Shown: piece by piece, positions 1 through 64,000 of the stretch | Numbering within the stretch: the stretch's first letter is position 1 | How the letters are laid out: every line of letters starts with the position of its first letter | NCBI GenBank assembly: GCA_008632985.1 | Contig: QPGO01000028.1 | Coordinates: 491,598-555,597, forward strand | Reading direction: 5' to 3' | DNA from: Psammoneis japonica | Taxonomy: Eukaryota | DNA length: 64,000 nt | The notes under the pieces: model-generated | Told to the model about the DNA's origin: nothing | Databases searched by the model: none | The model's input: the letters and a program-made list of their open reading frames with translations, nothing else | Translations under genes and position numbers: made by a program

Positions 1-2250
1 CCAATCTTTGAGGCAGCCCACCATGCACAAAACAAGTGTGTGCAGAGCCAGCTTCCCCCAACTCTTCTTGCAAAAAAAAAACAGAGTTGGAATGCCACTT
101 TTTTCACACAAACTCTTTTGTGCTGCAAGAGTGTTGGCACTGGTTTGAACTTTTGAACAGTCAGGTGCAGCGGAAGAACAGAAAAACATCACAGTGCAGA
201 CCATCATTTTCTTGCAAATCACCTCCAAAAAAACATGGGAAAGTCCACCAAGATTTGTTTGCACAAGCTGCAGAGTGACAGAAAAAAGGTGGACACAACA
301 AGCCACACCTTCACACCCACATTTCTCACCTGGCAGGGTGAAAACAACACACCGACTGCCCGGCTGAGCAGGCCAGCTCTCATCACCCTCGTTGAAAGTT
401 GAGTCTTCAGCCTCCTCTTTTCAACGCATCAAATTTTTGGCAGGCTGCTAAAGTGCACATGGATTTTTTGAGCCCCCCAAGTGAAAAACACTGTTGTTTG
501 CACAAGCAGGCTGACAGAGAGATTTTTCATCTGGCTGCAGGGAGCAAGCATGGTGGGCTGGCAGCACGCCACCTCCTCCTCAGTTGGCAGCACGTTGTGT
601 CTTCCTTTTGTGACTTTGTTGGCACATGCAAGACACTGTGGTGCATGTGCCAACAAACCAGACAGCTGCAAACTGCTGGAGATGGCGTCACATTTTTGCA
701 GCAGCTTGGAAGCTCTCTCCAAATGGACATGCATGCAGCGGCGCCAAAAAATGGTCGGTCACATGTCCGTCTGTGTCTGCCTCCTGCCCTGACCCCAAAT
801 GGACCGGAGACAGATGGGTGGGACGAAGTTGGGGTTTGGGGCTGACCACTTTCAGAATGACCAAATTTGCAAGTGGTCTTTGCACATGAAATGGAATGAA
901 ATGACTTTTGCATGGTTCGGGGTTTCACAAAAATTGCCATGTTCACTCATGTGAAACATTCGCAATTTTGCATTGCCTTGGTCATTTTTGGGTTGGGATG
1001 CCATTGACTCCTGGCCAATCAATTGGCTGTTTTTCTGTTTTGAGGTCATTTGCATTGAATGTTTGAGTGCCATTTACTTTTGTCTCTTTTTTGTGCCCTT
1101 GATCTGCTGTGTGGACATGATGTGTCACTTTTTCCGTTGAGATGATGGATTTTTGGATTTTGTGCTTTTTGCGCACGCTCGCTTTCAAACCGGAGATCGT
1201 GAGCACAAACAACTTGCTCAACCGCCTTGTTTCTGTGCCTGACAAGGACAATCACATGATGCAAGCCCAGATTGTTGCTGCATTGTTAAAAATCATTGTC
1301 CAGTGATTGCAGTCTTTGGCTGTGATGCCTTGCATGGTCATGTTTGCAGCTGGAGCCTGACAGCCTTCTTCTTTATGAGCCCTCCTCTTGTGTGCTCCTG
1401 AAGCAACCAAGGAGCTCCCTCAATGCCAATGATGTGTCCTTTGTTTTCCTGCCATCAAGCTTCTTCCCAAGATGAAGCCCCTTTCTTGTTGTCACTCTGG
1501 ACAGAGCCACATGAGCCCAGTTGTTTCTGCATTCAAAGTTGTTGACAACCAGGCTCTCTGAGGCAAAGTGGCCTCCATGTTGAACAAAAAGAAGCCTCTC
1601 TTTGCATTCGAATGACTGGCACTTTAGCAAACAACATTGTTCAGCTTGTGGTTGTGGACAGGGAGAACAAGGTCCAATTCTCTGGGCACCTGAACAAGGA
1701 CATGGGGAACAGACATTGCTGGCAGATCAAAAGGTTCTAGACTTTCAGATGTTGCCATGAGAGTCAGTCACAAAAATGACAAAGATCCAGAGGAGAATGG
1801 CTGGCCTGTCAGGACTTGTCTGATCACAAAAAATGAAAACACCACCAAATCACGTCTTCAGTTTTGTCAATCAAGAATTGGGCGACAACGCACAAAGACA
1901 ACAAGCACAAGACAGAGCATGTTGCCGATGATGTGATGCATTGTGCTGTGTTGTGCACCATCCACCTGCTACACCCAACCATTTGTGGGCTGCCAGCACC
2001 ATCGTCAAGTTGATCATAGAGGCACATGATGAAGATGATGCTGATGAGACATTTTGTGAAACTTGCGCGGATGTCGCAAACTCATGGCTTGCCAGTGATG
2101 CATGTCCCAATGAAGCAGAAGAGCATTGCAGGTGTCCCTCTCCCTGACACTTCAATGAACATGATGCCATGGTGTTGTTTGAAGCATCTAACATTTTTGC
2201 TTGATGTTTGCAAACAAAGAGACAATGAGACACAGCCGTTCAGCAAAGCG
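1..2250. other. CpG- and TpA-depleted hypermutated block A
   Basis: Hand count in 1-600: 1 TA and 7 CG. TG/CA are abundant, and ORFs in all frames are nearly Tyr-free and Cys/His-rich. Right boundary is approximate. Confidence 0.9.
1373..1600 (-). pseudogene. Decayed C-terminal fragment of a Pif1/Helitron-type SF1 helicase
   Basis: Translation SLVVNNFECRNNWAHVALSRVTTRKGLHL resembles helicase motif VI (YVALSRV), with Tyr replaced by His/Cys as TA->CA/TG predicts. Confidence 0.65.
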
Positions 2251-2327
2251 CCCAATCACATGCAGGCGACAACCGTGACGGACGCACATCTTCCACGTGG
2301 CAATGCATGATGATTCAGATGCACTTA

Positions 2328-2335
2328 TACCGGTA
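2328..2335. promoter_or_regulatory. TACCGGTA palindrome upstream of the SDR gene (also at 16141, 22916, 33176, 36757)
   Basis: Recurs ~140-280 bp upstream of four start codons. Function is inferred only. Confidence 0.45.
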
Positions 2336-2540
2336 CACCACAATGTGTGGTGTGTGCCGCCATGATGCTGCGCGCTTACCGTATCACTTTTATCACATGT
2401 CCACATGTCATTCCTCAATAGTTATTGCTGAGTCGGACGTTGATGGCAAACAACATCGATGAACAACAACTGAACTCTGTGTTGCTCTGCATCGTCACAA
2501 GCATCGCTTTATTGTCAACAGAGTCATTCTTGTTGTTGTG

Positions 2541-3293
2541 ATGAACGGGTTATACGTTGTCGCAGGTGCTACGGGAGCAATTGGAAGGAGTTTATGCCAC
2601 AAGATTGTGGAACGTGGCGGCACTCCGTTGTTGGTGGGGCGATCCGCGGACAAGCTAGCAACATTGCAGGGAGAACTTGGAAGAAGCTGTGAATTTGTTT
2701 CTGACGTCGACTTTTCATCCCCCGAAGCCGCAGGCGAGAAGCTCACTGCTGAATTGAAAGGTCAAGAGCTCCAGGGTCTAGCGTACGCGGTTGGATCCAT
2801 CACACTCAAGCCACTTCGAGGAGCAAAGACCGTAGACTTTATTGACAGCTACAAGTTGAATGTGGTTGGTGCAGCAGAAGCCATCAAGGCATCATTGAGA
2901 GGGTTAAAAAAGGGTGGCAGCTCTACGGAGCCTTCTAGCATCGTTCTATTTTCAAGCGTTGCTGCTCAAAATGGACTTGCCAACCATTCGGTGATTGGCG
3001 CGAGCAAAGGTGCGGTGGAAGGTCTAGTGGTTTCGCTGGCGGCAGAACTAGCACCCTCTGTGCGAGTAAACTGTGTGGCTCCTAGTTTAACGGGCGGTGG
3101 TTCGGAAATGGCAAAGGTCATGACGCAAAATGAAAAGATCGCAGAAGCCGTTGCCAAGGCGCATCCTCTGCCTCGGTTGGGTACACCAGAAGACAGTGCC
3201 AACGCAGCCGCATTTCTACTCTCTTCGGACAGTTCTTGGACAACAGGGACAGTTCTACCTGTCGATGGTGGTCGCTCTACAGTGCTAAAGTAG
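2541..3293 (+). CDS. Short-chain dehydrogenase/reductase (SDR, FabG-like)
   Basis: N-terminal VVAGATGAIG Rossmann motif, LFSSVAA, ASKGAVEGL, VRVNCVAP and a TGTVLPVDGG tail. Normal CG/TA content. Confidence 0.9.
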   Translation: MNGLYVVAGATGAIGRSLCHKIVERGGTPLLVGRSADKLATLQGELGRSCEFVSDVDFSSPEAAGEKLTAELKGQELQGLAYAVGSITLKPLRGAKTVDFIDSYKLNVVGAAEAIKASLRGLKKGGSSTEPSSIVLFSSVAAQNGLANHSVIGASKGAVEGLVVSLAAELAPSVRVNCVAPSLTGGGSEMAKVMTQNEKIAEAVAKAHPLPRLGTPEDSANAAAFLLSSDSSWTTGTVLPVDGGRSTVLK

Positions 3294-3699
3294 CAATTCT
3301 GGATATCTGACAAGCGTTGACGATGCTAAGGTAGTAAACTCCCAAAGCGTTTGTCTCGTCAAGGACGCAATTCTCGTTCACAAATCGGCTTGTCTATCCG
3401 ACTCAAATGCGTGAAATTTCCACCGAATGTCGATTCTGTACTTCCCGTTCTGGCTACATTTCTGTTGTTGTTGGTACATGAAAGTGCTATGCTCCATTTT
3501 ACGTCTCCAAGCGAACGTTTATAAACGCATCTGCACCTTTTCCATTCCGTCCAATACGACCTCTCGAGTCATTTCTGGTTCGACACAAGAACGACAACGT
3601 GTGTGGCAAGCAGTCCATCGCCGCCACACATCAAAGAATGTCACGTCAGCTCCTTCAGATCTGTAGAGAGGCCGTCTGATAAAATCATCGTACATCTGC

Positions 3700-6600
3700 A
3701 TTCCAATCAACTGCTGAATCATCTCTTGCGTGTTCCATCATTGAGCCTGAACAAACACTCCTTTTGCAGTGAAATCCAGCCATTGCGCAACAGTCTAACA
3801 CAGGCACATCCAAGAAGGCCTCCTGAATGATGTCTCGCTGACTCTGCTTGTGCATGTCGTTCTTCTCTTCTGTGGTCATGACACGGATTGGGACTGTCGA
3901 AGAGTCATCATCATGTGTGCCCGGAGCATCATTGCCACTCAATAGATTCAGAGTGAAAAAGAGGTGAAAGGCTTCAACAAAGAAACAGAGCTGACTTCCT
4001 CACATGCTGTCTGCAATCAGCTTGATGTGGATTGGGAGATGGAGGCCTCTGTCTGAAAACCATCGAGTTTTGTCAGAGAACGGGCACATCATAAAATGCT
4101 GTGCCAACATTCTTTTCCAACGTCTGCATCAAAGCCATCTCAAGCCATTTTGTAGAAAGGTGGGATGGTTTTTGTTGATGCCCCCAAGGACCAAGTTCTC
4201 CTCAAGGTCCACAGCAACACATTCACAGCTCAAGTCACAAGGCACATCCACAAGACTGGCCTTGTCGATTCTGCACAAAAAGAGCATGTGGGCACACTCA
4301 AAATGTCAGAGTCAGGAAGCAGAAGGAAGAGGATGCAGGTGCGCAACAAATTCATGGGAAACAAAAGAGAGTGAAGGATTGTTGTGCAGGTGACAAGCAG
4401 AGACAATTGAGAAGTGGATGTTGAGATGACTTGCTGCTCCAGAGCCAAGCTGTCAGACCAGCACAACAGAATGTTTTTAAGATCCAAGCAGCACACCAAA
4501 ACAGGTGAGAGAATGGCGGCATTGCCCAGGCACCAATGGCTCCACAGGAAGCAAAAGCATTTGCAAGAATGAGCGTGTTGAGGGCAAGCCATGCAACACA
4601 AAAAAGGCCAGTCTCTGACTCTTGCTTGTTCTCAGCATGTTTGCAGTGTGCCTCTCTAAAGGTCAGACCATTTCACCAAGCTTGCAAAGCCAGCTGAGCT
4701 GAGCAAGTGCTCTCAAAACACCAAAAGACAAGAACATGCAGAAAAAAAGCAAGGCATTTGGGAAGGCAGGCTTCTTTTTTCTTTTCTCAGCTGTCTCAGT
4801 TTCTTCTGCCCTTCCATCCATGGCAACCTTTTGGGAATGTCATGCTGGAAAAATGAAAGCCAGCCTGTTGCTGACAATGTGAGTTCTTGTCACCCTTGCA
4901 CGCAATTGTTAAAATGCACCAACTCTGCATGTTTTGTGTGTCATCGCTGTCAACCTTCATGACAAACACCTCATCAAACCAAAGCATGCTTGTCATGTGA
5001 TTTGTGCAATCACTCATTTCACATGTTGCATTTTTTGCTGTTGTGTCAATGTTTTTATGTTGCACTGGTTTTTCACTTTCTCTCTCCACCCCCTCTGCTT
5101 GGCCAACTCACCCCCACATGCCAACCACTTGGCAGTCGAGTTTTCTCTCTCACATTGTTTCACACTTCTCAGAATTTTGCACAGCTGTTGTCTGCACATT
5201 TTTCAGTGTGTTCCTGCCACACATGCAAATTTCCACAAACTCATGGCAGCATGCCCTGTGGTCAAACATGTCAAGCTGAGAGTGTGCGCTGTTGTGGTTT
5301 GCATGTTCTGTGTGCTGTTCCAACCAGCCAACCATGGCAGTGAATGATTTTGCCCTTCAGTTGACAAGGTCAATCATGAGCCCTCTCATGAGTTTGATGA
5401 CAACTTCCTTGTGTTGTCCTGGCCATTTGCACCCACAAACAACATTGACAGAAAATCTCTGGCTGTCTTGCCTGGTGAGTGGGCCTCTGCATCATGACTC
5501 GGGGTTCAGGCACAAAAAAATCTTGATGAAAGCAAAGGGTGCACATCATGTTCATCACTGTTGAAAGGCAGAGAGGAAGCTCTTGCAGACACTTGTCTGC
5601 ACTCAACAAGACTGGGAAATGGAGGGAGCATTGCCATGATCTCTGCTGCAACCTTGAGGTGGTGGTGCAGAGTTTGTGTGCCAGATCATTGCTGGCAATG
5701 ATGACCTCAATGACCTGGCAGCTGACAAGCCTTGTGTCTCCACTTTTTGAAATGTGCCAGTCTCTTTGCCTTGATTGATGGCTGAGCACACTGCCTTTGT
5801 GGCACTTCATTGCCAAAGCTGTTGTTGTGTGTCAGATCTGCCAAAAGCAGAAAGACACAAGCCATTGGCTTTGCAGCAATTTTGCAAGGCTGCCACATGG
5901 GTGGAGCAGTGCACACTTGCCAACAGCTTTCTTGTCACATTTGTGGTGTTGAGTGATGCAGGTCAGAGGCCAGTGCTGTGAAGGCTTTGACTGCCAACCA
6001 CCCTCATGGCACTGCAGTTGTGAGGTGACAAAGGAATGCAATGCCAAATCCCAGCAAGAGGCTTGCAAAACAAATGCAAGCTCAATGCTGCAGCAAGCAC
6101 TTTGCAGGGGTTGTCCCGAAGATCAGTCCTGTGCCCATTCATGGTGCAGCAAGGAGCTTGCAAAACACTTTGCTGCAAAATGTGCAGCCAAAGGGCTGGC
6201 TGCTTGGAAAACAAACAAAAACAAGGGTGCAGGTTGAAGATGAGATAGAGCACCGGAAGGAAGGATGCTGACAAGGGCCCGCCAGCATGAGATGGCAGCA
6301 AGCTTCCTTTGTTTTCATCAACACTCTCACATTGCACTCTCACTTGTGTTTTGTGACTCCTCCTGTTCAACAAGTGCTTCTTCACATGTCCCTGGCAAAA
6401 TGGCCAAGACAGTGGCAAGCTCCAATCTGTGGCCTCCAGCAATGGCAGCAGGCAATGTTGCAATGACAAGGGAGGTGCACACTCACCCTTGCCTCCACAA
6501 TGTGGCCACTGTGTTGCAGTTGAGCAGCCAGGTTCAAACTTCTGTGTCCTTTGAAGTCTGTCAGGAGGGCCCAGACATCTGCTCCCGAGGGGCTGAATCT

Positions 6601-9600
6601 TGAGCCCCCCTCTCCCCCACTCAGAACCCCAATCACTTGTCATGGCTGTGCACGCCAGTGCCCCCTCAACACTTTGATCCATTCAAAAGTTGCCCAGCCA
6701 CCACTGAAGAAGTTGCTGCTCATTCATCACAACTGTGCACTGTTGCCAACATGACCAATGTGAGGCACATTCTGCACCACTCTGCCGCTGGCTTTTGATG
6801 CCTGGTGGTGAACAATTTGGAGCAATGGTGGAACAAGTTTGCCAACAGAGCCCCAGCAAACAATCTCTCAAAGGCACCTCAAGTCCAAGTGGAGCACCCT
6901 CATGCTCCAGATCATTGCTTGGATGCAGCACCAGCCATCTGACAAGAAAGTGCAGTCAGCAAGACTGGCTTGTTGGGCTGTCTCCATGTTTCTGTGCCAG
7001 TGCTGTGTCTTTTCATGCTGTTGAGGGAAGAGCCCCTGATCTCCAAAGCACAACAGAGCAGAACACTCTTGTGTTGTCTGGGTCCAAAAGCAAAATTGAG
7101 TTTGAGCACACAGCAGGGCAGAAGTGTGCAAAACCCTTGGCTGTAGATGTGGTCCAGCGGCAAGCTCTGCTCAGCTTTGCAAAGAAAGTGAGGCAACAGC
7201 AGGCTCCACTCAGCTTTGCAAAAATGAGGTGGAGCTGAAGAAGCTGCACAATGCACTGCTGCCCCTCAAACATGAGGATGTCACAGCACATGGCTTGCAC
7301 ATCTCTTGCAAGCAATGCCTTGTGGGCCAGAACAATGACAACAACTCTGGCTGCATCAGGAGCATTGCTGTGGTTGAGAGCTGAAGTGTGGTTGACAAAA
7401 AGATTGTGCTCAAGTGCTCTTTCAGTGCAAACACTCTTGACATTGTGATTTTTGCACTTGTTGACAGTGCGGTTGTTGTGAGTTTCTTTGTGTTGTTGCA
7501 ACCAACCAAATTGGCAAAGTGAGAACAACAGCAAATGAAACATGGTTTGTTTCCATGTGCACACATGCCCAAATTGACTAAACCAGTTGTTGTCCCATTG
7601 TCTCTTGCAGCCCATCTCACATCTTGGTGTTCTTGGCACTGTGCTGGCATGACACCATGCTCCAATCTTTTGTGTTTCAAAGAAAATCTGTTTCTGTGAC
7701 AGCTTTTCATTGTGAGATGTGACAGCAGTCCCTGGCAGAAAACAGCAAAGAAGCTGTCAGTTTGGCATGTCATTTTTGGCAAGCATGGTGCAACACTGCT
7801 GTTTCTGCTCACCTGTGTGTGCCACACTGCCATGCTTTGCTTCTGGCCCTTGGCTGTTCTTGTCAACTTGTCTGAGTTTCAAGATTAAAAAATGGCAAAA
7901 GTGTCAGTTTGTTGTTTGCAGCAAGCTGCCTTTGCCCACAACATGCTTCTGACCTCTTGCCTTTCCAATGGCTTTTTTGTTGGTGCAAGCAGAGTCTTTT
8001 GCCTTTGCACAATGTCATCATTGCTTCTGTGCCACTTGGATGCACCCATCACATGTTTTGTGTTGTTTTGTGTGGCAGCAATGTGCCATTTCTGCCATGC
8101 AGCTGAGCCAGTTGGTCTGGTTGTTGTCACCTGCATCATTTTGCAAGCAGCTTTTTTTCCCTTTCATCACATTCATTCTTTTTGAACTCTTAAATTGTTT
8201 GGGTTGACTTGTGAAAGTCATTTTGTTTGTCTTGCTTTGTTGACACAGCACTTTGTTTGTGAGCTGCTGCTCATTTGCCAGTGATGTGGTGTGCACCGAA
8301 AATTGTCTCAATGTCTCAGTTTGTGTGATGTTTGTGAGCTCTTGTCGAAAATGAGAATTTTCACATTTTTGCTGGTCTGTGCACCAGTTTGTTTGCATCG
8401 GTGGGGCTGCTGCCACAGCTGACCTTTGCAGCTGCTGCACACACACAAGCTTGCAGGCAGCAGGAGGCTGGAAAAGGTGGTCATGCTGAAACCAGACAAG
8501 CAAAAGGTCTGCTGGGTCAGTGTGGCTGCAGTGCTGGATGTGTGGATGAAGGGACTTCATGATGACTGGTGTGAACCAACCTGCTGGCAGTCTTGGGGCC
8601 ACCCCTCTGCAGCACTTTAAGGGCTGTGGCTGAGCACTGCAAGCTCAGCACTTTGGTGTTGTGGCCCCATGTCACCTTGTTCCTGACATTGTGGCTCTGC
8701 ACCACCTTGTCTCCAACTGTGGCAGACTGTGATTTTTCAAATTCCGAAGCATGATGGTCCCATCATCATGGTGGCACACCAAACAACCCGGCAGCAACAA
8801 GCTTTGAGGGCAGTGGCAACATCAGACAGACCCCGTGCAAGACTTTGCAAGAGCACCATGGTTGAGCGCTGCAAGGTCAATGTTGTGGCATTGTGGCCCC
8901 ATGTCACTTTGCAAGCTGCAGACAAAAAAATCATCAACCCCCACCCGCAAGAAGAATCATGCCATGATTGGCATCAAAATGCTGTGTGCCCCAGCAGCAG
9001 AAACACCACAGCACAGGGATTCATGTGGCACCCAAACCATGGTGGCAGTGCTTGTGATGAAATGTGGGGCAACATTGTGATGTAAAGAAAAACAGCCAGC
9101 ATGGGCAAGAAGCAGCCTTGGTGTGGCTTGCCAACAAGCAGAAATGTTGCAGTCATTCTCTTGTTTGACAAAATGACTTTCGAGACAAAGTTTGACACAG
9201 CACCACTGCACAGACAAGAGGAGGGGGGACCATGACTCTGAAAATTTTGCCACCCCATTTCTGGTTTGCTGTTTGTATGCAAGCCACAGGGTGCGATCTT
9301 TGCACAGCAGAGGCAAGCCAGTGCTGCTCTCCATTGAGGAGGAAAATGATCCCCCTTGCACCAAAAAAGAAGCCCGTGCACCACTTGACCACAGCTGAGC
9401 AGCTGCCATTGCAAACAGCAGTGTCAACTTGGTTGTTGATGTCTGAAAGATCCAAAGAGGAAGGAGGGGTGGGCAATGATGGATTGATGTGAGACATGAA
9501 AAATGCCCCCACACTTTAACAGCCAATTCTGGGACTGTGGCATGGGCTCTGAGCAAATCAAGGCATTTCTGTGTCCATCAGAACAGCATCTGATGGACGG

Positions 9601-12600
9601 ACTTTACTCTGTGTTGTTCTGCAAAAGTTTTTGTCATGGACAATCACCAGTTCCTGCCACAAAGTCAAATTCCTTTGCTGTGATGCACCATGAACCATGA
9701 CAGTTTGGATGCATGCTTTTGACATGGTGTGCATGCATCGTGGTGCTGTGCAGGGTCCAAAAAATCTGCCGCAGTGAATTTGTTAAATTTGCAATCAACC
9801 CAGATTGCGGAAGCAGCTCGGACCAGAGGTTGCACCCAGAAATGTGCTCCCATTCCTGATGTTTCTTCTCATCAAGTGAATCTGTTAGTCTGGTCCCTCT
9901 GTGGCTGGCTTGGATGACTTGTGCAATGCATCTGACAAACACAAAATGGTTGTGCAGAGGAATCACTGCGAATCAGGCAAAGGTTTCAGAGAGACATCAT
10001 TTCAGGTTAGTGGGCATGGTTGTGCAGTTGCAGCAAAGCCAACAATGGACCAATTGCAGCACTGTGCATCCCAGATGACAGCACAATCTCATCATCTCTC
10101 AGATGCTCAATGTCATCAAACTCCTCATCAGTGATGATGACAAACAAATGGGGTGTGCTGACACTGCATTTGTCGTGCTCCTCTTTCACTGCTGCAAAGC
10201 TGAGACTGGGAACCTTTCTTCTCTCTTGCACACAGCCCTTGGCAAATCACCCCTGCCTTTCCCAAATGAAAACCGCACACCCACCCCCCTTTCCAACTGT
10301 GATCATGTCAGCAAATGTTGCTCCCCTGCAATTGAGGAGGAAGCAACCTTTCTTGGATGGGATTGGGAGCCAATTTCAAGCTTGAATCAATCAAAGTTCA
10401 TCTCTGCAGCTTCAAGTCCACCTCTTGTGTTTTGAAACTCTGTCAATGGGAATGACAACCTCAGCATGACAAGCTCATTGTTCTCTCTGAGAACAATGCA
10501 CTTTACAGCAATGACACTCAGAGTGTTTTGCTCATTTTTGTCACAGCTGAGCATAAAATCAAACTTCTGCAACAGCACAGGAAGGCCCTGCACATTGCCA
10601 GCCTCAGCAAGAACAAGGAGCAAAACCAACGGAAACACAACTGCATTGTCTTGCACAAAGACAACTCCCTTGGTTTTAAGATTGCCAATTCTTCCACCAC
10701 CAACTGAGTCTTCACTGCCAATTGGCCATTGAAAGAAAGAGTGTGACACAAGAATTTTGCATGGTGCACTTTGGACCAACTCTGCAAACTGCCGTCCATG
10801 CTGTAAATTCACAAGAGCTCTGACACGCTCCAACAGGGCATGAGGTTGAATCATGTCTGCATTGAAAGCATCACCACGTGCACTTTCAATGTCAAGTTGC
10901 TTTCCAACAACTCGATGTAGCAAGAAATCCACCAAGCACCAGTGCAACAAACTCCAGATCCTTCTTGCACTTTTGTGAGACCCCGTCTGCTCTGTTTGAG
11001 TTGGCCTGGTGCAATGGATCAAAAAGCACCTCATGCACATGAGATGATTTCAGCAACAGCAGCGGCATCTCTTCTGGGGCCACTCTGCCAGAAGAGGCCT
11101 TTAAAAGATCATGCACAGGCCTAAAATTGGTCCCACTCAAAGTGCAGAACACAAAACCCTGGTGCTGTCAGTCAAATTCCTGCACAGCCACCAACACTTG
11201 CCTCAAAAGTGACGTCCTCCATCAAGCTGCATCACCACAATGGTTTCATCAAAGTTGACAACAACCATGGCTTTGGGATCCTCTCTGGTGATCTCACAGA
11301 GGACACAGCAGAGTTGGTTGCTTCCATTCCCACCTGGGAAATGGACTTTTCCATCTGTTGTGAGTGCCGTGAGCTGATGCGCAAGACTCATAGAAGGAGC
11401 TTGACACTCGTCTTCCATTGCAAGTTTGGAATGCAAGATCCGGCATTGTTGACCTGCACTGACACACACTTTGACCACCCAACAAAAGTCGTCCATGTGA
11501 GACATGTTTTCCCACAGCTTGTTGTTCTCATCAACATCTGCTGCTCTTGCAAACACCTTGCAACAGAATGTTGCAATGTTGTCTTTCCCAGGCCAGGCCC
11601 ACCAGAACAGGCTGCAAACTGCAGCCAGTGGTCATTGGCTCCTTTGTTGTGAAGACACTTGCAAAATTGGACAGTGGCATGCTTCAACAGTTTGTTGATG
11701 CTTTTCTCATGATTGACCAATTTCAAATGCTTGCCAAGGACATTGCCTGTGCATTGTTGCTGTGCCTCACTGTTGCCATTTCTGCCAAGTTTGTGGACTT
11801 CTTGGCCTCCAAGCTTTCCTGGTGAGATTCAGATGATTGGAAATGCATGTGCAATTGAACATCATTAGAGTGCAAGCATGAGAGCACAACTCAAATCGAT
11901 GTTTGACCAGCCCCACACACCAAGGACAGCACAAGAGCAACATTCAACCCACCATCTTGCTGCTGTTGTTTGGCAAGCTTGTTGCTCAAAGTCTGAGCAG
12001 TTGCATCAGAAAGACCATTTACATGCAAGACATCAGCACTGATTCTGTAGAGTGAGCCCGGATTGTGTCAAAACCCTGCTTGAACAAAATGCCGGCATGA
12101 GGCCCGCAACCCTGCCCATGCTTCCACCTGCAATCACAACCCCCATTTTGTCACCAAAATGCATTTCCAGCCAACTGATGTCACACCAATGCAAAGTTCC
12201 TGACAAGTTTTGGGGTCGCAAGCAGAGGCAGGTTGCGTTGGACAGAGCTGTCACTGAAAATCATCCCTCGTGCTTTCACATGCCATGAGGTGCTCCGCAA
12301 AAAGTTGGCTCCATTTTCAAATGCCCGACACCATGAACAGTGCATGCCCAATCCATTCTCACAAGACATTGGTCATGTGACTCACTTTCTCAACACCAAG
12401 ATTGGGTGGCCTTGTGATGACTGCAGTTGACCTCTTTAATGCCACAAATGGGCATGGCAACCCCAAAAAAAAAATCATTGCAAGCAACCCACTTTTTGTT
12501 TTCAGATTTTATGTTTGCACCTTTGAGATCAATCTGGAGCAGACAAAAGCAAGATGGAAGCTCAATTTGTTAATTCTTTTTGTGGGACAGCAGCAACAAT

Positions 12601-15600
12601 GTGATTTTGTCAACTTTGTTTGGTTGCTTTTTTTTTTTAAATCACACACACCAAGAATTTTGCAAACAAACTTTGCCCCACATTTTTGCTCCAATCCAAC
12701 TCTCTCCAAATTGACAATGTGAAAGTGGAGCCATTGCAATCACTTCATTGTGTTCTCAAAAGATCCCTTGGATCCAAGTCGTTGCTCTGCACAGCAAAAC
12801 TTGGGACCAGCATCCTTTGCTTTCTTGAAGACTGCCACCACAGCAACTCCCTCTCCACCTCACTCTCAGTCAACACACAAAACCAACCTCCTGCATCCAC
12901 AAATTGATTGTGTTCATTGATTGATCTTTGCATTGCCACCAGCTTTGGCTCAGCAGGTGCCAAAATTCTGGCAAGCGGGTGGTGGACAAAGAGCCGGCAC
13001 ATGACATGGCATCATGAACAACTGAATTGGCGCCTTTGTCAACAACTCACCACAAAGTCAAAGGCACAGAGGAGAACACATTCAGACAGTCCACCTGTCA
13101 AACAGGTGCCAAAAGACAGTGTGTCAAATGCACTCTTGTGAAAACAAAGGGAGCTTGGATGACTTTTGCAGCATCACAACAATTGCCATCATTGGCATGA
13201 GATTTGATCAAATTCCTTGCAACAGCATGGCAGCAATGGTCTGTGCACTCATCAGGAGTGTGCCTGCCATGCCAGCTTGGATTTGCTTGACCCTTCAACC
13301 AGCCACTGGACTTGAGCAAATCTCTGTGGGTGTAGATTTGCTTGCTTGCATCACAAGTTTGTTGACTGGGGTGTTTTCAGATGTGGACAACAAACAATTT
13401 GCACAATTTTGTTTTGGAGCACTCATTTGCCAACAGCTCTGGGGGGCATTGTTGCAATTTTGAAAGTTTGGTGTCAACTTTTGACATTGGTTTTTTTGCA
13501 TGCTTCATCTGTGAACAGAGAAGAGCCAAATCTCAACCTTTGACAATGAAATTTGTCACAAGTTGCTGTCACACAACAGAGCACCAAATGGTTGGGACCC
13601 ATTGCTGTGTTGTTGTGCCTTCAGCACAGATCAGGGAGGAGATTGTGGTCTGTGCCTCTCCCCTGCACAAGTGGGGGTTCACTCATGATTCTGCCAATGC
13701 GTTGGATTCTCCGTGTTGCATCAGCACACAAAGCTGCAAGCAAGCCTTCAGAACAAGCCAGGCAGCAAGATTGTTCTTTCTTTCATCAATGACATGCTGC
13801 AAAAGAACGTCAATGAGTTGAGAGCAAGCTTTCCTTGCAGCTCATTGCTGCCCACCCTTCATGGCTCTCTGCCCACCAAGCTTTGCACTTGGGTTCCCCA
13901 AAAGCATGAGCTCCAGCTTGCTTGAGGTCTGGTTTCTTGTGGCTTGTGCTGCAGCCAGCCAGAGAGTGCTGCCAACTGGGAGTGCTTCATCCACCAGAGA
14001 AAAGAAGGCTGGAGAGCAACTCGTCCACAAAAATTGTCGCCAACACTCACAGAAAGGGGCCACAGGCACACCCCTGCTGTTGCACAGACCCCTCCAGTTT
14101 GTGTGTTTTTGCCAGCAAAATGTGCCTTCAACCTTTGTCCATCAAGCCAGCAGGCATGAAAAACATTTCATGTCTGAGAAAGAGCCAGTGTTGGGGCTGG
14201 CAAACAACATCACCCTGCAATGTGACTGGTGCAAAATCTGCGCAAGTGCACAGATGTGCTCTGGAGCTGACAAAAAACAAAAGCAGGGACATGGGGGGGC
14301 AAGCAAAGGTGACAAAAACAAAACAAAACAAAACAAAAAGCAAGCCAATGACAACAAGAAGAGATTGGAAGCTCAGGCTCAGTGGCTTGACTGTGTGTGC
14401 AAGAAGATTGACATTTTTGCTGTGGAGCTTCCCACTTTGAATGACCAGTGTAAAAATGCTCTCAAATTGAGGGTGTTCCATTGGTTGCAACTGAGCACAC
14501 TGTGGTGCACACACAGAACATGTGTCAAAAATCACCTCTGCCAGTCTCCAGCACATGAGCTTGAAAGTCAACCACCCTTGTTGGCTTGCCCAAGCAACAT
14601 GCATCTGCACAAATTCACAGAGCCACTGACTGTTGTCCATTGGCCGCTTCATTGTTGTTGGCACACGGTGATGAAAACAGACTGTTTGAATTCAAAAACA
14701 AGAAAATTGAACAGGAGCAGATCTTCTGAACCTGGCAATTGATCTGCCAGCCCCATTTTTCCAAACAGTGCATTGCATGTTGCTGAAAACCCCCTGCCAA
14801 CAGAAGATTGGGCCAGCCAGAGCACTTTATTTCAAGAGCACACATTGCAACACTTGGTGCTTTCCAAAAGAATGCACACCGCGCCATTGTTTGATGATCA
14901 CTGCCACATGGACACAGCCATCTTGGTTGATCCATCCTCTCAGATCATGGGTGCAACACAATCAGAGCCATGGTGCATTGGACACAAAGACACCACACAA
15001 ACAATTCAAACTCCTCCAGTCTTTGTCCACCTCACTCATCATCAGTGCTGACCTGTGCAAGAGAGCTCCAAGAGGAGCTCCAAGAGAAGGAATTGCAGCT
15101 GATGAGTGGTGGAGAAGTGCCACCTTTCCAAGCTTCTCAACACCAGTGTGGGTGTTCAGTCTCAGGCTCGAAAGCCAGCTGTGAAAAGAGCAAGCTTTTT
15201 CAGGAGCTGCCAATGAGCTGGGGAGAAAAAAGCACCTCAGTTTGCATTGTTGCTGGTGGCAACAGCAGAATCACAAATTCTTGCTCTGCCAAACAGCCGC
15301 GCCATTCAGGAAGGTTGTTGAGTGCAAAAGATGCAAACAAGAACCCTTTTGCAAAAAGGAGGGGGTTGTGGCACAAAAGCTGCTCAAAATCCACCCACCA
15401 TGGAAAGAACATGAGGGCCAACCAAAACGCAGCTGTGCGCCATTTCGCTGCAAGCAATGCAAGAAAGAATGTCAAAAAATGCCAGGTCATTGTCAGCCCC
15501 CAACTGAGGAAGGTGTGAAAGACCTTTTTCATGCTTGTGCTTGTGCCTCAAAAAACAACAAGCCGTCTGCAACACAGCCATCATGTGTCCCATGCCATGC

Positions 15601-16020
15601 TGCTGTGGCTGCTGCTGCCATCAGCACTGTCTCACATCAAATGGCGCCACATGTGCACTCTGCCACTGACATTGAAGATGATGTCCTTTCTTGAGAGGCG
15701 CCAAAGAGAGAGAGATTGTTTGCACAAAAAAGTTGGCTCCTGCTGCAAGAGGGAAAAAATTCATGCTCTGTTCTGACTTGGCCTTTGGCTTCACATCTTC
15801 TGGACTCATGTCCACCCAGGTTTCATGCTGCCTTGAATGAGAGATCAGGGGTGGCAACATCTCCTGGCCAAACATCGTTTGTTGCCGTGGCCACGCGGCA
15901 ACACAACAACGGAGCTTTGATGTGCGCATCAGAGGGGGGGGCTGAAATCATTGTCAGGAAAATCAGTGGAAGCAGCCAAGCTCACAGCTGCTGGAGAGCA
16001 TGAGGTGGGAGGTGCGGTGA
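3700..16020. other. CpG- and TpA-depleted hypermutated block B (~12 kb of decayed genes/TEs)
   Basis: Hand count in 5401-6000: 0 TA and 1 CG. No coherent long ORF. Boundaries are graded and approximate. Confidence 0.9.
10007..11726 (-). pseudogene. Decayed Crinkler-like P-loop NTPase gene with putative C-terminal restriction-endonuclease-like domain
   Basis: Colinear frameshifted fragments: Walker A CSGGPGLGKTT, Walker B VVVNFDET, then TLSGT, then a terminal EEHDK...HLFVIITD...IGPLLA segment. The Crinkler-family call rests on my recall of that architecture. Confidence 0.6.
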
Positions 16021-16117
16021 TTATTGTACAGCAGACAGTTGAGAACGAGCCTGGTCACCTACCAACGCACAGAAATGTCGCGGTCATTTTCTTCTTGTTC
16101 ATAAAAATGACTTGAAA

Positions 16118-16267
16118 GACAAAGTCTGGCACAATGTAGTTACCGGTACGTAGAATAGACACAATGAAAAACGCAACCGAGCAGCAACGGGGCGGGCGAG
16201 ACAAAGTCTGGCACAACGCAGTTACGTAGAATAGACACAATGAAAAACGCAACCGACCAGCAACGGG
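16118..16267 (+). repeat. Two-copy tandem duplication (82-bp period) upstream of the sulfatase-like gene
   Basis: gacaaagtctggcacaa...tacgtagaatagacacaatgaaaaacgcaaccga occurs at 16118 and 16200. Confidence 0.9.
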
Positions 16268-16278
16268 CACCATAACCA

Positions 16279-18636
16279 ATGAAACCAGCAACAGCAACGC
16301 ATCAACGAACGCGATCAAACGATCACCGCCTCGACAATAACGACATGAATCAAAAAGGCACTATCGTCATGAATTCGGAGCGGAATCCTCGTCAAAAGCG
16401 CTCTGCGTCGCAAGAGGAAATCTTGCCGTCACCATCAGTTTGGCACTATTATTTAGCTCGATACGTCGCTCTTGTCCTTTTGGCCGTCAGTTCAATCGCG
16501 TACAAGCTTGTGCTTTGTCATGCTCAACACAACATAGTCAGTGCGTCTTCCATGATTCTTTGGGGGCCTTCCATTTTGTTGCAAGATGCTGCTCTGATTT
16601 TGGTTCTTACACTTGTCAGCTCAGACGTCGTCCTGTTTTGGATTGAGCGTCGATTGAGTACCTGTTATTTTGTTTTCTGTCGATGGGGAACATTGAGCTT
16701 GGTGATATGCTGCAGTGTCGTGCAGACTTTGTTGGTCAGCGTCGAGATTCCGGCTCGGACAGTCAATCACATCTCGATTCCCTGGAAGCTTACCGTTTAT
16801 GTTGTTCGGCAATGGGATAGTTACAAGGGCATGATTCAAACCGAGATCGAACGAAACAAAGGCCAAGCATTTGGAGTGGCGGAAACCCTGCAGGGCATTT
16901 TGATCTGGACAATATTTCTTTCCTATATACTCCGACGTTGTTGCCGTAAGAAGAAGTTTCGTTGCTGCTGTACAGTGTCAAGCAAAGAGCCGTCTGTACG
17001 AAAAGGAAAGCTCTTGCCCGTTGCTATTCTTGGCTTTGTTTATATTATACTTGTTCAGATTCAGCGACCCGACACTCCATACCAGGAACTTTCCCATACG
17101 CCATTACTATCTGTTGGCCACCAAGTGTACATTGGGTGGAGAGAGTTTCAACAACAAGCCGCGGAGCAATCTGGAAGCGTGGGGGGCGATAGCAGCCAGA
17201 ATTCAACATTGACAGCAGTAAATGAAACAAATTTGGGGGATGCGCCGAATGTTGTACTTCTCTTTTTGGAGTCCGTCCGAGCGGATATGATGCCATTTAA
17301 TGGATCGTCTCGGTGGGGATCTACCTATGTCAAGGATACTAACCTGCATGACGAAATCACTCCATGGTATGCTGGTTGGACCAAAGATCCGTTTACTGCC
17401 TATGTCCCTCATATGACTTCTGCTTCTGGATTTACCCACAAGTCCTTCTTCAGCATTCTCTGCGCCAGGATGGCCGTTCCCATCAGGATGACTACGGAAC
17501 ACGAGCACAAACAAAAAATGACGGAAACTTGCTTGCCAAAAATACTCCAACAGAGTGGATACACCGTCAAGTTGTTCAAGGGTATGACTCAAGAGTTTAA
17601 TCATCAAACAACGCTGGCTAAATTACTAGGCTTTCCCGATGTCTATGGCTCGGAGAGCCGCACTTCTGGTGAAGGTCCAGGCTTTAAACAACAGTGGAGT
17701 ACTCCCATGGGACTGGAGGATGATGTCATGATGGAGCCAATGATGGAATGGCTCGACGGTCATATGAACACGACAAAGTCGACTTTTCCGCCGTTCTTTC
17801 TCATGTACATGACAAGCATCACACATTGGCCGTACAGGCCTCCGAGGAACAACTGGGCGCTAAAACGCTTTAGCGAGAACAACGAGGTGAATGGCCTTCT
17901 GAATGACTTATCCTACACTGATCGGTTCATGGAAAATTTTGTGAAGGAGTTCGACAAGAGGAACTTGACGAACAACACTCTGTTTGTGATCCTGGGGGAT
18001 CACGGAATGGATGCTCTAGATCATTTGAAGAAGAACCCGACAACGTTTGAGATATATCACGAAGAAATGTTTGATGTCGGTGTGACGTTCCGATTGCCAA
18101 CAGACAAGAAAAATATACGACGGATTGAAGCGAACGACCGCGGCAGCTGGAATACTATGGACATTACTCCGACAATTCTAGAGTTACTCAACATTACTGA
18201 TGCCGATCAGATCCACCCCAACGAGATGGATGGCCGATCCATGCTTGGTCCGTCAAACGCTACCGGTAGACTGAGTGTCCGAATTGCGAATCCAGGCGAT
18301 GGTCTCGTAATGCGAGACGGAGACCTCATATTTTGGGACAAACCCAACCCCACGACTTCCACAACGTCGTATGTCATTTATGACCTGCAAATGGATCCTT
18401 TACAGAATGAACCTTTTCAGTTTTCAAGTGAGGGGGAATTGACTCCTCCAACTGGACTCGGTGGTGTTGTTCAGAATAGGCTTGAGGAATTGACCTTGTG
18501 GGGACGGAAAGCGAAAGCGTTTCTGCAACGTCTTCGTACCGACTTGGAGTTGGAGCTCAAAGCTGGTTTTCGGCCCGAGAATTCCATAGCGACACAGCTT
18601 CGTACATTGGAGTCGTTGAGTCAATGGGACATGTGA
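16279..18636 (+). CDS. Membrane-anchored sulfatase / LTA-synthase-like protein (alkaline phosphatase superfamily)
   Basis: 785-aa ORF with several N-terminal hydrophobic helices, PNVVLLFLESVRAD, THWPY, LFVILGDHG, DITPTILELL, MDGRSML and YDLQMDP. Start may be a slightly later ATG. Confidence 0.85.
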   Translation: MKPATATHQRTRSNDHRLDNNDMNQKGTIVMNSERNPRQKRSASQEEILPSPSVWHYYLARYVALVLLAVSSIAYKLVLCHAQHNIVSASSMILWGPSILLQDAALILVLTLVSSDVVLFWIERRLSTCYFVFCRWGTLSLVICCSVVQTLLVSVEIPARTVNHISIPWKLTVYVVRQWDSYKGMIQTEIERNKGQAFGVAETLQGILIWTIFLSYILRRCCRKKKFRCCCTVSSKEPSVRKGKLLPVAILGFVYIILVQIQRPDTPYQELSHTPLLSVGHQVYIGWREFQQQAAEQSGSVGGDSSQNSTLTAVNETNLGDAPNVVLLFLESVRADMMPFNGSSRWGSTYVKDTNLHDEITPWYAGWTKDPFTAYVPHMTSASGFTHKSFFSILCARMAVPIRMTTEHEHKQKMTETCLPKILQQSGYTVKLFKGMTQEFNHQTTLAKLLGFPDVYGSESRTSGEGPGFKQQWSTPMGLEDDVMMEPMMEWLDGHMNTTKSTFPPFFLMYMTSITHWPYRPPRNNWALKRFSENNEVNGLLNDLSYTDRFMENFVKEFDKRNLTNNTLFVILGDHGMDALDHLKKNPTTFEIYHEEMFDVGVTFRLPTDKKNIRRIEANDRGSWNTMDITPTILELLNITDADQIHPNEMDGRSMLGPSNATGRLSVRIANPGDGLVMRDGDLIFWDKPNPTTSTTSYVIYDLQMDPLQNEPFQFSSEGELTPPTGLGGVVQNRLEELTLWGRKAKAFLQRLRTDLELELKAGFRPENSIATQLRTLESLSQWDM

Positions 18637-19021
18637 AAGATGCTTCCGACATCGTCAGCATGGTGTGGCGGACATCTTTGATCAGATGTAAGTAGGGAGA
18701 ATAGCCACTAGAGGGCAAACGAAACTGCTACCTATAACGCAACATTGCCCTGCATTTCAACCCAGAATTTAGATGTGTGTTTCAGCATGTTTGCGAGCCA
18801 TGTAGATACAGCACTTCACTTAGAAATCAGCATTGTTGAGAAAAGTGGTGCTCTTCTCTCGAAACTCGCGGAGACGGTCAGACCTACCATGCCACCATGT
18901 TGGCGTTGTTCGTTGTTGGCTGGATATTTTGTTGATTGAATGTTGTTGCGTTGGAGCATTGCAGAGCCGTAGAATTGTCGAAAATGGCGCTACTAGCAAC
19001 TTCTTGAACGGCCACAACAGC

Positions 19022-20122
19022 ATGAATGCAGAATCCTACATCATCCAATGTGCATCAACGCATAATTGGAACCAACTGACAAGTCGTTGCAACGCCCTCT
19101 GTGAATTTGTACAAAGAGTAGGAGGTAGCGCATCATGGACGGAGCTCTCGTCGATTGACAACTGGGGAAACAACATTCTTCACATTGCGTGTTATAACAG
19201 CGCACCGGTTCATGTCATACAAACAATTCTGAGGACGTGTCAGATTTGTGACTGTTCGCTTGTAGATCGCCGGTCCTACGACGGGAGCTCGCCGTTGCTA
19301 GTGGCGTGTGCAACCGGTGGGAGCGTGGAAACCATACAAGAGCTGTTGAACGCACCATGCTCGGATGAGAATCATTGTCTTGCTACTCTTTGTGATTATC
19401 AGGGGAACTCGCCACTTTCTGAACTTTGTGTTCAGTACGAGCTTGAACGAAAATCACCAGCACACCGTGATGATTCTCCATCGTTGGATGATTCTAATCT
19501 ATCCCATTTCGGATTTTCTAGGCTTTTGAATATATTTTGGGAAAAGGTTTTGCTTGTTGTAAATTCGGCACAGTCCAAGCGTCTCTCTAGCAATCCAGAC
19601 CTTATTGGTCCTCGCTTTATTCTCCGTGGGTGTTGCTTGATTTCAAAAACGTGTCCTCCAATTCTTACCCGGCTTGTTTGCAGGAGCTTTCCAGAGCAGG
19701 CTGCGGAATGCGATGCCCGTGGTGTCTATCCACTGCACTATGCGATGGATAGACGTGACACAGATGCCTTCACTGGCAACGGCCAAAACGTTGGGATTCG
19801 AAACCGAGCTACCATGATTAAACGGGTGTTACAACTGTACCCGTTGGCTGCGAAAACGACAGTTGCGGATACGATGCGCACTCCGTTTTGCCATGCCATT
19901 GTTCAGGATTTGCATTGGAACGCAATCGATACAAACGAGGAGACGGGGGTTCTTCAAGAAATCTACAAGTGTGCACCCGTGGCTCTGTCTTGCCGTGATG
20001 TTGTTACAGGCCTTTACACATTTCAGTTGGCTGCTACTGTTGAAAATCCGGCATGCAGAATTCGACAATTGGATACAATATACTCCTTGTTGCGACAACA
20101 CCCACAACTGAACTCTCTGTGA
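19022..20122 (+). CDS. Ankyrin-repeat-like protein
   Basis: Ankyrin-like motifs DNWGNNILHIAC, DGSSPLLVAC, GNSPLSEL and GVYPLHYA. First ATG of the 18833-20122 ORF. Confidence 0.75.
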   Translation: MNAESYIIQCASTHNWNQLTSRCNALCEFVQRVGGSASWTELSSIDNWGNNILHIACYNSAPVHVIQTILRTCQICDCSLVDRRSYDGSSPLLVACATGGSVETIQELLNAPCSDENHCLATLCDYQGNSPLSELCVQYELERKSPAHRDDSPSLDDSNLSHFGFSRLLNIFWEKVLLVVNSAQSKRLSSNPDLIGPRFILRGCCLISKTCPPILTRLVCRSFPEQAAECDARGVYPLHYAMDRRDTDAFTGNGQNVGIRNRATMIKRVLQLYPLAAKTTVADTMRTPFCHAIVQDLHWNAIDTNEETGVLQEIYKCAPVALSCRDVVTGLYTFQLAATVENPACRIRQLDTIYSLLRQHPQLNSL

Positions 20123-20550
20123 AATTTGACAAATGGATGGAGCAGGAGCTCTACGTTGGATTCTTAGAGGTTTGTTTTATAGAGATCTCATAAAGTAAAT
20201 TAGAAAGGTTCAAATGAATTCGTTCAACAGATAGATTATCCAAGATGATCATAGAAAGCACATGAACAGTGAGAAACTGCTTGCCGGCAAAGTAAAGCCA
20301 TTCATTCCGTGAGACTTTAGTTTTGCGAGGGATCCGTCCTCACGGAGTCATTCAATAGAGAGATCGAATATCCAATCAGATCATAGAAAACGCATAAGAA
20401 TGCGAGAGAATTCTTGCAGTATAAAAAAGCCATTCGTGCAATAGAACAGAAAGATTCAAGATCATAGAAGTCATGCAACGAACACTTGAGGAACCACCTG
20501 CACCAAACTAAAGCCATTCAATCCGCGGCCATAGTGCGAGGGATCCGACC

Positions 20551-22638
20551 TCATGGAGTGCAGCACTCTGCTGCACTCTCTTTTTGAACTACCGAGCAAC
20601 TTAAAATTACAGAGGTGGTGCCGTTGGGCGCAATCCCTAGGTTCGAGAAAAACTCAACCTACACTCGGCATTTATATAAAAGAGACAAACGTTAGAACAA
20701 ATGCGAAATGAATGAATTAACAAACGATGCAAATGCACTTACATGGAAACAAGTCGTAGTCTGATTGAGTGTCTGAGAAAACACCAGACGATCCGGCTCT
20801 GGAAGAAGATCGTTTGTACCGCCACACAGTCTACAGAATGTTCGCGGGTTTTCGACTTGAGGGCATCCACAGTACGCTCCGATTCCCAGGCAGGCAGGAC
20901 AGATAACACTGAACAGAGGATCGGATCGGAGGAGAGAAAATGCAATTCCCGAAATGTCCTCACACGCAATGCCCGGAATAATCTCTCGCGACAGGTTTCC
21001 AGGAACACGAGTCGGACCCCCAGGTTCACAAATGCGACAAAACATGCCCTCTGACGGGCACATGCAAATTTCTTCGCCGATAAAACCGGCAGTGAGACAA
21101 TCGCTAGCCGTGGACTTTCGAACCATGACCTGATCTTGGAGATCCCCACAAGTAACCGGGAACCCACTGTCCACACGCACAAGCGTTTGCTCTTGGGACT
21201 CATCGATCAAACTTCCGTCCGGGCATAGAGTATCACAGAAGTTTTCACAACCGCAATCCGTCGCGAAGGCCTGGAATTCCTCTTCGCATCGAACGGAATC
21301 AAGCACATTTGTCGCCGCCGACTCAAACTCACCACACGTCATACCAGACTCGGACAAGAAAAAGTCGGGCACAGCTACGGGGCTGCCATCGGGACACACA
21401 GTGCAAGCAAACTGGGTTGGGGGTCCAGTGGCAGGTATCGCAACAGGAGCAGCTGATGGCATCGATGTAGTTGTTGCCGGAAGCTCCGCTGTAAATGGAA
21501 TCAATGTTGGTGATGACTGGGGAACACCTCTTCTCATACGATTCTGAGCAACGCCCACATCATCTCCAAAGTAAACCTCGTAAAAGCCGCCAATCAAACC
21601 ATCCCCACCAGAATCTGTAATCGTATAGATACATTCACTTCCCGCAACAACCTCGTTGGTAACTTCCAGCCGAAAGCTTGGAATCAATACACCAATTGGT
21701 AAAAATGCATAAGAACCTTCCGGCACACTCTGGATTTCAGCTCCATCACACTCTAGTTTCCATCCTGTCTCTTCAGGGGCCTTGTCTAGCTGTATTACTA
21801 ACGTGACAGTACTAATGGCGGTGGGCGCCGGACTCGATGTCGGAGACATTGTGTCCACAGGATTACCGCCATCCGAACTCGTTCCAAGCACTACACCCAC
21901 GATAATCCCTATCAAAGCCAAGACCAACAATGTTAACGTAATCAGAATGGATCTCTTCTTGTACCAGGGCTTGTATTCAACAGCCTTGGCCTCAACCAGA
22001 TTCGCGTCGTCCTGATCCTTTACTCTGCCTGAACCGTCTGCTCCTTTCGGCAAGTTGGATTCCTCATCATCCACCAAGAATGCGTGCACCATCACATCGT
22101 TTTGGCTTATTTGCTGAGACGTGGGGTCTAGCGATTGCTCTCGAGCCGGATCCGCTAAATCAACACCCGGAACCCTCTGGGCGCCCGGTTTGGAAGCTGA
22201 ATGGTCCGGAAGCCCCCCCTCGTCAAAGTGACCCAATGATTTAGAGGCATCGTCCTTGCCTCCACTTGCTCTCTGTTTCTCCCTGGCTTTTATCTCTTCG
22301 TCAGTCTCTTCTTGTTGCGCAGCTCGTGCTTTTCCAGTCGGATTAGCTGCAGCTGCTGCGGCATTACTTGCCGGTGCCTCTTGGGCCCCATCTGTAGAAT
22401 CAACACCCGCAATTCTCTCGGCTCCCGGTTTAGAAGCTGAGTCTTCCTTGGTGCCTCGTCTTGCTCTTCTCCATTTGAGGTTGGCTTTTATCTCTTGATC
22501 AGTTTCTCCTTGTTGCGTCGTAGTACGTTGTTTCGCAGTCGAAGAAGAAGATGCGACTTTCGACCCCCCTGGTACTGGGGGACCGTCATCTGGGACGTCG
22601 GTATCAGCGCCAGGTCCTTTTCCTCGAACGGATGTCAT
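20551..22638 (-). CDS. Single-pass membrane protein with Cys-rich C-terminal repeats (2 exons; intron 20659-20742)
   Basis: Disordered N-terminus with two internal repeats, TM helix ILITLTLLVLALIGIIVGVVLG, PT/PS linker and CxxCPDG...TC...CGC repeats. Splicing the GTAAGT...TGTAG intron gives the end VEFFSNLG...AECCTP*. Confidence 0.8.
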
Positions 22639-23124
22639 GGTTGTTCTTGAAACTCAAGGATGGAAGAGGAATGATGTTTGTGAGAATTGTGGGAAGAACC
22701 GCATGTGATGTGAGATCTTGTGCGACGACCAATCAGCTGCGAGAAGAAACGCTGTGTTTGACACCACGAAGGTCGTGTCACGACTCGACAAACGCTGTTG
22801 CGGAATCTTCGTATCTTTTCTATTCATCGTCGGCGAGAACCGTAAATGCGGCTGTTATCAACAAGCATCTCTCCCTAAACGAGAGCAGATCCGTTAGATA
22901 GGAACCTTTGGTGCGTACCGGTATACAGCAACAATTCTTCAAAATGTAGTTGCCGCAGATGTGATAGAATCGAGGCTGGCATAAAGAGTCCACCAACAAC
23001 AAAGTCAGGTTCTTCCTATGTGCAAAAAAAAAAAACCTCTTTTGCTGTTTCGATAACGCATGTTCTGTGTTAGACCGACTCAGAGGGACAGTACACCCAA
23101 TTCCGGAGGGACACGACACGCATA

Positions 23125-25265
23125 TTGCTTTTCGCGCGATCCGTGGGATTAAGCGCGGCGAGACTTTTTTTCGGAACGTGAAAGTTGTGTTTTTGGAGAT
23201 GACGCTGCGCCGACCCATACTCGGCCTTGTTTGAGCTATTCTTCATCGTTTTCATTCATTGAAGACACGGATATTACTTTTAGGAGGTCGAATTGTTAGG
23301 TGAGGTCCTTGGTTTGGCGAGAAACGGTGTTGTGGTTGTGTAGAAATCGAAAGATGGGTCTTTTTGCTTTTGTCTTAGCCATTTCTGAGCGGCAAAACCC
23401 ATACTCGGATGTTTATTCGCTCATTTCACTTCATCTGATGACTACCTTTGATAGTATCGACTGACCATAGTCACGAAAAGTTTTCTGTGTCTTGGGTATG
23501 CTGTGAGTGGGGGCTGTGTCGAGAAACATCGTTCTCTCGTATCGACAAGAAACACCAAAACACATGGAATTGACACGATCCATACTTTGATGTTTATTCG
23601 TTCAATACACCTCCTCTGTTGCGTACCATTGCTGTTATCTCTTTATTATAGATACGAAAATCATCCCCTGTCTTGTGTATGTTGTCTGTTTGTTTTGTGG
23701 AGAGAAATATCGGTCGCACTCGTGTGGTCTCATGTCGGCATTTTGTGATTATCGCTGACCCATGCTTTGATGTTTATCCGTTCATTTCGTCTCTTTACTC
23801 ACACTTCTTAGATTAAATCATTACTTTATAGCTACAAAAAGATTAGTCTGTCTTGGATATGCCTTCGGTGGGGTCTGTGAAGCGCAAGTATCATTCATAA
23901 CACAACTACGACATGCACCGACGCCTCTCCTCGCTTTCCGACAATACATTTTCCCGTTTGTCTAATCTATTTGGACACTAATTGAGTCATATAATAGAAT
24001 GATAATAGAATGGTAATACCAAGCATATTCTTCTTTTATCTGAAGCTATTGTTTCCTTGTTCTCCATGGTAGCATCATTCTGGATTCTCCTCGGCTGGTC
24101 GTGCATCCGTGAGTCGAATGAAGACCGTAATCCTCATTTTGTTCAACATCAGCTCGTTCACTAGAAGAATCATGAGCAGAGGAACCACCGGAGGAGTCGC
24201 TTGATGGGCTGCAAGTGCTTTTGATTTTGATATTGACAAAAGGACCCCGATTCTCCTCGTCAGCACTAGCAGAACTCGCAGGAACGGTATCGGTGCTTTC
24301 CTCGGTGGACGTGTCCGCAACAGCCTTTGCTTGGCATTTCTTGGTGGATCTATTGTGCTTCCTTGTATTTTGGTTGAACTCTTCCTCTTCTTTTCATGAT
24401 TCCTCTGCTTCTCGTTGCTTTGGGACAGCATGCGCTTGCGGGGAGCTTTATGACTGAAGCTTGCGCATCGCTTGTGTTGATGTTGGACGGTGTGCTCCAC
24501 ATTGCTCTTCACAGACCCCACCAAAGGCAAATACAAGACAGTATAATCTTTTCGTAGCTAAAAAGAAGAGATTCGATTAAAGAAGTGTGAGTAAAGAGAC
24601 GAAATGAACGGATAAACATCAAAGTATGGGTCGGTGTCAGTAAAAAAAAAAACGACACGGGACCACACGAGTGCGACCGATATTTCTCTCCACAAAACAA
24701 ACAGACAACATACACAAGACAGGGGATGATTTTCGTATCTATAATAAAGAGATAACAGCAATGGTACGCAACAGAGGAGGTGTATTGAACGAATAAACAT
24801 CAAAGTATGGATCGTGTCAATTCCATGTGTTTTGGTGTTTCTTGTCGATACGAGAGAACGATGTTTCTCGACACAGCCCCCACTCACAGCATACCCAAGA
24901 CACAGAAAACTTTTCGTGACTATGGTCAGTCGATACTATCAAAGGTAGTCATCAGATGAAGTGAAATGAGCGAATAAACATCCGAGTATGGGTTTTGCCG
25001 CTCAGAAATGGCTAAGACAAAAGCAAAAAGACCCATCTTTCGATTTCTACACAACCACAACACCGTTTCTCGCCAAACCAAGGACCTCACCTAACAATTC
25101 GACCTCCTAAAAGTAATATCCGTGTCTTCAATGAATGAAAACGATGAAGAATAGCTCAAACAAGGCCGAGTATGGGTCGGCGCAGCGTCATCTCCAAAAA
25201 CACAACTTTCACGTTCCGAAAAAAAGTCTCGCCGCGCTTAATCCCACGGATCGCGCGAAAAGCAA
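23125..25265. mobile_element. Foldback-like element with long inverted arms
   Basis: 23125-23729 is the reverse complement of 24661-25265 (605 bp, no mismatch seen by eye). Similarity continues imperfectly to ~23885/~24503. No TSD found. Confidence 0.8.
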
Positions 25266-25628
25266 AACACAGACACATAATCAATCGCACACAACACGCA
25301 CAATTTCCAAGGGACACGAAACCCTCACAAAGTTTTACCAAGTCAATTTGCACGCAGCAAACTGCAGCAGCACAATGATGCGAGCCGCCGGTGTCCCACT
25401 TTACGGCGTGATATCTCAATGATACTTTCACCGATTTTCCCGTTGCTTATTTCATTCTTAACATAAATTGTGCAATACATCCAATGACTTTGATTCCATT
25501 GTGTGTCATTGTGAATTATGGATTTCTGTTTTGTTTGAAACCATGCAGCAATTTCAAATTTGGAGAAGCGCGCACTAGGGAAAGCGTGTACGAAGGATGC
25601 AGGTTGTGCAGCATTTCGATTCCCAATG

Positions 25629-25870
25629 GTCGATCCGAAACTATTGGCAGTGTCACACCATCGTATGTCGTGTGACATGTGATAGAGCATATGATGTAGT
25701 AGTTAAAATTAAGACTCCTACAATGAATGCCAGTGGTGCAAACAGCAAGCTAATCTGCCGTCGATCCGAAACTACCAGTGGTGTCGCATGATAGAGCATG
25801 TTAGGTTGTTAAATTTGAGACTCTTACAATAAACACTAGTGATGCAAATAGCATGCTAATCTGCTGTCAA
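25629..25870 (+). repeat. Diverged two-copy tandem repeat (~110-130 bp unit)
   Basis: gtcgatccgaaacta...tgatagagcat...agactc.tacaat...gctaatctgc occurs twice. Confidence 0.75.
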
Positions 25871-25899
25871 TGTGACTGGAGTTTTTAAGCCGCCGCCCT

Positions 25900-27950
25900 C
25901 TTGCCCTCTTTCTCAATCTTGTTCATCATCGTTTGCAGTTTTTTCCAATGCCGAAACAACAGCTCCCACTTTGTTTTCCAATTTGGATTTTCCATCGATG
26001 ACCTTCCTCTCCTCACTTGTGCTAGCTTTGAAGCTGCGAGTTGATGCTGCCTTCTTTTCATCAACCAGCTTGTTGCACAAGGGCACGGCTTTGTTGTGCT
26101 GCTCAACCAAATTAAAAATGTGCTTGAGAGACACGGATTTCAATGTGTTGCAAGCCCTGTCCCACCAAGCCATGTAGTTGTCATCATCCTTTGCTTGAGG
26201 ACGATTGCTGCCATTGAGATACTCCTTCTCCTCACTTGTAAACAGCGTGCGCGGGCCCTTGCTTTTAGAGATTTGTTGAGTTCGTCATGCTCGGATTTTT
26301 TGTAAAGTGCTCCATGCCCCAACTTCTTTTTGAGCACCATGTGCACACCAGAATCACATTGTGCCTGCGACTTAGGCTTCCAATGAGTCCCCTTGCGAGC
26401 ACCTTCGCGTTCAATCTTGTGCTCCATTAAGAAAGTACAGAATTGCCTCATCAATTTGCTGCAGTTCGGCACAGTGAGAGTCTCTCCACGTAGATGCTTT
26501 CGTTCCAACTGATGGACTGGTGGATGTCCTGTTTTTTTGGCAAAAACGTTAAATGCTGCGACCGCCGTCTTGTAGCCATCTTCGGTTCGGTCTGCTTTGT
26601 CTTGCATTTCTGCGCATGCTTGGAGCATCATGGATTCGTCTTCGCGCTCTTCTGCCTCATCCTCATTTGAATCTTCCAAAAAGGAGGCCTCAAGCTCAGT
26701 AGCAAGTCGATTGACGTGGTCCACCTCACTCGCTTTTGCCTCGTCGCTCGGCTCGTCGCTGGACTTGTCCTTCTTGTATGGATTGTCATGATGCGAGTAG
26801 AAGATTGTGCCTGCTGCAGTGGTTGCTGGTGGTTCCAACCCGTCCTGGGCCTGTGCAGTTGGAGCATCTTTTTCATTGATGAGAGATGGCATTATGGACA
26901 AATGATGCCGACAGCGTATGCCACACAAGTCCAATCGCAACGAATCGCAACAATGGCAATGAAAACGGTAGACTCTACTTAGCTAGCTAGGCCACTGTGC
27001 AACAGCAGCAACGAGCGAGCGGGCGGCGGGCGGTAGTGCATGCCCGTCATCAAGTTGAAGGTGTCAGATGGTCGCGGTTCACGGTTCAATCATCCTTGCT
27101 CACGCACCCAATTCAAGATTCCATTCCACCACGCAAATTCCAAATTTCCGAAGTCTGTGTCAGTCAGTGACGAGATCAAAGAAAGATGACGTGTCTGCAA
27201 GATTACATCATCTCAGAATGAAAAGGCAAGTGCCTGCCATGTCTGTGTGCAGCTTGGACAAACATCCGAATGGCGGCAGCTGCTGCAGCCATTTGCCTGC
27301 TTTTCATCAGCTGCACTTGACGGTCGAGCAAGAGAGCGAGAGAGAGCTCACCCCAATCCACTGCCTCAGCCACTGGTCTGCTTTTCATCAGCTGAGCTCA
27401 CCCCAATCTACCACACAAAATGACAAAGCAAGGAAGCCTCTCTCCAGAGCGACCGCAGTGCTCTCATTCGCGCTGGCAATCTAGAGGCAGTTTTTCTCGT
27501 GCAAGTGTGAGTTTTTGACAGCAGCACGGAGTTGCCAGATTGAGACAGAGACAACTTGTTGAAACACGTGCAATGCATTTTCACGGTTTTGTGTTGGGTG
27601 GCATGACTTCACATCGCTTGGCCCAAATCTGTGTTGCACCTTTGCTTTTTTTGAGTCATGTGTCTCTGTGAAAAGTTCGTTGCTCGACGGACAACTCACC
27701 CACCGATTTTTCATCATCTTTGACAAAGAGTGTTGATGGTTTGCAACATTTTAAGCTTTCTTGCACATTTTGGTTTTCTTTGGCATTTGTGCAACCTTGG
27801 CTTCTGAGCGGCGCGGCAAAACCGACAAAGGCACAAGCGCCAATTTTGAAATGTGACAGCCTGGGCTCGCCAAAACCACTGATCGATGGCTCAAATGGCA
27901 CTGTGCTGTTGCTGACTCCAGACTTGGGTGGAGCTACAACAGCACCTTCC
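25900..27950. other. Partially CpG/TpA-depleted block C
   Basis: TA is scarce but many CG and a few Tyr codons remain: an intermediate state. Confidence 0.7.
25913..26892 (-). pseudogene. Partly decayed ORF, possibly the N-terminal part of a tyrosine-recombinase (Crypton-like) element protein
   Basis: Acidic N-terminus, then RTEDGYKTAVAAFNVF...FCTFL...KPKSQAQCDSGV, resembling the helical DNA-binding region of YR proteins. Frameshifted; no catalytic residues identified. Confidence 0.35.
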
Positions 27951-28288
27951 AGTGGTCCTTCTGTGCTGTGGCTATCTACTAGTGCTACGAGCAGTCATCT
28001 GTTACACCCCATGCGAATGATGAAAGCATTGTTGGTGTCTGGTCGCGCGTGGGTCGTGCGAGTTGGTTCGTGGGATCGTGAGTCGTGCTTCGTGAGTCGA
28101 ATGATTCGACACTCAGTATTGTCGTCTGTTTGCATGTCCGTGGGTCCACCTCCGCCACATCATTTTTTTTCTTACGACAAGCTTTTACGACCTCACTTTT
28201 TTACTGTTTTGCGTGGCCGTGCTGTGGTTATTGCCGTCGTCTTGTCCTATTTTGCGACGACATTCACTTATTTCGGATTTATTATACT

Positions 28289-30634
28289 ATGATTTCTTCA
28301 GGCTTGCAAGCAGGCCATATGGGTGCAAGAATAACACGTGCACGTCACCCACGTGTTTTCACGGCGGTTCAGTTCTCCAATCAAGACTGCCGCTCTCGAT
28401 TCTTGACAACATTGTCCAATCAAACAAGTCAATCATTTTCGATTTGTGCTTTGCCTCCGATTATTCATAACCGAGATATTCAGAAACTGTCTCAACAACA
28501 GCTTTTCAAAAAATCGACTTTTTCAACGGCAGCTGCCGCAACCACAACAACTGACGAAACCCACGAATCTTGTTCTTTTTCGATTTGTAGACGAGCTGGA
28601 GTTCGAAACGTTGCTATCGTTGCTCATGTCGATCATGGAAAAACGAGTCTTGTCGATGAATTGCTCAAGGCTGCCAACAAATCATCATCGTCGACTGCTG
28701 CTGCTGCTGCTGCCTCCGACGACGTGGAGAACAACAATAATCTCAATCGTCTCATGGATTCAGGCGAATTGGAAATTGAACGAGGAATCACAATCACATC
28801 CAAAGTGACGAGATTGGATTATTTCACGTCCGACAAGGAATCAACCATTATCAATGTTGTCGACACTCCTGGCCATAGTGATTTCTCAGGAGAAGTCGAT
28901 CGTATTCTCGGCATGGTGGATGGAGTTGCTCTCGTGGTGGATGCGGCCGAGGGACCCATGGCACAAACCAAATATGTGCTATCCAGAGCACTTTCTCTTG
29001 GTCTTGAACCTGTTGTTGTGTTGAACAAGGCAGATCGGGAGGATGCCATGGCACGGATTGAAAGCGGAGAAACGGAATCGCAATTGCTGGATCTCTTTGA
29101 CAATCTTGGAGCGAGTGAAGAACAAATGGATTATTTGACACTCTACGCGAGTGCGCGAGATGGATGGGTAACAGATGACGAAGAGGTAGCGCTGAGTATA
29201 GGCAAGGATGGGATAGGTGGACGAGAGAATGTGGGAATGAATGTGTTGTTGGATCAAATATTGGAACAGCTCCCGCCTCCTGCCGTTCACTCGTACTCGG
29301 ATGGTTCGGTGCAAGGAACAAACGACGCAGAAAGTTATGCCCAAGACAAGTTCTCATTGGCTGCCACTACTGTGGGATATGATCAGTATTTGGGTCGGAC
29401 ATGTACAGGACGAATCTATTCAGGGTCTGTTGCCCTGGACGATTCGGTGACTCTGCTCAAACGAGACGGGTCCGATTCGGGTTCTTCCACTCCCGTGACA
29501 CTGACGGGTTTGTTTGTAAACCGTGGCATTAGTCGAGTTCCACTGGAACCACCCGTGGCATGTGCTGGAGATATTGTCACTCTGGCGGGAGTTCCCGACT
29601 CGATTGCTGTAGGAGACACAGTCACATCTGCATCGAATCCTGTTGACTTTCCGATTGAGACACCGCCGCTGGCACCTCCGACATTGTCCATGGATTTCGG
29701 TTCCAACACTGGTCCTCTTGCAGGCTCTGAAGGAACCATTTTGACATCATCCCGCATCAAGGCTCGTCTCGATAAGGAGACAGACAACAATGTCACGATT
29801 ATTGTCGAAAAGAGTGAAACAGACAGCGAAAAGAGTGTCGTGTATGGTCGCGGAGAGCTTCAGCTGGGCATCTTGATTGAGCAAATGAGACGGGAAGGAT
29901 ACGAGTTGTGTATTTCACCTCCAAGGATTGTCACTAAAATCTGTCCAGACACACAGAAAAAGATGGAACCGTTCGAAGAAGTCACTGTTGACGTGGATAG
30001 CGAGTACTCAGGGACAGTGGTAAATGCGCTTACGGGTAATAGAAAAGGTGTATTGATGGACATGACGGAGAACAGCGCCGACGGCAAGACTCGTTTGATG
30101 TTTGAAGTGCCAAGTCGCGGCTTGCTTGGCTTCCGTCCAGAGATTGCAACTGCCACAAGAGGTACTGCTGTCGTTAACCACTGCTACATTGAGGATCGAC
30201 CCTACGCTGGACTCTTGGGAGATGGACTCGACAAGGGCAAGATAGTCAGCAACGAGCAAGGAAAAGCTTCGTTGTATGCTCTCTCCTCGATTGCAGAACG
30301 TGGAACTCTCTTCATCGAACCGGGGGAGTTCGTTTATCCTGGTATGGTTATCGGCGAAAACGCCAAGTCTGGCGACATGGAAGTGAATCCTGTAAAAGCC
30401 AAGGCTACATCCAATATTCGGACGGTAAACAAGGACGAGAAGATGTATCTTGCACCACCGCAGCGCATGACCGTGGAGGAACTAATTGGATACATGGCTG
30501 ACGATGAAATCATTGAAGTGACACCAAAGTCTGTACGACTACGCAAGGCCGAACTTGACTCGGGGAAGCGCCAACGTGCCGCTCGGGCCCGAAAGAAGCA
30601 ACTCAACGCAGCAAAGAAAAAAAGAAATAGATAG
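28289..30634 (+). CDS. typA: Translational GTPase TypA/BipA, probably organelle-targeted
   Basis: [51 protein letters not shown] and [12 protein letters not shown], with an N-terminal extension. Start ATG 28289 or 28319. Confidence 0.95.
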
Positions 30635-30781
30635 ATCTAAGTAGAGAGAGCTCTAGACAGAGAGACACAAATTCTAGAATGTAACACATTTTGGAAAGTT
30701 AATCATCGATCGTTTTGACTCATCTCAGCACTGTCGTTGTGGCCACCGTTTTCGATGCTGATCTCCTATTCTTTTCTTGTT

Positions 30782-32313
30782 CTACATCTGTTCTTCATGA
30801 GGAAATACAGAACTTCCAATAACTCGTAAGATGACTTGCACCAAAATACAGCACATTCCGATAGATGCAAGATGGTGAGGGTCTGTGACGTAAGCCCACA
30901 GTGTAGCCATAAATGCTACCAATCCAAGACGTGTCAAGGCAGAAGTTTTGCGACGCGGCTCTTTTTCACGTCTTCGTGGCCTAATCGAGACCAGTTATAG
31001 CGTAATCCCTTGTGCATCATCATCATTGCATCCGAGCATGTCCAGACAATACATAAACTAAAGCAGAAGAAGTATGCAATCTGCTGTCGACGCTCACTTT
31101 CTGAAAAATCAGCGAGACCTTTTGATTTCAAGGCTCGTACTGTCGAAGAGCATTCGAAATCCGGCGTCCAAATTCTTCTCGTAATTTCGTACGTGTATTC
31201 GTACATGAACAGCTTGTAAGAGGCTCCCACAATGACAAGTCCTGCAGAGTAAAACTGCATCAGCACCGCAGCAATATAGCTGGCTTGTAAATTTCGATGC
31301 AATGCGTGTTCATCGGCATTGTTGGTCCCGAAAAGAAGTAGAGATACATCAACAAACAGACAGACAAATGCCAGTAAAAAATGTCACGTAATACTCAAAA
31401 CCCTTGGATACCACTTCGACAATAAGCAAACTTAAAATGCTTTCACCAAGCAAGAGCATGGTCCATTCGCCATAGCGATGAATGACATAACCCGTATCCA
31501 GGGGCACCGATACCAGTTTGCGTTTTTCTTCATCTTTAGGGAAAAAACAGCCAACATAGACAAAGCCCATGATTGTCTCCACCGCCGCCGCAACGCAAAA
31601 TAAGATGATTGGGGTATCATTTGTAGAACCGTCATCTTCTCTATAGTATTCAACGCCCGAGATGATGGTTGCAGCCAAATAGAAGGCAGTGGGAACAAGT
31701 TTGAAGCCAATTATGCGCTTGCAAGCTGCGTTCATTGCCTCTTTATCGCCTTCTCCAAGAAAAATGAGTTCTACACATCTCACCATTGTAAAACAATTGG
31801 TTATGGTACACGCCAGGGCAAAGGAAAACATGTCAACGTGCTCGGACGGAATGGACATGAGATCCACGGGTCGAATGTGAAGAATTGCCGTAGCCACCAC
31901 GAGATAGAATGATAAATGGAAAACATCATGGTAGACGTCATCAACGACAACATATTGAGCGAAATAAAAAGTCTCATCTGCCCACATGGTGTGTACTGCC
32001 CAGAAACAACCGGCAAAGTAGAGCAGTCCCCGTCCCGTGGGAGAATTCACAATAATATTGGCAAGGTTGTATGCTGCGGCCACATAAAAGAGGTCCTAAA
32101 CAAAGAGAGAATGATGGATCATGAGAATCTATAAGGGCACATTCTCGCATTCACACAAGCAGTTATGAAACGTACAAAGAACACGTCATTCCAAGGAACG
32201 GCGGAATGCACGTCAGGTTCTTCCCACCGTTGTTTCTGCTTGGGCCGTGTGTAGAAAGGTCGATATGCTTGAATGTTCACAGCATCAATCACAACATTTC
32301 CCGGTCTTGTCAT
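30782..32313 (-). CDS. LtrA-family (low-temperature requirement A-like) membrane protein with apparent frameshifts; intron 32096-32175
   Basis: WNDVFF|DLFYVAAAYNL and HRYGEWTMLLLGESILSLL motifs, multiple TM helices. The frame breaks near 31350, 31320 and 30938. Confidence 0.7.
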
Positions 32314-33959
32314 GATGGAATTGCGGAGATGATTTCGTTTCGATGCGATTGGATTTCAGCTGCGCAGATCTGGAATCCACAACAATAAGAAGAGAACAGC
32401 GACAGCGTAGCGACAAATCAAAATGTTTGCGATCTGATGCTTCGCCGCAACAGCCAGCAATTTGATTTTTGATGTTTTGTGTTCGCGCCGCGTTCTACAC
32501 AGTGGTTCAGTTCTACGCGCGAGTGGCATTACGTAGCTTCGACTTGTACGACTATAAAATCTAAATAAATAATCTGGAGCTCGATCGACCTCGAATATTT
32601 TAAAAATTCCTTGCTTTCATGCATGAAACGCAATTTTACGGAATCCCATTTTAATGACACAGAGCTGCAAGTTTCAAGATGTTATTCCAACATCAAAACT
32701 GCTGTGGCATTTGGAGCACCTTCCATAGCCCTTCACTTTACTCGTTTGAGTGACCGTTCCTTAGACGTGCTCCAAATGGCAAGCTTATTTTGACTACAAA
32801 GTAGCAGCTTTAAATTGGTGTTCCGTTTTCTGTGTAGAGCGTACGCATTTTTCTCGTATATGACGTCACATTGAGAACACTCGATCACTTATGCCTTTCC
32901 ACTGGCTGTTTTTAAACGCTTCGGATGTAGATCAATCGCCCATGAGTTGCACTGTAGTCTTATGACTAAAGAATATTTTTATAAAGTTGCTTTATGCAGC
33001 TCTCAGCTCGCAAACCGAGAGCGTTCCGACATCTTTGCTGCTGACCTGCGGCACCATTGACCGCCATGCACTCTTCCTACTTTACTAAGAACAAGCTATT
33101 ATGTTGTCAATGGGTCAATCTAATTTTCTTTTTACATTATGACATATTCTACATTTGCTCTAAATGTGAGCTGTCTACCGGTATAAGGTAGAAGACATCT
33201 AAATCCACGAGACAAACAAGTAGAGTCGGATGTTTTATGTCAACTTTCGGTGGAGACCACGTTGGTAGCGAGTGCAGCTTGCTTGTTCGAGCCGCCAACA
33301 GGGAAGACGGACAATCGGCGACACATTACATTCCTTTGGTGACACTTGCAAATGGATTCGAGTGTCGATACAACACGGCGGTCGACGGTCACGTGTTTGC
33401 TGATCTCCGATGCAAAGACAGGTTTCTCCAAAAGCTTCATGGCCTCAGGGAACCGTGCCCCGGACGATTGATGATACCCTGGTAAATCAAGTGAAAGAGT
33501 AGCAAAATACTGTTCAGTTGGGCGTTTGTAATAAAAATGCGAGGTTAATACCAACAAACAACTCGCATCTGCTTTGGATTTTTACCTTGTGTTGATGTTA
33601 TCGATTTTCTGGATTGTGGCTAGAGAATACGTAATTTCAAAGGATCATATGAATTAAGAAGAGGGTTACGAGTAAATGCCATAGGTTTGACGACAATTGA
33701 AGTGCTGTCAGTGGCGCAATAGCTGCGAACCTCGACCGCCGCCATTGCCGAAGATTGGAGAAAATGATGGTTGATGTCGGCATGATTTTTGTGTACCAGA
33801 CACACACGTACATTTCTACGCTGGTACAAAAAATTATTTCTACGAAGCTATAATGCCGCTTTGAACCACTGTGTGGTGTTCTGCCTGCGTTCTCCGCAGT
33901 TCGCCCCTCTGTCGTCCCTCGCTCAAGTCCGCAGCTGCACAGGCTCAGATACGTAGGCC

Positions 33960-35130
33960 TGCTGTGCCAGCTAGAGAGGAGTGCCAACGTTTGACCTCTC
34001 GCTCTGCCTCTCTTCTTCTGGAGTCATTCTTCCAAAGAAGCAAGAGCTGCAAGTTGAGCAGATAATTGAACAATGCTCCCACCTCTCCCACCCTCTGAAG
34101 CCTTGCTGCCTTTCCAGCACGGGCTTGGGAGACAGCAGCAGCGCCACCATCCAGAGATCGTGAGTCTCGCCCTCTTTCCACATCCTGCTTTCCATTGAGA
34201 GTTGTGCAGAGTGCACCTGGACAGGTTTAAACTTTCTGTGAGCACATCATTGACCATCCTTGATGCCAAAGTGGAGAAAATGATGCTCATGTTTTAAAAC
34301 AGAGTTTGCGAGCCTGGGACAGGCACTGTGGTGGTGGAAGAGGTGCTGTGAGAAACCAAGAGCAACAAGATCACCCTGCAGCCATCATTGAAAAACAGAA
34401 GGCAATGAAAAGAATCTTGAAAAGCAGAGAGTTGCTGAGGGTGGGAGAGCCATGCACGCCAAGCACTGGGGCTTTAGACAAGAGTTGGTTGAAGCACAGC
34501 TTGTCTGTCTGCCCAGCTGGTTTTTTGAATGGAGGGGCACAAGCCAAATGCTCCAGCAGGCATTGGCACCATTGTCAAGAACAACAAAAAGCGCAACTCT
34601 GAGGACTGTTTGCCCTTTGTGGCAAGAGCGCAAAGCAGGGTGCTGGTGGGTGCAAGCAAGCAAGAGGGTTGACAAGAGCCAAACACAGCTGAGTTGAGTT
34701 CAAGCAGAGAAAAGCAGTGTGGGACAGCTTGATGTCAAGCATTGTTTGATCTGGTTTCATTGCACAAGTTGCACATGTGATCAAATCTGCACTGTGCATG
34801 GACAGGTTTCAGCCAGGAGAATCACATCAAGGCAATGTGACAGGATGTCAGAAACGACACTCTTTTGAGTCTCTGCAGGTTTGAGTGGAAAGCACAAGTT
34901 GCATTTTTCACAGTGGGCAAAAGAAACAAGTGCTGAACACAGGCAACCAATTCATTGCAATGGAGAAAAAGAAAAGGCAGTGACACCCCACGTGTTTCTG
35001 TTGTGCAGATCTCACAATTTCTGCATGGTCCGTGAGCGGTCTTCTGTCAGGTGCCTCTTGATGGGTGACAGTTCTTTTTTAGCAGAGTGCTGAGTGCACA
35101 GCCCTGCCAATCACTGCAGAGGTTTGCACA
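33960..35130. other. CpG- and TpA-depleted hypermutated block D
   Basis: Only a handful of TA, mostly in TTA/TAA context, and few CG over ~1.1 kb. Original content not recognised. Confidence 0.85.
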
Positions 35131-35349
35131 CATCGTTGTACGAAACATGTTTGCGGCACCGGTAAAAGGCAACGAGGGCTAACCACCTGGGAATCCCTCT
35201 AGAGTCTCTCTAAAGCTAGTGAATATGTGCTCTCTAGTGAGCAGAGGGTTGACACAGCAAAATCGCGATCTGGGAAGCAAATCATTTGAAATTCAACAAG
35301 CTGTACAATTAATTCATGGGCTAAAAATCATGAGCACAGAAAGTGCGAC

Positions 35350-36507
35350 TCAATTAGTTTCTGCTGACCAAGCAACATGTTCAAGAAGGTGGAGCACGGT
35401 GACCCCATGTTTCTCTGACGCTTCTTCTGAGTTGTACGTTCCCTCTTCGAAGAGAATGGGAAGGCCAGGGTGCAACATGATTTCAACGCGAAATCCATCA
35501 CAGGCAACACCGATTCGTTTCGAAACAGGTTCAACCTTTTCACTTGAATGGATTGTGCCATCTGCGAGTTTGACAACTGGGCATGCTTGCCTTGGCAAAA
35601 GGCTTATGTTAAATGAAAGAAAAGGAAGGACCGCGCCGAGAGAATGACCGCAGAGACCGAGACACATGTTAGGGTTGCTTCGCACAGCAAACCATTTGAA
35701 TATTCGATCCCACAGTGTAGTCACGCTCCCTTTCCATGCAATGTTAACACCTCCATCATAAAAGGCAATGGTGCTGATTGTAGCCGAAAAGTCCCGGTCA
35801 AGTTTGACGGTAACTTCTTCACGATGAAACGCAAACGAACTTTGGTGCACGCAGCACATGTCAAGGCGTTCCAAGTGCAAAAGGTACATTGACGCCTGAA
35901 AAAATGAGCTGCAATCCGCAGCAACGTCATACCATACGTGATCGTCGTCACTTTCGAAATCGCTATAGATGGTTGGAACAAAATCACCCAATTCTAACTT
36001 TTCTTCCATATCCAGCGACAGGAGACCCGTTTGAAGCAGCTCCGCAAGAGCCGCTCCCGTTATTGACTTTTCAATGGCAAGTTTTCCGCGACAATGAATG
36101 TAGATTAGCAGGGATAAATCATTGCACGTTAGCAACGGGGACTGCAACGGCCTTTCCACGTCACGAATATCGTCGACGATGTCTTCCCTAGATTCTCGTG
36201 AAGCGTGTAGTTTTCGAAACAGAAATCGGTGTCCTCGTCTCTTGATGATTGCTTCTGGTATAGAATTGATGACAGGAAAGAGTCGCTTGCAAAGACAAGA
36301 CCATAGATCGTCCTCGAGGGAAAGTGAGCGCATCGCCGTTGAGGTGGAACCAATCGCGGCCAGATCTTTTGCTTCAATCACGTCGTTCCCAACCATGATT
36401 TTCAGCACTGACGCGAGGTCGAGAGCATCCTTGTTTGTTTCTGGTCGACATGCTCTTTTCAAAGGACGCTCTTCTACCGTTGTTTCATCATTGTAGTTGC
36501 GGCTCAT
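35350..36507 (-). CDS. F-box-like domain protein
   Basis: 385-aa ORF; AKDLAAIGSTSTAMRSLSLEDDLWSCLCKRLFP fits an F-box-like motif. Confidence 0.65.
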   Translation of the reverse strand: MSRNYNDETTVEERPLKRACRPETNKDALDLASVLKIMVGNDVIEAKDLAAIGSTSTAMRSLSLEDDLWSCLCKRLFPVINSIPEAIIKRRGHRFLFRKLHASRESREDIVDDIRDVERPLQSPLLTCNDLSLLIYIHCRGKLAIEKSITGAALAELLQTGLLSLDMEEKLELGDFVPTIYSDFESDDDHVWYDVAADCSSFFQASMYLLHLERLDMCCVHQSSFAFHREEVTVKLDRDFSATISTIAFYDGGVNIAWKGSVTTLWDRIFKWFAVRSNPNMCLGLCGHSLGAVLPFLSFNISLLPRQACPVVKLADGTIHSSEKVEPVSKRIGVACDGFRVEIMLHPGLPILFEEGTYNSEEASEKHGVTVLHLLEHVAWSAETN

Positions 36508-37095
36508 CCTGATATACCAGCTTCTTCTTGACGAATCGTAGTGGTGCGAAGCTACGACTTCACACTACACTTCGAAGATGCGAGATCCGATTTAGCAGAC
36601 TTTGAACTTTGTGTCCTGATACCTACTTATAGCTGGAGCACACTGACGATCACAATTCACAATCTCTGTAGATTCCACTACATTTACTACAGGGAGATCA
36701 CCAGCCCAAGTCAAATATTCCAAAAACCCGCCCGCGTCGCTCTGAGAGATTAGAAGTACCGGTAGTAGCTACTAGAGTAGACTACATACAGTACTCTCTA
36801 CTCTAAATAGAGTTCCTACTATCATAAAATAGATTTGATAAAGGGAAAGCATGACACGTTGCAGAAGTTTTGTTCATGATGTGCTGAGGATTTAAAAGTG
36901 ACAAGATGGCAGAATCGTGAAAGCACCTGATTAGATGGAACTCTGGCGGCGCATATTTCGGTCAACATATTATATGTCAAACGCGACAGGGCATGGATAA
37001 TAGATTAGCTACTTTATCACTAAAGTACTTCGAAATCAAACGACGGACTAGACGATTTATCGTTTTCAAGGGACTTTTCGAGGCAAGAGAGATGC

Positions 37096-38070
37096 TTAGT
37101 AGTCTCCGCCACCATCATCTCCACCAAACATATCCATTCCACCTCCAATGTCGGCTTCTTCTTCTTCCTCCTCTTCCTTCTCCTCGGCAGCGGCATCACC
37201 TCCGCCGCCGCCGCCTCCTCCTCCTCCACCACCAGAGCCGGCAAACTTGCTGGGATCAGCCAAGTACTCCTTGTAGACGTCCGCCTGGTCAAAGGAGTAA
37301 TTGTCGAGTCCAATCGTAATGGACAAGACGGCCTTGAAGGCATTGGCAATGCTGTGCGGCACACTGGCTTGCGTGGGGTATCCCATGGCGAGCGAGAGAG
37401 CGGCAATCTTGGTAACGGCCTCGGAAAACTTGGCGGCCAACACCTCATCGGTAATGTCGAGAACCTTGGCATCAAAGATACTTCCGCTGTCGTAGACAAC
37501 CTTGAGAACGAGACCGTACGTAAAGGGCTCAATGTTGAGCTTTTGGAGCAGAGCAGCCTGCGAGGCAGTCACCTTTTCACCTGCTTCAATGAGATCGGTA
37601 TCGTTCACCATTTCAATCTGACCCTTGGTAATCTTGGTACCAATCTGAAGCGTCTGGAAAAAGGCCGTCTGACCGGGATCACATCCGGTGGGGCCCTTGG
37701 ACACGACAACCTTAATGGGAGCAATCGCACCGACACGAGCGGGGGCGGGACGGACATTGGACTCCAAAACCTCACGAATCTCACCCAAATCACCGTTCGT
37801 AAAGACGAAACCGACGTTTCCCTTGCAGCAGGGAATAAGCTGCTCCACGGGAGATCCGGGGTTTTCCTCGGCATAGTCCTTGATGACCTTGCGCATCATG
37901 GTGTTCTTTCCCATGAGCACTTCGGCCTTTCCCATGAGACCCTGACGAGTCAATTGGAGCTGCTTGGAACCGACATTGTCAACATCCACGATAAGGCACT
38001 TGTTGAAGGTGGACAAGAGTTCCTTCATGCGTTCAAAGTAACGCGTTTTCTTTTCGGGGGAGAGCGGCAT
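37096..38070 (-). CDS. RPLP0: 60S acidic ribosomal protein P0 (uL10)
   Basis: DNVGSKQLQ, LMGKNTMMRK, GNVGFVFT, PGQTAFFQ and an acidic tail EEEEEADIGGGMDMFG. Strong codon bias. Confidence 0.97.
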   Translation of the reverse strand: MPLSPEKKTRYFERMKELLSTFNKCLIVDVDNVGSKQLQLTRQGLMGKAEVLMGKNTMMRKVIKDYAEENPGSPVEQLIPCCKGNVGFVFTNGDLGEIREVLESNVRPAPARVGAIAPIKVVVSKGPTGCDPGQTAFFQTLQIGTKITKGQIEMVNDTDLIEAGEKVTASQAALLQKLNIEPFTYGLVLKVVYDSGSIFDAKVLDITDEVLAAKFSEAVTKIAALSLAMGYPTQASVPHSIANAFKAVLSITIGLDNYSFDQADVYKEYLADPSKFAGSGGGGGGGGGGGGDAAAEEKEEEEEEEADIGGGMDMFGGDDGGGDY

Positions 38071-38488
38071 TTTTTGTAGTTTTGTTTACTGAAATTGAAT
38101 TCTTCGGACGAGGGAGAGTCTTTGAGCTACACCGACGATTTAACCGAAGTAGTACGGGTAAGAAGAGAGTGTCTACAACCTGATTTCGACAAGAATAGAC
38201 ACGATAAAAAATGTGAGCAAAAAGGAGGGAAACGACGTGGGAACCCGGATACTGCTTTTTAGTAACGCGGTAACGTGTGATGTGTTGCGACCATGAAAAT
38301 CGACGCCCAGGCAGAGAGCATCGTCCACCGCAGCTCCCTTTCCCAACAATGAGAATTCGAACAACGACTTTGTGACACGAGGATGTGGTAACTGTGGCAA
38401 TGAAAGCGTTTTCATGAACGACAAACACCATTGTAACACACCTTGCGATTGCACACACGGCGGCGAAAAAATTGTGCGGCGTGCGGCG

Positions 38489-40073
38489 CAAGGATTTATA
38501 AGTCTGTCAGGATGTACAAGCTCCGGTACAAATCTACGCACGAGCCTGTTGCCATGCGTGGTACGAACACCGTTAAAATTTGTACTGCGTTTTACGGCAG
38601 TCTACGTAGGGCTTCTGACGGGACGAACTTATCATTTATAAATAACCATGCACAAATATCATAGATACCTCGAAGACGAAACGTGATGGAGGGGAGAAAA
38701 CAGACGGCACACGAAACGTGATGGAGGGGGGATAACAGACGGCACGAAATGTGATGGTGCGTGCGTGGCGTGGATGAAGACAGAGACGAAATGGAATTTC
38801 AAATGTCATAGCTCTAAAATCTGCCGCCGATTGCCAATCAACCCAATGACTGATTGATTGTTGTAACGATGAGTGATGATGTATGCTGCTGTAGTTCGCC
38901 AAATTGTCATGTGTTTCGACAAGCGCTGATTCACGCTAATGATCCACTTTGGGGTCGCCCGCTGGCAAGGATACGCGTGACGCAAAACACACGATGCAAG
39001 CGTCTCGTCCAAAGCATTGTCCATTACTTGAAGCCCGAGAGAAGCACTAAAATTTTATGCATTACCCCTCATCACTGGCCAAGAATCAAAAATAAGACAC
39101 CACCTAGATGGGAAAGATAGAGATGGAGAATGACATTGTTAGTTTGTTTGTCATGCCGGTACTGTAAATGCATGATGCATCAATACTGCTTTAAATGTAA
39201 ACATACCTTATTGTACACATCCTTCAGAAGTAAACTGCACGAGATTCCAGCCCGCTCGCTCGCATTCCAATCGCAGAGTCTCCACGCCACCAAGATTTAC
39301 CCCAGTTTTCGGTCCCCGAACGAGGGAGTGCTGCTAACCGGCACTCGGCAAGGTCATGGACGTCAATATCCATCCCATTGCACATTGTAATTGTCATAAT
39401 TCGTGAAAGTATCAACTGTAGCTTGCTTGGTTCAGTCCAAAAGAGAGCGTAGGACACACCACAGCCCCGTTCCGATATAAGGAAGAACATGAGTTGAAAA
39501 GAAATGGTGTCGACATCGACACGAAACTATGAGATATTGTTCGTCCGTAGGGGTGATACGTTGCTCAACAGCTTCTCTATATGAGTTATAAAGACGAACA
39601 TGTCAAAGAAAATGAGTGAGATGCCGAAACAAAAGCACAATTTAATTCGATTGCGACAGAGAGCGATAATGAGTCTCGAACCGTGGTGTCAATACAATAT
39701 CCTTTTTTCACCTTACAATTGGCCGCTTACCTTCGAAAAAGCAACATAAGCTGTTTATATATGAAGGTAAAGACTAGTAGATAGCGTTGGTACTGTTGAA
39801 AGGATCGTCAATAGTCTAATAAGCGGCGCTCCGATTATCATGGTGTGTGGTGCTTTGATGAATTGAGAATGATGCGCGATCCCTTGAAAAAATGAGGAGT
39901 CGTCCGTCGCGTGTCCGGTCTCTTGCTTTACAAATACATATATAAAATGAAATTAAATTTATATACTTTAACGGCGGAGTTCGCACCGTCAAGATTACTT
40001 AGAGGCTGTTGACCACGCATGGCAACACGCGTTCTACGCAGCTTGTACATCCTGACAGACTTATAAATCCTTG
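38489..40073. mobile_element. Non-autonomous hAT-like DNA transposon (1585 bp)
   Basis: Perfect 34-bp TIRs CAAGGATTTATAAGTCTGTCAGGATGTACAAGCT (38489-38522 / 40040-40073), a second mirrored block TGTTGCCATGCGTGG, and an 8-bp TSD GTGCGGCG (38481-38488 / 40074-40081). No transposase ORF. Confidence 0.9.
38677..38757 (+). repeat. Subterminal ~35-bp tandem repeats in the hAT-like element
   Basis: acgaaacgtgatggagggg...acagacggcac repeated ~2.5 times. Confidence 0.8.
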
Positions 40074-40329
40074 GTGCGGCGTGCGTGGTCGGTGTGAAAA
40101 ATGGAGGGGCGGGCGGACGGACGGACGGATGCATGCAGGTATTTAGTTTGCATGAAACACAAACGCCTGTAAACGATTGATTTCAAATTTTTTTTTCTTT
40201 GCGTCTCCATCGCACATCGCACACTGATGATTCCACTTTCTTTTTCGTGTTGCGTGTTGTGATTGCAGTCTCAACTCTTGCTGTCGCACTCGAACATAAT
40301 CACTAAAACGTAAAAGAACAGTTTCAAGA

Positions 40330-40745
40330 ATGGCTAAGCATCATCCAGATCTCGTCATGTGCCGAAAGCAACCCGGTATTGCGATTGGGCGTTTGTGTGA
40401 AAAATGTAAGTCTCGGCGCTGCGGCTACAGCATTATGTTTTCTGATGAATGTATCTAACGTTCGCCTTCTCTTTTTTTTTCAATAAAAGGCGATGGCAAG
40501 TGCGTTATTTGCGACTCGTTTGTCAATCCCTCCGAGTTGGTTCACATTTGTGACGAGTGCAACTATGGGTCCTTTGAGGGCCGGTGCGTTGTTTGCGGCG
40601 GACAGGGCGTGACGGACGCGTATTATTGTCGAGAATGCGTCCAACAAGAAAAGGATAGGGACGGGTGTCCGAAAATTGTAAACTTGGGAGCAACAAAGAC
40701 GGATTTGTTTTATGAGAGAAAAAATATGGATTCAAAAAGAGATGA
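40330..40745 (+). CDS. PHF5A: PHD-finger-like splicing factor SF3b subunit (PHF5A/Rds3); intron 40406-40489
   Basis: [35 protein letters not shown]...[13 protein letters not shown]. One extra A in the run at 40719-40724 restores the conserved end [10 protein letters not shown]. Confidence 0.95.
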
Positions 40746-41633
40746 CAATATTATAACGAGGTGTTTTAGGTGGGAGGGAATGATTGCGCGGGTAGGGTAG
40801 TTTTTGTATTTTCACGATTCAACGTTGCTTGAGTAAGAAACATGAGGATAATGTGGCTATGATGTGCTGTTTGGTCATGGAGTCACGTCAACTTAAAAGT
40901 TGATAATATTGAATGTTGCAAATCAAAGTTTGTTGGAGTTACGAAACCTATTGTACTTCAGCTGATGTTGCGTTCAAACTGCTTTAGATTCATCTGCGTG
41001 CCTAAACCTGCATGGAAGTAAGGAAATGAACTGGCAAGGGCTGCATGGATACCGCACAATCTGCTCCAGACGAGGCGTTCTTGGGGCGTCACGCGGCAGG
41101 TGTGCTGTGCGAATGTCTGCAAAGTGATTTATGGACACTAATTACTCTATCTGCAGATTCCATCAGTCTATCACCCATCATTTACATCTGTTGTTACCGG
41201 TTGTTCTTGGAATTTAAAGTGCTACGTGCGCTCCACTTGGAGAGGCGGCAGTTGAAACGCCGTGTTGGCACCGACTTGGATCCATGCACAGAACGACATT
41301 CGCGTTTCGCTGATCTCACATCTGGCTTCTGGCGCCGTGTGGATGATGAGCATGGCAATGTTGACCTTGATTGCCCGCAGTAAGAGGGGATGACCTCTAC
41401 TCTAGAGAGAGTGCCGTAGCTGCTAGCTGGAGATGCCGTTTCAAGCGACGCGCACAGTGCTGCTAGAGCAAGGATGGATCTACGTGCTGCGGTCTAATCA
41501 TTTAAAATGGCTCGCATTTCCCGCACTTCACCGTGTTGTTTTGACCTGCCTCGGAAGACCCCCGAACACTTGTGCATTCGTCAAACCCTCACAGGGGCTG
41601 TTGGACGGCTATAAGAGCTGAACATTTGGCGCT

Positions 41634-41759
41634 TCAAATGCCACTTGTCGACCCATGCCCTGTTGTCAGGTCGGAAAAACCGCTGATTTTCGCTAAAATC
41701 GGGCTTCTCATGGTAGATTAGCGGCAACTTTCTGGGAAATGCCGACAAGTGGCATTTGA
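41634..41759. repeat. 17-bp perfect inverted repeat with 92-bp spacer
   Basis: tcaaatgccacttgtcg (41634-41650) / cgacaagtggcatttga (41743-41759). Confidence 0.8.
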
Positions 41760-42950
41760 CTGGCTGTGGACATGTCTGCAGTTGTTGAGGTAAAATTCGC
41801 GCATGGCAACACCTGTTGTTCAAGCATTCTGGGGTGTCTGGCGAACGGACAAAGTTCGACCCATCGCTGAAATTTTTTTTGCGAACGCGCACGCATTTGC
41901 TGCGTTGCATCCGGGTCATTTTTATAAAAATTACGAGCTCCCAAAAAACAGACCGCAGCACGTAGATCCATCCTTAAGGCCCTTGTGCTGTCAGGCTCAA
42001 ATGATGGATTCGAGGTGCGAGCTCCACACAAACAGCACGGGAGCAGTGCGCGACGAATGGTCAACGGCCGTTTCCACCTGCAGTGCAGCTGCTAAAAAAT
42101 GACTGTGCCACCACAAATGGAGGTCTGAATGAACAACACTACACCAATCCTCATCACATTGATGCATGAATGGATCCTGAGCAGCTTCATCGCTGCAGTC
42201 CATGGATCCATTGACTTGCTCCTCATGGCTCTCCTCTGTTTCTCCAGCGCCTCTCATTGAACTCTTCTGGCTTTTGAAAATTTCAACTAGTTTCTCCTTA
42301 TTGTACTGACCTTCACGAATAAAGATGACACAGTCAACAAACATGATGGAGCACATTCTTCCGTCTTCGGAGGCTTCTTCGGCGGCGCCATGGTGCATCT
42401 TTTATGTCGTGTCGATGCGATGTGGGGATCCTACGTAGGACGTAGTACTAATTCTACGTATGTGACGTGGAGGGCCTTAAATCACGACCATGTTACATGT
42501 ATCATCCTCGCTCGTCGGACATTTTGGTTCGCGCGCCAAAACTCATCAACTATCCGGTTTTGTAAAAGCGGAATAATTTTTTTTCTGACAAGTTCAACGA
42601 GATCTTTCATATAAACGCATAAAAGAGCGAAATGCACGCGCGTTATGTCGTCTTCATAGATGTAGTTCTTACCCGGGCCTTAAATTGCGTTCTATTCTAC
42701 TCTACAGTAAGACTGTCTGTCCTCTCCTGATGATTCAGTCGTGGTATTGGTCGCGGATCGCGTGTTGAAGTCGTCGATGCGTGTGCGTGCGCGGAATGAT
42801 GCCTTTTTTCTTTTTTTCCCAAGATCCAAGATAGACGACGTGTCCTTCATAGATTCATCGATAAAAAAAATTAGTCATCAATCTGTGTCAAAGACTTTGA
42901 ACGCCGTTCACAATAATTGAATTATTTTGTGTACGTACGATTTTGACAAG

Positions 42951-44270
42951 ATGAAACTCTCCGTTACTCACAGAGGTGTAGCCCTTCTACTCTTGATACA
43001 AGCGCCTCTTCTTTTCGCCGCAACAAAATGTCAAGCCGCCACCTCAAGGGAAGGCACACTATCGTCCGTCCAAGGATCTTCTCCTATTGTCTTGATTCCT
43101 GGGTTTGCAGCTTCTGTCTTGGAGGTACAGTATGATTATAAATGGAGACCTCCCCGTTTCTGGTGTAGTAGATCAAGTCACGGGAATTGGGAACGCGTGT
43201 GGGGGCCAAAGCCCACGGATCTCATACCCAAACTCAAGGATTGTTGGTGGCACAAGACAAAAGTCTATTACAGTGCTACGAGTGACAATCAAACAACAAC
43301 CGACCATCAATTTTCAATTCACACTGCACACAATGCTCCGGGTGTAAAATTGCGTGTCAAACCTGGTGTCGAGGGGCTTGAGGTTGAACCCAATCAAAAC
43401 AATTCCAACGTGTATCGACAATTGCTGCGAGAGTTCCCCCAAACGCAAGTCTTGACGTACGACTTTCGCCTTTCACCCACGGGAAATCCTACAATTGTGC
43501 AGCAAATACAAACCATGATCCAAGACGCTTATTGGAAAAACAATTGCATACCAGTGACGATTATAAGTCACTCGTACGGAGCCTTGTTGGTGCATCACGT
43601 CTTGACCAAAACCGTATCAAGAGCTTGGAAGGAGCAGTACGTACACGCTTGGATACCCATGGCACCCGCCTATGGAGGCGTTACAGCCACCATTCAAGAT
43701 GTGTTGAGCGGCGATACACGGACGTTGAATCCATTTTTTCGCGACACCATGTACAAGGAGGTCGTGCGTTCCTTTGAAGCAAGCTTTTGGATGCTGCCAC
43801 CGCCCGCCATGTACGCCAATGAGACTCTTGTTGAGTTGCAACCTATCAATGGCTCGTCGGAATCTTGTTATTATTCGGGAAGCGACTATACTGCGCTGTT
43901 TGCAGACGCTGGTTTTACAAGGTTCGATTTCATGTGGCAGCGCATTCAAAACCTGACTTCCTTTACGGCACAGGGACAATTGGCAGATCCTGGTGTTGCG
44001 GTTTATCCAATCTATGGCACGGGTATCGAAACAGTCGTCAAGTACGTGTATCATGGGTCATTCGACAGCGAGCCTGATGCCATTACGGATTGGACTGGAG
44101 ACGGTACCATTCAAGGTTCGGGATTAGTAGCTGGCAATCATTGGGATAGAGCAGGAATGCCGTTGGAACTTGTCAATACAACCCATGTGGAAGTCTGTTG
44201 GCATCGAGATGCTTTGGACCATATATGGCAAATTACGAATCTGACAGATAGTTTGCTTTCGGAATCTTGA
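42951..44270 (+). CDS. LCAT / group XV phospholipase A2-like alpha/beta hydrolase
   Basis: Signal-peptide-like start, PIVLIPGFAASVLE, YDFRLSP, ISHSYG nucleophile motif, GDGTI and a terminal His. Confidence 0.9.
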   Translation: MKLSVTHRGVALLLLIQAPLLFAATKCQAATSREGTLSSVQGSSPIVLIPGFAASVLEVQYDYKWRPPRFWCSRSSHGNWERVWGPKPTDLIPKLKDCWWHKTKVYYSATSDNQTTTDHQFSIHTAHNAPGVKLRVKPGVEGLEVEPNQNNSNVYRQLLREFPQTQVLTYDFRLSPTGNPTIVQQIQTMIQDAYWKNNCIPVTIISHSYGALLVHHVLTKTVSRAWKEQYVHAWIPMAPAYGGVTATIQDVLSGDTRTLNPFFRDTMYKEVVRSFEASFWMLPPPAMYANETLVELQPINGSSESCYYSGSDYTALFADAGFTRFDFMWQRIQNLTSFTAQGQLADPGVAVYPIYGTGIETVVKYVYHGSFDSEPDAITDWTGDGTIQGSGLVAGNHWDRAGMPLELVNTTHVEVCWHRDALDHIWQITNLTDSLLSES

Positions 44271-44935
44271 AAAGAGTCAAGCACGAAGAAGCGACGTACG
44301 GAAAAGTCTAAGCCACGCCGCAAGGTTGGAGGATTGCCCATTTTGTTCGTGTAATAGGTTACGGTTGCCTCTGGCGTGATTAATGCCGCATGATCTGTTG
44401 TCAGCGGCGGCTTGTTGTGATGCATCAAACAGACACGCCTACACTTGATTGGTCAGGTATCACCATCAGCCAACCGCTTGGCTGAATATGTGGAGCTTTA
44501 ATACCCGATTGCCTATCTTCAGCATGCTTGTGCAAAGAGAATCACACCAAAACCATGGCAACGCGGAGCTCATTCAATTATATTCTGTGCATTCATGTGC
44601 TTGCTCATTCTCTCACGTACACGGTCTTTGATTGATCAATAGTCTCAACGAGCCGATTGCATCTTTTCGGATGAACCTTGCGACACTAGAGTAGGTGCTA
44701 GCGCTCTCCATGCACAGGTCATGCATAGGTCTCCGCTGTGGCTCTCCGGCGGTCGTGATTTTCTAAGTTAGAAGTACATAGAAAATGTCAAGGAGCAGAG
44801 ACGATATAATGTGTTTTCATTATTTGCTTACAAAGTCTAACAACGTTTCGAAAACGAGCATTGGGTTTATGCTAGACTTCAACACATGCATTCATTTCAA
44901 ATGTTTCCGGCCGGCGAATACTGGAACGTCTGCCT

Positions 44936-46339
44936 TCAAAAGACGCGAGCCACCTCACGAACAACCCCACTACAGTTCATACATGCCACCTCTCCAATGG
45001 TCTTGTCCTTGTAGAGGAGGCGTGCACATTCCATGCAAGTAATGAGTTTGTAGCAACAAGTTGACAACACGATGGCCTTGTTGTCCCGGCAAACGTAGCA
45101 GATATTATCATCGTTTTCGTCCGCAGTCTCATCCTCACCACGAAGTTTCAACTCAATAGTGGGATTAGGATGGGCCGCCGCCGCGGCTGCGGAAGGAGCA
45201 ACAATCACAGGTGGAGGCTGTACAGCTTGGAGTGGTTGATGATCATCACGGCGCTGCTGCTGGGCCTGCTGCTGCTGGGCCTGTTGCTGGATCAAAAGGC
45301 CCTGCTGCTGGGCTTGTTGACGAACGTCACGGTGTTGCTGTTGGATCACACGGCGATGTTGCTGGATATCACGCCGGTACTGTTGCATCTGTTGTTGGAA
45401 CTGTTGCGCATTCTGAGCCATGTGCAATTGCATGTTTCCCACACGCTCCATAAACTGTTGTTCCCGAAGGATGCGCTGATTGCGCTGTTGTTCTCTTCGT
45501 GGCGGTCGTGCCTGCTGATCGGTAGGCATGCCATTGATCGTGTTGCCCGTGCCATTGACAGTGCAATCCTCGCCTGATACTGCATTGTTGTTACCGGTGG
45601 CACTAGCGCGATATCCATCTACTGTGTTATGATCGCCTCGGGCCTTGGCCTGTCGTCCACTCACTGTATTTTCATGCCCTATCGCTTCTGAATACTCTCC
45701 GCTTACATTGTTTCGATTGCCTCGGACTTCGGCATGTCGTCCACTCAACGTATTGTTATGTCCGTCGACTTTGTTATTATCACCAATAATGACGTTGTAG
45801 TTGCCATCTACTCTGCTCTCATGTCCCCGAACTTGATTGTTGTCTCCAAGAACAAGAACTTTCGTGTCTCCTTCGACCGTATTGTTGTTTCCAGTCACAT
45901 TTGAGTGCGTCTCACAGCCAGCATTATTGAGACGGAGTGTGTTTCCGTTGCCCCCGACATTGGCGTAACTATGTATACAGGTGATTTCGTTGTTGTTACC
46001 TGTAACTGTCGTTAGTTCGTAACGGCCGTTTTGCGTTCGGTGATCCTCATGACGATCGCGTATGATGTTGTGGTTCCCATAAACCACAACATTAGACCCA
46101 TCAATGGTGTTGTCGTCATCATAACTACAGGTGATATCGTTGTTGTTGCCTGTGACGGTCATTCGAATAGGACGGCCGTTTTGCGTTCTCTGACCACTAC
46201 GACGCTCGCGTATGATATTGCGGTTCCCATATACCACCATATTAGACCCAGTAATGGTGTTGTTATTGCCGTAGATTGTGAGATTCGAACCATCAAGAAC
46301 AGCATCGCTACGATTTATTGTGGACCGAGGTTCCGCCAT
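44936..46339 (-). CDS. NxVxG-repeat beta-solenoid protein with Gln-rich linker and C-terminal RING-like finger
   Basis: Starts MAEPRST. About 250 aa of heptad-like G-x-x-N-x-V repeats, a polyQ region, then CYVC...TCC...CMEC...CMNC. Confidence 0.8.
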   Translation of the reverse strand: MAEPRSTINRSDAVLDGSNLTIYGNNNTITGSNMVVYGNRNIIRERRSGQRTQNGRPIRMTVTGNNNDITCSYDDDNTIDGSNVVVYGNHNIIRDRHEDHRTQNGRYELTTVTGNNNEITCIHSYANVGGNGNTLRLNNAGCETHSNVTGNNNTVEGDTKVLVLGDNNQVRGHESRVDGNYNVIIGDNNKVDGHNNTLSGRHAEVRGNRNNVSGEYSEAIGHENTVSGRQAKARGDHNTVDGYRASATGNNNAVSGEDCTVNGTGNTINGMPTDQQARPPRREQQRNQRILREQQFMERVGNMQLHMAQNAQQFQQQMQQYRRDIQQHRRVIQQQHRDVRQQAQQQGLLIQQQAQQQQAQQQRRDDHQPLQAVQPPPVIVAPSAAAAAAHPNPTIELKLRGEDETADENDDNICYVCRDNKAIVLSTCCYKLITCMECARLLYKDKTIGEVACMNCSGVVREVARVF

Positions 46340-46779
46340 TTTCTTCGTTACACGGGAACGCGTTTTCTGCTGCTGCTGTTGTTGTTGTTGTTGTTGTTGT
46401 CCGCAACGTGGAAGTGCTGCGTGTCGTCCAAAGGCGAACAATAGTATGATATAAAGTGTATCAACAGTGTTCACAAAATGGAACAGATAGGCCTTGCCAG
46501 AGACGTCGTCTGAGAACGAGACCCTTGGTTTCGATGGAAATGAAAATGAAAACAACGTTTTCAGTGTTGCTGCTTGCTCAAGTTTTGAACCACGATCGAT
46601 CCACGTGATTCCGCACGCACGCAGATCGTGGCGGCCGCCAGCCCGGCGCGCGCCCGCCGTTGGTTGCGGTTGTTTCGTCGTTACTGGTATTGGTCCCGTG
46701 CGTGCGGTGGCGACCGCGCGAGCGCACGCACGCACCGAAGCTTGAGATTATTTGTCGGTCTGTAGGGCTACGTGGCTGT

Positions 46780-49400
46780 GAGAGAACGCTTGCAACATGG
46801 TGGCCACACTGAGACTTGAATTGTTGGTCAAGTGCCCAAACTGGTAAATTGTGAAAATCAATGGAGTTTGTCACAGTGGGTTCTTCCACGCCCAGTTTCC
46901 AGCAGCTCTCTCTCTCTCTCTCTCTCTCTGCAGCCCTCTGAGGAGCGGCCAGCAGTGTGCAGCAGCAGATGTCTGCATCAGGGGCAATCTGCTCTTTTCT
47001 GGAACACCAAAAACATGGCCAATCAATGTGCAGCAGCGTGCTGTGAATTTTTTCCCCTCATTGTCTCAAAGCTTGACAGAGATCATTTCAATGCATTGTT
47101 GGGAGAACCTCCTTGTGGGGCAGTGACGTTTTCAAGCCTCGAGGGTGCCGAAAATGAGCAAAAGCTGGAAATTCGACAAAGACACACCGCCACATCTTAG
47201 ATCTTGGCCTGATTGCTGCACTTTGGTTTCTCAGCCACATGGTGGCTGGGTGCTGGTGGTGGGGAGGGGCCTGGCATTGCTCAGGGGGGGTCAAGAACGA
47301 GGCACCAGTGACGACTCCTTCTGCCGCACCAGAGTGCAGGCTGAGTTCGTCGCCCCCAACCCCAAACAAAAAACAGCGTTTTTGAAAACAGCCAAAAAGT
47401 CAGCATGGACTTTTTTGCACTTGCTGCATGTTGAGAAGTTTTTAACTTTTGTGATGCATGGAAAATGGTGCCTTCACCATCTTTGTTGATGAGACATTTC
47501 ACACATGATTTTGTTGGCACCCTTCAGACTGTTGTGCTGTGACATCACTTTTGTTGTTGGTGCCCATGCAGGATTGGCGTGAGTTTGCAAAATGGCCAAA
47601 CTTCTGCTGTTGCCAACTGTCACTCTGTCAACACCCAGATTTGGCCTGTTCCAGCTCCAGGTGATCCACTTTTCATCACGTTAAAGTCCTTCATTTTTGA
47701 TCATTTCGAAAATCGAAAGGTGAGTGCACACCCGAGAATGCATGTAAAGTGAGCACATGGAGCACCTGGAGCTGGAACAGGCCATTTGCTGCCGATTGAA
47801 TTTTGCCATTGATGTCAAGCACACCATGTGGCAGCAGTGCACTGCAGCTGAAAAAGTGGTGGGAGATTGGCAGTGGCAGAAACAAGTGGCCTGGAGGTTG
47901 CCCACTCCTCTTGCCATGTGCAACAGCAAAACTCTTGTTGAGCTGTGCAACATTGCAGCAACCTTGAGCAGCCAGCATGTGGTTGCCATGGGCTGTGTTT
48001 TCATTGCTCTTGACATTGGCGCACAACTGCAGCAGGTGATTTCATTGTTTTGTTGCCTGTGACAATCAGTCACATGCCAAGGTTGTTTTGCATTTGGTGA
48101 CCACCATGATGCTTGCACATGGTGTTGTGATTCTCATGAACCACAGTGTTGCCTGGAGACCCACTGACAGCATTGTTGTTGTCACAGATTTCAAGACCCC
48201 AGTTGTCAAGAATGCAGCACACACAGTGGATGGAGGTTCCACCATTTTCTTCATGAAATGCTGGTGCTTCTTCTGTGCCACTGCTGCTGTTGTTGTCTGC
48301 AACATGAAAAAGTGCTGCATGTTGTTCAAAGGCAAATGGCTGCAAAGTGTCAACAAACACTTTCAAATTTGGCAATGGCTTGACTTTTTTAGCTGCTCAT
48401 GAAAACAAAATGAGGATGTGCTGCTTGGCTGGGGCAATGCTTGAGAACACCTGTTAAAAGCAAGGTGCTCATCCAGAACTTTGTTCATGTGCTGTGAGAA
48501 AATGGCTTTGACAAATGTGAAAGCTTTGCAGCTCAGCAATGTCGTCTGGTTGTTGAGTTTTGTCAAATTCCCGTTTTTGTTCCATGCACCCCCCACTTAA
48601 ATCAATGTCATTGTTTTTTTTTTTCAGCAAGAAAGTGATGTGCTGCATGAAGAACAGTGCCAGTGCAATGCTCAAAAACAACACTGCTGCTTGTTGATGG
48701 AGCGCAAGGTGTGCTTTTCTTCTTGTGCAGAAACTTGCTTGTGTGCTGCAAGCAGACGGCCCTGGCAAACACATCATGCTTTGCAGCCCAGCACAATGTC
48801 TGGTTGTGAGCTTTGTTGACCCTTGTTTTGTGCATTTTCCACATCAAATCTGTGCCACCACTTTCTGCCTTGATGGCATGGTGCTCCTTGAGAGTGCTTG
48901 TTGACAACAAGGGGTGGCTGCTGCTCATCCAGAACTTTGCTTGTGTGGTGTGCTGTGAGCAGATGGCTTTGACAAACACATGCTTTGTGGCTCAGAAACA
49001 TCTGGTTGTCATTTATGATGCAGTGCTGAGTTGCATGGGAGAAGGGCAGCAAAGATCTTCTGCACAGGAGGACACATTTTTTTTGATTTTCTGCGTGTCA
49101 TCTTCTGTGCAAAATGGCATGTCTCGCAGGGGCAAACTGCTTTCAAATAAGATTTGAAGATGTGGCAACAACAAAGGAGTCATCTCATTGTGTTAAAGCT
49201 TGACAGAGTGAAGTGATGTTGGGAAAACTTGTTGTGGGCCTCCTCTTTCACAGCCTCGTCTGGATGGAGGGTCCCGAAATGAGCTCTGGTGGCTGGCGGC
49301 TGAAGCGTGCGCGAAGACGGCGGAAATGCAAAAAAAGGAAAATGAAGAAAAAACAACCTCTGTGGACAACTATGGAATCCAAAAAAAGACGCTGAACCGA
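46780..49400. other. CpG- and TpA-depleted hypermutated block F
   Basis: Near absence of TA/CG. Contains a decayed paralog of the neighbouring gene and a diverged direct repeat (ctcatccagaactttg...tgtgctgtgag at ~48468 and ~48924). Confidence 0.88.
47950..48360 (-). pseudogene. Hypermutated paralog of the 5' part and upstream region of the NxVxG/RING gene
   Basis: 48098-48136 aligns without gaps to 46191-46229. gaggttccAccattttcttcAt vs gaggttccGccattttcttcGt spans the ATG. Upstream sequence also aligns. Confidence 0.85.
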
Positions 49401-49591
49401 AATCTCTCACACGAAACAAGGCGCATTGCGTCTTTCAATCTCGGCAATCTATTCTCTACCTACTGTACCGGCATTGCTTGCTTCGCTGACGTCGGAAGCT
49501 GCATCAAACCGCTGAGCCACAGCCAACGCAGCCTCATCTTATACCCTTATCTACTTCAGTAGCAGACGACTCGTCTCCGGTGGACGACGGC

Positions 49592-51097
49592 ATGGCGGAG
49601 AGCTATGCACCCCTCCTGGACGCAACGCTCAAAATTGGACTCTCAGAGCAGCAACTGAAACAAGGAAATGAGTTTGCCAAACGAGGAGACCATGTAAGCG
49701 CGGTGCAGGAATTTGAAAAGGGTGTCCAGTTGCTGAGTGCGGGAGGAGCTGGTGAAATTATGAGTGTCTTGGCCGAACTTCGCATTTCACGTGCTCTGGC
49801 CAACCACCAAATCATCAAAGAAAGAATCAATGATGATGGTGATATTATGGATATACCTGATTCCATGGAACGGTGTCGATGCATAGTGCAAGATTGCACT
49901 GCGGTGCTCGAGTTGCGTCGTGTCGCTTCCAAGAAACAAAAGCGAGACGCACGTGCTTTGCGTGCAGCAGCCACGAGTCACCTTGCGGCAGCTCTACAAG
50001 CAAAAGAAACGGACTTGGAGACGGCACGGAAAGACATTCATGCCATACTAGAAGACCCTCGTGCGGAACCAGACCAAAAGGCCATGGTGAATGCAGCGAA
50101 ACAGCAGATCGATTCTTCCAAAAAAGCATCCAACAAAATGAAATCATGTGAAACTCGTGATTACTCTATTCGTCCGAGCTTTTGTACTATAAACGATTTG
50201 AAGCAGGTGGAGGGCTTTCACATTGGCATTGCTGGTAGTCCAAGGATTCGCCGTGCCCGTTCCTTCATGGACAAGCCCGGCCCTGTTAAAATGTCCGACG
50301 GGAGCCCCAAGCAGCTTGCTCCTGGTCTGACCTATGACATGACGGTGGAACAGATAAACCAACAAGCCATTGGTAGAGGCGCCGGAAGCTTCTTTGGGGA
50401 GTTGTTGTTTTGGAAAAAGCACGGTGGAGTGCTGTTGGGAAAGCAAAAGTGGGAATCAGAGGGTGAAATGTTGGCCGACACCGGAACCGTGAGTGAAATA
50501 TGGGATATGAGATGGGTGTTCAAAACATCCGAAGACGCCAGAAAATTCTTCTCTGATATGCTGGAGGCGTCGAGAGCCGAAGGTGGCAACGGTTTTCTGG
50601 ATAGTCATCCAGAAGTGTCGCTCACGTCTCATGAACGCTCCGTCTTGTCTTCGGGAATCGAAAGGGACGTGTTTGTGATGTTTGCCAGCCGCCCCAAGAC
50701 GAGGCCACGAAACATGAATCCAACCTCCTCCTTTGCAGCTGCTAAAGCCTTGGCGGACCCTCCGGCCTATAGTCAACAATACGGAGCCGTCTTTTGCGTG
50801 GATCGTGTCGTTGTCAAGCTCTACGCCATTGAGGGATTCAATCAAAAGTCGGGCCCGTTAAAGCGTGCCTCCTTTGTTGACTTTGTGAATCGTGCGGTCC
50901 AGGTGGTGCAAGAGTGGTGGGGCGGAAAAAGGACAGGGGTTGATGCGTTGAGTGTCTGTGCCAATTGTGGCAAGCAGTCGCGTGACCTCCTACAGTGCTC
51001 TCGTTGCAAGGCTGTTGCCTATTGCAATCGAGATTGCCAGGTTGCACACTACAAGGAGCACAAAAAGCCTTGCCGTCAGATGGCGGCATCCATATAA
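49592..51097 (+). CDS. TPR-like / MYND zinc-finger protein
   Basis: LKQGNEFAKRGDHVSAVQEFEKG is TPR-like. The C-terminal CANCGK...CSRCKAVAYCNRDCQVAHYKEHKKPC is a MYND finger. Confidence 0.85.
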   Translation: MAESYAPLLDATLKIGLSEQQLKQGNEFAKRGDHVSAVQEFEKGVQLLSAGGAGEIMSVLAELRISRALANHQIIKERINDDGDIMDIPDSMERCRCIVQDCTAVLELRRVASKKQKRDARALRAAATSHLAAALQAKETDLETARKDIHAILEDPRAEPDQKAMVNAAKQQIDSSKKASNKMKSCETRDYSIRPSFCTINDLKQVEGFHIGIAGSPRIRRARSFMDKPGPVKMSDGSPKQLAPGLTYDMTVEQINQQAIGRGAGSFFGELLFWKKHGGVLLGKQKWESEGEMLADTGTVSEIWDMRWVFKTSEDARKFFSDMLEASRAEGGNGFLDSHPEVSLTSHERSVLSSGIERDVFVMFASRPKTRPRNMNPTSSFAAAKALADPPAYSQQYGAVFCVDRVVVKLYAIEGFNQKSGPLKRASFVDFVNRAVQVVQEWWGGKRTGVDALSVCANCGKQSRDLLQCSRCKAVAYCNRDCQVAHYKEHKKPCRQMAASI

Positions 51098-51339
51098 TAT
51101 AGTTGCATCTGTGGCAAGTGTTAAAGCTATGAGCGGTTGGTGAGAACAAGGTACCATGCTTGTCTTTTAGGTTTCCCAAGTAATCTTATTTCAAAACATG
51201 TTTTATTTTTATTTTCTTACTTGTCGCGAAAGCTTTGTCTCTATATGGAAGACAACTTCGTCTGATTGAATTGCTGCAATCGAGCTGTTTGTAACCCCAA
51301 GGCATTGCACTGGAAGAGATCATCATTTATCGCACTTGG

Positions 51340-51520
51340 CCTCAAGCGTCGCCAACAGCACAGTGAGTTGAACGCATCCATCAATGCCCCAGCAGGTGGT
51401 GGAGCATCAGACAACAAACAAGAGGACTCTGTCAAGAAGAAGGTGACTTCTGAAGCTGCAGGAGCATCTGCCTCTGGGGCCATGACATTTGCAGATCTCA
51501 GGTTGTTGCTTGGAAAGCAC
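51340..51520 (+). pseudogene. Hypermutated copy of the 3' end of the SNF2-family gene
   Basis: Aligns to 57608-57788 (LKRRQQ...AMTFADLRLLLGK vs LKRRQQ...AMTFADLKLLLGK*). Confidence 0.9.
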
Positions 51521-52440
51521 TTCCATCTGCTTGCTTTTGCACACCATGATGAGGCAAACAGTCAATCAGTGTGAGCACTGGTGGCAGGAAACAATCTCAT
51601 TTTCATTGTGGCAGAAGAACAATCAGCAAAGTGGCCAGCATGCAAAGTGTCCAGGGAGCGTTCAGAATTGCTGGTTGCTGGAAGAGGACAGGCCAGTTGA
51701 CCCAAAATGCCTCCAATTGGATGATGCCTCTCAAAGTGCTGCTGTTGAGAAGTGTGACCCATGCTCAATTTTTTTGGTTTTGCCAGGTTGCCAGCTTCCG
51801 AGAGAAAAGGGTTTGTTGCTTCTTTGTTTCCCTCCACAGTGCAAAAATTGAAAATCACAATGACCAAGTTTTTGTTGAAGTGGTCAAAAGGGAACTCAGG
51901 GGCAAAAGGAGAGTGTGGGGTGTGTCAGAGGGCAGTTGGGATGGTGGTGAAGAAGGGTGGGCCAGCGGCATGGACAGGCGGCAGGAGGAGAATGTGCGAT
52001 GCAGCAGCAGCAGGGTGGCAGCAGACCGGAAAGGTTGGGGCAAGTGGGCAGGTGGTTGAAGAGGTCAGGGCCAATGTTGAGGCCAAGGAGTTGCTTGAGC
52101 AGCCCAGGATTGAGGAAAAAAGAGAAATGGCAGGATCCGAAGGGGTCAGGAGAGAGTTGCTTCCAAGAGGCATCAGCATGAGCGCAAGGAGGCCATTCTT
52201 GGATGGAGAAAGAAGGGAGGGTTGGTGTGCGGAGAGCAGGAGGCTTCTTGGGAGAGTCAGCGAAATTTGAGGGAGCAGGCCAAGGAGGCTTGGGAGGAGG
52301 GCGAGGAAGAGAGACAGAAGCGTTGTCAGAGTGGCCAAAGAAGAAAACATGAAAAATGGCAACCAAGCCTCCAAGAGGCAAAATGCCAGGCAGCAGCAAG
52401 GTTGATGGTCCAACTCGTGAAGATTTGCGCGGGAAAAATC
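51360..52440. other. CpG- and TpA-depleted hypermutated block G
   Basis: No TA seen between ~51335 and 52440, and few CG. Confidence 0.88.
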
Positions 52441-52614
52441 TACACAATTTCCTCATGACTATATGTTTTTATTTTTCGTTTCAAAATCGCGACCGCCGCC
52501 GAGCGCCGAGTGCGGCAATGGGCCATGGGCGGGGCGTGCGATTGGCGGATGCTACAGTAGTCTAAAAAAAATCACACAGCACACATCTGATTGGGATTCA
52601 CAACATTGGCAGTT

Positions 52615-55600
52615 ATGTCGCCGCCGTCTTCAGCACCATGGGCGGTTTCAGCTGTCGCTTCTGCCGCAGCACCACCACATAATAATAATGTTCTCCCTAG
52701 TAGTAGTCGCGTGATTATTCCAATCACAGTTACAGAGCCGGGAAAGCTGGGAATTAACATTACAGAATCCAAGGCTGATGGCTCTGCTCTAGTCGTGGCC
52801 GTCTTTCCAAACGCACCCATGGCATCCAGAAAACTTCGACCGGGCGATTCACCAGCATATCTGGACACCACCACAAACAAACATGTCAAGTATCCCTTTG
52901 CTACGTTTATACAATCGGCGGCTTCTGTTCGTCCTTTTCATTTTTTCGTTGTCCGTACCGTACTCCACATGCGCTTCCATCAGGCTAGGCCGCTTGGATA
53001 TACCGTAGAGGCCTATCAACAAATGGCTTCGGCCGAGCGCTTTACGCGTATTGCGTCGGTTGAGTTGAATGGTCTGGCTCATACCGCTGGGTTGCGGGTT
53101 GGGGATTTGCTATGCGCTCCGGGCACCGGTGGTGACGTTTTGATTCCATACGAAATGTTTGTTTTTGGCCTCTCATATCGTCGACCCTTGATGTTTGACG
53201 TTTTGCGTCCTGAAATGGTGAGCACTAGTCACAGAAATGCGACACGACCATCACATGCTACTACTACCCGGATCAAGGCCGAGAGAGCGACTACGGGCAG
53301 TAGTCGCAGCAAAAACAACAATACGATGGAAGTTATTGAACTACTAGATTCTGAAGAGGAAACGACAACGACTGTGGGTGCTACCGCCAACAGAACGACT
53401 GGCAGTAACTCAGCGAGTTCTTCTTCTATCTACTCTTCTTATAGCTCCACTTCCCGGGCATCCTTGCCCGTTGCCGGCCCGGCCCGTACCGGCAGAGCCA
53501 CTCACTTTCAACCCAACAAAATGCGATTCCCGCCCTTTATTGACACTCTCTTTGATGGCTCCGTGGTTGAGAACAAGATCCCACCACGTGCTCGTGGGTT
53601 GAAGTATGATCCGATTTCTGGCCAGGCTGGCAAGCTTGCTGCGATTTCACACATTCAACGATCGACAAACAAAATTGCCGATCTCAAGTACATTTGGCCA
53701 ATGGAAACACCGGTAGGTTGTATCTCTTGGATATGAATGTTGCTATCCTCCATTGCTGTATTGCCATACATGTTACCTTTTTGATTGCGGCACTTTGTTT
53801 TGAAAAAAAAAAAAACTCACATCACTCACCTATTTTCATTCTCCAACTCACATCACTCTTGCGGTTCAATTTTACACGTAGGTTCCGGAAGCAACCGGTG
53901 GCTTTTTTGAGATGTTGTCGAAACCTCTTACCCCGCACCAGCCTCCCGCCAAGAAGGCCAAGGGTACCGGTAAAGGCAGAAAGACCCACTCGAGGATCGG
54001 AAGGTTGGCTGGTACCATCACCCTTCAATTACACGTTGCGACGCGTCACATTTACAATGCAATCCAAAACAAGACACACGCTTTCTTCCTTGCTGAGGAT
54101 CTCCTATTGGCAGAGCAACGCGGGGAATACACCCAAAGATCCATGTCTGAAGAATCAAGAAACATCCTTGAAGCGATTTCAGCTCTCAATGATTGTAAAA
54201 ATCCCTTCAAGGATCGATGCCTGTACGTGATTGGGGAATCTCTCAAGCTGCCAGCTTTCCCTCGTAGCGGCCAAAGCCACATCTTTGTCGATATCAAGCT
54301 CCATGTTTACTTTCGTCGTGCTCTTTTTGGCTTGTCGGCGTGTCCTTCCACCAAGGTTGTTTTGGATGCTCTACAACCAGTTTCGGCTGAACAGCAACGC
54401 TTGTGGGTGCCTTGTCGCCAGGTTCCCGCTTCGTCCGGCAGATTCACTCGTAGTCCAGTGGATCAAGGAAATAACAATGCCGGTCGTTTTCACCATACAC
54501 TTCCTGGCCTCTTGTGGGCCAATGAGAGTACCGGATATAATGTATCATCCAACGAGGGTATGCCGTCCTATGAAGGAGCAAAGGTGGCTCTCCGTGACTA
54601 CCAAAAAGAGACTGTTGGGTGGATGCGACAACAAGAAGATCTTAGCCAGCAGTCGGGTGGAGGAGTGCCCGGCCTCAACGGTTATTTCTGGGAGCGTCGT
54701 TCCTTTGCCGACAGTACTGGAGATGAATATTACTACTTTCCGTTGGGTGGCCACGTTCTCTTGAATCCTCCTCCCATTGTGTCGGGTGGACTACTTGCGG
54801 AAGAAATGGGGTAAGGAAGCAAAAGTCGCTACATGTGTCATATGGTCAGCGTAATTGTCGTTTTTCTGTCGATCGAGCACTCATTTCGTATTGCCTTATC
54901 ACTGCTAATTCACAGGTTGGGAAAGAGTGAGTTTATGACGCTGGTCGTGTTGTACTGAATCTCTTCGTTTGTTATTCGATGTTATGCTAATCTGTACTCT
55001 CTCTGTGTGCTTCGTTCGTTCAACAGCCGTCGAGGTCATCGAGCTAATCTGCTCCGACGCTGCTGTTCGTCCCAAGTCCAACACGATTGTTCGCGGTGGC
55101 ACTCTCGTCGTCCTTCCAGTGTCACTGTTGACTCAGTGGAAGGATGAAATGGACTGCAAGGCTCCTCATCTCTCTGTGGAGATATACAATGGTGACAGGG
55201 CAAAATTATACGAGCAACATCAACGACGTGGAGCTAAAACTCTAGAAGATCTCGGTGACTTTGACGTTGTGCTTACAACGATGAGCAAGCTTCAACAGCT
55301 TACGAGAAGGAGAACGGCAGGCACTATCAACATTCTTGACAAATGCCCATGGCATCGCCTTGTCATTGACGAGTGCCAATACCTGAAGAACGACACGACG
55401 GTGATTGCCAAAGCCGCTTCTGCGATTGATGCGCAGCACATCTGGATGCTTAGCGGCACACCACTGACAAACAGACTCGATGATCTTCGCGGTGAACTTT
55501 CGCTGCTCCGAGTGTGGCCCTTTACTCTCGGTACTTCCTCCGATGAAGGATGGCTTAGTCACTTCTGGGACGTCCATGTAAAAGAGCCGTGGGACAAACG

Positions 55601-57788
55601 GGACAAAGACTGCCTCCCCGTTGTACGTTCGCTCATGTCTGCTGTTTCAATTCGCCATAGCAGGCTCCAAAAGCGGGTGGCAGATGGATCTCCACTTGTG
55701 GAATTGCCGCCACGTACGGAGCAGTTCGTTGCTGTGCGAGAGCCTTCTGATTCACACGAGACTTTTATCAATCGATGGCTAGAGGCAACAGCGGGGAATC
55801 TGCTTGACCGACTTGGTCGCATGGATGTTCGTATCCTCGGCCAGATCCTTCAGCTGCGAAAGGTCGTTACGTCGGGTGCTTTGCTGTCTCTCGAGCGCGT
55901 CAACGAAGCCCAAAAGCTCCTTGCTAGAGAGGATCTACTTTCTTCGGGTCCACTGCATGAGTTTCGGCAGATGTCGATTCGATCGGCCACGCTCGAATTC
56001 AAGCGCCAAGCTCATCTGAGCTCTGTAATTTTGCAAGAACTGAGTATGCTTCAGAATGGCGTGGCTCTATCTTCTTGCTCGTACTGCAAGGGCCCTCGGA
56101 TGCCTCCTGTGTACCTTACCTGTGATCACTCACTTTGTTCCAGATGTTGTAAGAGCCTCATCAAAACAACTGGTAACGTCGTTTGCCCCACCTGTCGATC
56201 TGATGTTCCTGTCGGCGAAATTGTTGAGGTGCTGCCGACTAATCCGAATATTGGAAGTGTTCAGGCTCCATCTCTGTCATGTGGCGATAATGTGCCTCTC
56301 GACCTCACCATGACTGAAGAGGAGCAAATGACTAACTTATTGAAGCTCACCGACGAGGATGGTGCCGCCGTTGGCCATCAGCATTTTCCAATCGATGTTG
56401 ATTCTGACAAGCCCCTTACCAAATATCTCGACGCCGATGCCGACTTTCAGAAGAACATGAGTATTACTCACACCCTCGACTCGCTCAAGAATCTCCCTTC
56501 TCCGAATGTATCCGTTCCTCCGTATCTGCTTGCCGATTTCCCACACGTGCCGAAAGCACTCGCCAAGCATATCTATGCATGCCAGGAGCACAGAGAAGGC
56601 CCGAGCGCAAAGATCAAGGCGATTGTTGATGAAATCAAGAAGATTAGGTCGTCGTCGCTCGAGGCCAAGATCTGTGTCTTCTCGTCGTTCGCCGGATGTC
56701 TCAATGAGCTTGAAGAAGCTCTCAGTTCCATCACTTACGACATCTTGATGGAGACTATCGGAAAGGGAAAATTGAAAAAAGGGGATGAAGTGACAGAATT
56801 GCAAAGCGGCCGTGTTGGAAAAGTGAAAAGCGACTCGTCCTCTTCAACCTGGGATTCTAAGTATAGGATTGTGCTCGAAGGATCGGAGCAGGTTACTGTC
56901 TTATCCCGGCGTGAAGTCGCCCTCGAACCTGCTCGCGTGAGGCGCGTTCCTTCGACTATGATTCGAAGAGATAATGGCACCATTCTAAGTGTTAATGGCT
57001 CCAATGACCGTTTTGAGACAGGCGACCATGTTCAAAGCAAACGCCCCCCTGTACCGTCGACCGAACTGCGTGTCGGCTATTCGGTACATGTAGAGGAGGG
57101 CGACCAGTGGCATACAGGCAAAATCACGGCCGTGTACAGAGGCGAGAACGGAGTTTGCTATGACGTGAAGCAAAGCGCAGCTGATGGAGGCCGAGACATG
57201 AGCAAGGTCCCGCCGTGTAGAATTGAAGACCTTGGCGATATTAATTCATACCGCCCTGCTGTCATCCAGAACATTTACTCTGATGGCACTAGCGTTGCTC
57301 AGTGGGATGATTCGTATGCGCATGCAATCGGCTACGTACGCCTTGACGGTTCGGCTGGCAACGCTGAACTGCGAGGCGAGAAGCTCAATGTCTTCCGAAA
57401 CGATCCTATGACCTCAGTTGCATTGCTAACCAAGAGAGCAGCAGGAGTTTGCCTCAATCTTACAAACGCAAACTATGCCATAATTATGGAACCCTCCGAA
57501 GATGCACACGATGAGGTTCAGTCCATTTGCCGTGTCCATCGTATTGGGCAAACTCGCCGAGTGAAGGTTCTCAAGTTTTTTGTGGAAGGAAGCATCGAGG
57601 AGCGCATCCTCAAGCGTCGCCAACAGCGTGGTGAGTTGACCGTATCCATCAACGCCCTGGCTGGTGGTGGAGCATCAGATGACGAAGAAGAGGAAGCTGA
57701 TTCCAACAAGAAGGAAGCTTCTGACGCTGCGGTATCTGCCTCCAGGGCCATGACATTCGCAGATCTCAAGTTGTTGCTCGGAAAGTAA
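52615..57788 (+). CDS. SNF2-family helicase with RING finger (Rad5/HLTF/SHPRH-like) and N-terminal PDZ-like domains; exons 52615-53712, 53882-54810, 54916-54926, 55027-57788
   Basis: LRDYQKETVGWM, GGLLAEEMGLGKT (after splicing), TLVVLPVSLLTQW, WHRLVIDECQ, LSGTP, RING CSYC...CDHSLCSRC...CPTC, RLDGS, LNLTNAN and RVHRIGQTRRV. Canonical GT-AG introns keep the frame. Confidence 0.9.
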
Positions 57789-58320
57789 AAATAGTGAGCA
57801 CCGGCGCCACTAGTAGGAAACAACTTTATTTTCATAGCGGTACAACGACTGAAGTGGCTATCGCGTAACGTCTGTCTACTAGTGTGTAGAACTACCTCTG
57901 GAGTAGAAGTAGAAGAGGATAGGATTCCCTTGCGCGTTATGCGGGGTCCATTGACTCAAAACGCCTCCCGTTGGTCGATACATTTTGAATTGCAATCTTC
58001 GAGAAGTACGATTCATACTCAATTTTCCTTGTTTTGCTAGGTAGCTATAGAGAAAAGGGTTTGTTCCCTTACAATACTAAGATTATTGTTGATCGGTAAA
58101 TGCTTTTACTCTTCTTCTCTTCCAGTGGCAAACAGGGTGTACTTAATCATCAAGCTGCTCCCGAGTCCAACTCAGGGCAGACGAAACAAAGTGGAAAGTT
58201 GACAATGCCTCCATCACACCCATAAGAATTAATCCCCGCCATCCCATGAACGTTCCAACCAGTTCCTACTCGGCGTCATTGTTGTTGGATTGCTCGTTCG
58301 ATCCTTGGTCGGCTTCCCCG

Positions 58321-59481
58321 TTATCTCCCTTTGCAGCTGGCAGAAATCGTCTCGAGACGCTTGGCAAGCACTTCACGAGTGCCGTCCACGTCGCGTCCTG
58401 CTTTTTCGAGCTCTTGGCGCATGGCAGCAACGCTCATGCTGTCCACATTGCCTTGGTCTTGTTGGTTGGGGGTCCTGGGATGAAGGGAAGCCGTCATTAA
58501 CTCCCTGAGCAAATCAGGAGAGTCCAGAGTCTTGAAGGCTTCCGTTTGCATCATTTTGTCATGGTCAGCTACGGCATGGTGAAGAGTACATTCCTTCAAG
58601 AGGGCGCAATTCTTGCTGTCTGCGTACATGAGCAATTCGAGCACGTTTTCATCCGTAATGTTGGATTCTGCCATTTTAGCTTCAACACGGAGTTTGAGGC
58701 CAAGACACTCGAACTTGTCGGCAACATCCAGTAGGGCCATGGCATCCTCGACTTTGAAAGGTTCATCAGTTAGATAATCTGCATAAATGAACTGGAGAAA
58801 ATGGACGAAGATGGATGGCTCCACTCCATCAATCACAATCGGCTCGTCCTTGTTGGATTCACAGTCAAAGATTCCAACAAAACCAGGAGCTCGATTCGCC
58901 AGAATCGCCTTGTGTGCCTTGAACATTTCTCCACCGACAGACAAGGTTACATCGCAGTACTTTTGTGAATTGAACGCATTTGCAATGTCCTTTTTTAGCG
59001 TGCTGGAGGGACGCCAGATCTGGGTGGTGTTTGGAAGAATTTCCAAATGAACCAAGATAGTGAGATCCCCATTCACGAGGAATCCATTGGCTGGGTTCAA
59101 GACGTTGTCACGCGTTGTAAGGCGTGAATATCCCCAAGCGCTGTCAGCCCCATTTGCCTTGAAAATGCGCACCGACGCTTCACCAAAAGAAGAACCCAGC
59201 GTCCGAAGTGCGTATTTCGCATGAACTGAATCACCCCGCTTGTCTGTGCGCTTCAAAAAGATCGACACGTTGGTTGCATTTTCGTCAGAACACATGTCTC
59301 CACGTGGATACAGTAGCAACGTCCATAGATATCCACGGCAAGGAAGCGATGGGCAACGGACGACTTCTCCGCGTTTTTGAGGGAGATTTGCAAAATCCGG
59401 AAACGTAAAACTAATGACTGGGCGATGTGCAGCAGGCACTTTGTCCCCAACGACAACATAAGCTGTTGTATAATCCGTCAT
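58321..59481 (-). CDS. MATH-BTB (SPOP-like) protein
   Basis: WTLLLYPRG...VSIFL...WGY (MATH) and DVTLSVGGEMFKAHKAILANR...FLQFIY (BTB). Confidence 0.92.
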   Translation of the reverse strand: MTDYTTAYVVVGDKVPAAHRPVISFTFPDFANLPQKRGEVVRCPSLPCRGYLWTLLLYPRGDMCSDENATNVSIFLKRTDKRGDSVHAKYALRTLGSSFGEASVRIFKANGADSAWGYSRLTTRDNVLNPANGFLVNGDLTILVHLEILPNTTQIWRPSSTLKKDIANAFNSQKYCDVTLSVGGEMFKAHKAILANRAPGFVGIFDCESNKDEPIVIDGVEPSIFVHFLQFIYADYLTDEPFKVEDAMALLDVADKFECLGLKLRVEAKMAESNITDENVLELLMYADSKNCALLKECTLHHAVADHDKMMQTEAFKTLDSPDLLRELMTASLHPRTPNQQDQGNVDSMSVAAMRQELEKAGRDVDGTREVLAKRLETISASCKGR

Positions 59482-60098
59482 GGCGTCTCCTTGTAGACTG
59501 GTATGGACTTATGGATTATAGTGTGGCGAACGGTTTGACGTTTATGGTGGTTGTGTTTTCGTTGGTCGTTGTTGTTTGTTGTTTGTTGTTTTGCCGTTGC
59601 TTGTTTTGGGTTTTGCGAGATCGATTTTCAAAATCGCAAACGCGCAGTACGCGCGTTTCTTAATAATTAACATCGACAAACGAAGGTTTATATAAGGGTT
59701 TTGGTGCGGGATTTCAATTTCAATATAAATTTTTATTCAGCCTTATGGCTTTTCATTCAAATATCGTATTCACGACAGATGAGTTTTATTTTGCTCCGCT
59801 CCTCCGACACACACCGAGAGACAAACTTACTTCAGCAGAGACAACGAGAAGCAGATTACTAGAAGAAGAAGGGTTTTGTTAAGGAGATCTCTGCTTGTTT
59901 GATCGCAAGAGAATTGAACGAGTTATTAGAGAGAAGCATTCAAAAGAGAAGTGACGAAACAAGTGATTGAACGAGCTTTAGTTCATCCAAGAGCGTTAGT
60001 CGGCCTCTCGTGGATTGGTGTTGGTACAAAACCACGTAGAATCCTACGTGACACCGGCTGAGAAGATCTCGAATCTTTTTTCTAAGAATAAAAGCACA

Positions 60099-63000
60099 AT
60101 GGCTTCTTCAGGCGGCGGTTTTCCCAATGGTTCTTCTAAGACACATCATACAAGTGAAAGTGCTGCTAGCAACGCAAGCACTTCTTTTACGGCAGATATT
60201 TCTAGAGCATCCGAAAGAATGGCTCAGCAAGTTGTTCAGGCCTTGGATTCTCATCAAACAACAACAGCAACTGCAGTAGGCGCTTTAAAGTCTCCACGTG
60301 AATGTGGTGTTCCTACCGGTACAACTGAAGCATTAGATAGACCAGCACCACGCAAACGTCATCCGTCACCTAGTCGAATGCGATCGATTCGAGCGATTCG
60401 ATCCAGCATGTCTCCGGCAGCCGCTGCAGCTGCCGTGGCGGCGACGGCTGCGGAAAAGGAATCTGAACATTTAGAACCCTCCATGGTTTGTTCCATGGCG
60501 TTTCGTGGCATGGAAGTCATTTTTGCACTGGTACAGGGCGTGGATGCTTCGACGGTCGTGGGTCTTTGTGCACGAACGCGTGTTGCCTTTCAAACGTTGG
60601 ATTTGCCCAGCAAGAGCGCTAGCGTTGTGTCACTGGTGGGCAATGTCACAACGGGCATGATTACAGTATGCATGTCGGATGGCGTCATTCAAACGTATAC
60701 ACCCGTTGAGACGAGTCCGGGGCCATCGTCCAAGCCACACGCGGTTGTGGCGGCCTTTGGACGGTTCCGATGGATGAACACTCGTATGATTTACTGTGCT
60801 GACGTGTTTTATCACAACGAAAGTAAACCTGACTTTCAGAGCATTAAATCTGGAAAAGAAAGCGGCCAGTCGGTGCATATATCGTCTTCAACGGATTACA
60901 AGGTGTTGGTGGGTCACCGGGATCAACTTGCCGTCTTTGATGCTACTCCCGAGCCCAACGACGACATGCCCATTCTTAGTGTGGGTGGTTCGGGAGAACA
61001 CGACGCGACAATAACGACAGACGCGCCACCCGCCACCTTGTTGTGGACGACAAGGCTGCATGAACGCATAGTGACTTGCAAACTGGCTGGAGACGGGCAG
61101 GCTATTGTGGTTGTGATCCGGGGAGAAGGCATTGGAACTCCGGATCCCTTTGGTGCTCGCACCTTTGTTCGTGATTATGACGATGGCAGTGACTTGGCTG
61201 GTGCTGTCGAACAAACAATGATTCCGCCGCCACCTCATCGTCTTGCCGAGCGACAGTCTTCCACGGGGAGTACGGTTGGCATTTTGTACAAACCAGGCCC
61301 ATTTTTGATTCATTCCACCACCGTCACTCGTTTGTCCTTTCGTGGTTTGGGGCATAATACCTCCAATGTGCATTCTGAAGACGACGAGGGCAATGACTTG
61401 TTGCTGACTTATTGTGCCGAAGACTGTAGTGTTCGCATTTTCAGTCAAAACAGTTGGAAACAGTTAATGCACTGGACGACACCTCCCGACAGCCGTGCCG
61501 ATTGGGTGCATGGTATTTCTGCCTTTACTCTTGGAGATTTGGAATCCGCCAAGAAATCAAAATCAGCCGGTTCCAGATCTGTGAGTCGTCGTCCGAGCTT
61601 TGGATCCGGAGACGAGTCGTCTGGTGGGTCCGGTGCCATCAATAGAGCACTTATTGGTGGTAGACCTTTTTCGACGGTTGCCGCCACCAACGCGGCTGCG
61701 CCATCGACGGCGGCGGGCGCATGGATTTGTGAAATTACCTTTCGAAACGCCTTTCCAGCGTTGCGCCTCTCCCGACTGACCTATATGAAGCGCGGCAGTG
61801 AGGATTGTCAGCCCGCGCATTTTGAAAGCGTTGCCGCAATTTTGCCGGCGGGATCTGTGACGGCCGCGAGCTTGCTTGATTCCGAAGAAATGGGTTTGAC
61901 CGTACAAGGGATTTGGCCGGCGTGGAATCCTTGGCTGTCTGGTGCGGCGGGTACCGATAGCTCTGGGAGCTTGAGTGGATCGGCAATGGCATTATTGGGT
62001 TTTCCATCAGGCGCCGCCGCGTCGGCAGGAGCTAGCTTTGGAGAAACAAACTTTGGAGGAACACACAGTCCTCCCAGTGAGTTGAGACTTGTAGCATCGC
62101 ATCAAAACCACGGAAAAGTTGTGCTTATGGAGTTCCCACTTTGGGGAGATCAAGACTTTGGTGCCATGGAACTTGGCAGTCCACTTCGATATGTGCTCTC
62201 GGTTTCAGAAGACCAAAGAATATCATCAGCGATTGGGTGCTTCAAGCGAAACCTCGAACGACTTCCCGTGTGCATGGACCACGAGTCGAGTCGACTCTGT
62301 GCACGCATTGAGACTGGCGCAAAATCCGTATCGCTGACTTGGAGAAGGCAGGGAAGCATGTATATTCTACCAGGTCCTCATCACTCAATTAATGTCGGGA
62401 TTTCTATGGTGCATTCATTGGCATCGACCATCTCTGTCGACTCCAAGATGAGCCATCACACATTTGACTCTAATGAAAGGCACTCGAGAGGTCCGGAACC
62501 GTATTCTGATATTAGCGTTGTTCCCGTTCCGCTCACTCTGCCAACGCTGAGACTGCCGCGGAATGAAAGTTGTAGTCACGATGAGACGATTGTTGCGTTA
62601 ATGTGGTGGCCAGACGATAACTTTGGTGCTCCTCTTCAGCTTGCCGCAATTACTTCCCGTGGTACATTTATTTTGTATGAAATGCCTCCTCCTTGGAGCG
62701 TGATTGAGCCTCCCATGCCGAGTTACGACCCTCTTGATCTTTCGACCGCGAGTAGTTTAGCTGGCGGGGACGGTACACCAACGTTTCTTGGAAGCCGAGA
62801 CTCGAGTGACGAAGATAGTACCGCGGGGGTCGAACGGAAGGAGTACGAAACAATGATAACGCCACACGTAGATTTTGGAATCGGTTTGAGATTAGAGTCC
62901 CAGGCGGAAGGAATGCCTGCAATCGCTGGATCATACAAAAAGAATCCCTGTATGTACTTTTGAATCGTTGACTGATCTTGAAATCTGGGTCATAATTCTT

Positions 63001-64000
63001 CTCACTATCCATCCATCACTTTTCGACCTTCCACAGTAACTGGCGGACGATTACCTGCTGAACGAACTGGCATGATAGTTCTTGGTGATGAGCTCGTAGC
63101 TATCAATGGTGTAAGCTTGGAAGGTCGTTCTTTCGATGACATAATAGGGACGGTCCGACGAGTTGGATCGGCAGTAAACCCGGGAGCACCGCTGTGCATG
63201 CGCTTTCGTCCCAATCTATCAAATAGACGCCGTATACATAGCGGCATTACATTCGACGGAGAGGGAAGCCCATCAAGTAAATCCTCTCGACAGAATGGAA
63301 GACGAACGATAGAACAAATATTGGGTGTATCGCCCTCACCAAAGCAACGAAAGAGAAAAGATACTAAAGGCAATGAGTCTGATTCTGATGATAGTCAATT
63401 TTCAGTGCTCGTCGGCGCAGAGAGTGAGATGCAACAAGAGTTCAGTCGAATTGTTGCAATGGTTCGAAATGCCTTGGATATTGGTAACGAAGAATTAAGT
63501 TCGGCGGAAGCACAGTCCCTGATTGAGTTGCTACCATGGCATGTATCCATCGGCACGCCGGATCTAGAGCATGTTCGCGGGGCCGCGTTGCTGGTCTCCG
63601 CCAGAAAGAGTACTCTTTGCACAAAACGCATTGAAGTTGCGGCAGATGGAGATCCTAATAGCGCTCAATGCGTTGACCTCGGTTCTGTTGACCTGCAAAT
63701 CTCGCCAGCTAGCATCCGCAGTCTTGTCGTTGTCAAACCTCGGATAGATGGGTGGTGTCTCGCCGTTTGTGACAGCAATGGAGCTGTCACCCTGGTGTTT
63801 GTTGAAATCGAAGTTGACGCGAAATCAAGCGACGGCAGCGGAAGAACGGCCGGAGCTTCACCCGCTAATCTGCGCGCCGTCTTTCGTTATCACCTTATCA
63901 TACAATGCAACACTTCGTCGAGACTCCTCTATCGAGCAGCATCTGTTGAATTGATGGCAACAATGCCTCAAGGGGAAGCATGTCGAACTCTAACGGTGTG
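60099..64000 (+). CDS. Large DmX/Rav1 (rabconnectin-3)-like beta-propeller protein with PDZ domain, 5' part; intron 62950-63036; runs off the window
   Basis: LIHSTTVTRLSFRG...NDLLLTYCAEDCSVRIF resembles the DmX/Rav1 N-terminal repeat. The spliced segment FGIGLRL...PAERTGMIVLGDELVAINGVSL is PDZ-like. Confidence 0.65.

Follow-up and report, generated by a model that had tools for sequence, protein, structure and literature searches.

Across the window, the 64,000-nucleotide stretch of the Psammoneis japonica genome analysed here, TA and CG have nearly vanished from five blocks (A to E, Table 1). The reading we prefer, at a probability of about 0.55, is that decay of methylated CpG and a TpA-specific A:T>G:C process have both acted there, each limited to silent chromatin. 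The depletion itself is confirmed as a genuine observation. Direct counting gives one TA and seven CG in 1-600, and no TA and one CG in 5401-6000, exactly the numbers of the original prediction. A strict cut of at most five TA plus CG per 200 bp delimits segments 1-656, 1281-1903, 4023-15825, 34243-35039, 47783-49175 and 51393-52221 (16,101 bp in total), and edges set by eye from the TA and CG positions, approximate to that extent, delimit the five blocks (about 18.6 kb in sum). From strict cut to by-eye edges the blocks thus occupy 25-29% of the window, a large share as predicted but slightly lower than the third first estimated.

Within the blocks the observed/expected ratios are 0.04 for TA, 0.13 for CG, 1.85 for TG and 1.84 for CA, compared with 0.53 for TA and 0.96 for CG in the remaining window; 49 TA and 119 CG survive where rest-of-window frequencies predict 580 and 891. 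G+C content is equal inside (47.7%) and outside (47.9%). Tandem or low-complexity repeats do not make up the blocks: of six TRF rows just one, a 29-bp array, lies inside a block. When normal DNA from the window had all its TA and CG converted in silico to TG or CA in equal proportion, the profile of the 16 dinucleotides matched that of the blocks (r = 0.97), with residual deviations at AT (0.75) and GC (1.34) for which the two-process simulation reaches only 0.95 and 1.12. Taken as an equilibrium, the counts place TA loss at no less than about 38 times, and CG loss at no less than about 16 times, the rate of back-mutation. As TAA and TAG stops are absent there, the blocks hold long spurious reading frames rich in Cys, Trp, His and Gln, and for annotation their homology is hidden unless sequences are compared in purine/pyrimidine space.

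Table 1. Depleted blocks and associated features, in window coordinates
Feature	Position	Strand	Remarks
Depleted block A	1..2236		Extends past window start; 6 TA in 1-1800
Multi-copy repeat in block A	668-2001		TA gone, CG partly lost; contig depth far above single-copy
Normal-composition island	2237..3950	+	Normal TA/CG density from ~2237 to ~3943; between two blocks
Short-chain dehydrogenase gene, intact	ORF 2538-3293	+	adh_short_C2, Pfam E 4e-35, profile positions 1-234/236
Depleted block B, main domain, ~12 kb	3950..15875		TA/CG counts; contig records 3-6 match
STAND-like P-loop NTPase pseudogene in block B	9989..11840	-	27 homologs; frameshifts, in-frame TGA
Multi-copy part of block B, ~2-5 genome copies	12007..15341		Depth 139-356 vs ~66
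Depleted block C	34230..35079		2 TA between 34229 and 35079
Depleted block D	46790..49256		Left edge: TA loss begins ~600 bp ahead of CG loss
Decayed paralog in block D	47870..48387	+	Copy of adjacent ice-binding-like repeat gene; aligns to 45965-46495
Normal template of block D paralog	45915..46495		Within LbR_Ice_bind gene 44936-46735 (-)
Depleted block E	51330..52440		Zero TA over 1,112 bp; flanking TAs at 51328, 52441
Decayed paralog in block E	51265..51822	+	SNF2/RING helicase gene 3' end + ~280 nt past stop; aligns to 57538-58069
Normal template of block E paralog	57538..58070	+	End of gene 54969-57788 + downstream region

The silent sites of neighbouring live genes are free of depletion, the codon 3|1 sites of 14 intact genes having observed/expected ratios of 0.91 for CG and 0.61 for TA, and the short-chain dehydrogenase transcription unit of the normal island between blocks A and B is spared by the process. 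This agrees with the mutational, domain-restricted pattern first proposed. Only from the tracking of genes by block edges do we infer that silent chromatin is the target.

About half of the block DNA could be identified, as host-gene pseudogenes and unclassified multi-copy repeats. Single-copy DNA has a contig depth of about 66, and the repeat of block A reaches 1795 (668-1334) and 576 (1335-2001); a 306-residue frame in block B (13822-14742) returned no Pfam domain and, on search, no homolog. A Pfam search of the 186 block reading frames, cut off at E<=0.05 for 49 of them and at E<=0.01 for the other 137, returned no domain of a transposon or virus, so the suggestion that transposable elements had been inactivated here found no counterpart at those thresholds. 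The pseudogene identified in block B belongs to an uncharacterised STAND-like family of P-loop NTPases (Walker A GGPGLGKTT); it has 27 homologs (best E 3e-41), among which there are weak matches to ATPase_2, AAA_22 and NB-ARC. It bears at least four frameshifts (tblastn frames -3/-2/-1/-2/-1) and stops at 10389 and 10249, with in-frame TGA. In 187 of the 247 columns conserved among the homologs it is identical, and every conserved His (8/8), Cys (5/5) and Asp (5/5) is kept. Conserved Arg is kept at three of 11 positions (the rest being five Gln and one each of His, Cys and Ser) and conserved Tyr at none of six, the replacements being two His, two Cys and two Phe (four of six His or Cys), which is the loss of Tyr codons that had been anticipated.

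Two pairs of paralogs, in blocks D and E, allow the substitutions to be read against normal-composition copies in the window, which serve as proxies for the ancestor. The decayed copy in block D is identical to its template in 259 of 412 columns (82% in purine/pyrimidine coding) and that in block E in 366 of 595. Four of 50 template CG sites are kept, 19 having become TG and 17 CA; none of 38 TA sites is kept, 17 having become CA and 12 TG, and in total 65 of these 88 sites are now TG or CA. A>G changes occur at 29 of 76 TpA (0.38) compared with 37 of 355 other NpA (Fisher p 3e-8), the single contexts being 0.11 at ApA (14/125), 0.12 at CpA and 0.08 at GpA. C>T is likewise concentrated at CpG (0.39 against 0.08-0.17 in other contexts, p 4e-9), and transversions stand at about 0.08-0.15 whatever the context. 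At template TG sites transitions remain almost solely as the double change TG>CA, in nine of 71; by our own arithmetic on the counts independent single changes would give about 1.3, and this roughly sevenfold excess fits CG and TA as transient intermediates. The order of events in the decayed paralogs is mixed. At the level of sequence, three ancestral-state tests show a pattern brought about by mutation and not by intrinsic composition.

The CG changes are those that 5-methylcytosine deamination leaves in methylated DNA, as in vertebrates and plants, CpG passing symmetrically to TpG/CpA on both strands in restricted silent domains. Such decay cannot remove TpA, and in the diatom TpA loss is the stronger and spatially slightly wider of the two. 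That no TA is kept and that A>G reaches 0.38 at TpA therefore indicates a second activity beyond 5-methylcytosine deamination, as had been argued. The original prediction would have fallen had TpA transitions not exceeded other A:T>G:C changes; they are clearly more frequent. Its alternative of error-prone repair by polymerase eta, the WA>WG phase of somatic hypermutation, shares with the blocks the A>G change after a 5' T, as does ADAR hyper-editing (5' U). The WA pattern is not seen, because A>G is specific to TpA and ApA is not raised.

On the two-process reading, the blocks would be transcriptionally dead DNA, made of pseudogenised host-gene duplicates and unclassified repeats, in which CpG to TpG/CpA and TpA to TpG/CpA would have acted for long in sharply bounded domains until TG and CA were the sole remaining pyrimidine-purine steps. 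The CpG arm would be deamination of 5-methylcytosine in silent chromatin carrying DNMT5-type CG methylation; silent elements of Phaeodactylum tricornutum need DNMT5a for their CG methylation (PMC9998398). By analogy, the TpA arm may be the same kind of process as in mutation-accumulation lines of the alga Bigelowiella natans (Mettrop et al., bioRxiv 2026, 10.64898/2026.01.13.699255), most simply a TadA/ADAT-like enzyme deaminating adenine in DNA to inosine, and would be drawn in by the same silent-chromatin state but over slightly broader stretches. The outcome would be irreversible inactivation at constant GC content, with Tyr and CGN-Arg codons lost and TGA stops gained. It counts against this reading that the accessible text of a P. 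tricornutum mutation-accumulation study (156 mutations) lists CG, CC and TG as mutagenic contexts, and TA is not on that list.

The depletion of TA and that of CG overlap nearly everywhere, a pattern that a single process would fit too and that counts against two. It is possible, if doubtful, that one enzyme system makes both arms. A TET/JBP-type 5-methylpyrimidine dioxygenase could oxidise 5-methylcytosine in CpG and thymine in TpA, both palindromic methylpyrimidine-purine steps, and the oxidised products would mispair, with C>T and T>C as the result; 5hmU or 5fU would pair wrongly with G. Alternatively, a dual-specificity polynucleotide deaminase could act on C and A in DNA, comparable to the ADAT2-type enzymes of amphioxus and trypanosomes, of which BjADAT2 edits A and C in DNA and TbADAT2 deaminates C, as cited in the B. 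natans preprint (10.64898/2026.01.13.699255). A dinoflagellate TET/JBP homolog makes 5hmU that is enriched in repeats, with thymine in TA and TC preferred (PMC11572971). The two depletions share their domains, no 200-bp bin of the window being CG-poor yet TA-normal, and both arms are strand-symmetric (TG to CA 19:17 from CG, 12:17 from TA). However, at several edges the TA-free zone extends 150-600 bp past the CG-poor zone (at the right end of block B, CG is back at 15876 and TA not until 16022), and TA is erased further than CG over the blocks as a whole and in 601-1200, which has one TA and 15 CG. This wider and more complete loss suggests separable processes, and the CpG arm is already covered by 5-methylcytosine deamination.

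A passive origin, in which repair-poor heterochromatin leaves ordinary spontaneous lesions uncorrected and no dedicated machinery is involved, seems unlikely to us. The duplicates are old (transversions of about 10% per site), so that a slow and an episodic process look the same, and over such an age even small differences in rate might run to saturation; the copies of the multi-copy parts are also set apart by many C>T changes outside CpG. Against this, only at TpA and CpG are transitions raised, and there they are near saturation, and the TA ratio demands the at least 38-fold excess of loss over back-mutation given above. We know of no spontaneous TpA-specific lesion that yields A:T>G:C. The B. 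natans process, as far as the accessible text of the preprint describes it, is episodic, about 1000-fold over background, and looks enzymatic (10.64898/2026.01.13.699255).

Fungal RIP, which converts CpA to TpA, creates TA, raises AT content and mutates both copies of a duplication, resembles the diatom blocks in leaving irreversible transitions in non-functional or duplicated DNA, within bounded regions whose coding capacity is killed. A RIP-like mutation triggered by homology would accord with the duplication of sequences elsewhere in the window by at least two blocks and with the multi-copy parts of others. It might run through the RID-related DNMT4 present in many diatoms, which groups with fungal RID and whose function is given as not known (PMC9998398). 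We nevertheless judge it very improbable, since TA is destroyed instead of created, GC content is constant and the partner copies (45.9-46.5 kb and 57.5-58.1 kb) are untouched, much as the original description of an opposite of RIP had it. A 764-bp inverted repeat of 96% identity (23125-23887 / 24502-25265) keeps 39 TA and 41 CG per arm intact, and single-copy DNA (4.0-7.3 kb and 9.3-12.0 kb, depth about 66-78) is fully depleted, so depletion is independent of a homologous partner. RIP fails as a candidate on both its CpA>TpA chemistry with AT enrichment and its duplication trigger.

Least credible of all is that chemically modified DNA misled the sequencing, base-calling or assembly, or that RNA hyper-editing was followed by retro-copying. 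The read sets found (run X1, public, as Logan contigs) come from one sample of one study, platform not on record, and possibly from the source of the window assembly. Even so, contigs assembled separately from k-mers at a single-copy depth of about 66 reproduce the blocks: of the two longest contigs, record 3 (2198-8085) differs at two letters and record 4 (8058-12333) at three, five over about 10.2 kb. The divergence of the blocks is real, because they differ from their paralogs by indels, frameshifts and about 10% transversions. Block E does comprise a gene 3' end and its downstream region, as a retrocopy might. ADARs are metazoan enzymes that act on RNA, and ADAR-type editing with retro-copying was rejected as a candidate: TG and CA are interspersed in the 12-kb block with no strand-coherent tracts of A>G (runs test z = -1.5, compared with -3.3 in normal DNA), the order of events is mixed, and the depletion runs continuously over unrelated sequences with graded edges, unlike one-off editing of a transcript.

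By analogy the blocks point to a targeted TpA mutational process so far seen only in one distant alga. No description of such a process was known to the original prediction. The B. natans preprint now provides one, and literature searches found no report of TA/CG erasure in a diatom. In B. natans TpA>TpG/CpA hypermutation strikes integrated giant-virus and virophage DNA at about 1000-fold over background; of the 231 mutations that two viral insertions gathered in mutation-accumulation lines, 230 were A>G or T>C, every one of these on TpA, and an ADAT-like adenine deaminase was proposed (10.64898/2026.01.13.699255). As in the diatom, where 29 of 38 TA became CA or TG, TpA there passes to TpG or CpA by strand, confined to kilobase-scale domains (the rest of the diatom window being normal) in a SAR-lineage algal host, and the depleted genes include an excess of unannotated or degraded ones, just as the diatom blocks hold degraded genes. 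The two differ in that CpG is erased too in the diatom, the term having no occurrence in the accessible text of the preprint, and in degree: TA at 0.04 is near-total loss, compared with a Rho TpA of 0.45 in the hypermutable NCLDV region and depleted clusters defined by Rho TpA <=0.43. Moreover, the B. natans rate was measured in mutation-accumulation lines whereas the diatom case is known from end-state sequence. The viral or foreign targets and unmentioned CpG of the accessible preprint text also sit uneasily with our preferred reading, since in the diatom the identifiable targets are repeats and pseudogenes of host genes, and none of the 186 frames shows a viral or transposon domain. A further SAR parallel is dinoflagellate 5hmU, made by TET/JBP homologs, enriched in repeats and tied to transposon silencing, for which earlier studies saw a preference for the thymines of TA and TC (PMC11572971). 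It is a base-level mark on thymine with a preference for TA, the step that the diatom blocks have lost, but it is an epigenetic modification and not a sequence change, and the accessible text of that source reports no mutational footprint.

The first measurement of a TpA-specific A:T>G:C process dates from 2026 and concerns a single chlorarachniophyte, and the diatom window represents the saturated end-state of such a process. Diatoms belong to another SAR lineage, one whose CG-methylation machinery is known and for which good genetic tools exist, and here TpA loss coincides with CpG decay, on host pseudogenes and repeats instead of viruses. This makes it testable whether one system or two is at work, which chromatin mark recruits it and which enzyme turns A:T into G:C in the double-stranded DNA of the nucleus; an adenine editor of DNA that occurs in nature would also be of interest to biotechnology. 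To our knowledge, fungal RIP is the one case in which domain-targeted, context-specific mutagenesis of unwanted DNA is understood in depth. We tentatively raise the rather unlikely proposal that diatoms, and perhaps SAR generally, possess a defence recruited by silent chromatin that erases methylated CpG and TpA through one enzyme system, of which the B. natans process and dinoflagellate 5hmU would be forms of the same ancestral system. The enzyme would then be either a DNA deaminase of dual C/A specificity or a 5-methylpyrimidine dioxygenase with 5-methylcytosine and thymine as its substrates. If so, the defence would be RIP-like but chemically different, recruited by silent chromatin and not by homology, and a silenced duplicate, transposon or viral insert would be permanently disabled with its GC content unshifted.

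The depletion of TA and CG in the window is confirmed as a genuine, strongly context-specific and domain-restricted mutational footprint. The counts first given for single 600-bp bins are exact (1 TA and 7 CG in 1-600, 0 TA and 1 CG in 5401-6000), and a segmentation cut of at most 5 TA+CG per 200 bp yields six segments, summing to 16,101 bp, that merge to five depleted blocks. Delimited by position, these total about 18.6 kb, 29% of the window (see table). They hold 49 TA (observed/expected, o/e, 0.04, vs 0.53 in the rest of the window) and 119 CG (0.13 vs 0.96), where 580 and 891 are expected at outside frequencies, together with 1818 TG (1.85 vs 1.25) and 1888 CA (1.84 vs 1.23), while base composition is the same inside and outside. 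A tandem repeat search of the window ruled out that the blocks are tandem repeats. The intergenic stretch 27001-27600, in which TA is scarce (4, o/e 0.11) and CG normal (28, o/e 0.71), could represent an early stage in which TA alone is lost, or merely local composition.

Depleted blocks, their paralogous copies and their multi-copy parts in the window (block limits from individual TA/CG positions; depth from read-derived contigs, single-copy ~66)
Feature	Position	Description	Partner	Depth
Block A	~1-2236
Block B	~3950-15875
Block C	~34230-35079
Block D	~46790-49256
Block E	~51330-52440
Block D paralog	48001-48387	copy of part of adjacent ice-binding-like gene	46101-46495
Block E paralog	51265-51821	diverged copy of SNF2/RING gene 3' end and ~280 nt downstream	57538-58069
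Multi-copy part	668-1334			1795
Multi-copy part	1335-2001			576
Multi-copy part	7338-9338			~140-170
Multi-copy part	12007-15341			139-356

Read-derived contigs from an independent k-mer assembly, all of one sample in one study whose platform is not recorded and which may be the window's own source, cover the blocks at ~63-78x, the depth of the flanking genes. One (record 3) spans 2198-8085 with 2 letters differing from the window, another (record 4) 8058-12333 with 3. As the contigs match the blocks at flanking depth and almost without differences, they argue against an assembly or consensus artefact. By the same depth, parts of the blocks are multi-copy, and among contigs of 90% identity or more the differences to the window are mostly transitions (55 transition and 10 transversion places in the per-kind tally). 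Copies of the multi-copy parts at 668-2200 and 12280-14504 carry many C>T/G>A differences outside CpG (GCT>GTT, CCT>CTT, AGC>AAC), which may point to an additional process acting on cytosine or just reflect age. One contig passes from 2243 directly to 5198, with 19 other letters inserted, and would delete an island carrying an SDR gene; its shorter side has only 21 letters, and a repeat copy at another locus may be its source.

Judged from sequence by three ancestral-state tests, the block composition is mutational, not native. Decayed copies in blocks D and E have partners of normal composition, which were taken as proxies for the ancestor, and the two pairs were pooled. CG is retained at 4 of 50 sites (19 became TG and 17 CA) and TA at none of 38 (17 became CA, 12 TG and 9 other). 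Resolved by neighbour with both strands folded, A>G affects 29/76 TpA sites vs 14/125 ApA, 14/121 CpA and 9/109 GpA (Fisher p 3e-8), and C>T affects 40/102 CpG sites vs 12/117, 13/76 and 8/100 in the other contexts (p 4e-9). Transversion rates in these pairs are 0.08-0.15 in every context, and the duplicates are therefore old. The core of the original prediction, a second process acting as A>G at TpA, is thus supported, TA>TG/CA exceeding the other A:T>G:C transitions. The alternative it offered, WA>WG errors of the polymerase-eta type, fails because A>G at ApA stays at background. A purine/pyrimidine-coded self-comparison of the window recovered both known pairs and added 8955-9235 vs 15889-16167 (z = 11), of which just ~100 columns are convincing and which was left out of the pooled spectrum; five other candidates, of which four reached z 2.5-4.0 and the fifth 0.4, were dropped as post hoc picks.

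A decayed gene in block B allows comparison across species. Its ORF at 10387-11049 (minus strand) has 27 homologs in a representative library, the best with E 3e-41 and 51% identity, and tblastn of these follows the gene along the minus strand, starting at 11840 and reaching 9989 across at least four frameshifts. By sequence, the pseudogene (9989-11840) belongs to an uncharacterised family of STAND-like P-loop NTPases. The family has a Walker A motif and weak, sub-threshold Pfam matches to ATPase_2, AAA_22 and NB-ARC, and appears to be an undescribed STAND-like group; the homologs (P0124-P0150) are ~540-810 aa long with a conserved C-terminal region. Conserved columns, defined by at least six homologs with an agreement of 60% or above, number 247, and in 187 of them the block copy has the conserved residue. 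Conserved Tyr is retained in 0/6 (His 2, Cys 2, Phe 2) and Arg in 3/11 (Gln 5, His 1, Cys 1, Ser 1); His (8/8), Cys (5/5), Asp (5/5) and Pro (9/10) are kept. Such replacements would be expected from TAY>CAY/TGY and CGN>CAN/TGY.

The block profile is also internally consistent. Transitions at TG of the normal copy persist almost solely as the double change TG>CA (9/71), of which our own arithmetic from single-site rates predicts ~1.3 by chance; this fits if a lone change that produces CG or TA is soon converted again to TG/CA. A simulation that randomly converted each TA and CG in the normal DNA of the window to TG/CA reproduced the block profile over the 16 dinucleotides (r = 0.97), with simulated TG/CA o/e of 1.97-1.99 and only a partial match for AT (0.75 in the blocks vs 0.95 simulated) and GC (1.34 vs 1.12). 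Assuming that the blocks have reached equilibrium, their counts require TA to be lost at least ~38 times, and CG at least ~16 times, as fast as the back-transitions occur.

The intact ORFs of the window are long, mostly without interruption, and code for common eukaryotic proteins: a sulfatase, ankyrin repeats, plastid-type TypA/BipA, LCAT, an ice-binding-like beta-roll, zf-MYND, a SNF2/RING helicase, MATH-BTB, ribosomal P0 and SDR. The top BipA matches are diatom proteins (71-74% identity). Codon 3/1 boundaries in 14 intact genes are undepleted (CG o/e 0.91, TA 0.61), and the process is therefore not genome-wide; the intact SDR gene lies in a 1.7-kb island of normal composition with a depleted block on either side. 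The SNF2/RING gene was rejected as a DNMT5, the methylase domain being absent from the upstream ORF. One ORF in this diatom nuclear context, at 31349-32083 (minus strand), carries a domain of the bacterial LtrA type (low temperature requirement A; E 4e-11). The ice-binding-like gene (LbR_Ice_bind, 44936-46735, minus strand) is built of ~127-150-bp repeats, with a tandem array at 45976-46263; block D, at a distance of 1.5 kb, contains a decayed paralog of it.

Depletion is not homology-triggered. The partner copies of the block paralogs are unmutated, single-copy block DNA (by read-contig depth) is fully depleted, and a 764-bp inverted repeat (23125-23887/24502-25265, 96% identity), a natural control for duplication without depletion, keeps 39 TA and 41 CG per arm. 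This TA- and CG-rich repeat has internal sub-repeats of ~180 bp and may be a transposon end. No strand-coherent tracts were found, the TG and CA products being interspersed (runs z = -1.5 vs -3.3 in normal DNA). Fungal RIP was rejected on all three of its features, as it turns CpA into TpA, raises AT content and mutates both members of a duplication, whereas here TA is lost, base composition is unchanged and the partners are spared.

Identified content, covering about half of the block DNA, comprises two host-gene fragments, the STAND-like NTPase pseudogene and unclassified multi-copy DNA. None of 186 block ORFs (49 + 137) has a transposon or viral Pfam domain above threshold, and the sub-threshold Cys-rich PHD/zinc-finger-like hits are most likely artefacts of TGY enrichment. 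No terminal repeats or LTRs were found in 1-16200, and in a homology search with the 306-aa frame 13822-14742 not one of 506 candidates gave a score.

Block edges are graded across a few hundred bases. At 15801, 47001-47400, 49201 and 52183-52440 the TA-free zone extends 150-600 bp past the CG-poor zone, and the reverse order was never seen at block edges. The highest-copy repeat, 601-1200, has lost TA (1 left) and kept about half of its CG (15); over 601-1334, where depth reaches 1795 vs ~66, either TA loss was faster than CG loss or the repeat spread from a TA-free master copy. A single enzyme system could serve both arms, CpG>TpG/CpA and TpA>TpG/CpA, but we regard this as unlikely: because TA-free edges are wider and CG is half-kept in 601-1200, two separable processes sharing a domain are weakly favoured.

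Decay of CpG in methylated DNA accounts for one arm only; in P. tricornutum, silent elements need DNMT5a for their CG methylation (PMC9998398). The TpA arm matches the hypermutation of integrated viruses described in Bigelowiella natans (Mettrop et al., bioRxiv 2026, 10.64898/2026.01.13.699255). Mutation-accumulation lines of this alga gave 302 nuclear mutations, 231 of them within two integrated viral regions, and 230 of those were A>G or T>C, every one on TpA, at a rate of ~6e-7 per site and generation; an ADAT2-like DNA adenine deaminase is the enzyme that the authors put forward. The earlier statement that nothing like it had been described is outdated by this one recent preprint. Its text mentions neither CpG nor diatoms, whereas the diatom blocks lose CpG too, and searches of open-access and bioRxiv text gave nothing on TpA and CpG being erased together in diatoms. 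A P. tricornutum mutation-accumulation study of 156 mutations gives, in the portion considered, CG, CC and TG, not TA, as mutagenic contexts. A possible second chemistry is dinoflagellate 5hmU, which excerpts of one report describe as made by a TET/JBP homolog, enriched in repeats and silencing transposons, with older work finding T preferentially replaced in TA and TC (PMC11572971). Metagenome relatives reached through the BipA-like protein (6 loci, 49-58% identity, 58 kb) showed 0 depleted windows, and are too few and too distant to represent other diatoms.

The reading we prefer, at a probability of roughly 55%, combines two activities. The CpG arm would be decay of 5mCpG and the TpA arm a TpA editing activity of the B. 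natans type, both confined to silent chromatin.

Follow-up and report, generated by a model that had tools for sequence, protein, structure and literature searches.

Five blocks of a diatom contig are strongly depleted in the dinucleotides CG and TA and carry a matching excess of TG and CA, and gene-derived DNA inside them has changed from CG and TA to TG and CA. The contig segment analyzed here, referred to as the window, is a stretch of 64,000 nucleotides from Psammoneis japonica, and a two-state segmentation assigns 19,064 nt of it, or 29.8%, to these blocks. The pattern is probably the outcome of CpG decay combined with a TpA-specific A:T>G:C process, both directed at the same intergenic domains.

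Depleted blocks and their composition

Block 1 (1..2236; CG 32, TA 9) runs past the left end of the window and is followed by block 2, which is 12,184 nt long (3692..15875; CG 91, TA 39, TG 1366, CA 1456). Block 3 (34001..35133; CG 12, TA 5) and block 5 (51374..52415; CG 12, TA 0) are smaller, and block 4, of 2,469 nt (46788..49256; CG 27, TA 11, TG 319, CA 252), contains the first of two converted gene copies described below. The blocks range from 1.0 to 12.2 kb, their boundaries are sharp to within ~100 nt, and all five sit between intact ORFs.

CG and TA together occur 1.1-1.8 times per 100 nt in the blocks versus 8.4-10.3 times outside, and TG and CA 19-23 versus 14-16 times, with a G+C content of 0.47-0.52 both inside and outside. 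TA makes up 0.34% of dinucleotides in the blocks and 3.8% elsewhere. The longest run free of both CG and TA measures 617 nt (5502-6116, in block 2), against a median spacing of 8 nt, and would arise by chance with a probability of ~1e-27. The two losses share their territory: 25 of the 26 TA-free runs of at least 250 nt lie in or reach into CG-poor blocks, the exception being 27484-27751 (268 nt), and no CG-free run of at least 250 nt with normal TA is found in the window.

This composition is largely what would be expected if normal DNA of the window had been converted by two rules. The k-mer correlation (k=2-4) between normal DNA and the blocks is 0.74-0.77 without conversion, 0.87 after simulated conversion of CG alone, 0.82-0.83 after that of TA alone, and 0.94-0.97 when both CG and TA are turned into TG and CA in equal shares (k=2-4). 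Relative to this two-rule simulation, the blocks are lower in AT (0.052 versus 0.070) and higher in the dinucleotide GC (0.076 versus 0.059), a mismatch that the two rules do not account for. Avoidance of CpG and UpA as in RNA viruses was considered and dropped, as it reflects selection on expressed RNA, whereas the blocks consist of non-coding, broken DNA in which the changes are polarised.

It is hardly credible that the blocks arose as an error of assembly, of polishing, or of base-calling at modified bases. Contigs built independently from a raw run (X1) reproduce the blocks and bridge the junctions between block and normal DNA. They span all of 44900-52600 with five substitutions and five one-letter gaps, and one contig of 6,109 nt leads from block 4 through normal DNA into block 5 and on into normal DNA with one other letter and two gaps. 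The window may itself have been assembled from X1, in which case X1 has no power against an error of sequencing chemistry, and the sequencing platform is not on record; however, the converted copies differ from their sources also by indels and transversions, and a decayed gene in block 2 is frameshifted. Coverage in X2 is confined to 44958-46573 and 49395-51197, and X3 has none, which has no bearing on block expression. A search of metagenome contigs with ribosomal protein P0 returned three loci: a contig of 1.1 kb from a relative with 75% identity, and two others that are distant.

Direction of change in gene-derived DNA

The segment singled out by the earlier note, in block 4, derives from a neighbouring beta-roll/RING gene, of which it is a dead tandem copy truncated to the 5' leader and the initial ~275 nt of coding sequence. 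This copy (47969..48350, minus strand), delimited by blastn, purine/pyrimidine (RY) recoding, and pairwise and three-way alignment, comprises a relic 5'-UTR (~48246-48350), a relic ATG (48245-48243), and a relic coding part (47969-48242). Its intact source (44936..46339, minus strand), recognized from its translation and from Pfam PF21300 (E=8.9e-22), encodes an N-terminal beta-roll of the LbR_Ice_bind type, a Q-rich middle, and a cysteine-rich C-terminal end; its first in-frame M is at 46339, and its translation has no in-frame ATG upstream of that position. The homologous part of the source, 45915-46452, reaches into the 5' leader. The gene also has an internal tandem repeat of ~150 nt (R1, 45955-46124; R2, 46105-46274; 78% identical to each other), of which the copy holds one unit and the gene two. 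Over ~380 nt of homology, copy and gene are 66-69% identical by blastn and 85-89% identical after RY recoding.

The earlier note had held that every CG and TA of an intact gene segment is converted in the copy. Its quoted strings are present verbatim at 46191-46229 (intact) and 48098-48136 (copy); these 39-nt stretches differ at 11 positions, eight of which fall at the five CG and three TA of the intact segment, and the strings further upstream (46400-46435 versus 48296-48333) also agree with the quotation. Alignment of 46101-46440 with 48001-48336, comprising 321 aligned sites and 91 mismatches (62 transitions and 29 transversions), and tabulation by dinucleotide extend the observation: none of the 23 CG and none of the 12 TA is retained in the copy. 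CG has become CA 12 times, TG eight times, and something else three times; TA has become TG six times, CA four times, and something else twice, such that 30 of the 35 CG and TA sites of the gene read TG or CA in the copy. Retention is 27/36 for TG, 13/17 for CA, 8/12 for AA, and 22/30 for TT, and 0/35 for CG and TA versus 157/273 for other dinucleotides (Fisher p=1.5e-12).

Because the source gene carries two repeat units, R1 and R2 can serve as an outgroup to the copy, which is equally like both (10 versus 12 diagnostic sites in the three-way alignment). Where R1 and R2 agree, CG and TA are the earlier state: the copy retains none of seven CG (six now TG or CA) and none of three TA (two now TG or CA), and keeps nine of 11 TG and all four CA. 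The reverse pattern, from TG or CA to CG or TA, occurs at no site in the three-way region. The 39-nt example itself is secure at only four of its eight sites, because R1 already carries the TG or CA of the copy at the other four. The claim that the pair gives the change a direction is backed by this paralogous-repeat outgroup, by a second pair, and by protein outgroups of a decayed gene.

In the second pair, the converted copy (51340..51822, plus strand), identified by blastn, RY recoding and alignment, corresponds to the last ~180 nt of an SNF2-RING gene and ~280 nt past its stop codon. The intact source is the 3' end and downstream flank (57608..58070, plus strand, by alignment) of the SNF2/RING/helicase gene, ORF 54969-57788, with Pfam domains SNF2-rel_dom, zf-C3HC4 and Helicase_C. 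Identity is 81% and 70% by blastn and 91-92% after RY recoding, and block 5 starts, on its left side, ~30 nt into this copy. None of 22 TA is kept, 17 having become CA or TG (TA>TG : TA>CA = 5:12), and CG is kept at three of 22 sites, with 12 now TG or CA; the three retained CGs all lie at the left edge of block 5. The excess loss of CG and TA over other dinucleotides is again clear (Fisher p=2.6e-14). Before/after pairs of this kind provide a polarised mutation spectrum from a single genome.

A third line of evidence comes from block 2, where phmmer, BLASTP and tblastn reveal a decayed, frameshifted P-loop NTPase gene (9989..11783, minus strand). It has 27 phmmer matches in a representative library (best P0122, E=3e-41), a BLASTP identity of 52% over 155 residues, and tblastn pieces in several frames. 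Intact homologues occur elsewhere, one of them, from a diatom, being named 'Crinkler (CRN) family protein'. Residue fates were counted only where the homologues agree on the residue. Conserved Y is kept at none of six positions (three H, one C, two F), with CAY or TGT codons at four of the six, and conserved R at four of 12 (five Q and one each of H, C and S among the rest), with a CAN or TGN codon at seven of the 12. Other residues are largely preserved, with H 9/9, C 7/7, W 3/3, F 19/23 and L 45/53.

Both polarised copies are old. Other sites differ by 22.8% and 18.2% in the two pairs, in which 57% and 65% of other dinucleotides are retained. The CG loss could reflect slow decay instead of a burst, and the rate excess at TA is a lower bound only. 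The age and non-coding nature of the blocks, together with a TA content that is already low in normal DNA of the window (observed/expected ~0.4-0.8), might suggest that no special process is needed, and that foreign or transposon DNA arrived with such a composition or old neutral DNA drifted to it. This is very unlikely, as polarised conversion is seen both in pieces of host genes and in a decayed gene of host type, the blocks have sharp edges and the composition of converted normal DNA, and TA is kept at 0 of 34 sites in the pooled pairs, as against ~20 if TA were retained as often as other dinucleotides.

The recognized content of the blocks, which makes up the smaller part of them, consists of the two host-gene fragments and the decayed P-loop gene. 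Pfam searches of 71 block ORFs of at least 100 aa gave nothing at the curated cut-off and four sub-threshold matches, of which NPHP3_N and DUF7791 pointed to the decayed P-loop gene. A further 32 minus-strand block ORFs (E up to 1) gave weak P-loop matches only, none at the curated cut-off, and among the 71 and 32 ORFs Pfam detected no protein domain of viral or transposon type. When the 306-aa ORF at 13822-14739 was used in a word-based search, none of 506 candidates scored, and Tandem Repeats Finder reported two trivial rows only for 46700-49400. An RY-recoded self-comparison of the window, with a control maximum of 51, recovered above that value pairs 1 and 2, the beta-roll/RING gene's own repeat, one pair within block 4 (48468-48624 versus 48722-48871, score 69), and two pairs in normal DNA; no further pair of block and normal DNA within the window exceeded it. 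The similarity of 9126-9209 to 16057-16143 scored 49, below the control maximum, and was not counted.

Two features of block 4 bear on the timing of conversion. A repeat of ~80 to 155 nt is present in three diverged copies (48466..49009, plus strand; units 48468-48624, 48722-48871 and 48922-49002), found by RY-coded blast with scores of 69, 40 and 38, of which only the first pair stands on its score because 40 and 38 fall below the control maximum. TG and CA are swapped between copies at 6 of 28 and 4 of 19 TG/CA columns, versus 5.2% and 2.5% expected (p=0.003 and 0.001). The other feature is a MITE-like insertion (47642..47784) with 27-nt inverted ends that are 96% complementary, where many X1 contigs branch or stop (reported joints 47660>47763 and 47731>47763). 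It holds a residual cluster of six CG/TA sites (47679-47746), and because CG and TA are still present, the insertion looks younger than the conversion, which in turn suggests that the process works slowly, comes in episodes or has ceased at this place.

Regional or homology-triggered targeting

Repeat-induced point mutation (RIP), known from Neurospora and other fungi, converts C to T mainly at CpA, thereby creating TpA, and mutates both copies of a duplication. It requires a RID/DNMT4-type enzyme and takes place at a premeiotic stage. The blocks resemble its products in that irreversible transition mutagenesis has wrecked non-functional or repeated DNA in blocks, and in that the dinucleotide shift is strong enough for ordinary BLAST to lose homology. 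A RIP-like defence, in which duplicated DNA is recognized as such and then hypermutated, would correspond to the earlier note's view of duplicates as targets. It would agree with the finding that two of the five blocks contain duplicated pieces of genes located 2-6 kb away, with the position of the left edge of block 5, within ~30 nt of where the homology begins on that side, and with the TG/CA swaps, by which the internal repeats of block 4 were converted independently after duplicating. Some diatoms have also been reported to have DNMT4 enzymes, which are related to RID (PMC9998398).

We nevertheless consider such a defence improbable. The type of mutation is opposite to that of RIP, as TpA is destroyed rather than made (0.34% versus 3.8% outside) and CpA and TpG accumulate. 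The intact partner is unconverted in both pairs, with 23 CG and 12 TA still present in the aligned part of the first and 22 CG and 22 TA in the second, and both partners lie in ORFs with Pfam domains. RIP acts on any duplication that is long and similar enough and is confined to it, whereas block 4 is ~6.5 times as long as the homology of pair 1 (2,469 versus ~380 nt) and extends beyond it by more than 1 kb on each side. A negative control is provided by an inverted repeat in normal DNA (23119..25271; arms 23119-23887 and 24502-25271), which is 96% identical overall and perfect over 605 consecutive columns (columns 6-610), and which has remained unconverted, with normal CG (42 and 42) and TA (40 and 38) in its arms. 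Beyond the two pairs, no partner above control within the window was found for other parts of the blocks, except for the repeats inside block 4. With one copy converted, a block larger than the homology, a 605-bp repeat in its normal state, and blocks located between ORFs, targeting looks regional rather than homology-triggered. The earlier proposal that host-gene duplicates, including non-coding upstream DNA, are targets thus survives in part: gene-derived DNA is converted, including ~100 nt upstream of the ATG, but the claim that duplicates as such are the target finds no support.

Candidate mechanisms and implications

Methylation-driven CpG decay of silenced DNA is known in vertebrates and plants, and it would explain the CG half of the signature, as CG has given way to TG or CA in presumably non-expressed DNA at 20 of 23 sites in pair 1 and 12 of 22 in pair 2. 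The blocks would then presumably be methylated. However, such decay leaves TpA alone, unlike what is found in the blocks. In diatoms, transposable elements carry CG methylation set by DNMT5 (PMC9998398).

The TpA half resembles a process in Bigelowiella natans, in which integrated giant-virus and virophage DNA undergoes localised TpA>TpG/CpA hypermutation, measured directly in mutation-accumulation lines at ~6e-7 per site per generation (Mettrop et al., bioRxiv 10.64898/2026.01.13.699255). In both organisms the A:T>G:C change is restricted to TpA and yields TpG or CpA (here at 10 of 12 and 17 of 22 TA sites), and in both it affects discrete kilobase-scale nuclear regions of a SAR member, a stramenopile here and a rhizarian there. 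There are also differences. In B. natans the rate is ongoing and the giant-virus region still has 3.3% TpA among its dinucleotides, whereas the present blocks, with 0.34% TA, represent a saturated end state only; the B. natans targets are viral insertions, whereas the content recognized here is fragments of host genes and a decayed gene of host type, with no viral domain in the block ORFs searched; and CpG has been erased here over the same domains, whereas the word CpG does not occur in the accessible text of the preprint (bioRxiv 10.64898/2026.01.13.699255).

In the explanation that we favor, two context-specific transition processes would have run almost to completion in kilobase-scale intergenic domains. 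The first would convert CpG to TpG or CpA, and deamination of 5-methylcytosine in silenced DNA is its most likely route. The second would convert TpA to TpG or CpA with the same signature as in B. natans; its A:T>G:C change would be limited to TpA and may proceed by adenine deamination or thymine modification. What steers both would be a feature of the domain itself, probably a silent chromatin state that neighbouring transcription units delimit. The end state is DNA without self-complementary YpR steps, with TG and CA doubled and G+C unchanged, in which all TAA and TAG stops and all Tyr codons are lost and most CGN Arg codons rewritten, so that former coding content is destroyed.

The strict co-extension of the CG and TA losses fits one mechanism as well as two with a common target. 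A single enzyme or lesion pathway might act on both self-complementary YpR steps, either by TET/JBP-type oxidation (of T to 5hmU or 5fU at TpA and of 5mC at CpG) or by a deaminase of A and C in DNA, and turn CG and TA alike into TG and CA. Domains and edges are the same for both losses, and the share of changes at the plus-strand pyrimidine is alike for CG and TA (8:12 and 4:6 in pair 1; 9:3 and 12:5 in pair 2). Dinoflagellate 5hmU marks transposable elements and overlaps 5mC, with a preference for TA and TC in earlier work (PMC11572971), and ADAT2 enzymes that deaminate A and C in DNA are cited in the B. natans preprint, the accessible text of which, with no mention of CpG, lends no support to joint CG removal (bioRxiv 10.64898/2026.01.13.699255). 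We regard a single pathway as rather unlikely, as the two processes are partly separable. TA is more fully erased than CG, with a residual density of 8.9% of that in normal DNA versus 15.8%, and of the 15 residual clusters listed (at least four sites each), eight contain CG only and none TA only. The strand pattern is weak (21:8 in pair 2, p=0.024; 12:18 in pair 1, p=0.36), and it is reversed in the decayed P-loop gene (R to CAN six versus TGN one; Y to CAY three versus TGY one), where only residues that still align are counted, which introduces a bias.

Hyper-editing at the RNA level would be another route to TA loss: ADAR-like A-to-I editing with a 5' U preference, after which the edited transcripts would be reverse-transcribed and their copies inserted. 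The outcome TA>TG matches the neighbour preference of ADAR as given in the preprint (bioRxiv 10.64898/2026.01.13.699255). However, each single copy shows TA>TG alongside TA>CA (6:4 and 5:12), so both strands are affected and the change is not strand-pure; the converted domain includes flanking DNA unrelated to the gene; copy 1 is a 5' end with its leader and not a 3'-anchored retrocopy; and the conversion edge falls inside copy 2. Together, these observations make RNA editing extremely improbable.

A broader interpretation of the two proposed processes can be put forward tentatively, although we consider it doubtful. An old SAR-wide system, common to diatoms, chlorarachniophytes and perhaps dinoflagellates, might mark unwanted chromatin at CpG (5mC) and at TpA (modified T or A), with permanent erasure of CG and TA to follow. 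It would be a chromatin-directed, mechanistically independent counterpart of fungal RIP, and the window, with almost a third of its sequence affected, would represent its saturated end state. Dinoflagellates, another SAR lineage, place 5-hydroxymethyluracil, a thymine modification with an earlier reported preference for TpA and TpC, on silent repeats and transposable elements, where it overlaps 5mC (PMC11572971). This is an epigenetic mark and not a mutation; the accessible text of that paper describes no T>C consequence, and 5hmU in diatoms would be conjecture.

It should be noted that converted DNA of this kind escapes similarity searches, as illustrated by the 66-69% nucleotide identity of pair 1 against 85-89% after recoding, and that, lacking TAA and TAG, it gives rise to many spurious long ORFs; the first 16.2 kb of the window contain 56 stop-to-stop ORFs of at least 100 aa. 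Purine/pyrimidine recoding therefore offers a simple route to dead genes and repeats in such genomes.

Finally, diatoms are a major and well-studied phytoplankton group, and full-text literature searches returned no report, for this group, of TpA-directed mutation or of genome blocks free of CG and TA. The sole precedent found for the TpA-directed half is the 2026 preprint on B. natans, an unrelated alga (bioRxiv 10.64898/2026.01.13.699255). The present case would extend TpA hypermutation from a rhizarian to a stramenopile and tie the TpA process to CpG loss. If the pattern is general, it would represent a mutational layer in diatom genome defence, beside DNA methylation. The mechanism, including the enzyme, the directing mark, and the choice between one pathway and two, would become testable in organisms with genetic tools.

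Converted copy of a beta-roll gene segment

A segment of an intact beta-roll/RING gene (46101-46440) recurs at 48001-48336 as a copy in which no CG or TA step of the source survives. The extent of this pair (pair 1) is that of the local alignment, which contains 91 mismatches at 321 aligned sites, comprising 62 transitions and 29 transversions. None of the 23 CG steps is kept, 12 having become CA, 8 TG and 3 something else, and none of the 12 TA steps is kept either (6 to TG, 4 to CA, 2 other); TG (27/36) and CA (13/17) are largely retained. Overall, retention is 0/35 for CG and TA together, as against 157/273 for the other dinucleotides (Fisher p=1.5e-12). The earlier note had described this conversion from a 39-nt example, and its quoted strings at 46191-46229 and 48098-48136 are exact, as are the matching strings upstream; of the 11 differences between them, 8 involve the five CG and three TA steps that the intact segment contains. 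Together with the full alignment and the dinucleotide tally, this confirms the observation as a whole.

The source gene is encoded on the minus strand (CDS 44936-46339) and contains a beta-roll domain (PF21300, E=8.9e-22). Because its translation has no in-frame ATG upstream of 46339, the ~100 nt of upstream sequence common to both members of pair 1 is leader rather than coding sequence, and the proposal that the converted DNA is host-derived and partly non-coding is correct. This leader includes a (TTG)n/(CAA)n run at 46360-46408, in the frame of the ORF and before the first ATG, at which the contigs of the sequencing run X1 are broken; in the converted copy the run is shorter and interrupted.

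In addition, the intact gene holds a 150-nt tandem repeat, the units of which, R1 and R2, are 78% identical. The copy carries a single unit that resembles R1 and R2 equally (10 vs 12 diagnostic sites) and is therefore an old duplicate. Used as an outgroup at sites where both agree, R1 and R2 indicate that 0/7 CG (6 now TG or CA) and 0/3 TA (2 now TG or CA) are kept in the copy, which retains 9/11 TG and 4/4 CA. The earlier note had named TG or CA in an outgroup as the state that would speak against its polarity, and R1 does have TG or CA at half (4/8) of the CG and TA sites in the 39-nt example; the polarity falls away for that part of the example, but holds for the pair as a whole.

Depleted blocks and their identified content

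Pair 1 is one sample of a larger, block-scale feature. In 500-nt bins from parts of the window, the observed/expected ratio is 0-0.3 for CG and 0-0.1 for TA, with TG and CA near 2, and two-state segmentation yields five depleted blocks (1-2236, 3692-15875, 34001-35133, 46788-49256 and 51374-52415; blocks 1-5) that total 19,064 nt, or 29.8% of the window. The blocks contain 1.1-1.8 CG+TA per 100 nt, compared with 8.4-10.3 outside, and 19-23 TG+CA, compared with 14-16 outside, at the same G+C, and their edges are sharp to within ~100 nt. Against a median spacing of 8 nt, the longest run lacking both CG and TA extends for 617 nt (chance ~1e-27), and TA-free runs reach 1,192 nt. Of 26 TA-free runs of at least 250 nt, 25 coincide with CG-poor blocks; no long CG-free run with normal TA was found in the window. 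The one such TA-free run outside the blocks (27484-27751; 268 nt, 9 CG) is located just upstream of a BipA-type GTPase gene. Residual CGs within the blocks tend toward small CG-only clusters, for example at 739-825 (6 CG), 1135-1224 (7 CG) and 47298-47378 (6 CG).

The k-mer correlation between the blocks and the normal DNA of the window was 0.74-0.77; it rose to 0.94-0.97 after simulated random conversion of both CG and TA in the normal DNA to TG or CA, and to 0.82-0.87 when the CG rule or the TA rule was applied alone. Relative to the two-rule prediction, the blocks are lower in AT and higher in GC. Furthermore, internal repeats of block 4 differ by TG/CA swaps at 6/28 and 4/19 of their TG/CA columns (expected 5.2% and 2.5%), a pattern that would arise if an ancestral CG or TA had been resolved independently in each repeat.

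A SNF2-RING gene provides a second pair: a copy of its last ~180 nt and of a further ~280 nt downstream (57608-58070) is located at 51340-51822. In this copy 0/22 TA are kept (17 now CA or TG) and 3/22 CG (12 now TG or CA), a loss with a Fisher p of 2.6e-14, and the kept CGs are at the left end of the copy, where the block edge crosses it. Block 2 contains an ORF of 220 aa (10390-11049, minus strand) with 27 matches in a representative library (best E=3e-41), and tblastn with ten homologues extends this to a nearly full-length but frameshifted P-loop NTPase gene (9989-11783, minus strand). Scored only where the homologues agree, conserved Tyr is kept at 0/6 positions (now CAY at three, TGT at one and TTT at two) and Arg at 4/12 (CAR at five; CAT, TGC and AGT at one each), with His 9/9, Cys 7/7, Trp 3/3, Phe 19/23 and Leu 45/53 retained. 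The R1/R2 outgroup, pair 2 and this decayed gene thus agree with the proposed direction, from CG and TA to TG and CA. The P-loop gene belongs to a small family, intact members of which occur in diatom and environmental data and give at most sub-threshold Pfam matches to AAA_22 and ATPase_2; one diatom homologue carries the UniRef name 'Crinkler (CRN) family protein', as a label only.

Apparent regional targeting and reality of the sequence

The earlier note had regarded duplicates of host genes as the targets. However, duplication is not supported as the trigger: conversion is seen in only one member of each pair, block 4 is ~6.5x longer than the homology inside it, and an inverted repeat (23119-23887/24502-25271) with 605 consecutive identical columns keeps 42 CG and 38-40 TA per arm. 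All blocks are situated between intact ORFs, and the contigs of a second sequencing run, X2, span two flanking gene units (44958-46573 and 49395-51197); block edges fall 215, 139 and 177 nt outside them (at 46788, 49256 and 51374, respectively). The process thus seems to be directed at regions and not to be triggered by homology. The inverted repeat lies in normal DNA; its arms differ only at their inner ends, and each has a ~180-nt internal repeat. Unlike its surroundings in block 4, a MITE-like element at 47642-47784, with 27-nt inverted ends that are 96% complementary, keeps its CG and TA, and the process is therefore slow or no longer active at that spot. Many X1 contigs branch or end at this element, as a dispersed repeat would cause.

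The long intron-free ORFs of the window code for eukaryotic proteins (ribosomal P0, BipA-type GTPase, SNF2-RING, MATH-BTB). The best matches of P0 are diatom transcriptome proteins (86% identity in the closest alignment); their readable source labels are diatoms, one of which, the top-scoring match, was confirmed against taxonomy. X1, a DNA run, contains 91% of the words sampled from block 4. Its contigs cover all of 44900-52600, one of 6,109 nt linking block 4 to block 5 across the normal DNA between them and continuing into that beyond block 5, and this rules out a chimeric assembly. X1 is possibly the source data of the window itself, and an error of sequencing chemistry is then formally conceivable, but the copies carry indels, transversions and frameshifts, which argue against it. 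The window and the X1 contigs differ by five substitutions, all in block 4 (47005, 47054, 47320, 47323 and 48895) and none at CG or TA, with none in the normal DNA compared; these could reflect either allelic variation or errors left in the assembly.

Known systems and possible chemistry

The process resembles repeat-induced point mutation (RIP) of fungi in effect. However, RIP creates TpA, which is destroyed here, and its defining features fail, as conversion has spared one copy of each pair and has not affected a perfect repeat. The sole precedent found in the literature searched is, judging from the available text, a 2026 preprint on a process in Bigelowiella natans (bioRxiv 10.64898/2026.01.13.699255), the sequence-level features of which are present here; for diatoms, no report of such a pattern was found in freely accessible full-text literature. 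The present case differs in host lineage, in being saturated and in the coupled loss of CpG. In addition, the content identified here comprises fragments of host genes along with a host-type gene that has decayed, and no viral or transposon domain was found in the blocks.

For the CG half, deamination of 5mC would be the ordinary candidate; diatoms put 5mC on silent elements, according to the available text of PMC9998398. The TA half, in which survival over the two pairs is 0/34 against ~20/34 expected at the 57-65% retention of other dinucleotides, is without an ordinary candidate. For B. natans mutation-accumulation lines, the available text of the preprint reports 231 mutations within two integrated viral regions, of which 230 were A>G or T>C, all of these on TpA, at ~6e-7 per site per generation; its authors proposed an ADAT2-like adenine deaminase (bioRxiv 10.64898/2026.01.13.699255). 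Alternatively, the TA chemistry might involve a thymine modification such as 5hmU, which in dinoflagellates is found on transposable elements and, in earlier work, preferentially at TA and TC, as described in the available text of PMC11572971. The domains common to CG and TA loss favour a single pathway, and the CG-only residual clusters and the fact that less TA than CG is left in the blocks (8.9% vs 15.8% of normal density) favour two.

Finally, it should be noted that TA-free DNA has neither TAA nor TAG, so the blocks hold many long spurious ORFs. Positions 1-16200 contain 56 stop-to-stop ORFs of at least 100 aa. A gene caller could take the spurious ORFs of the blocks for genes.
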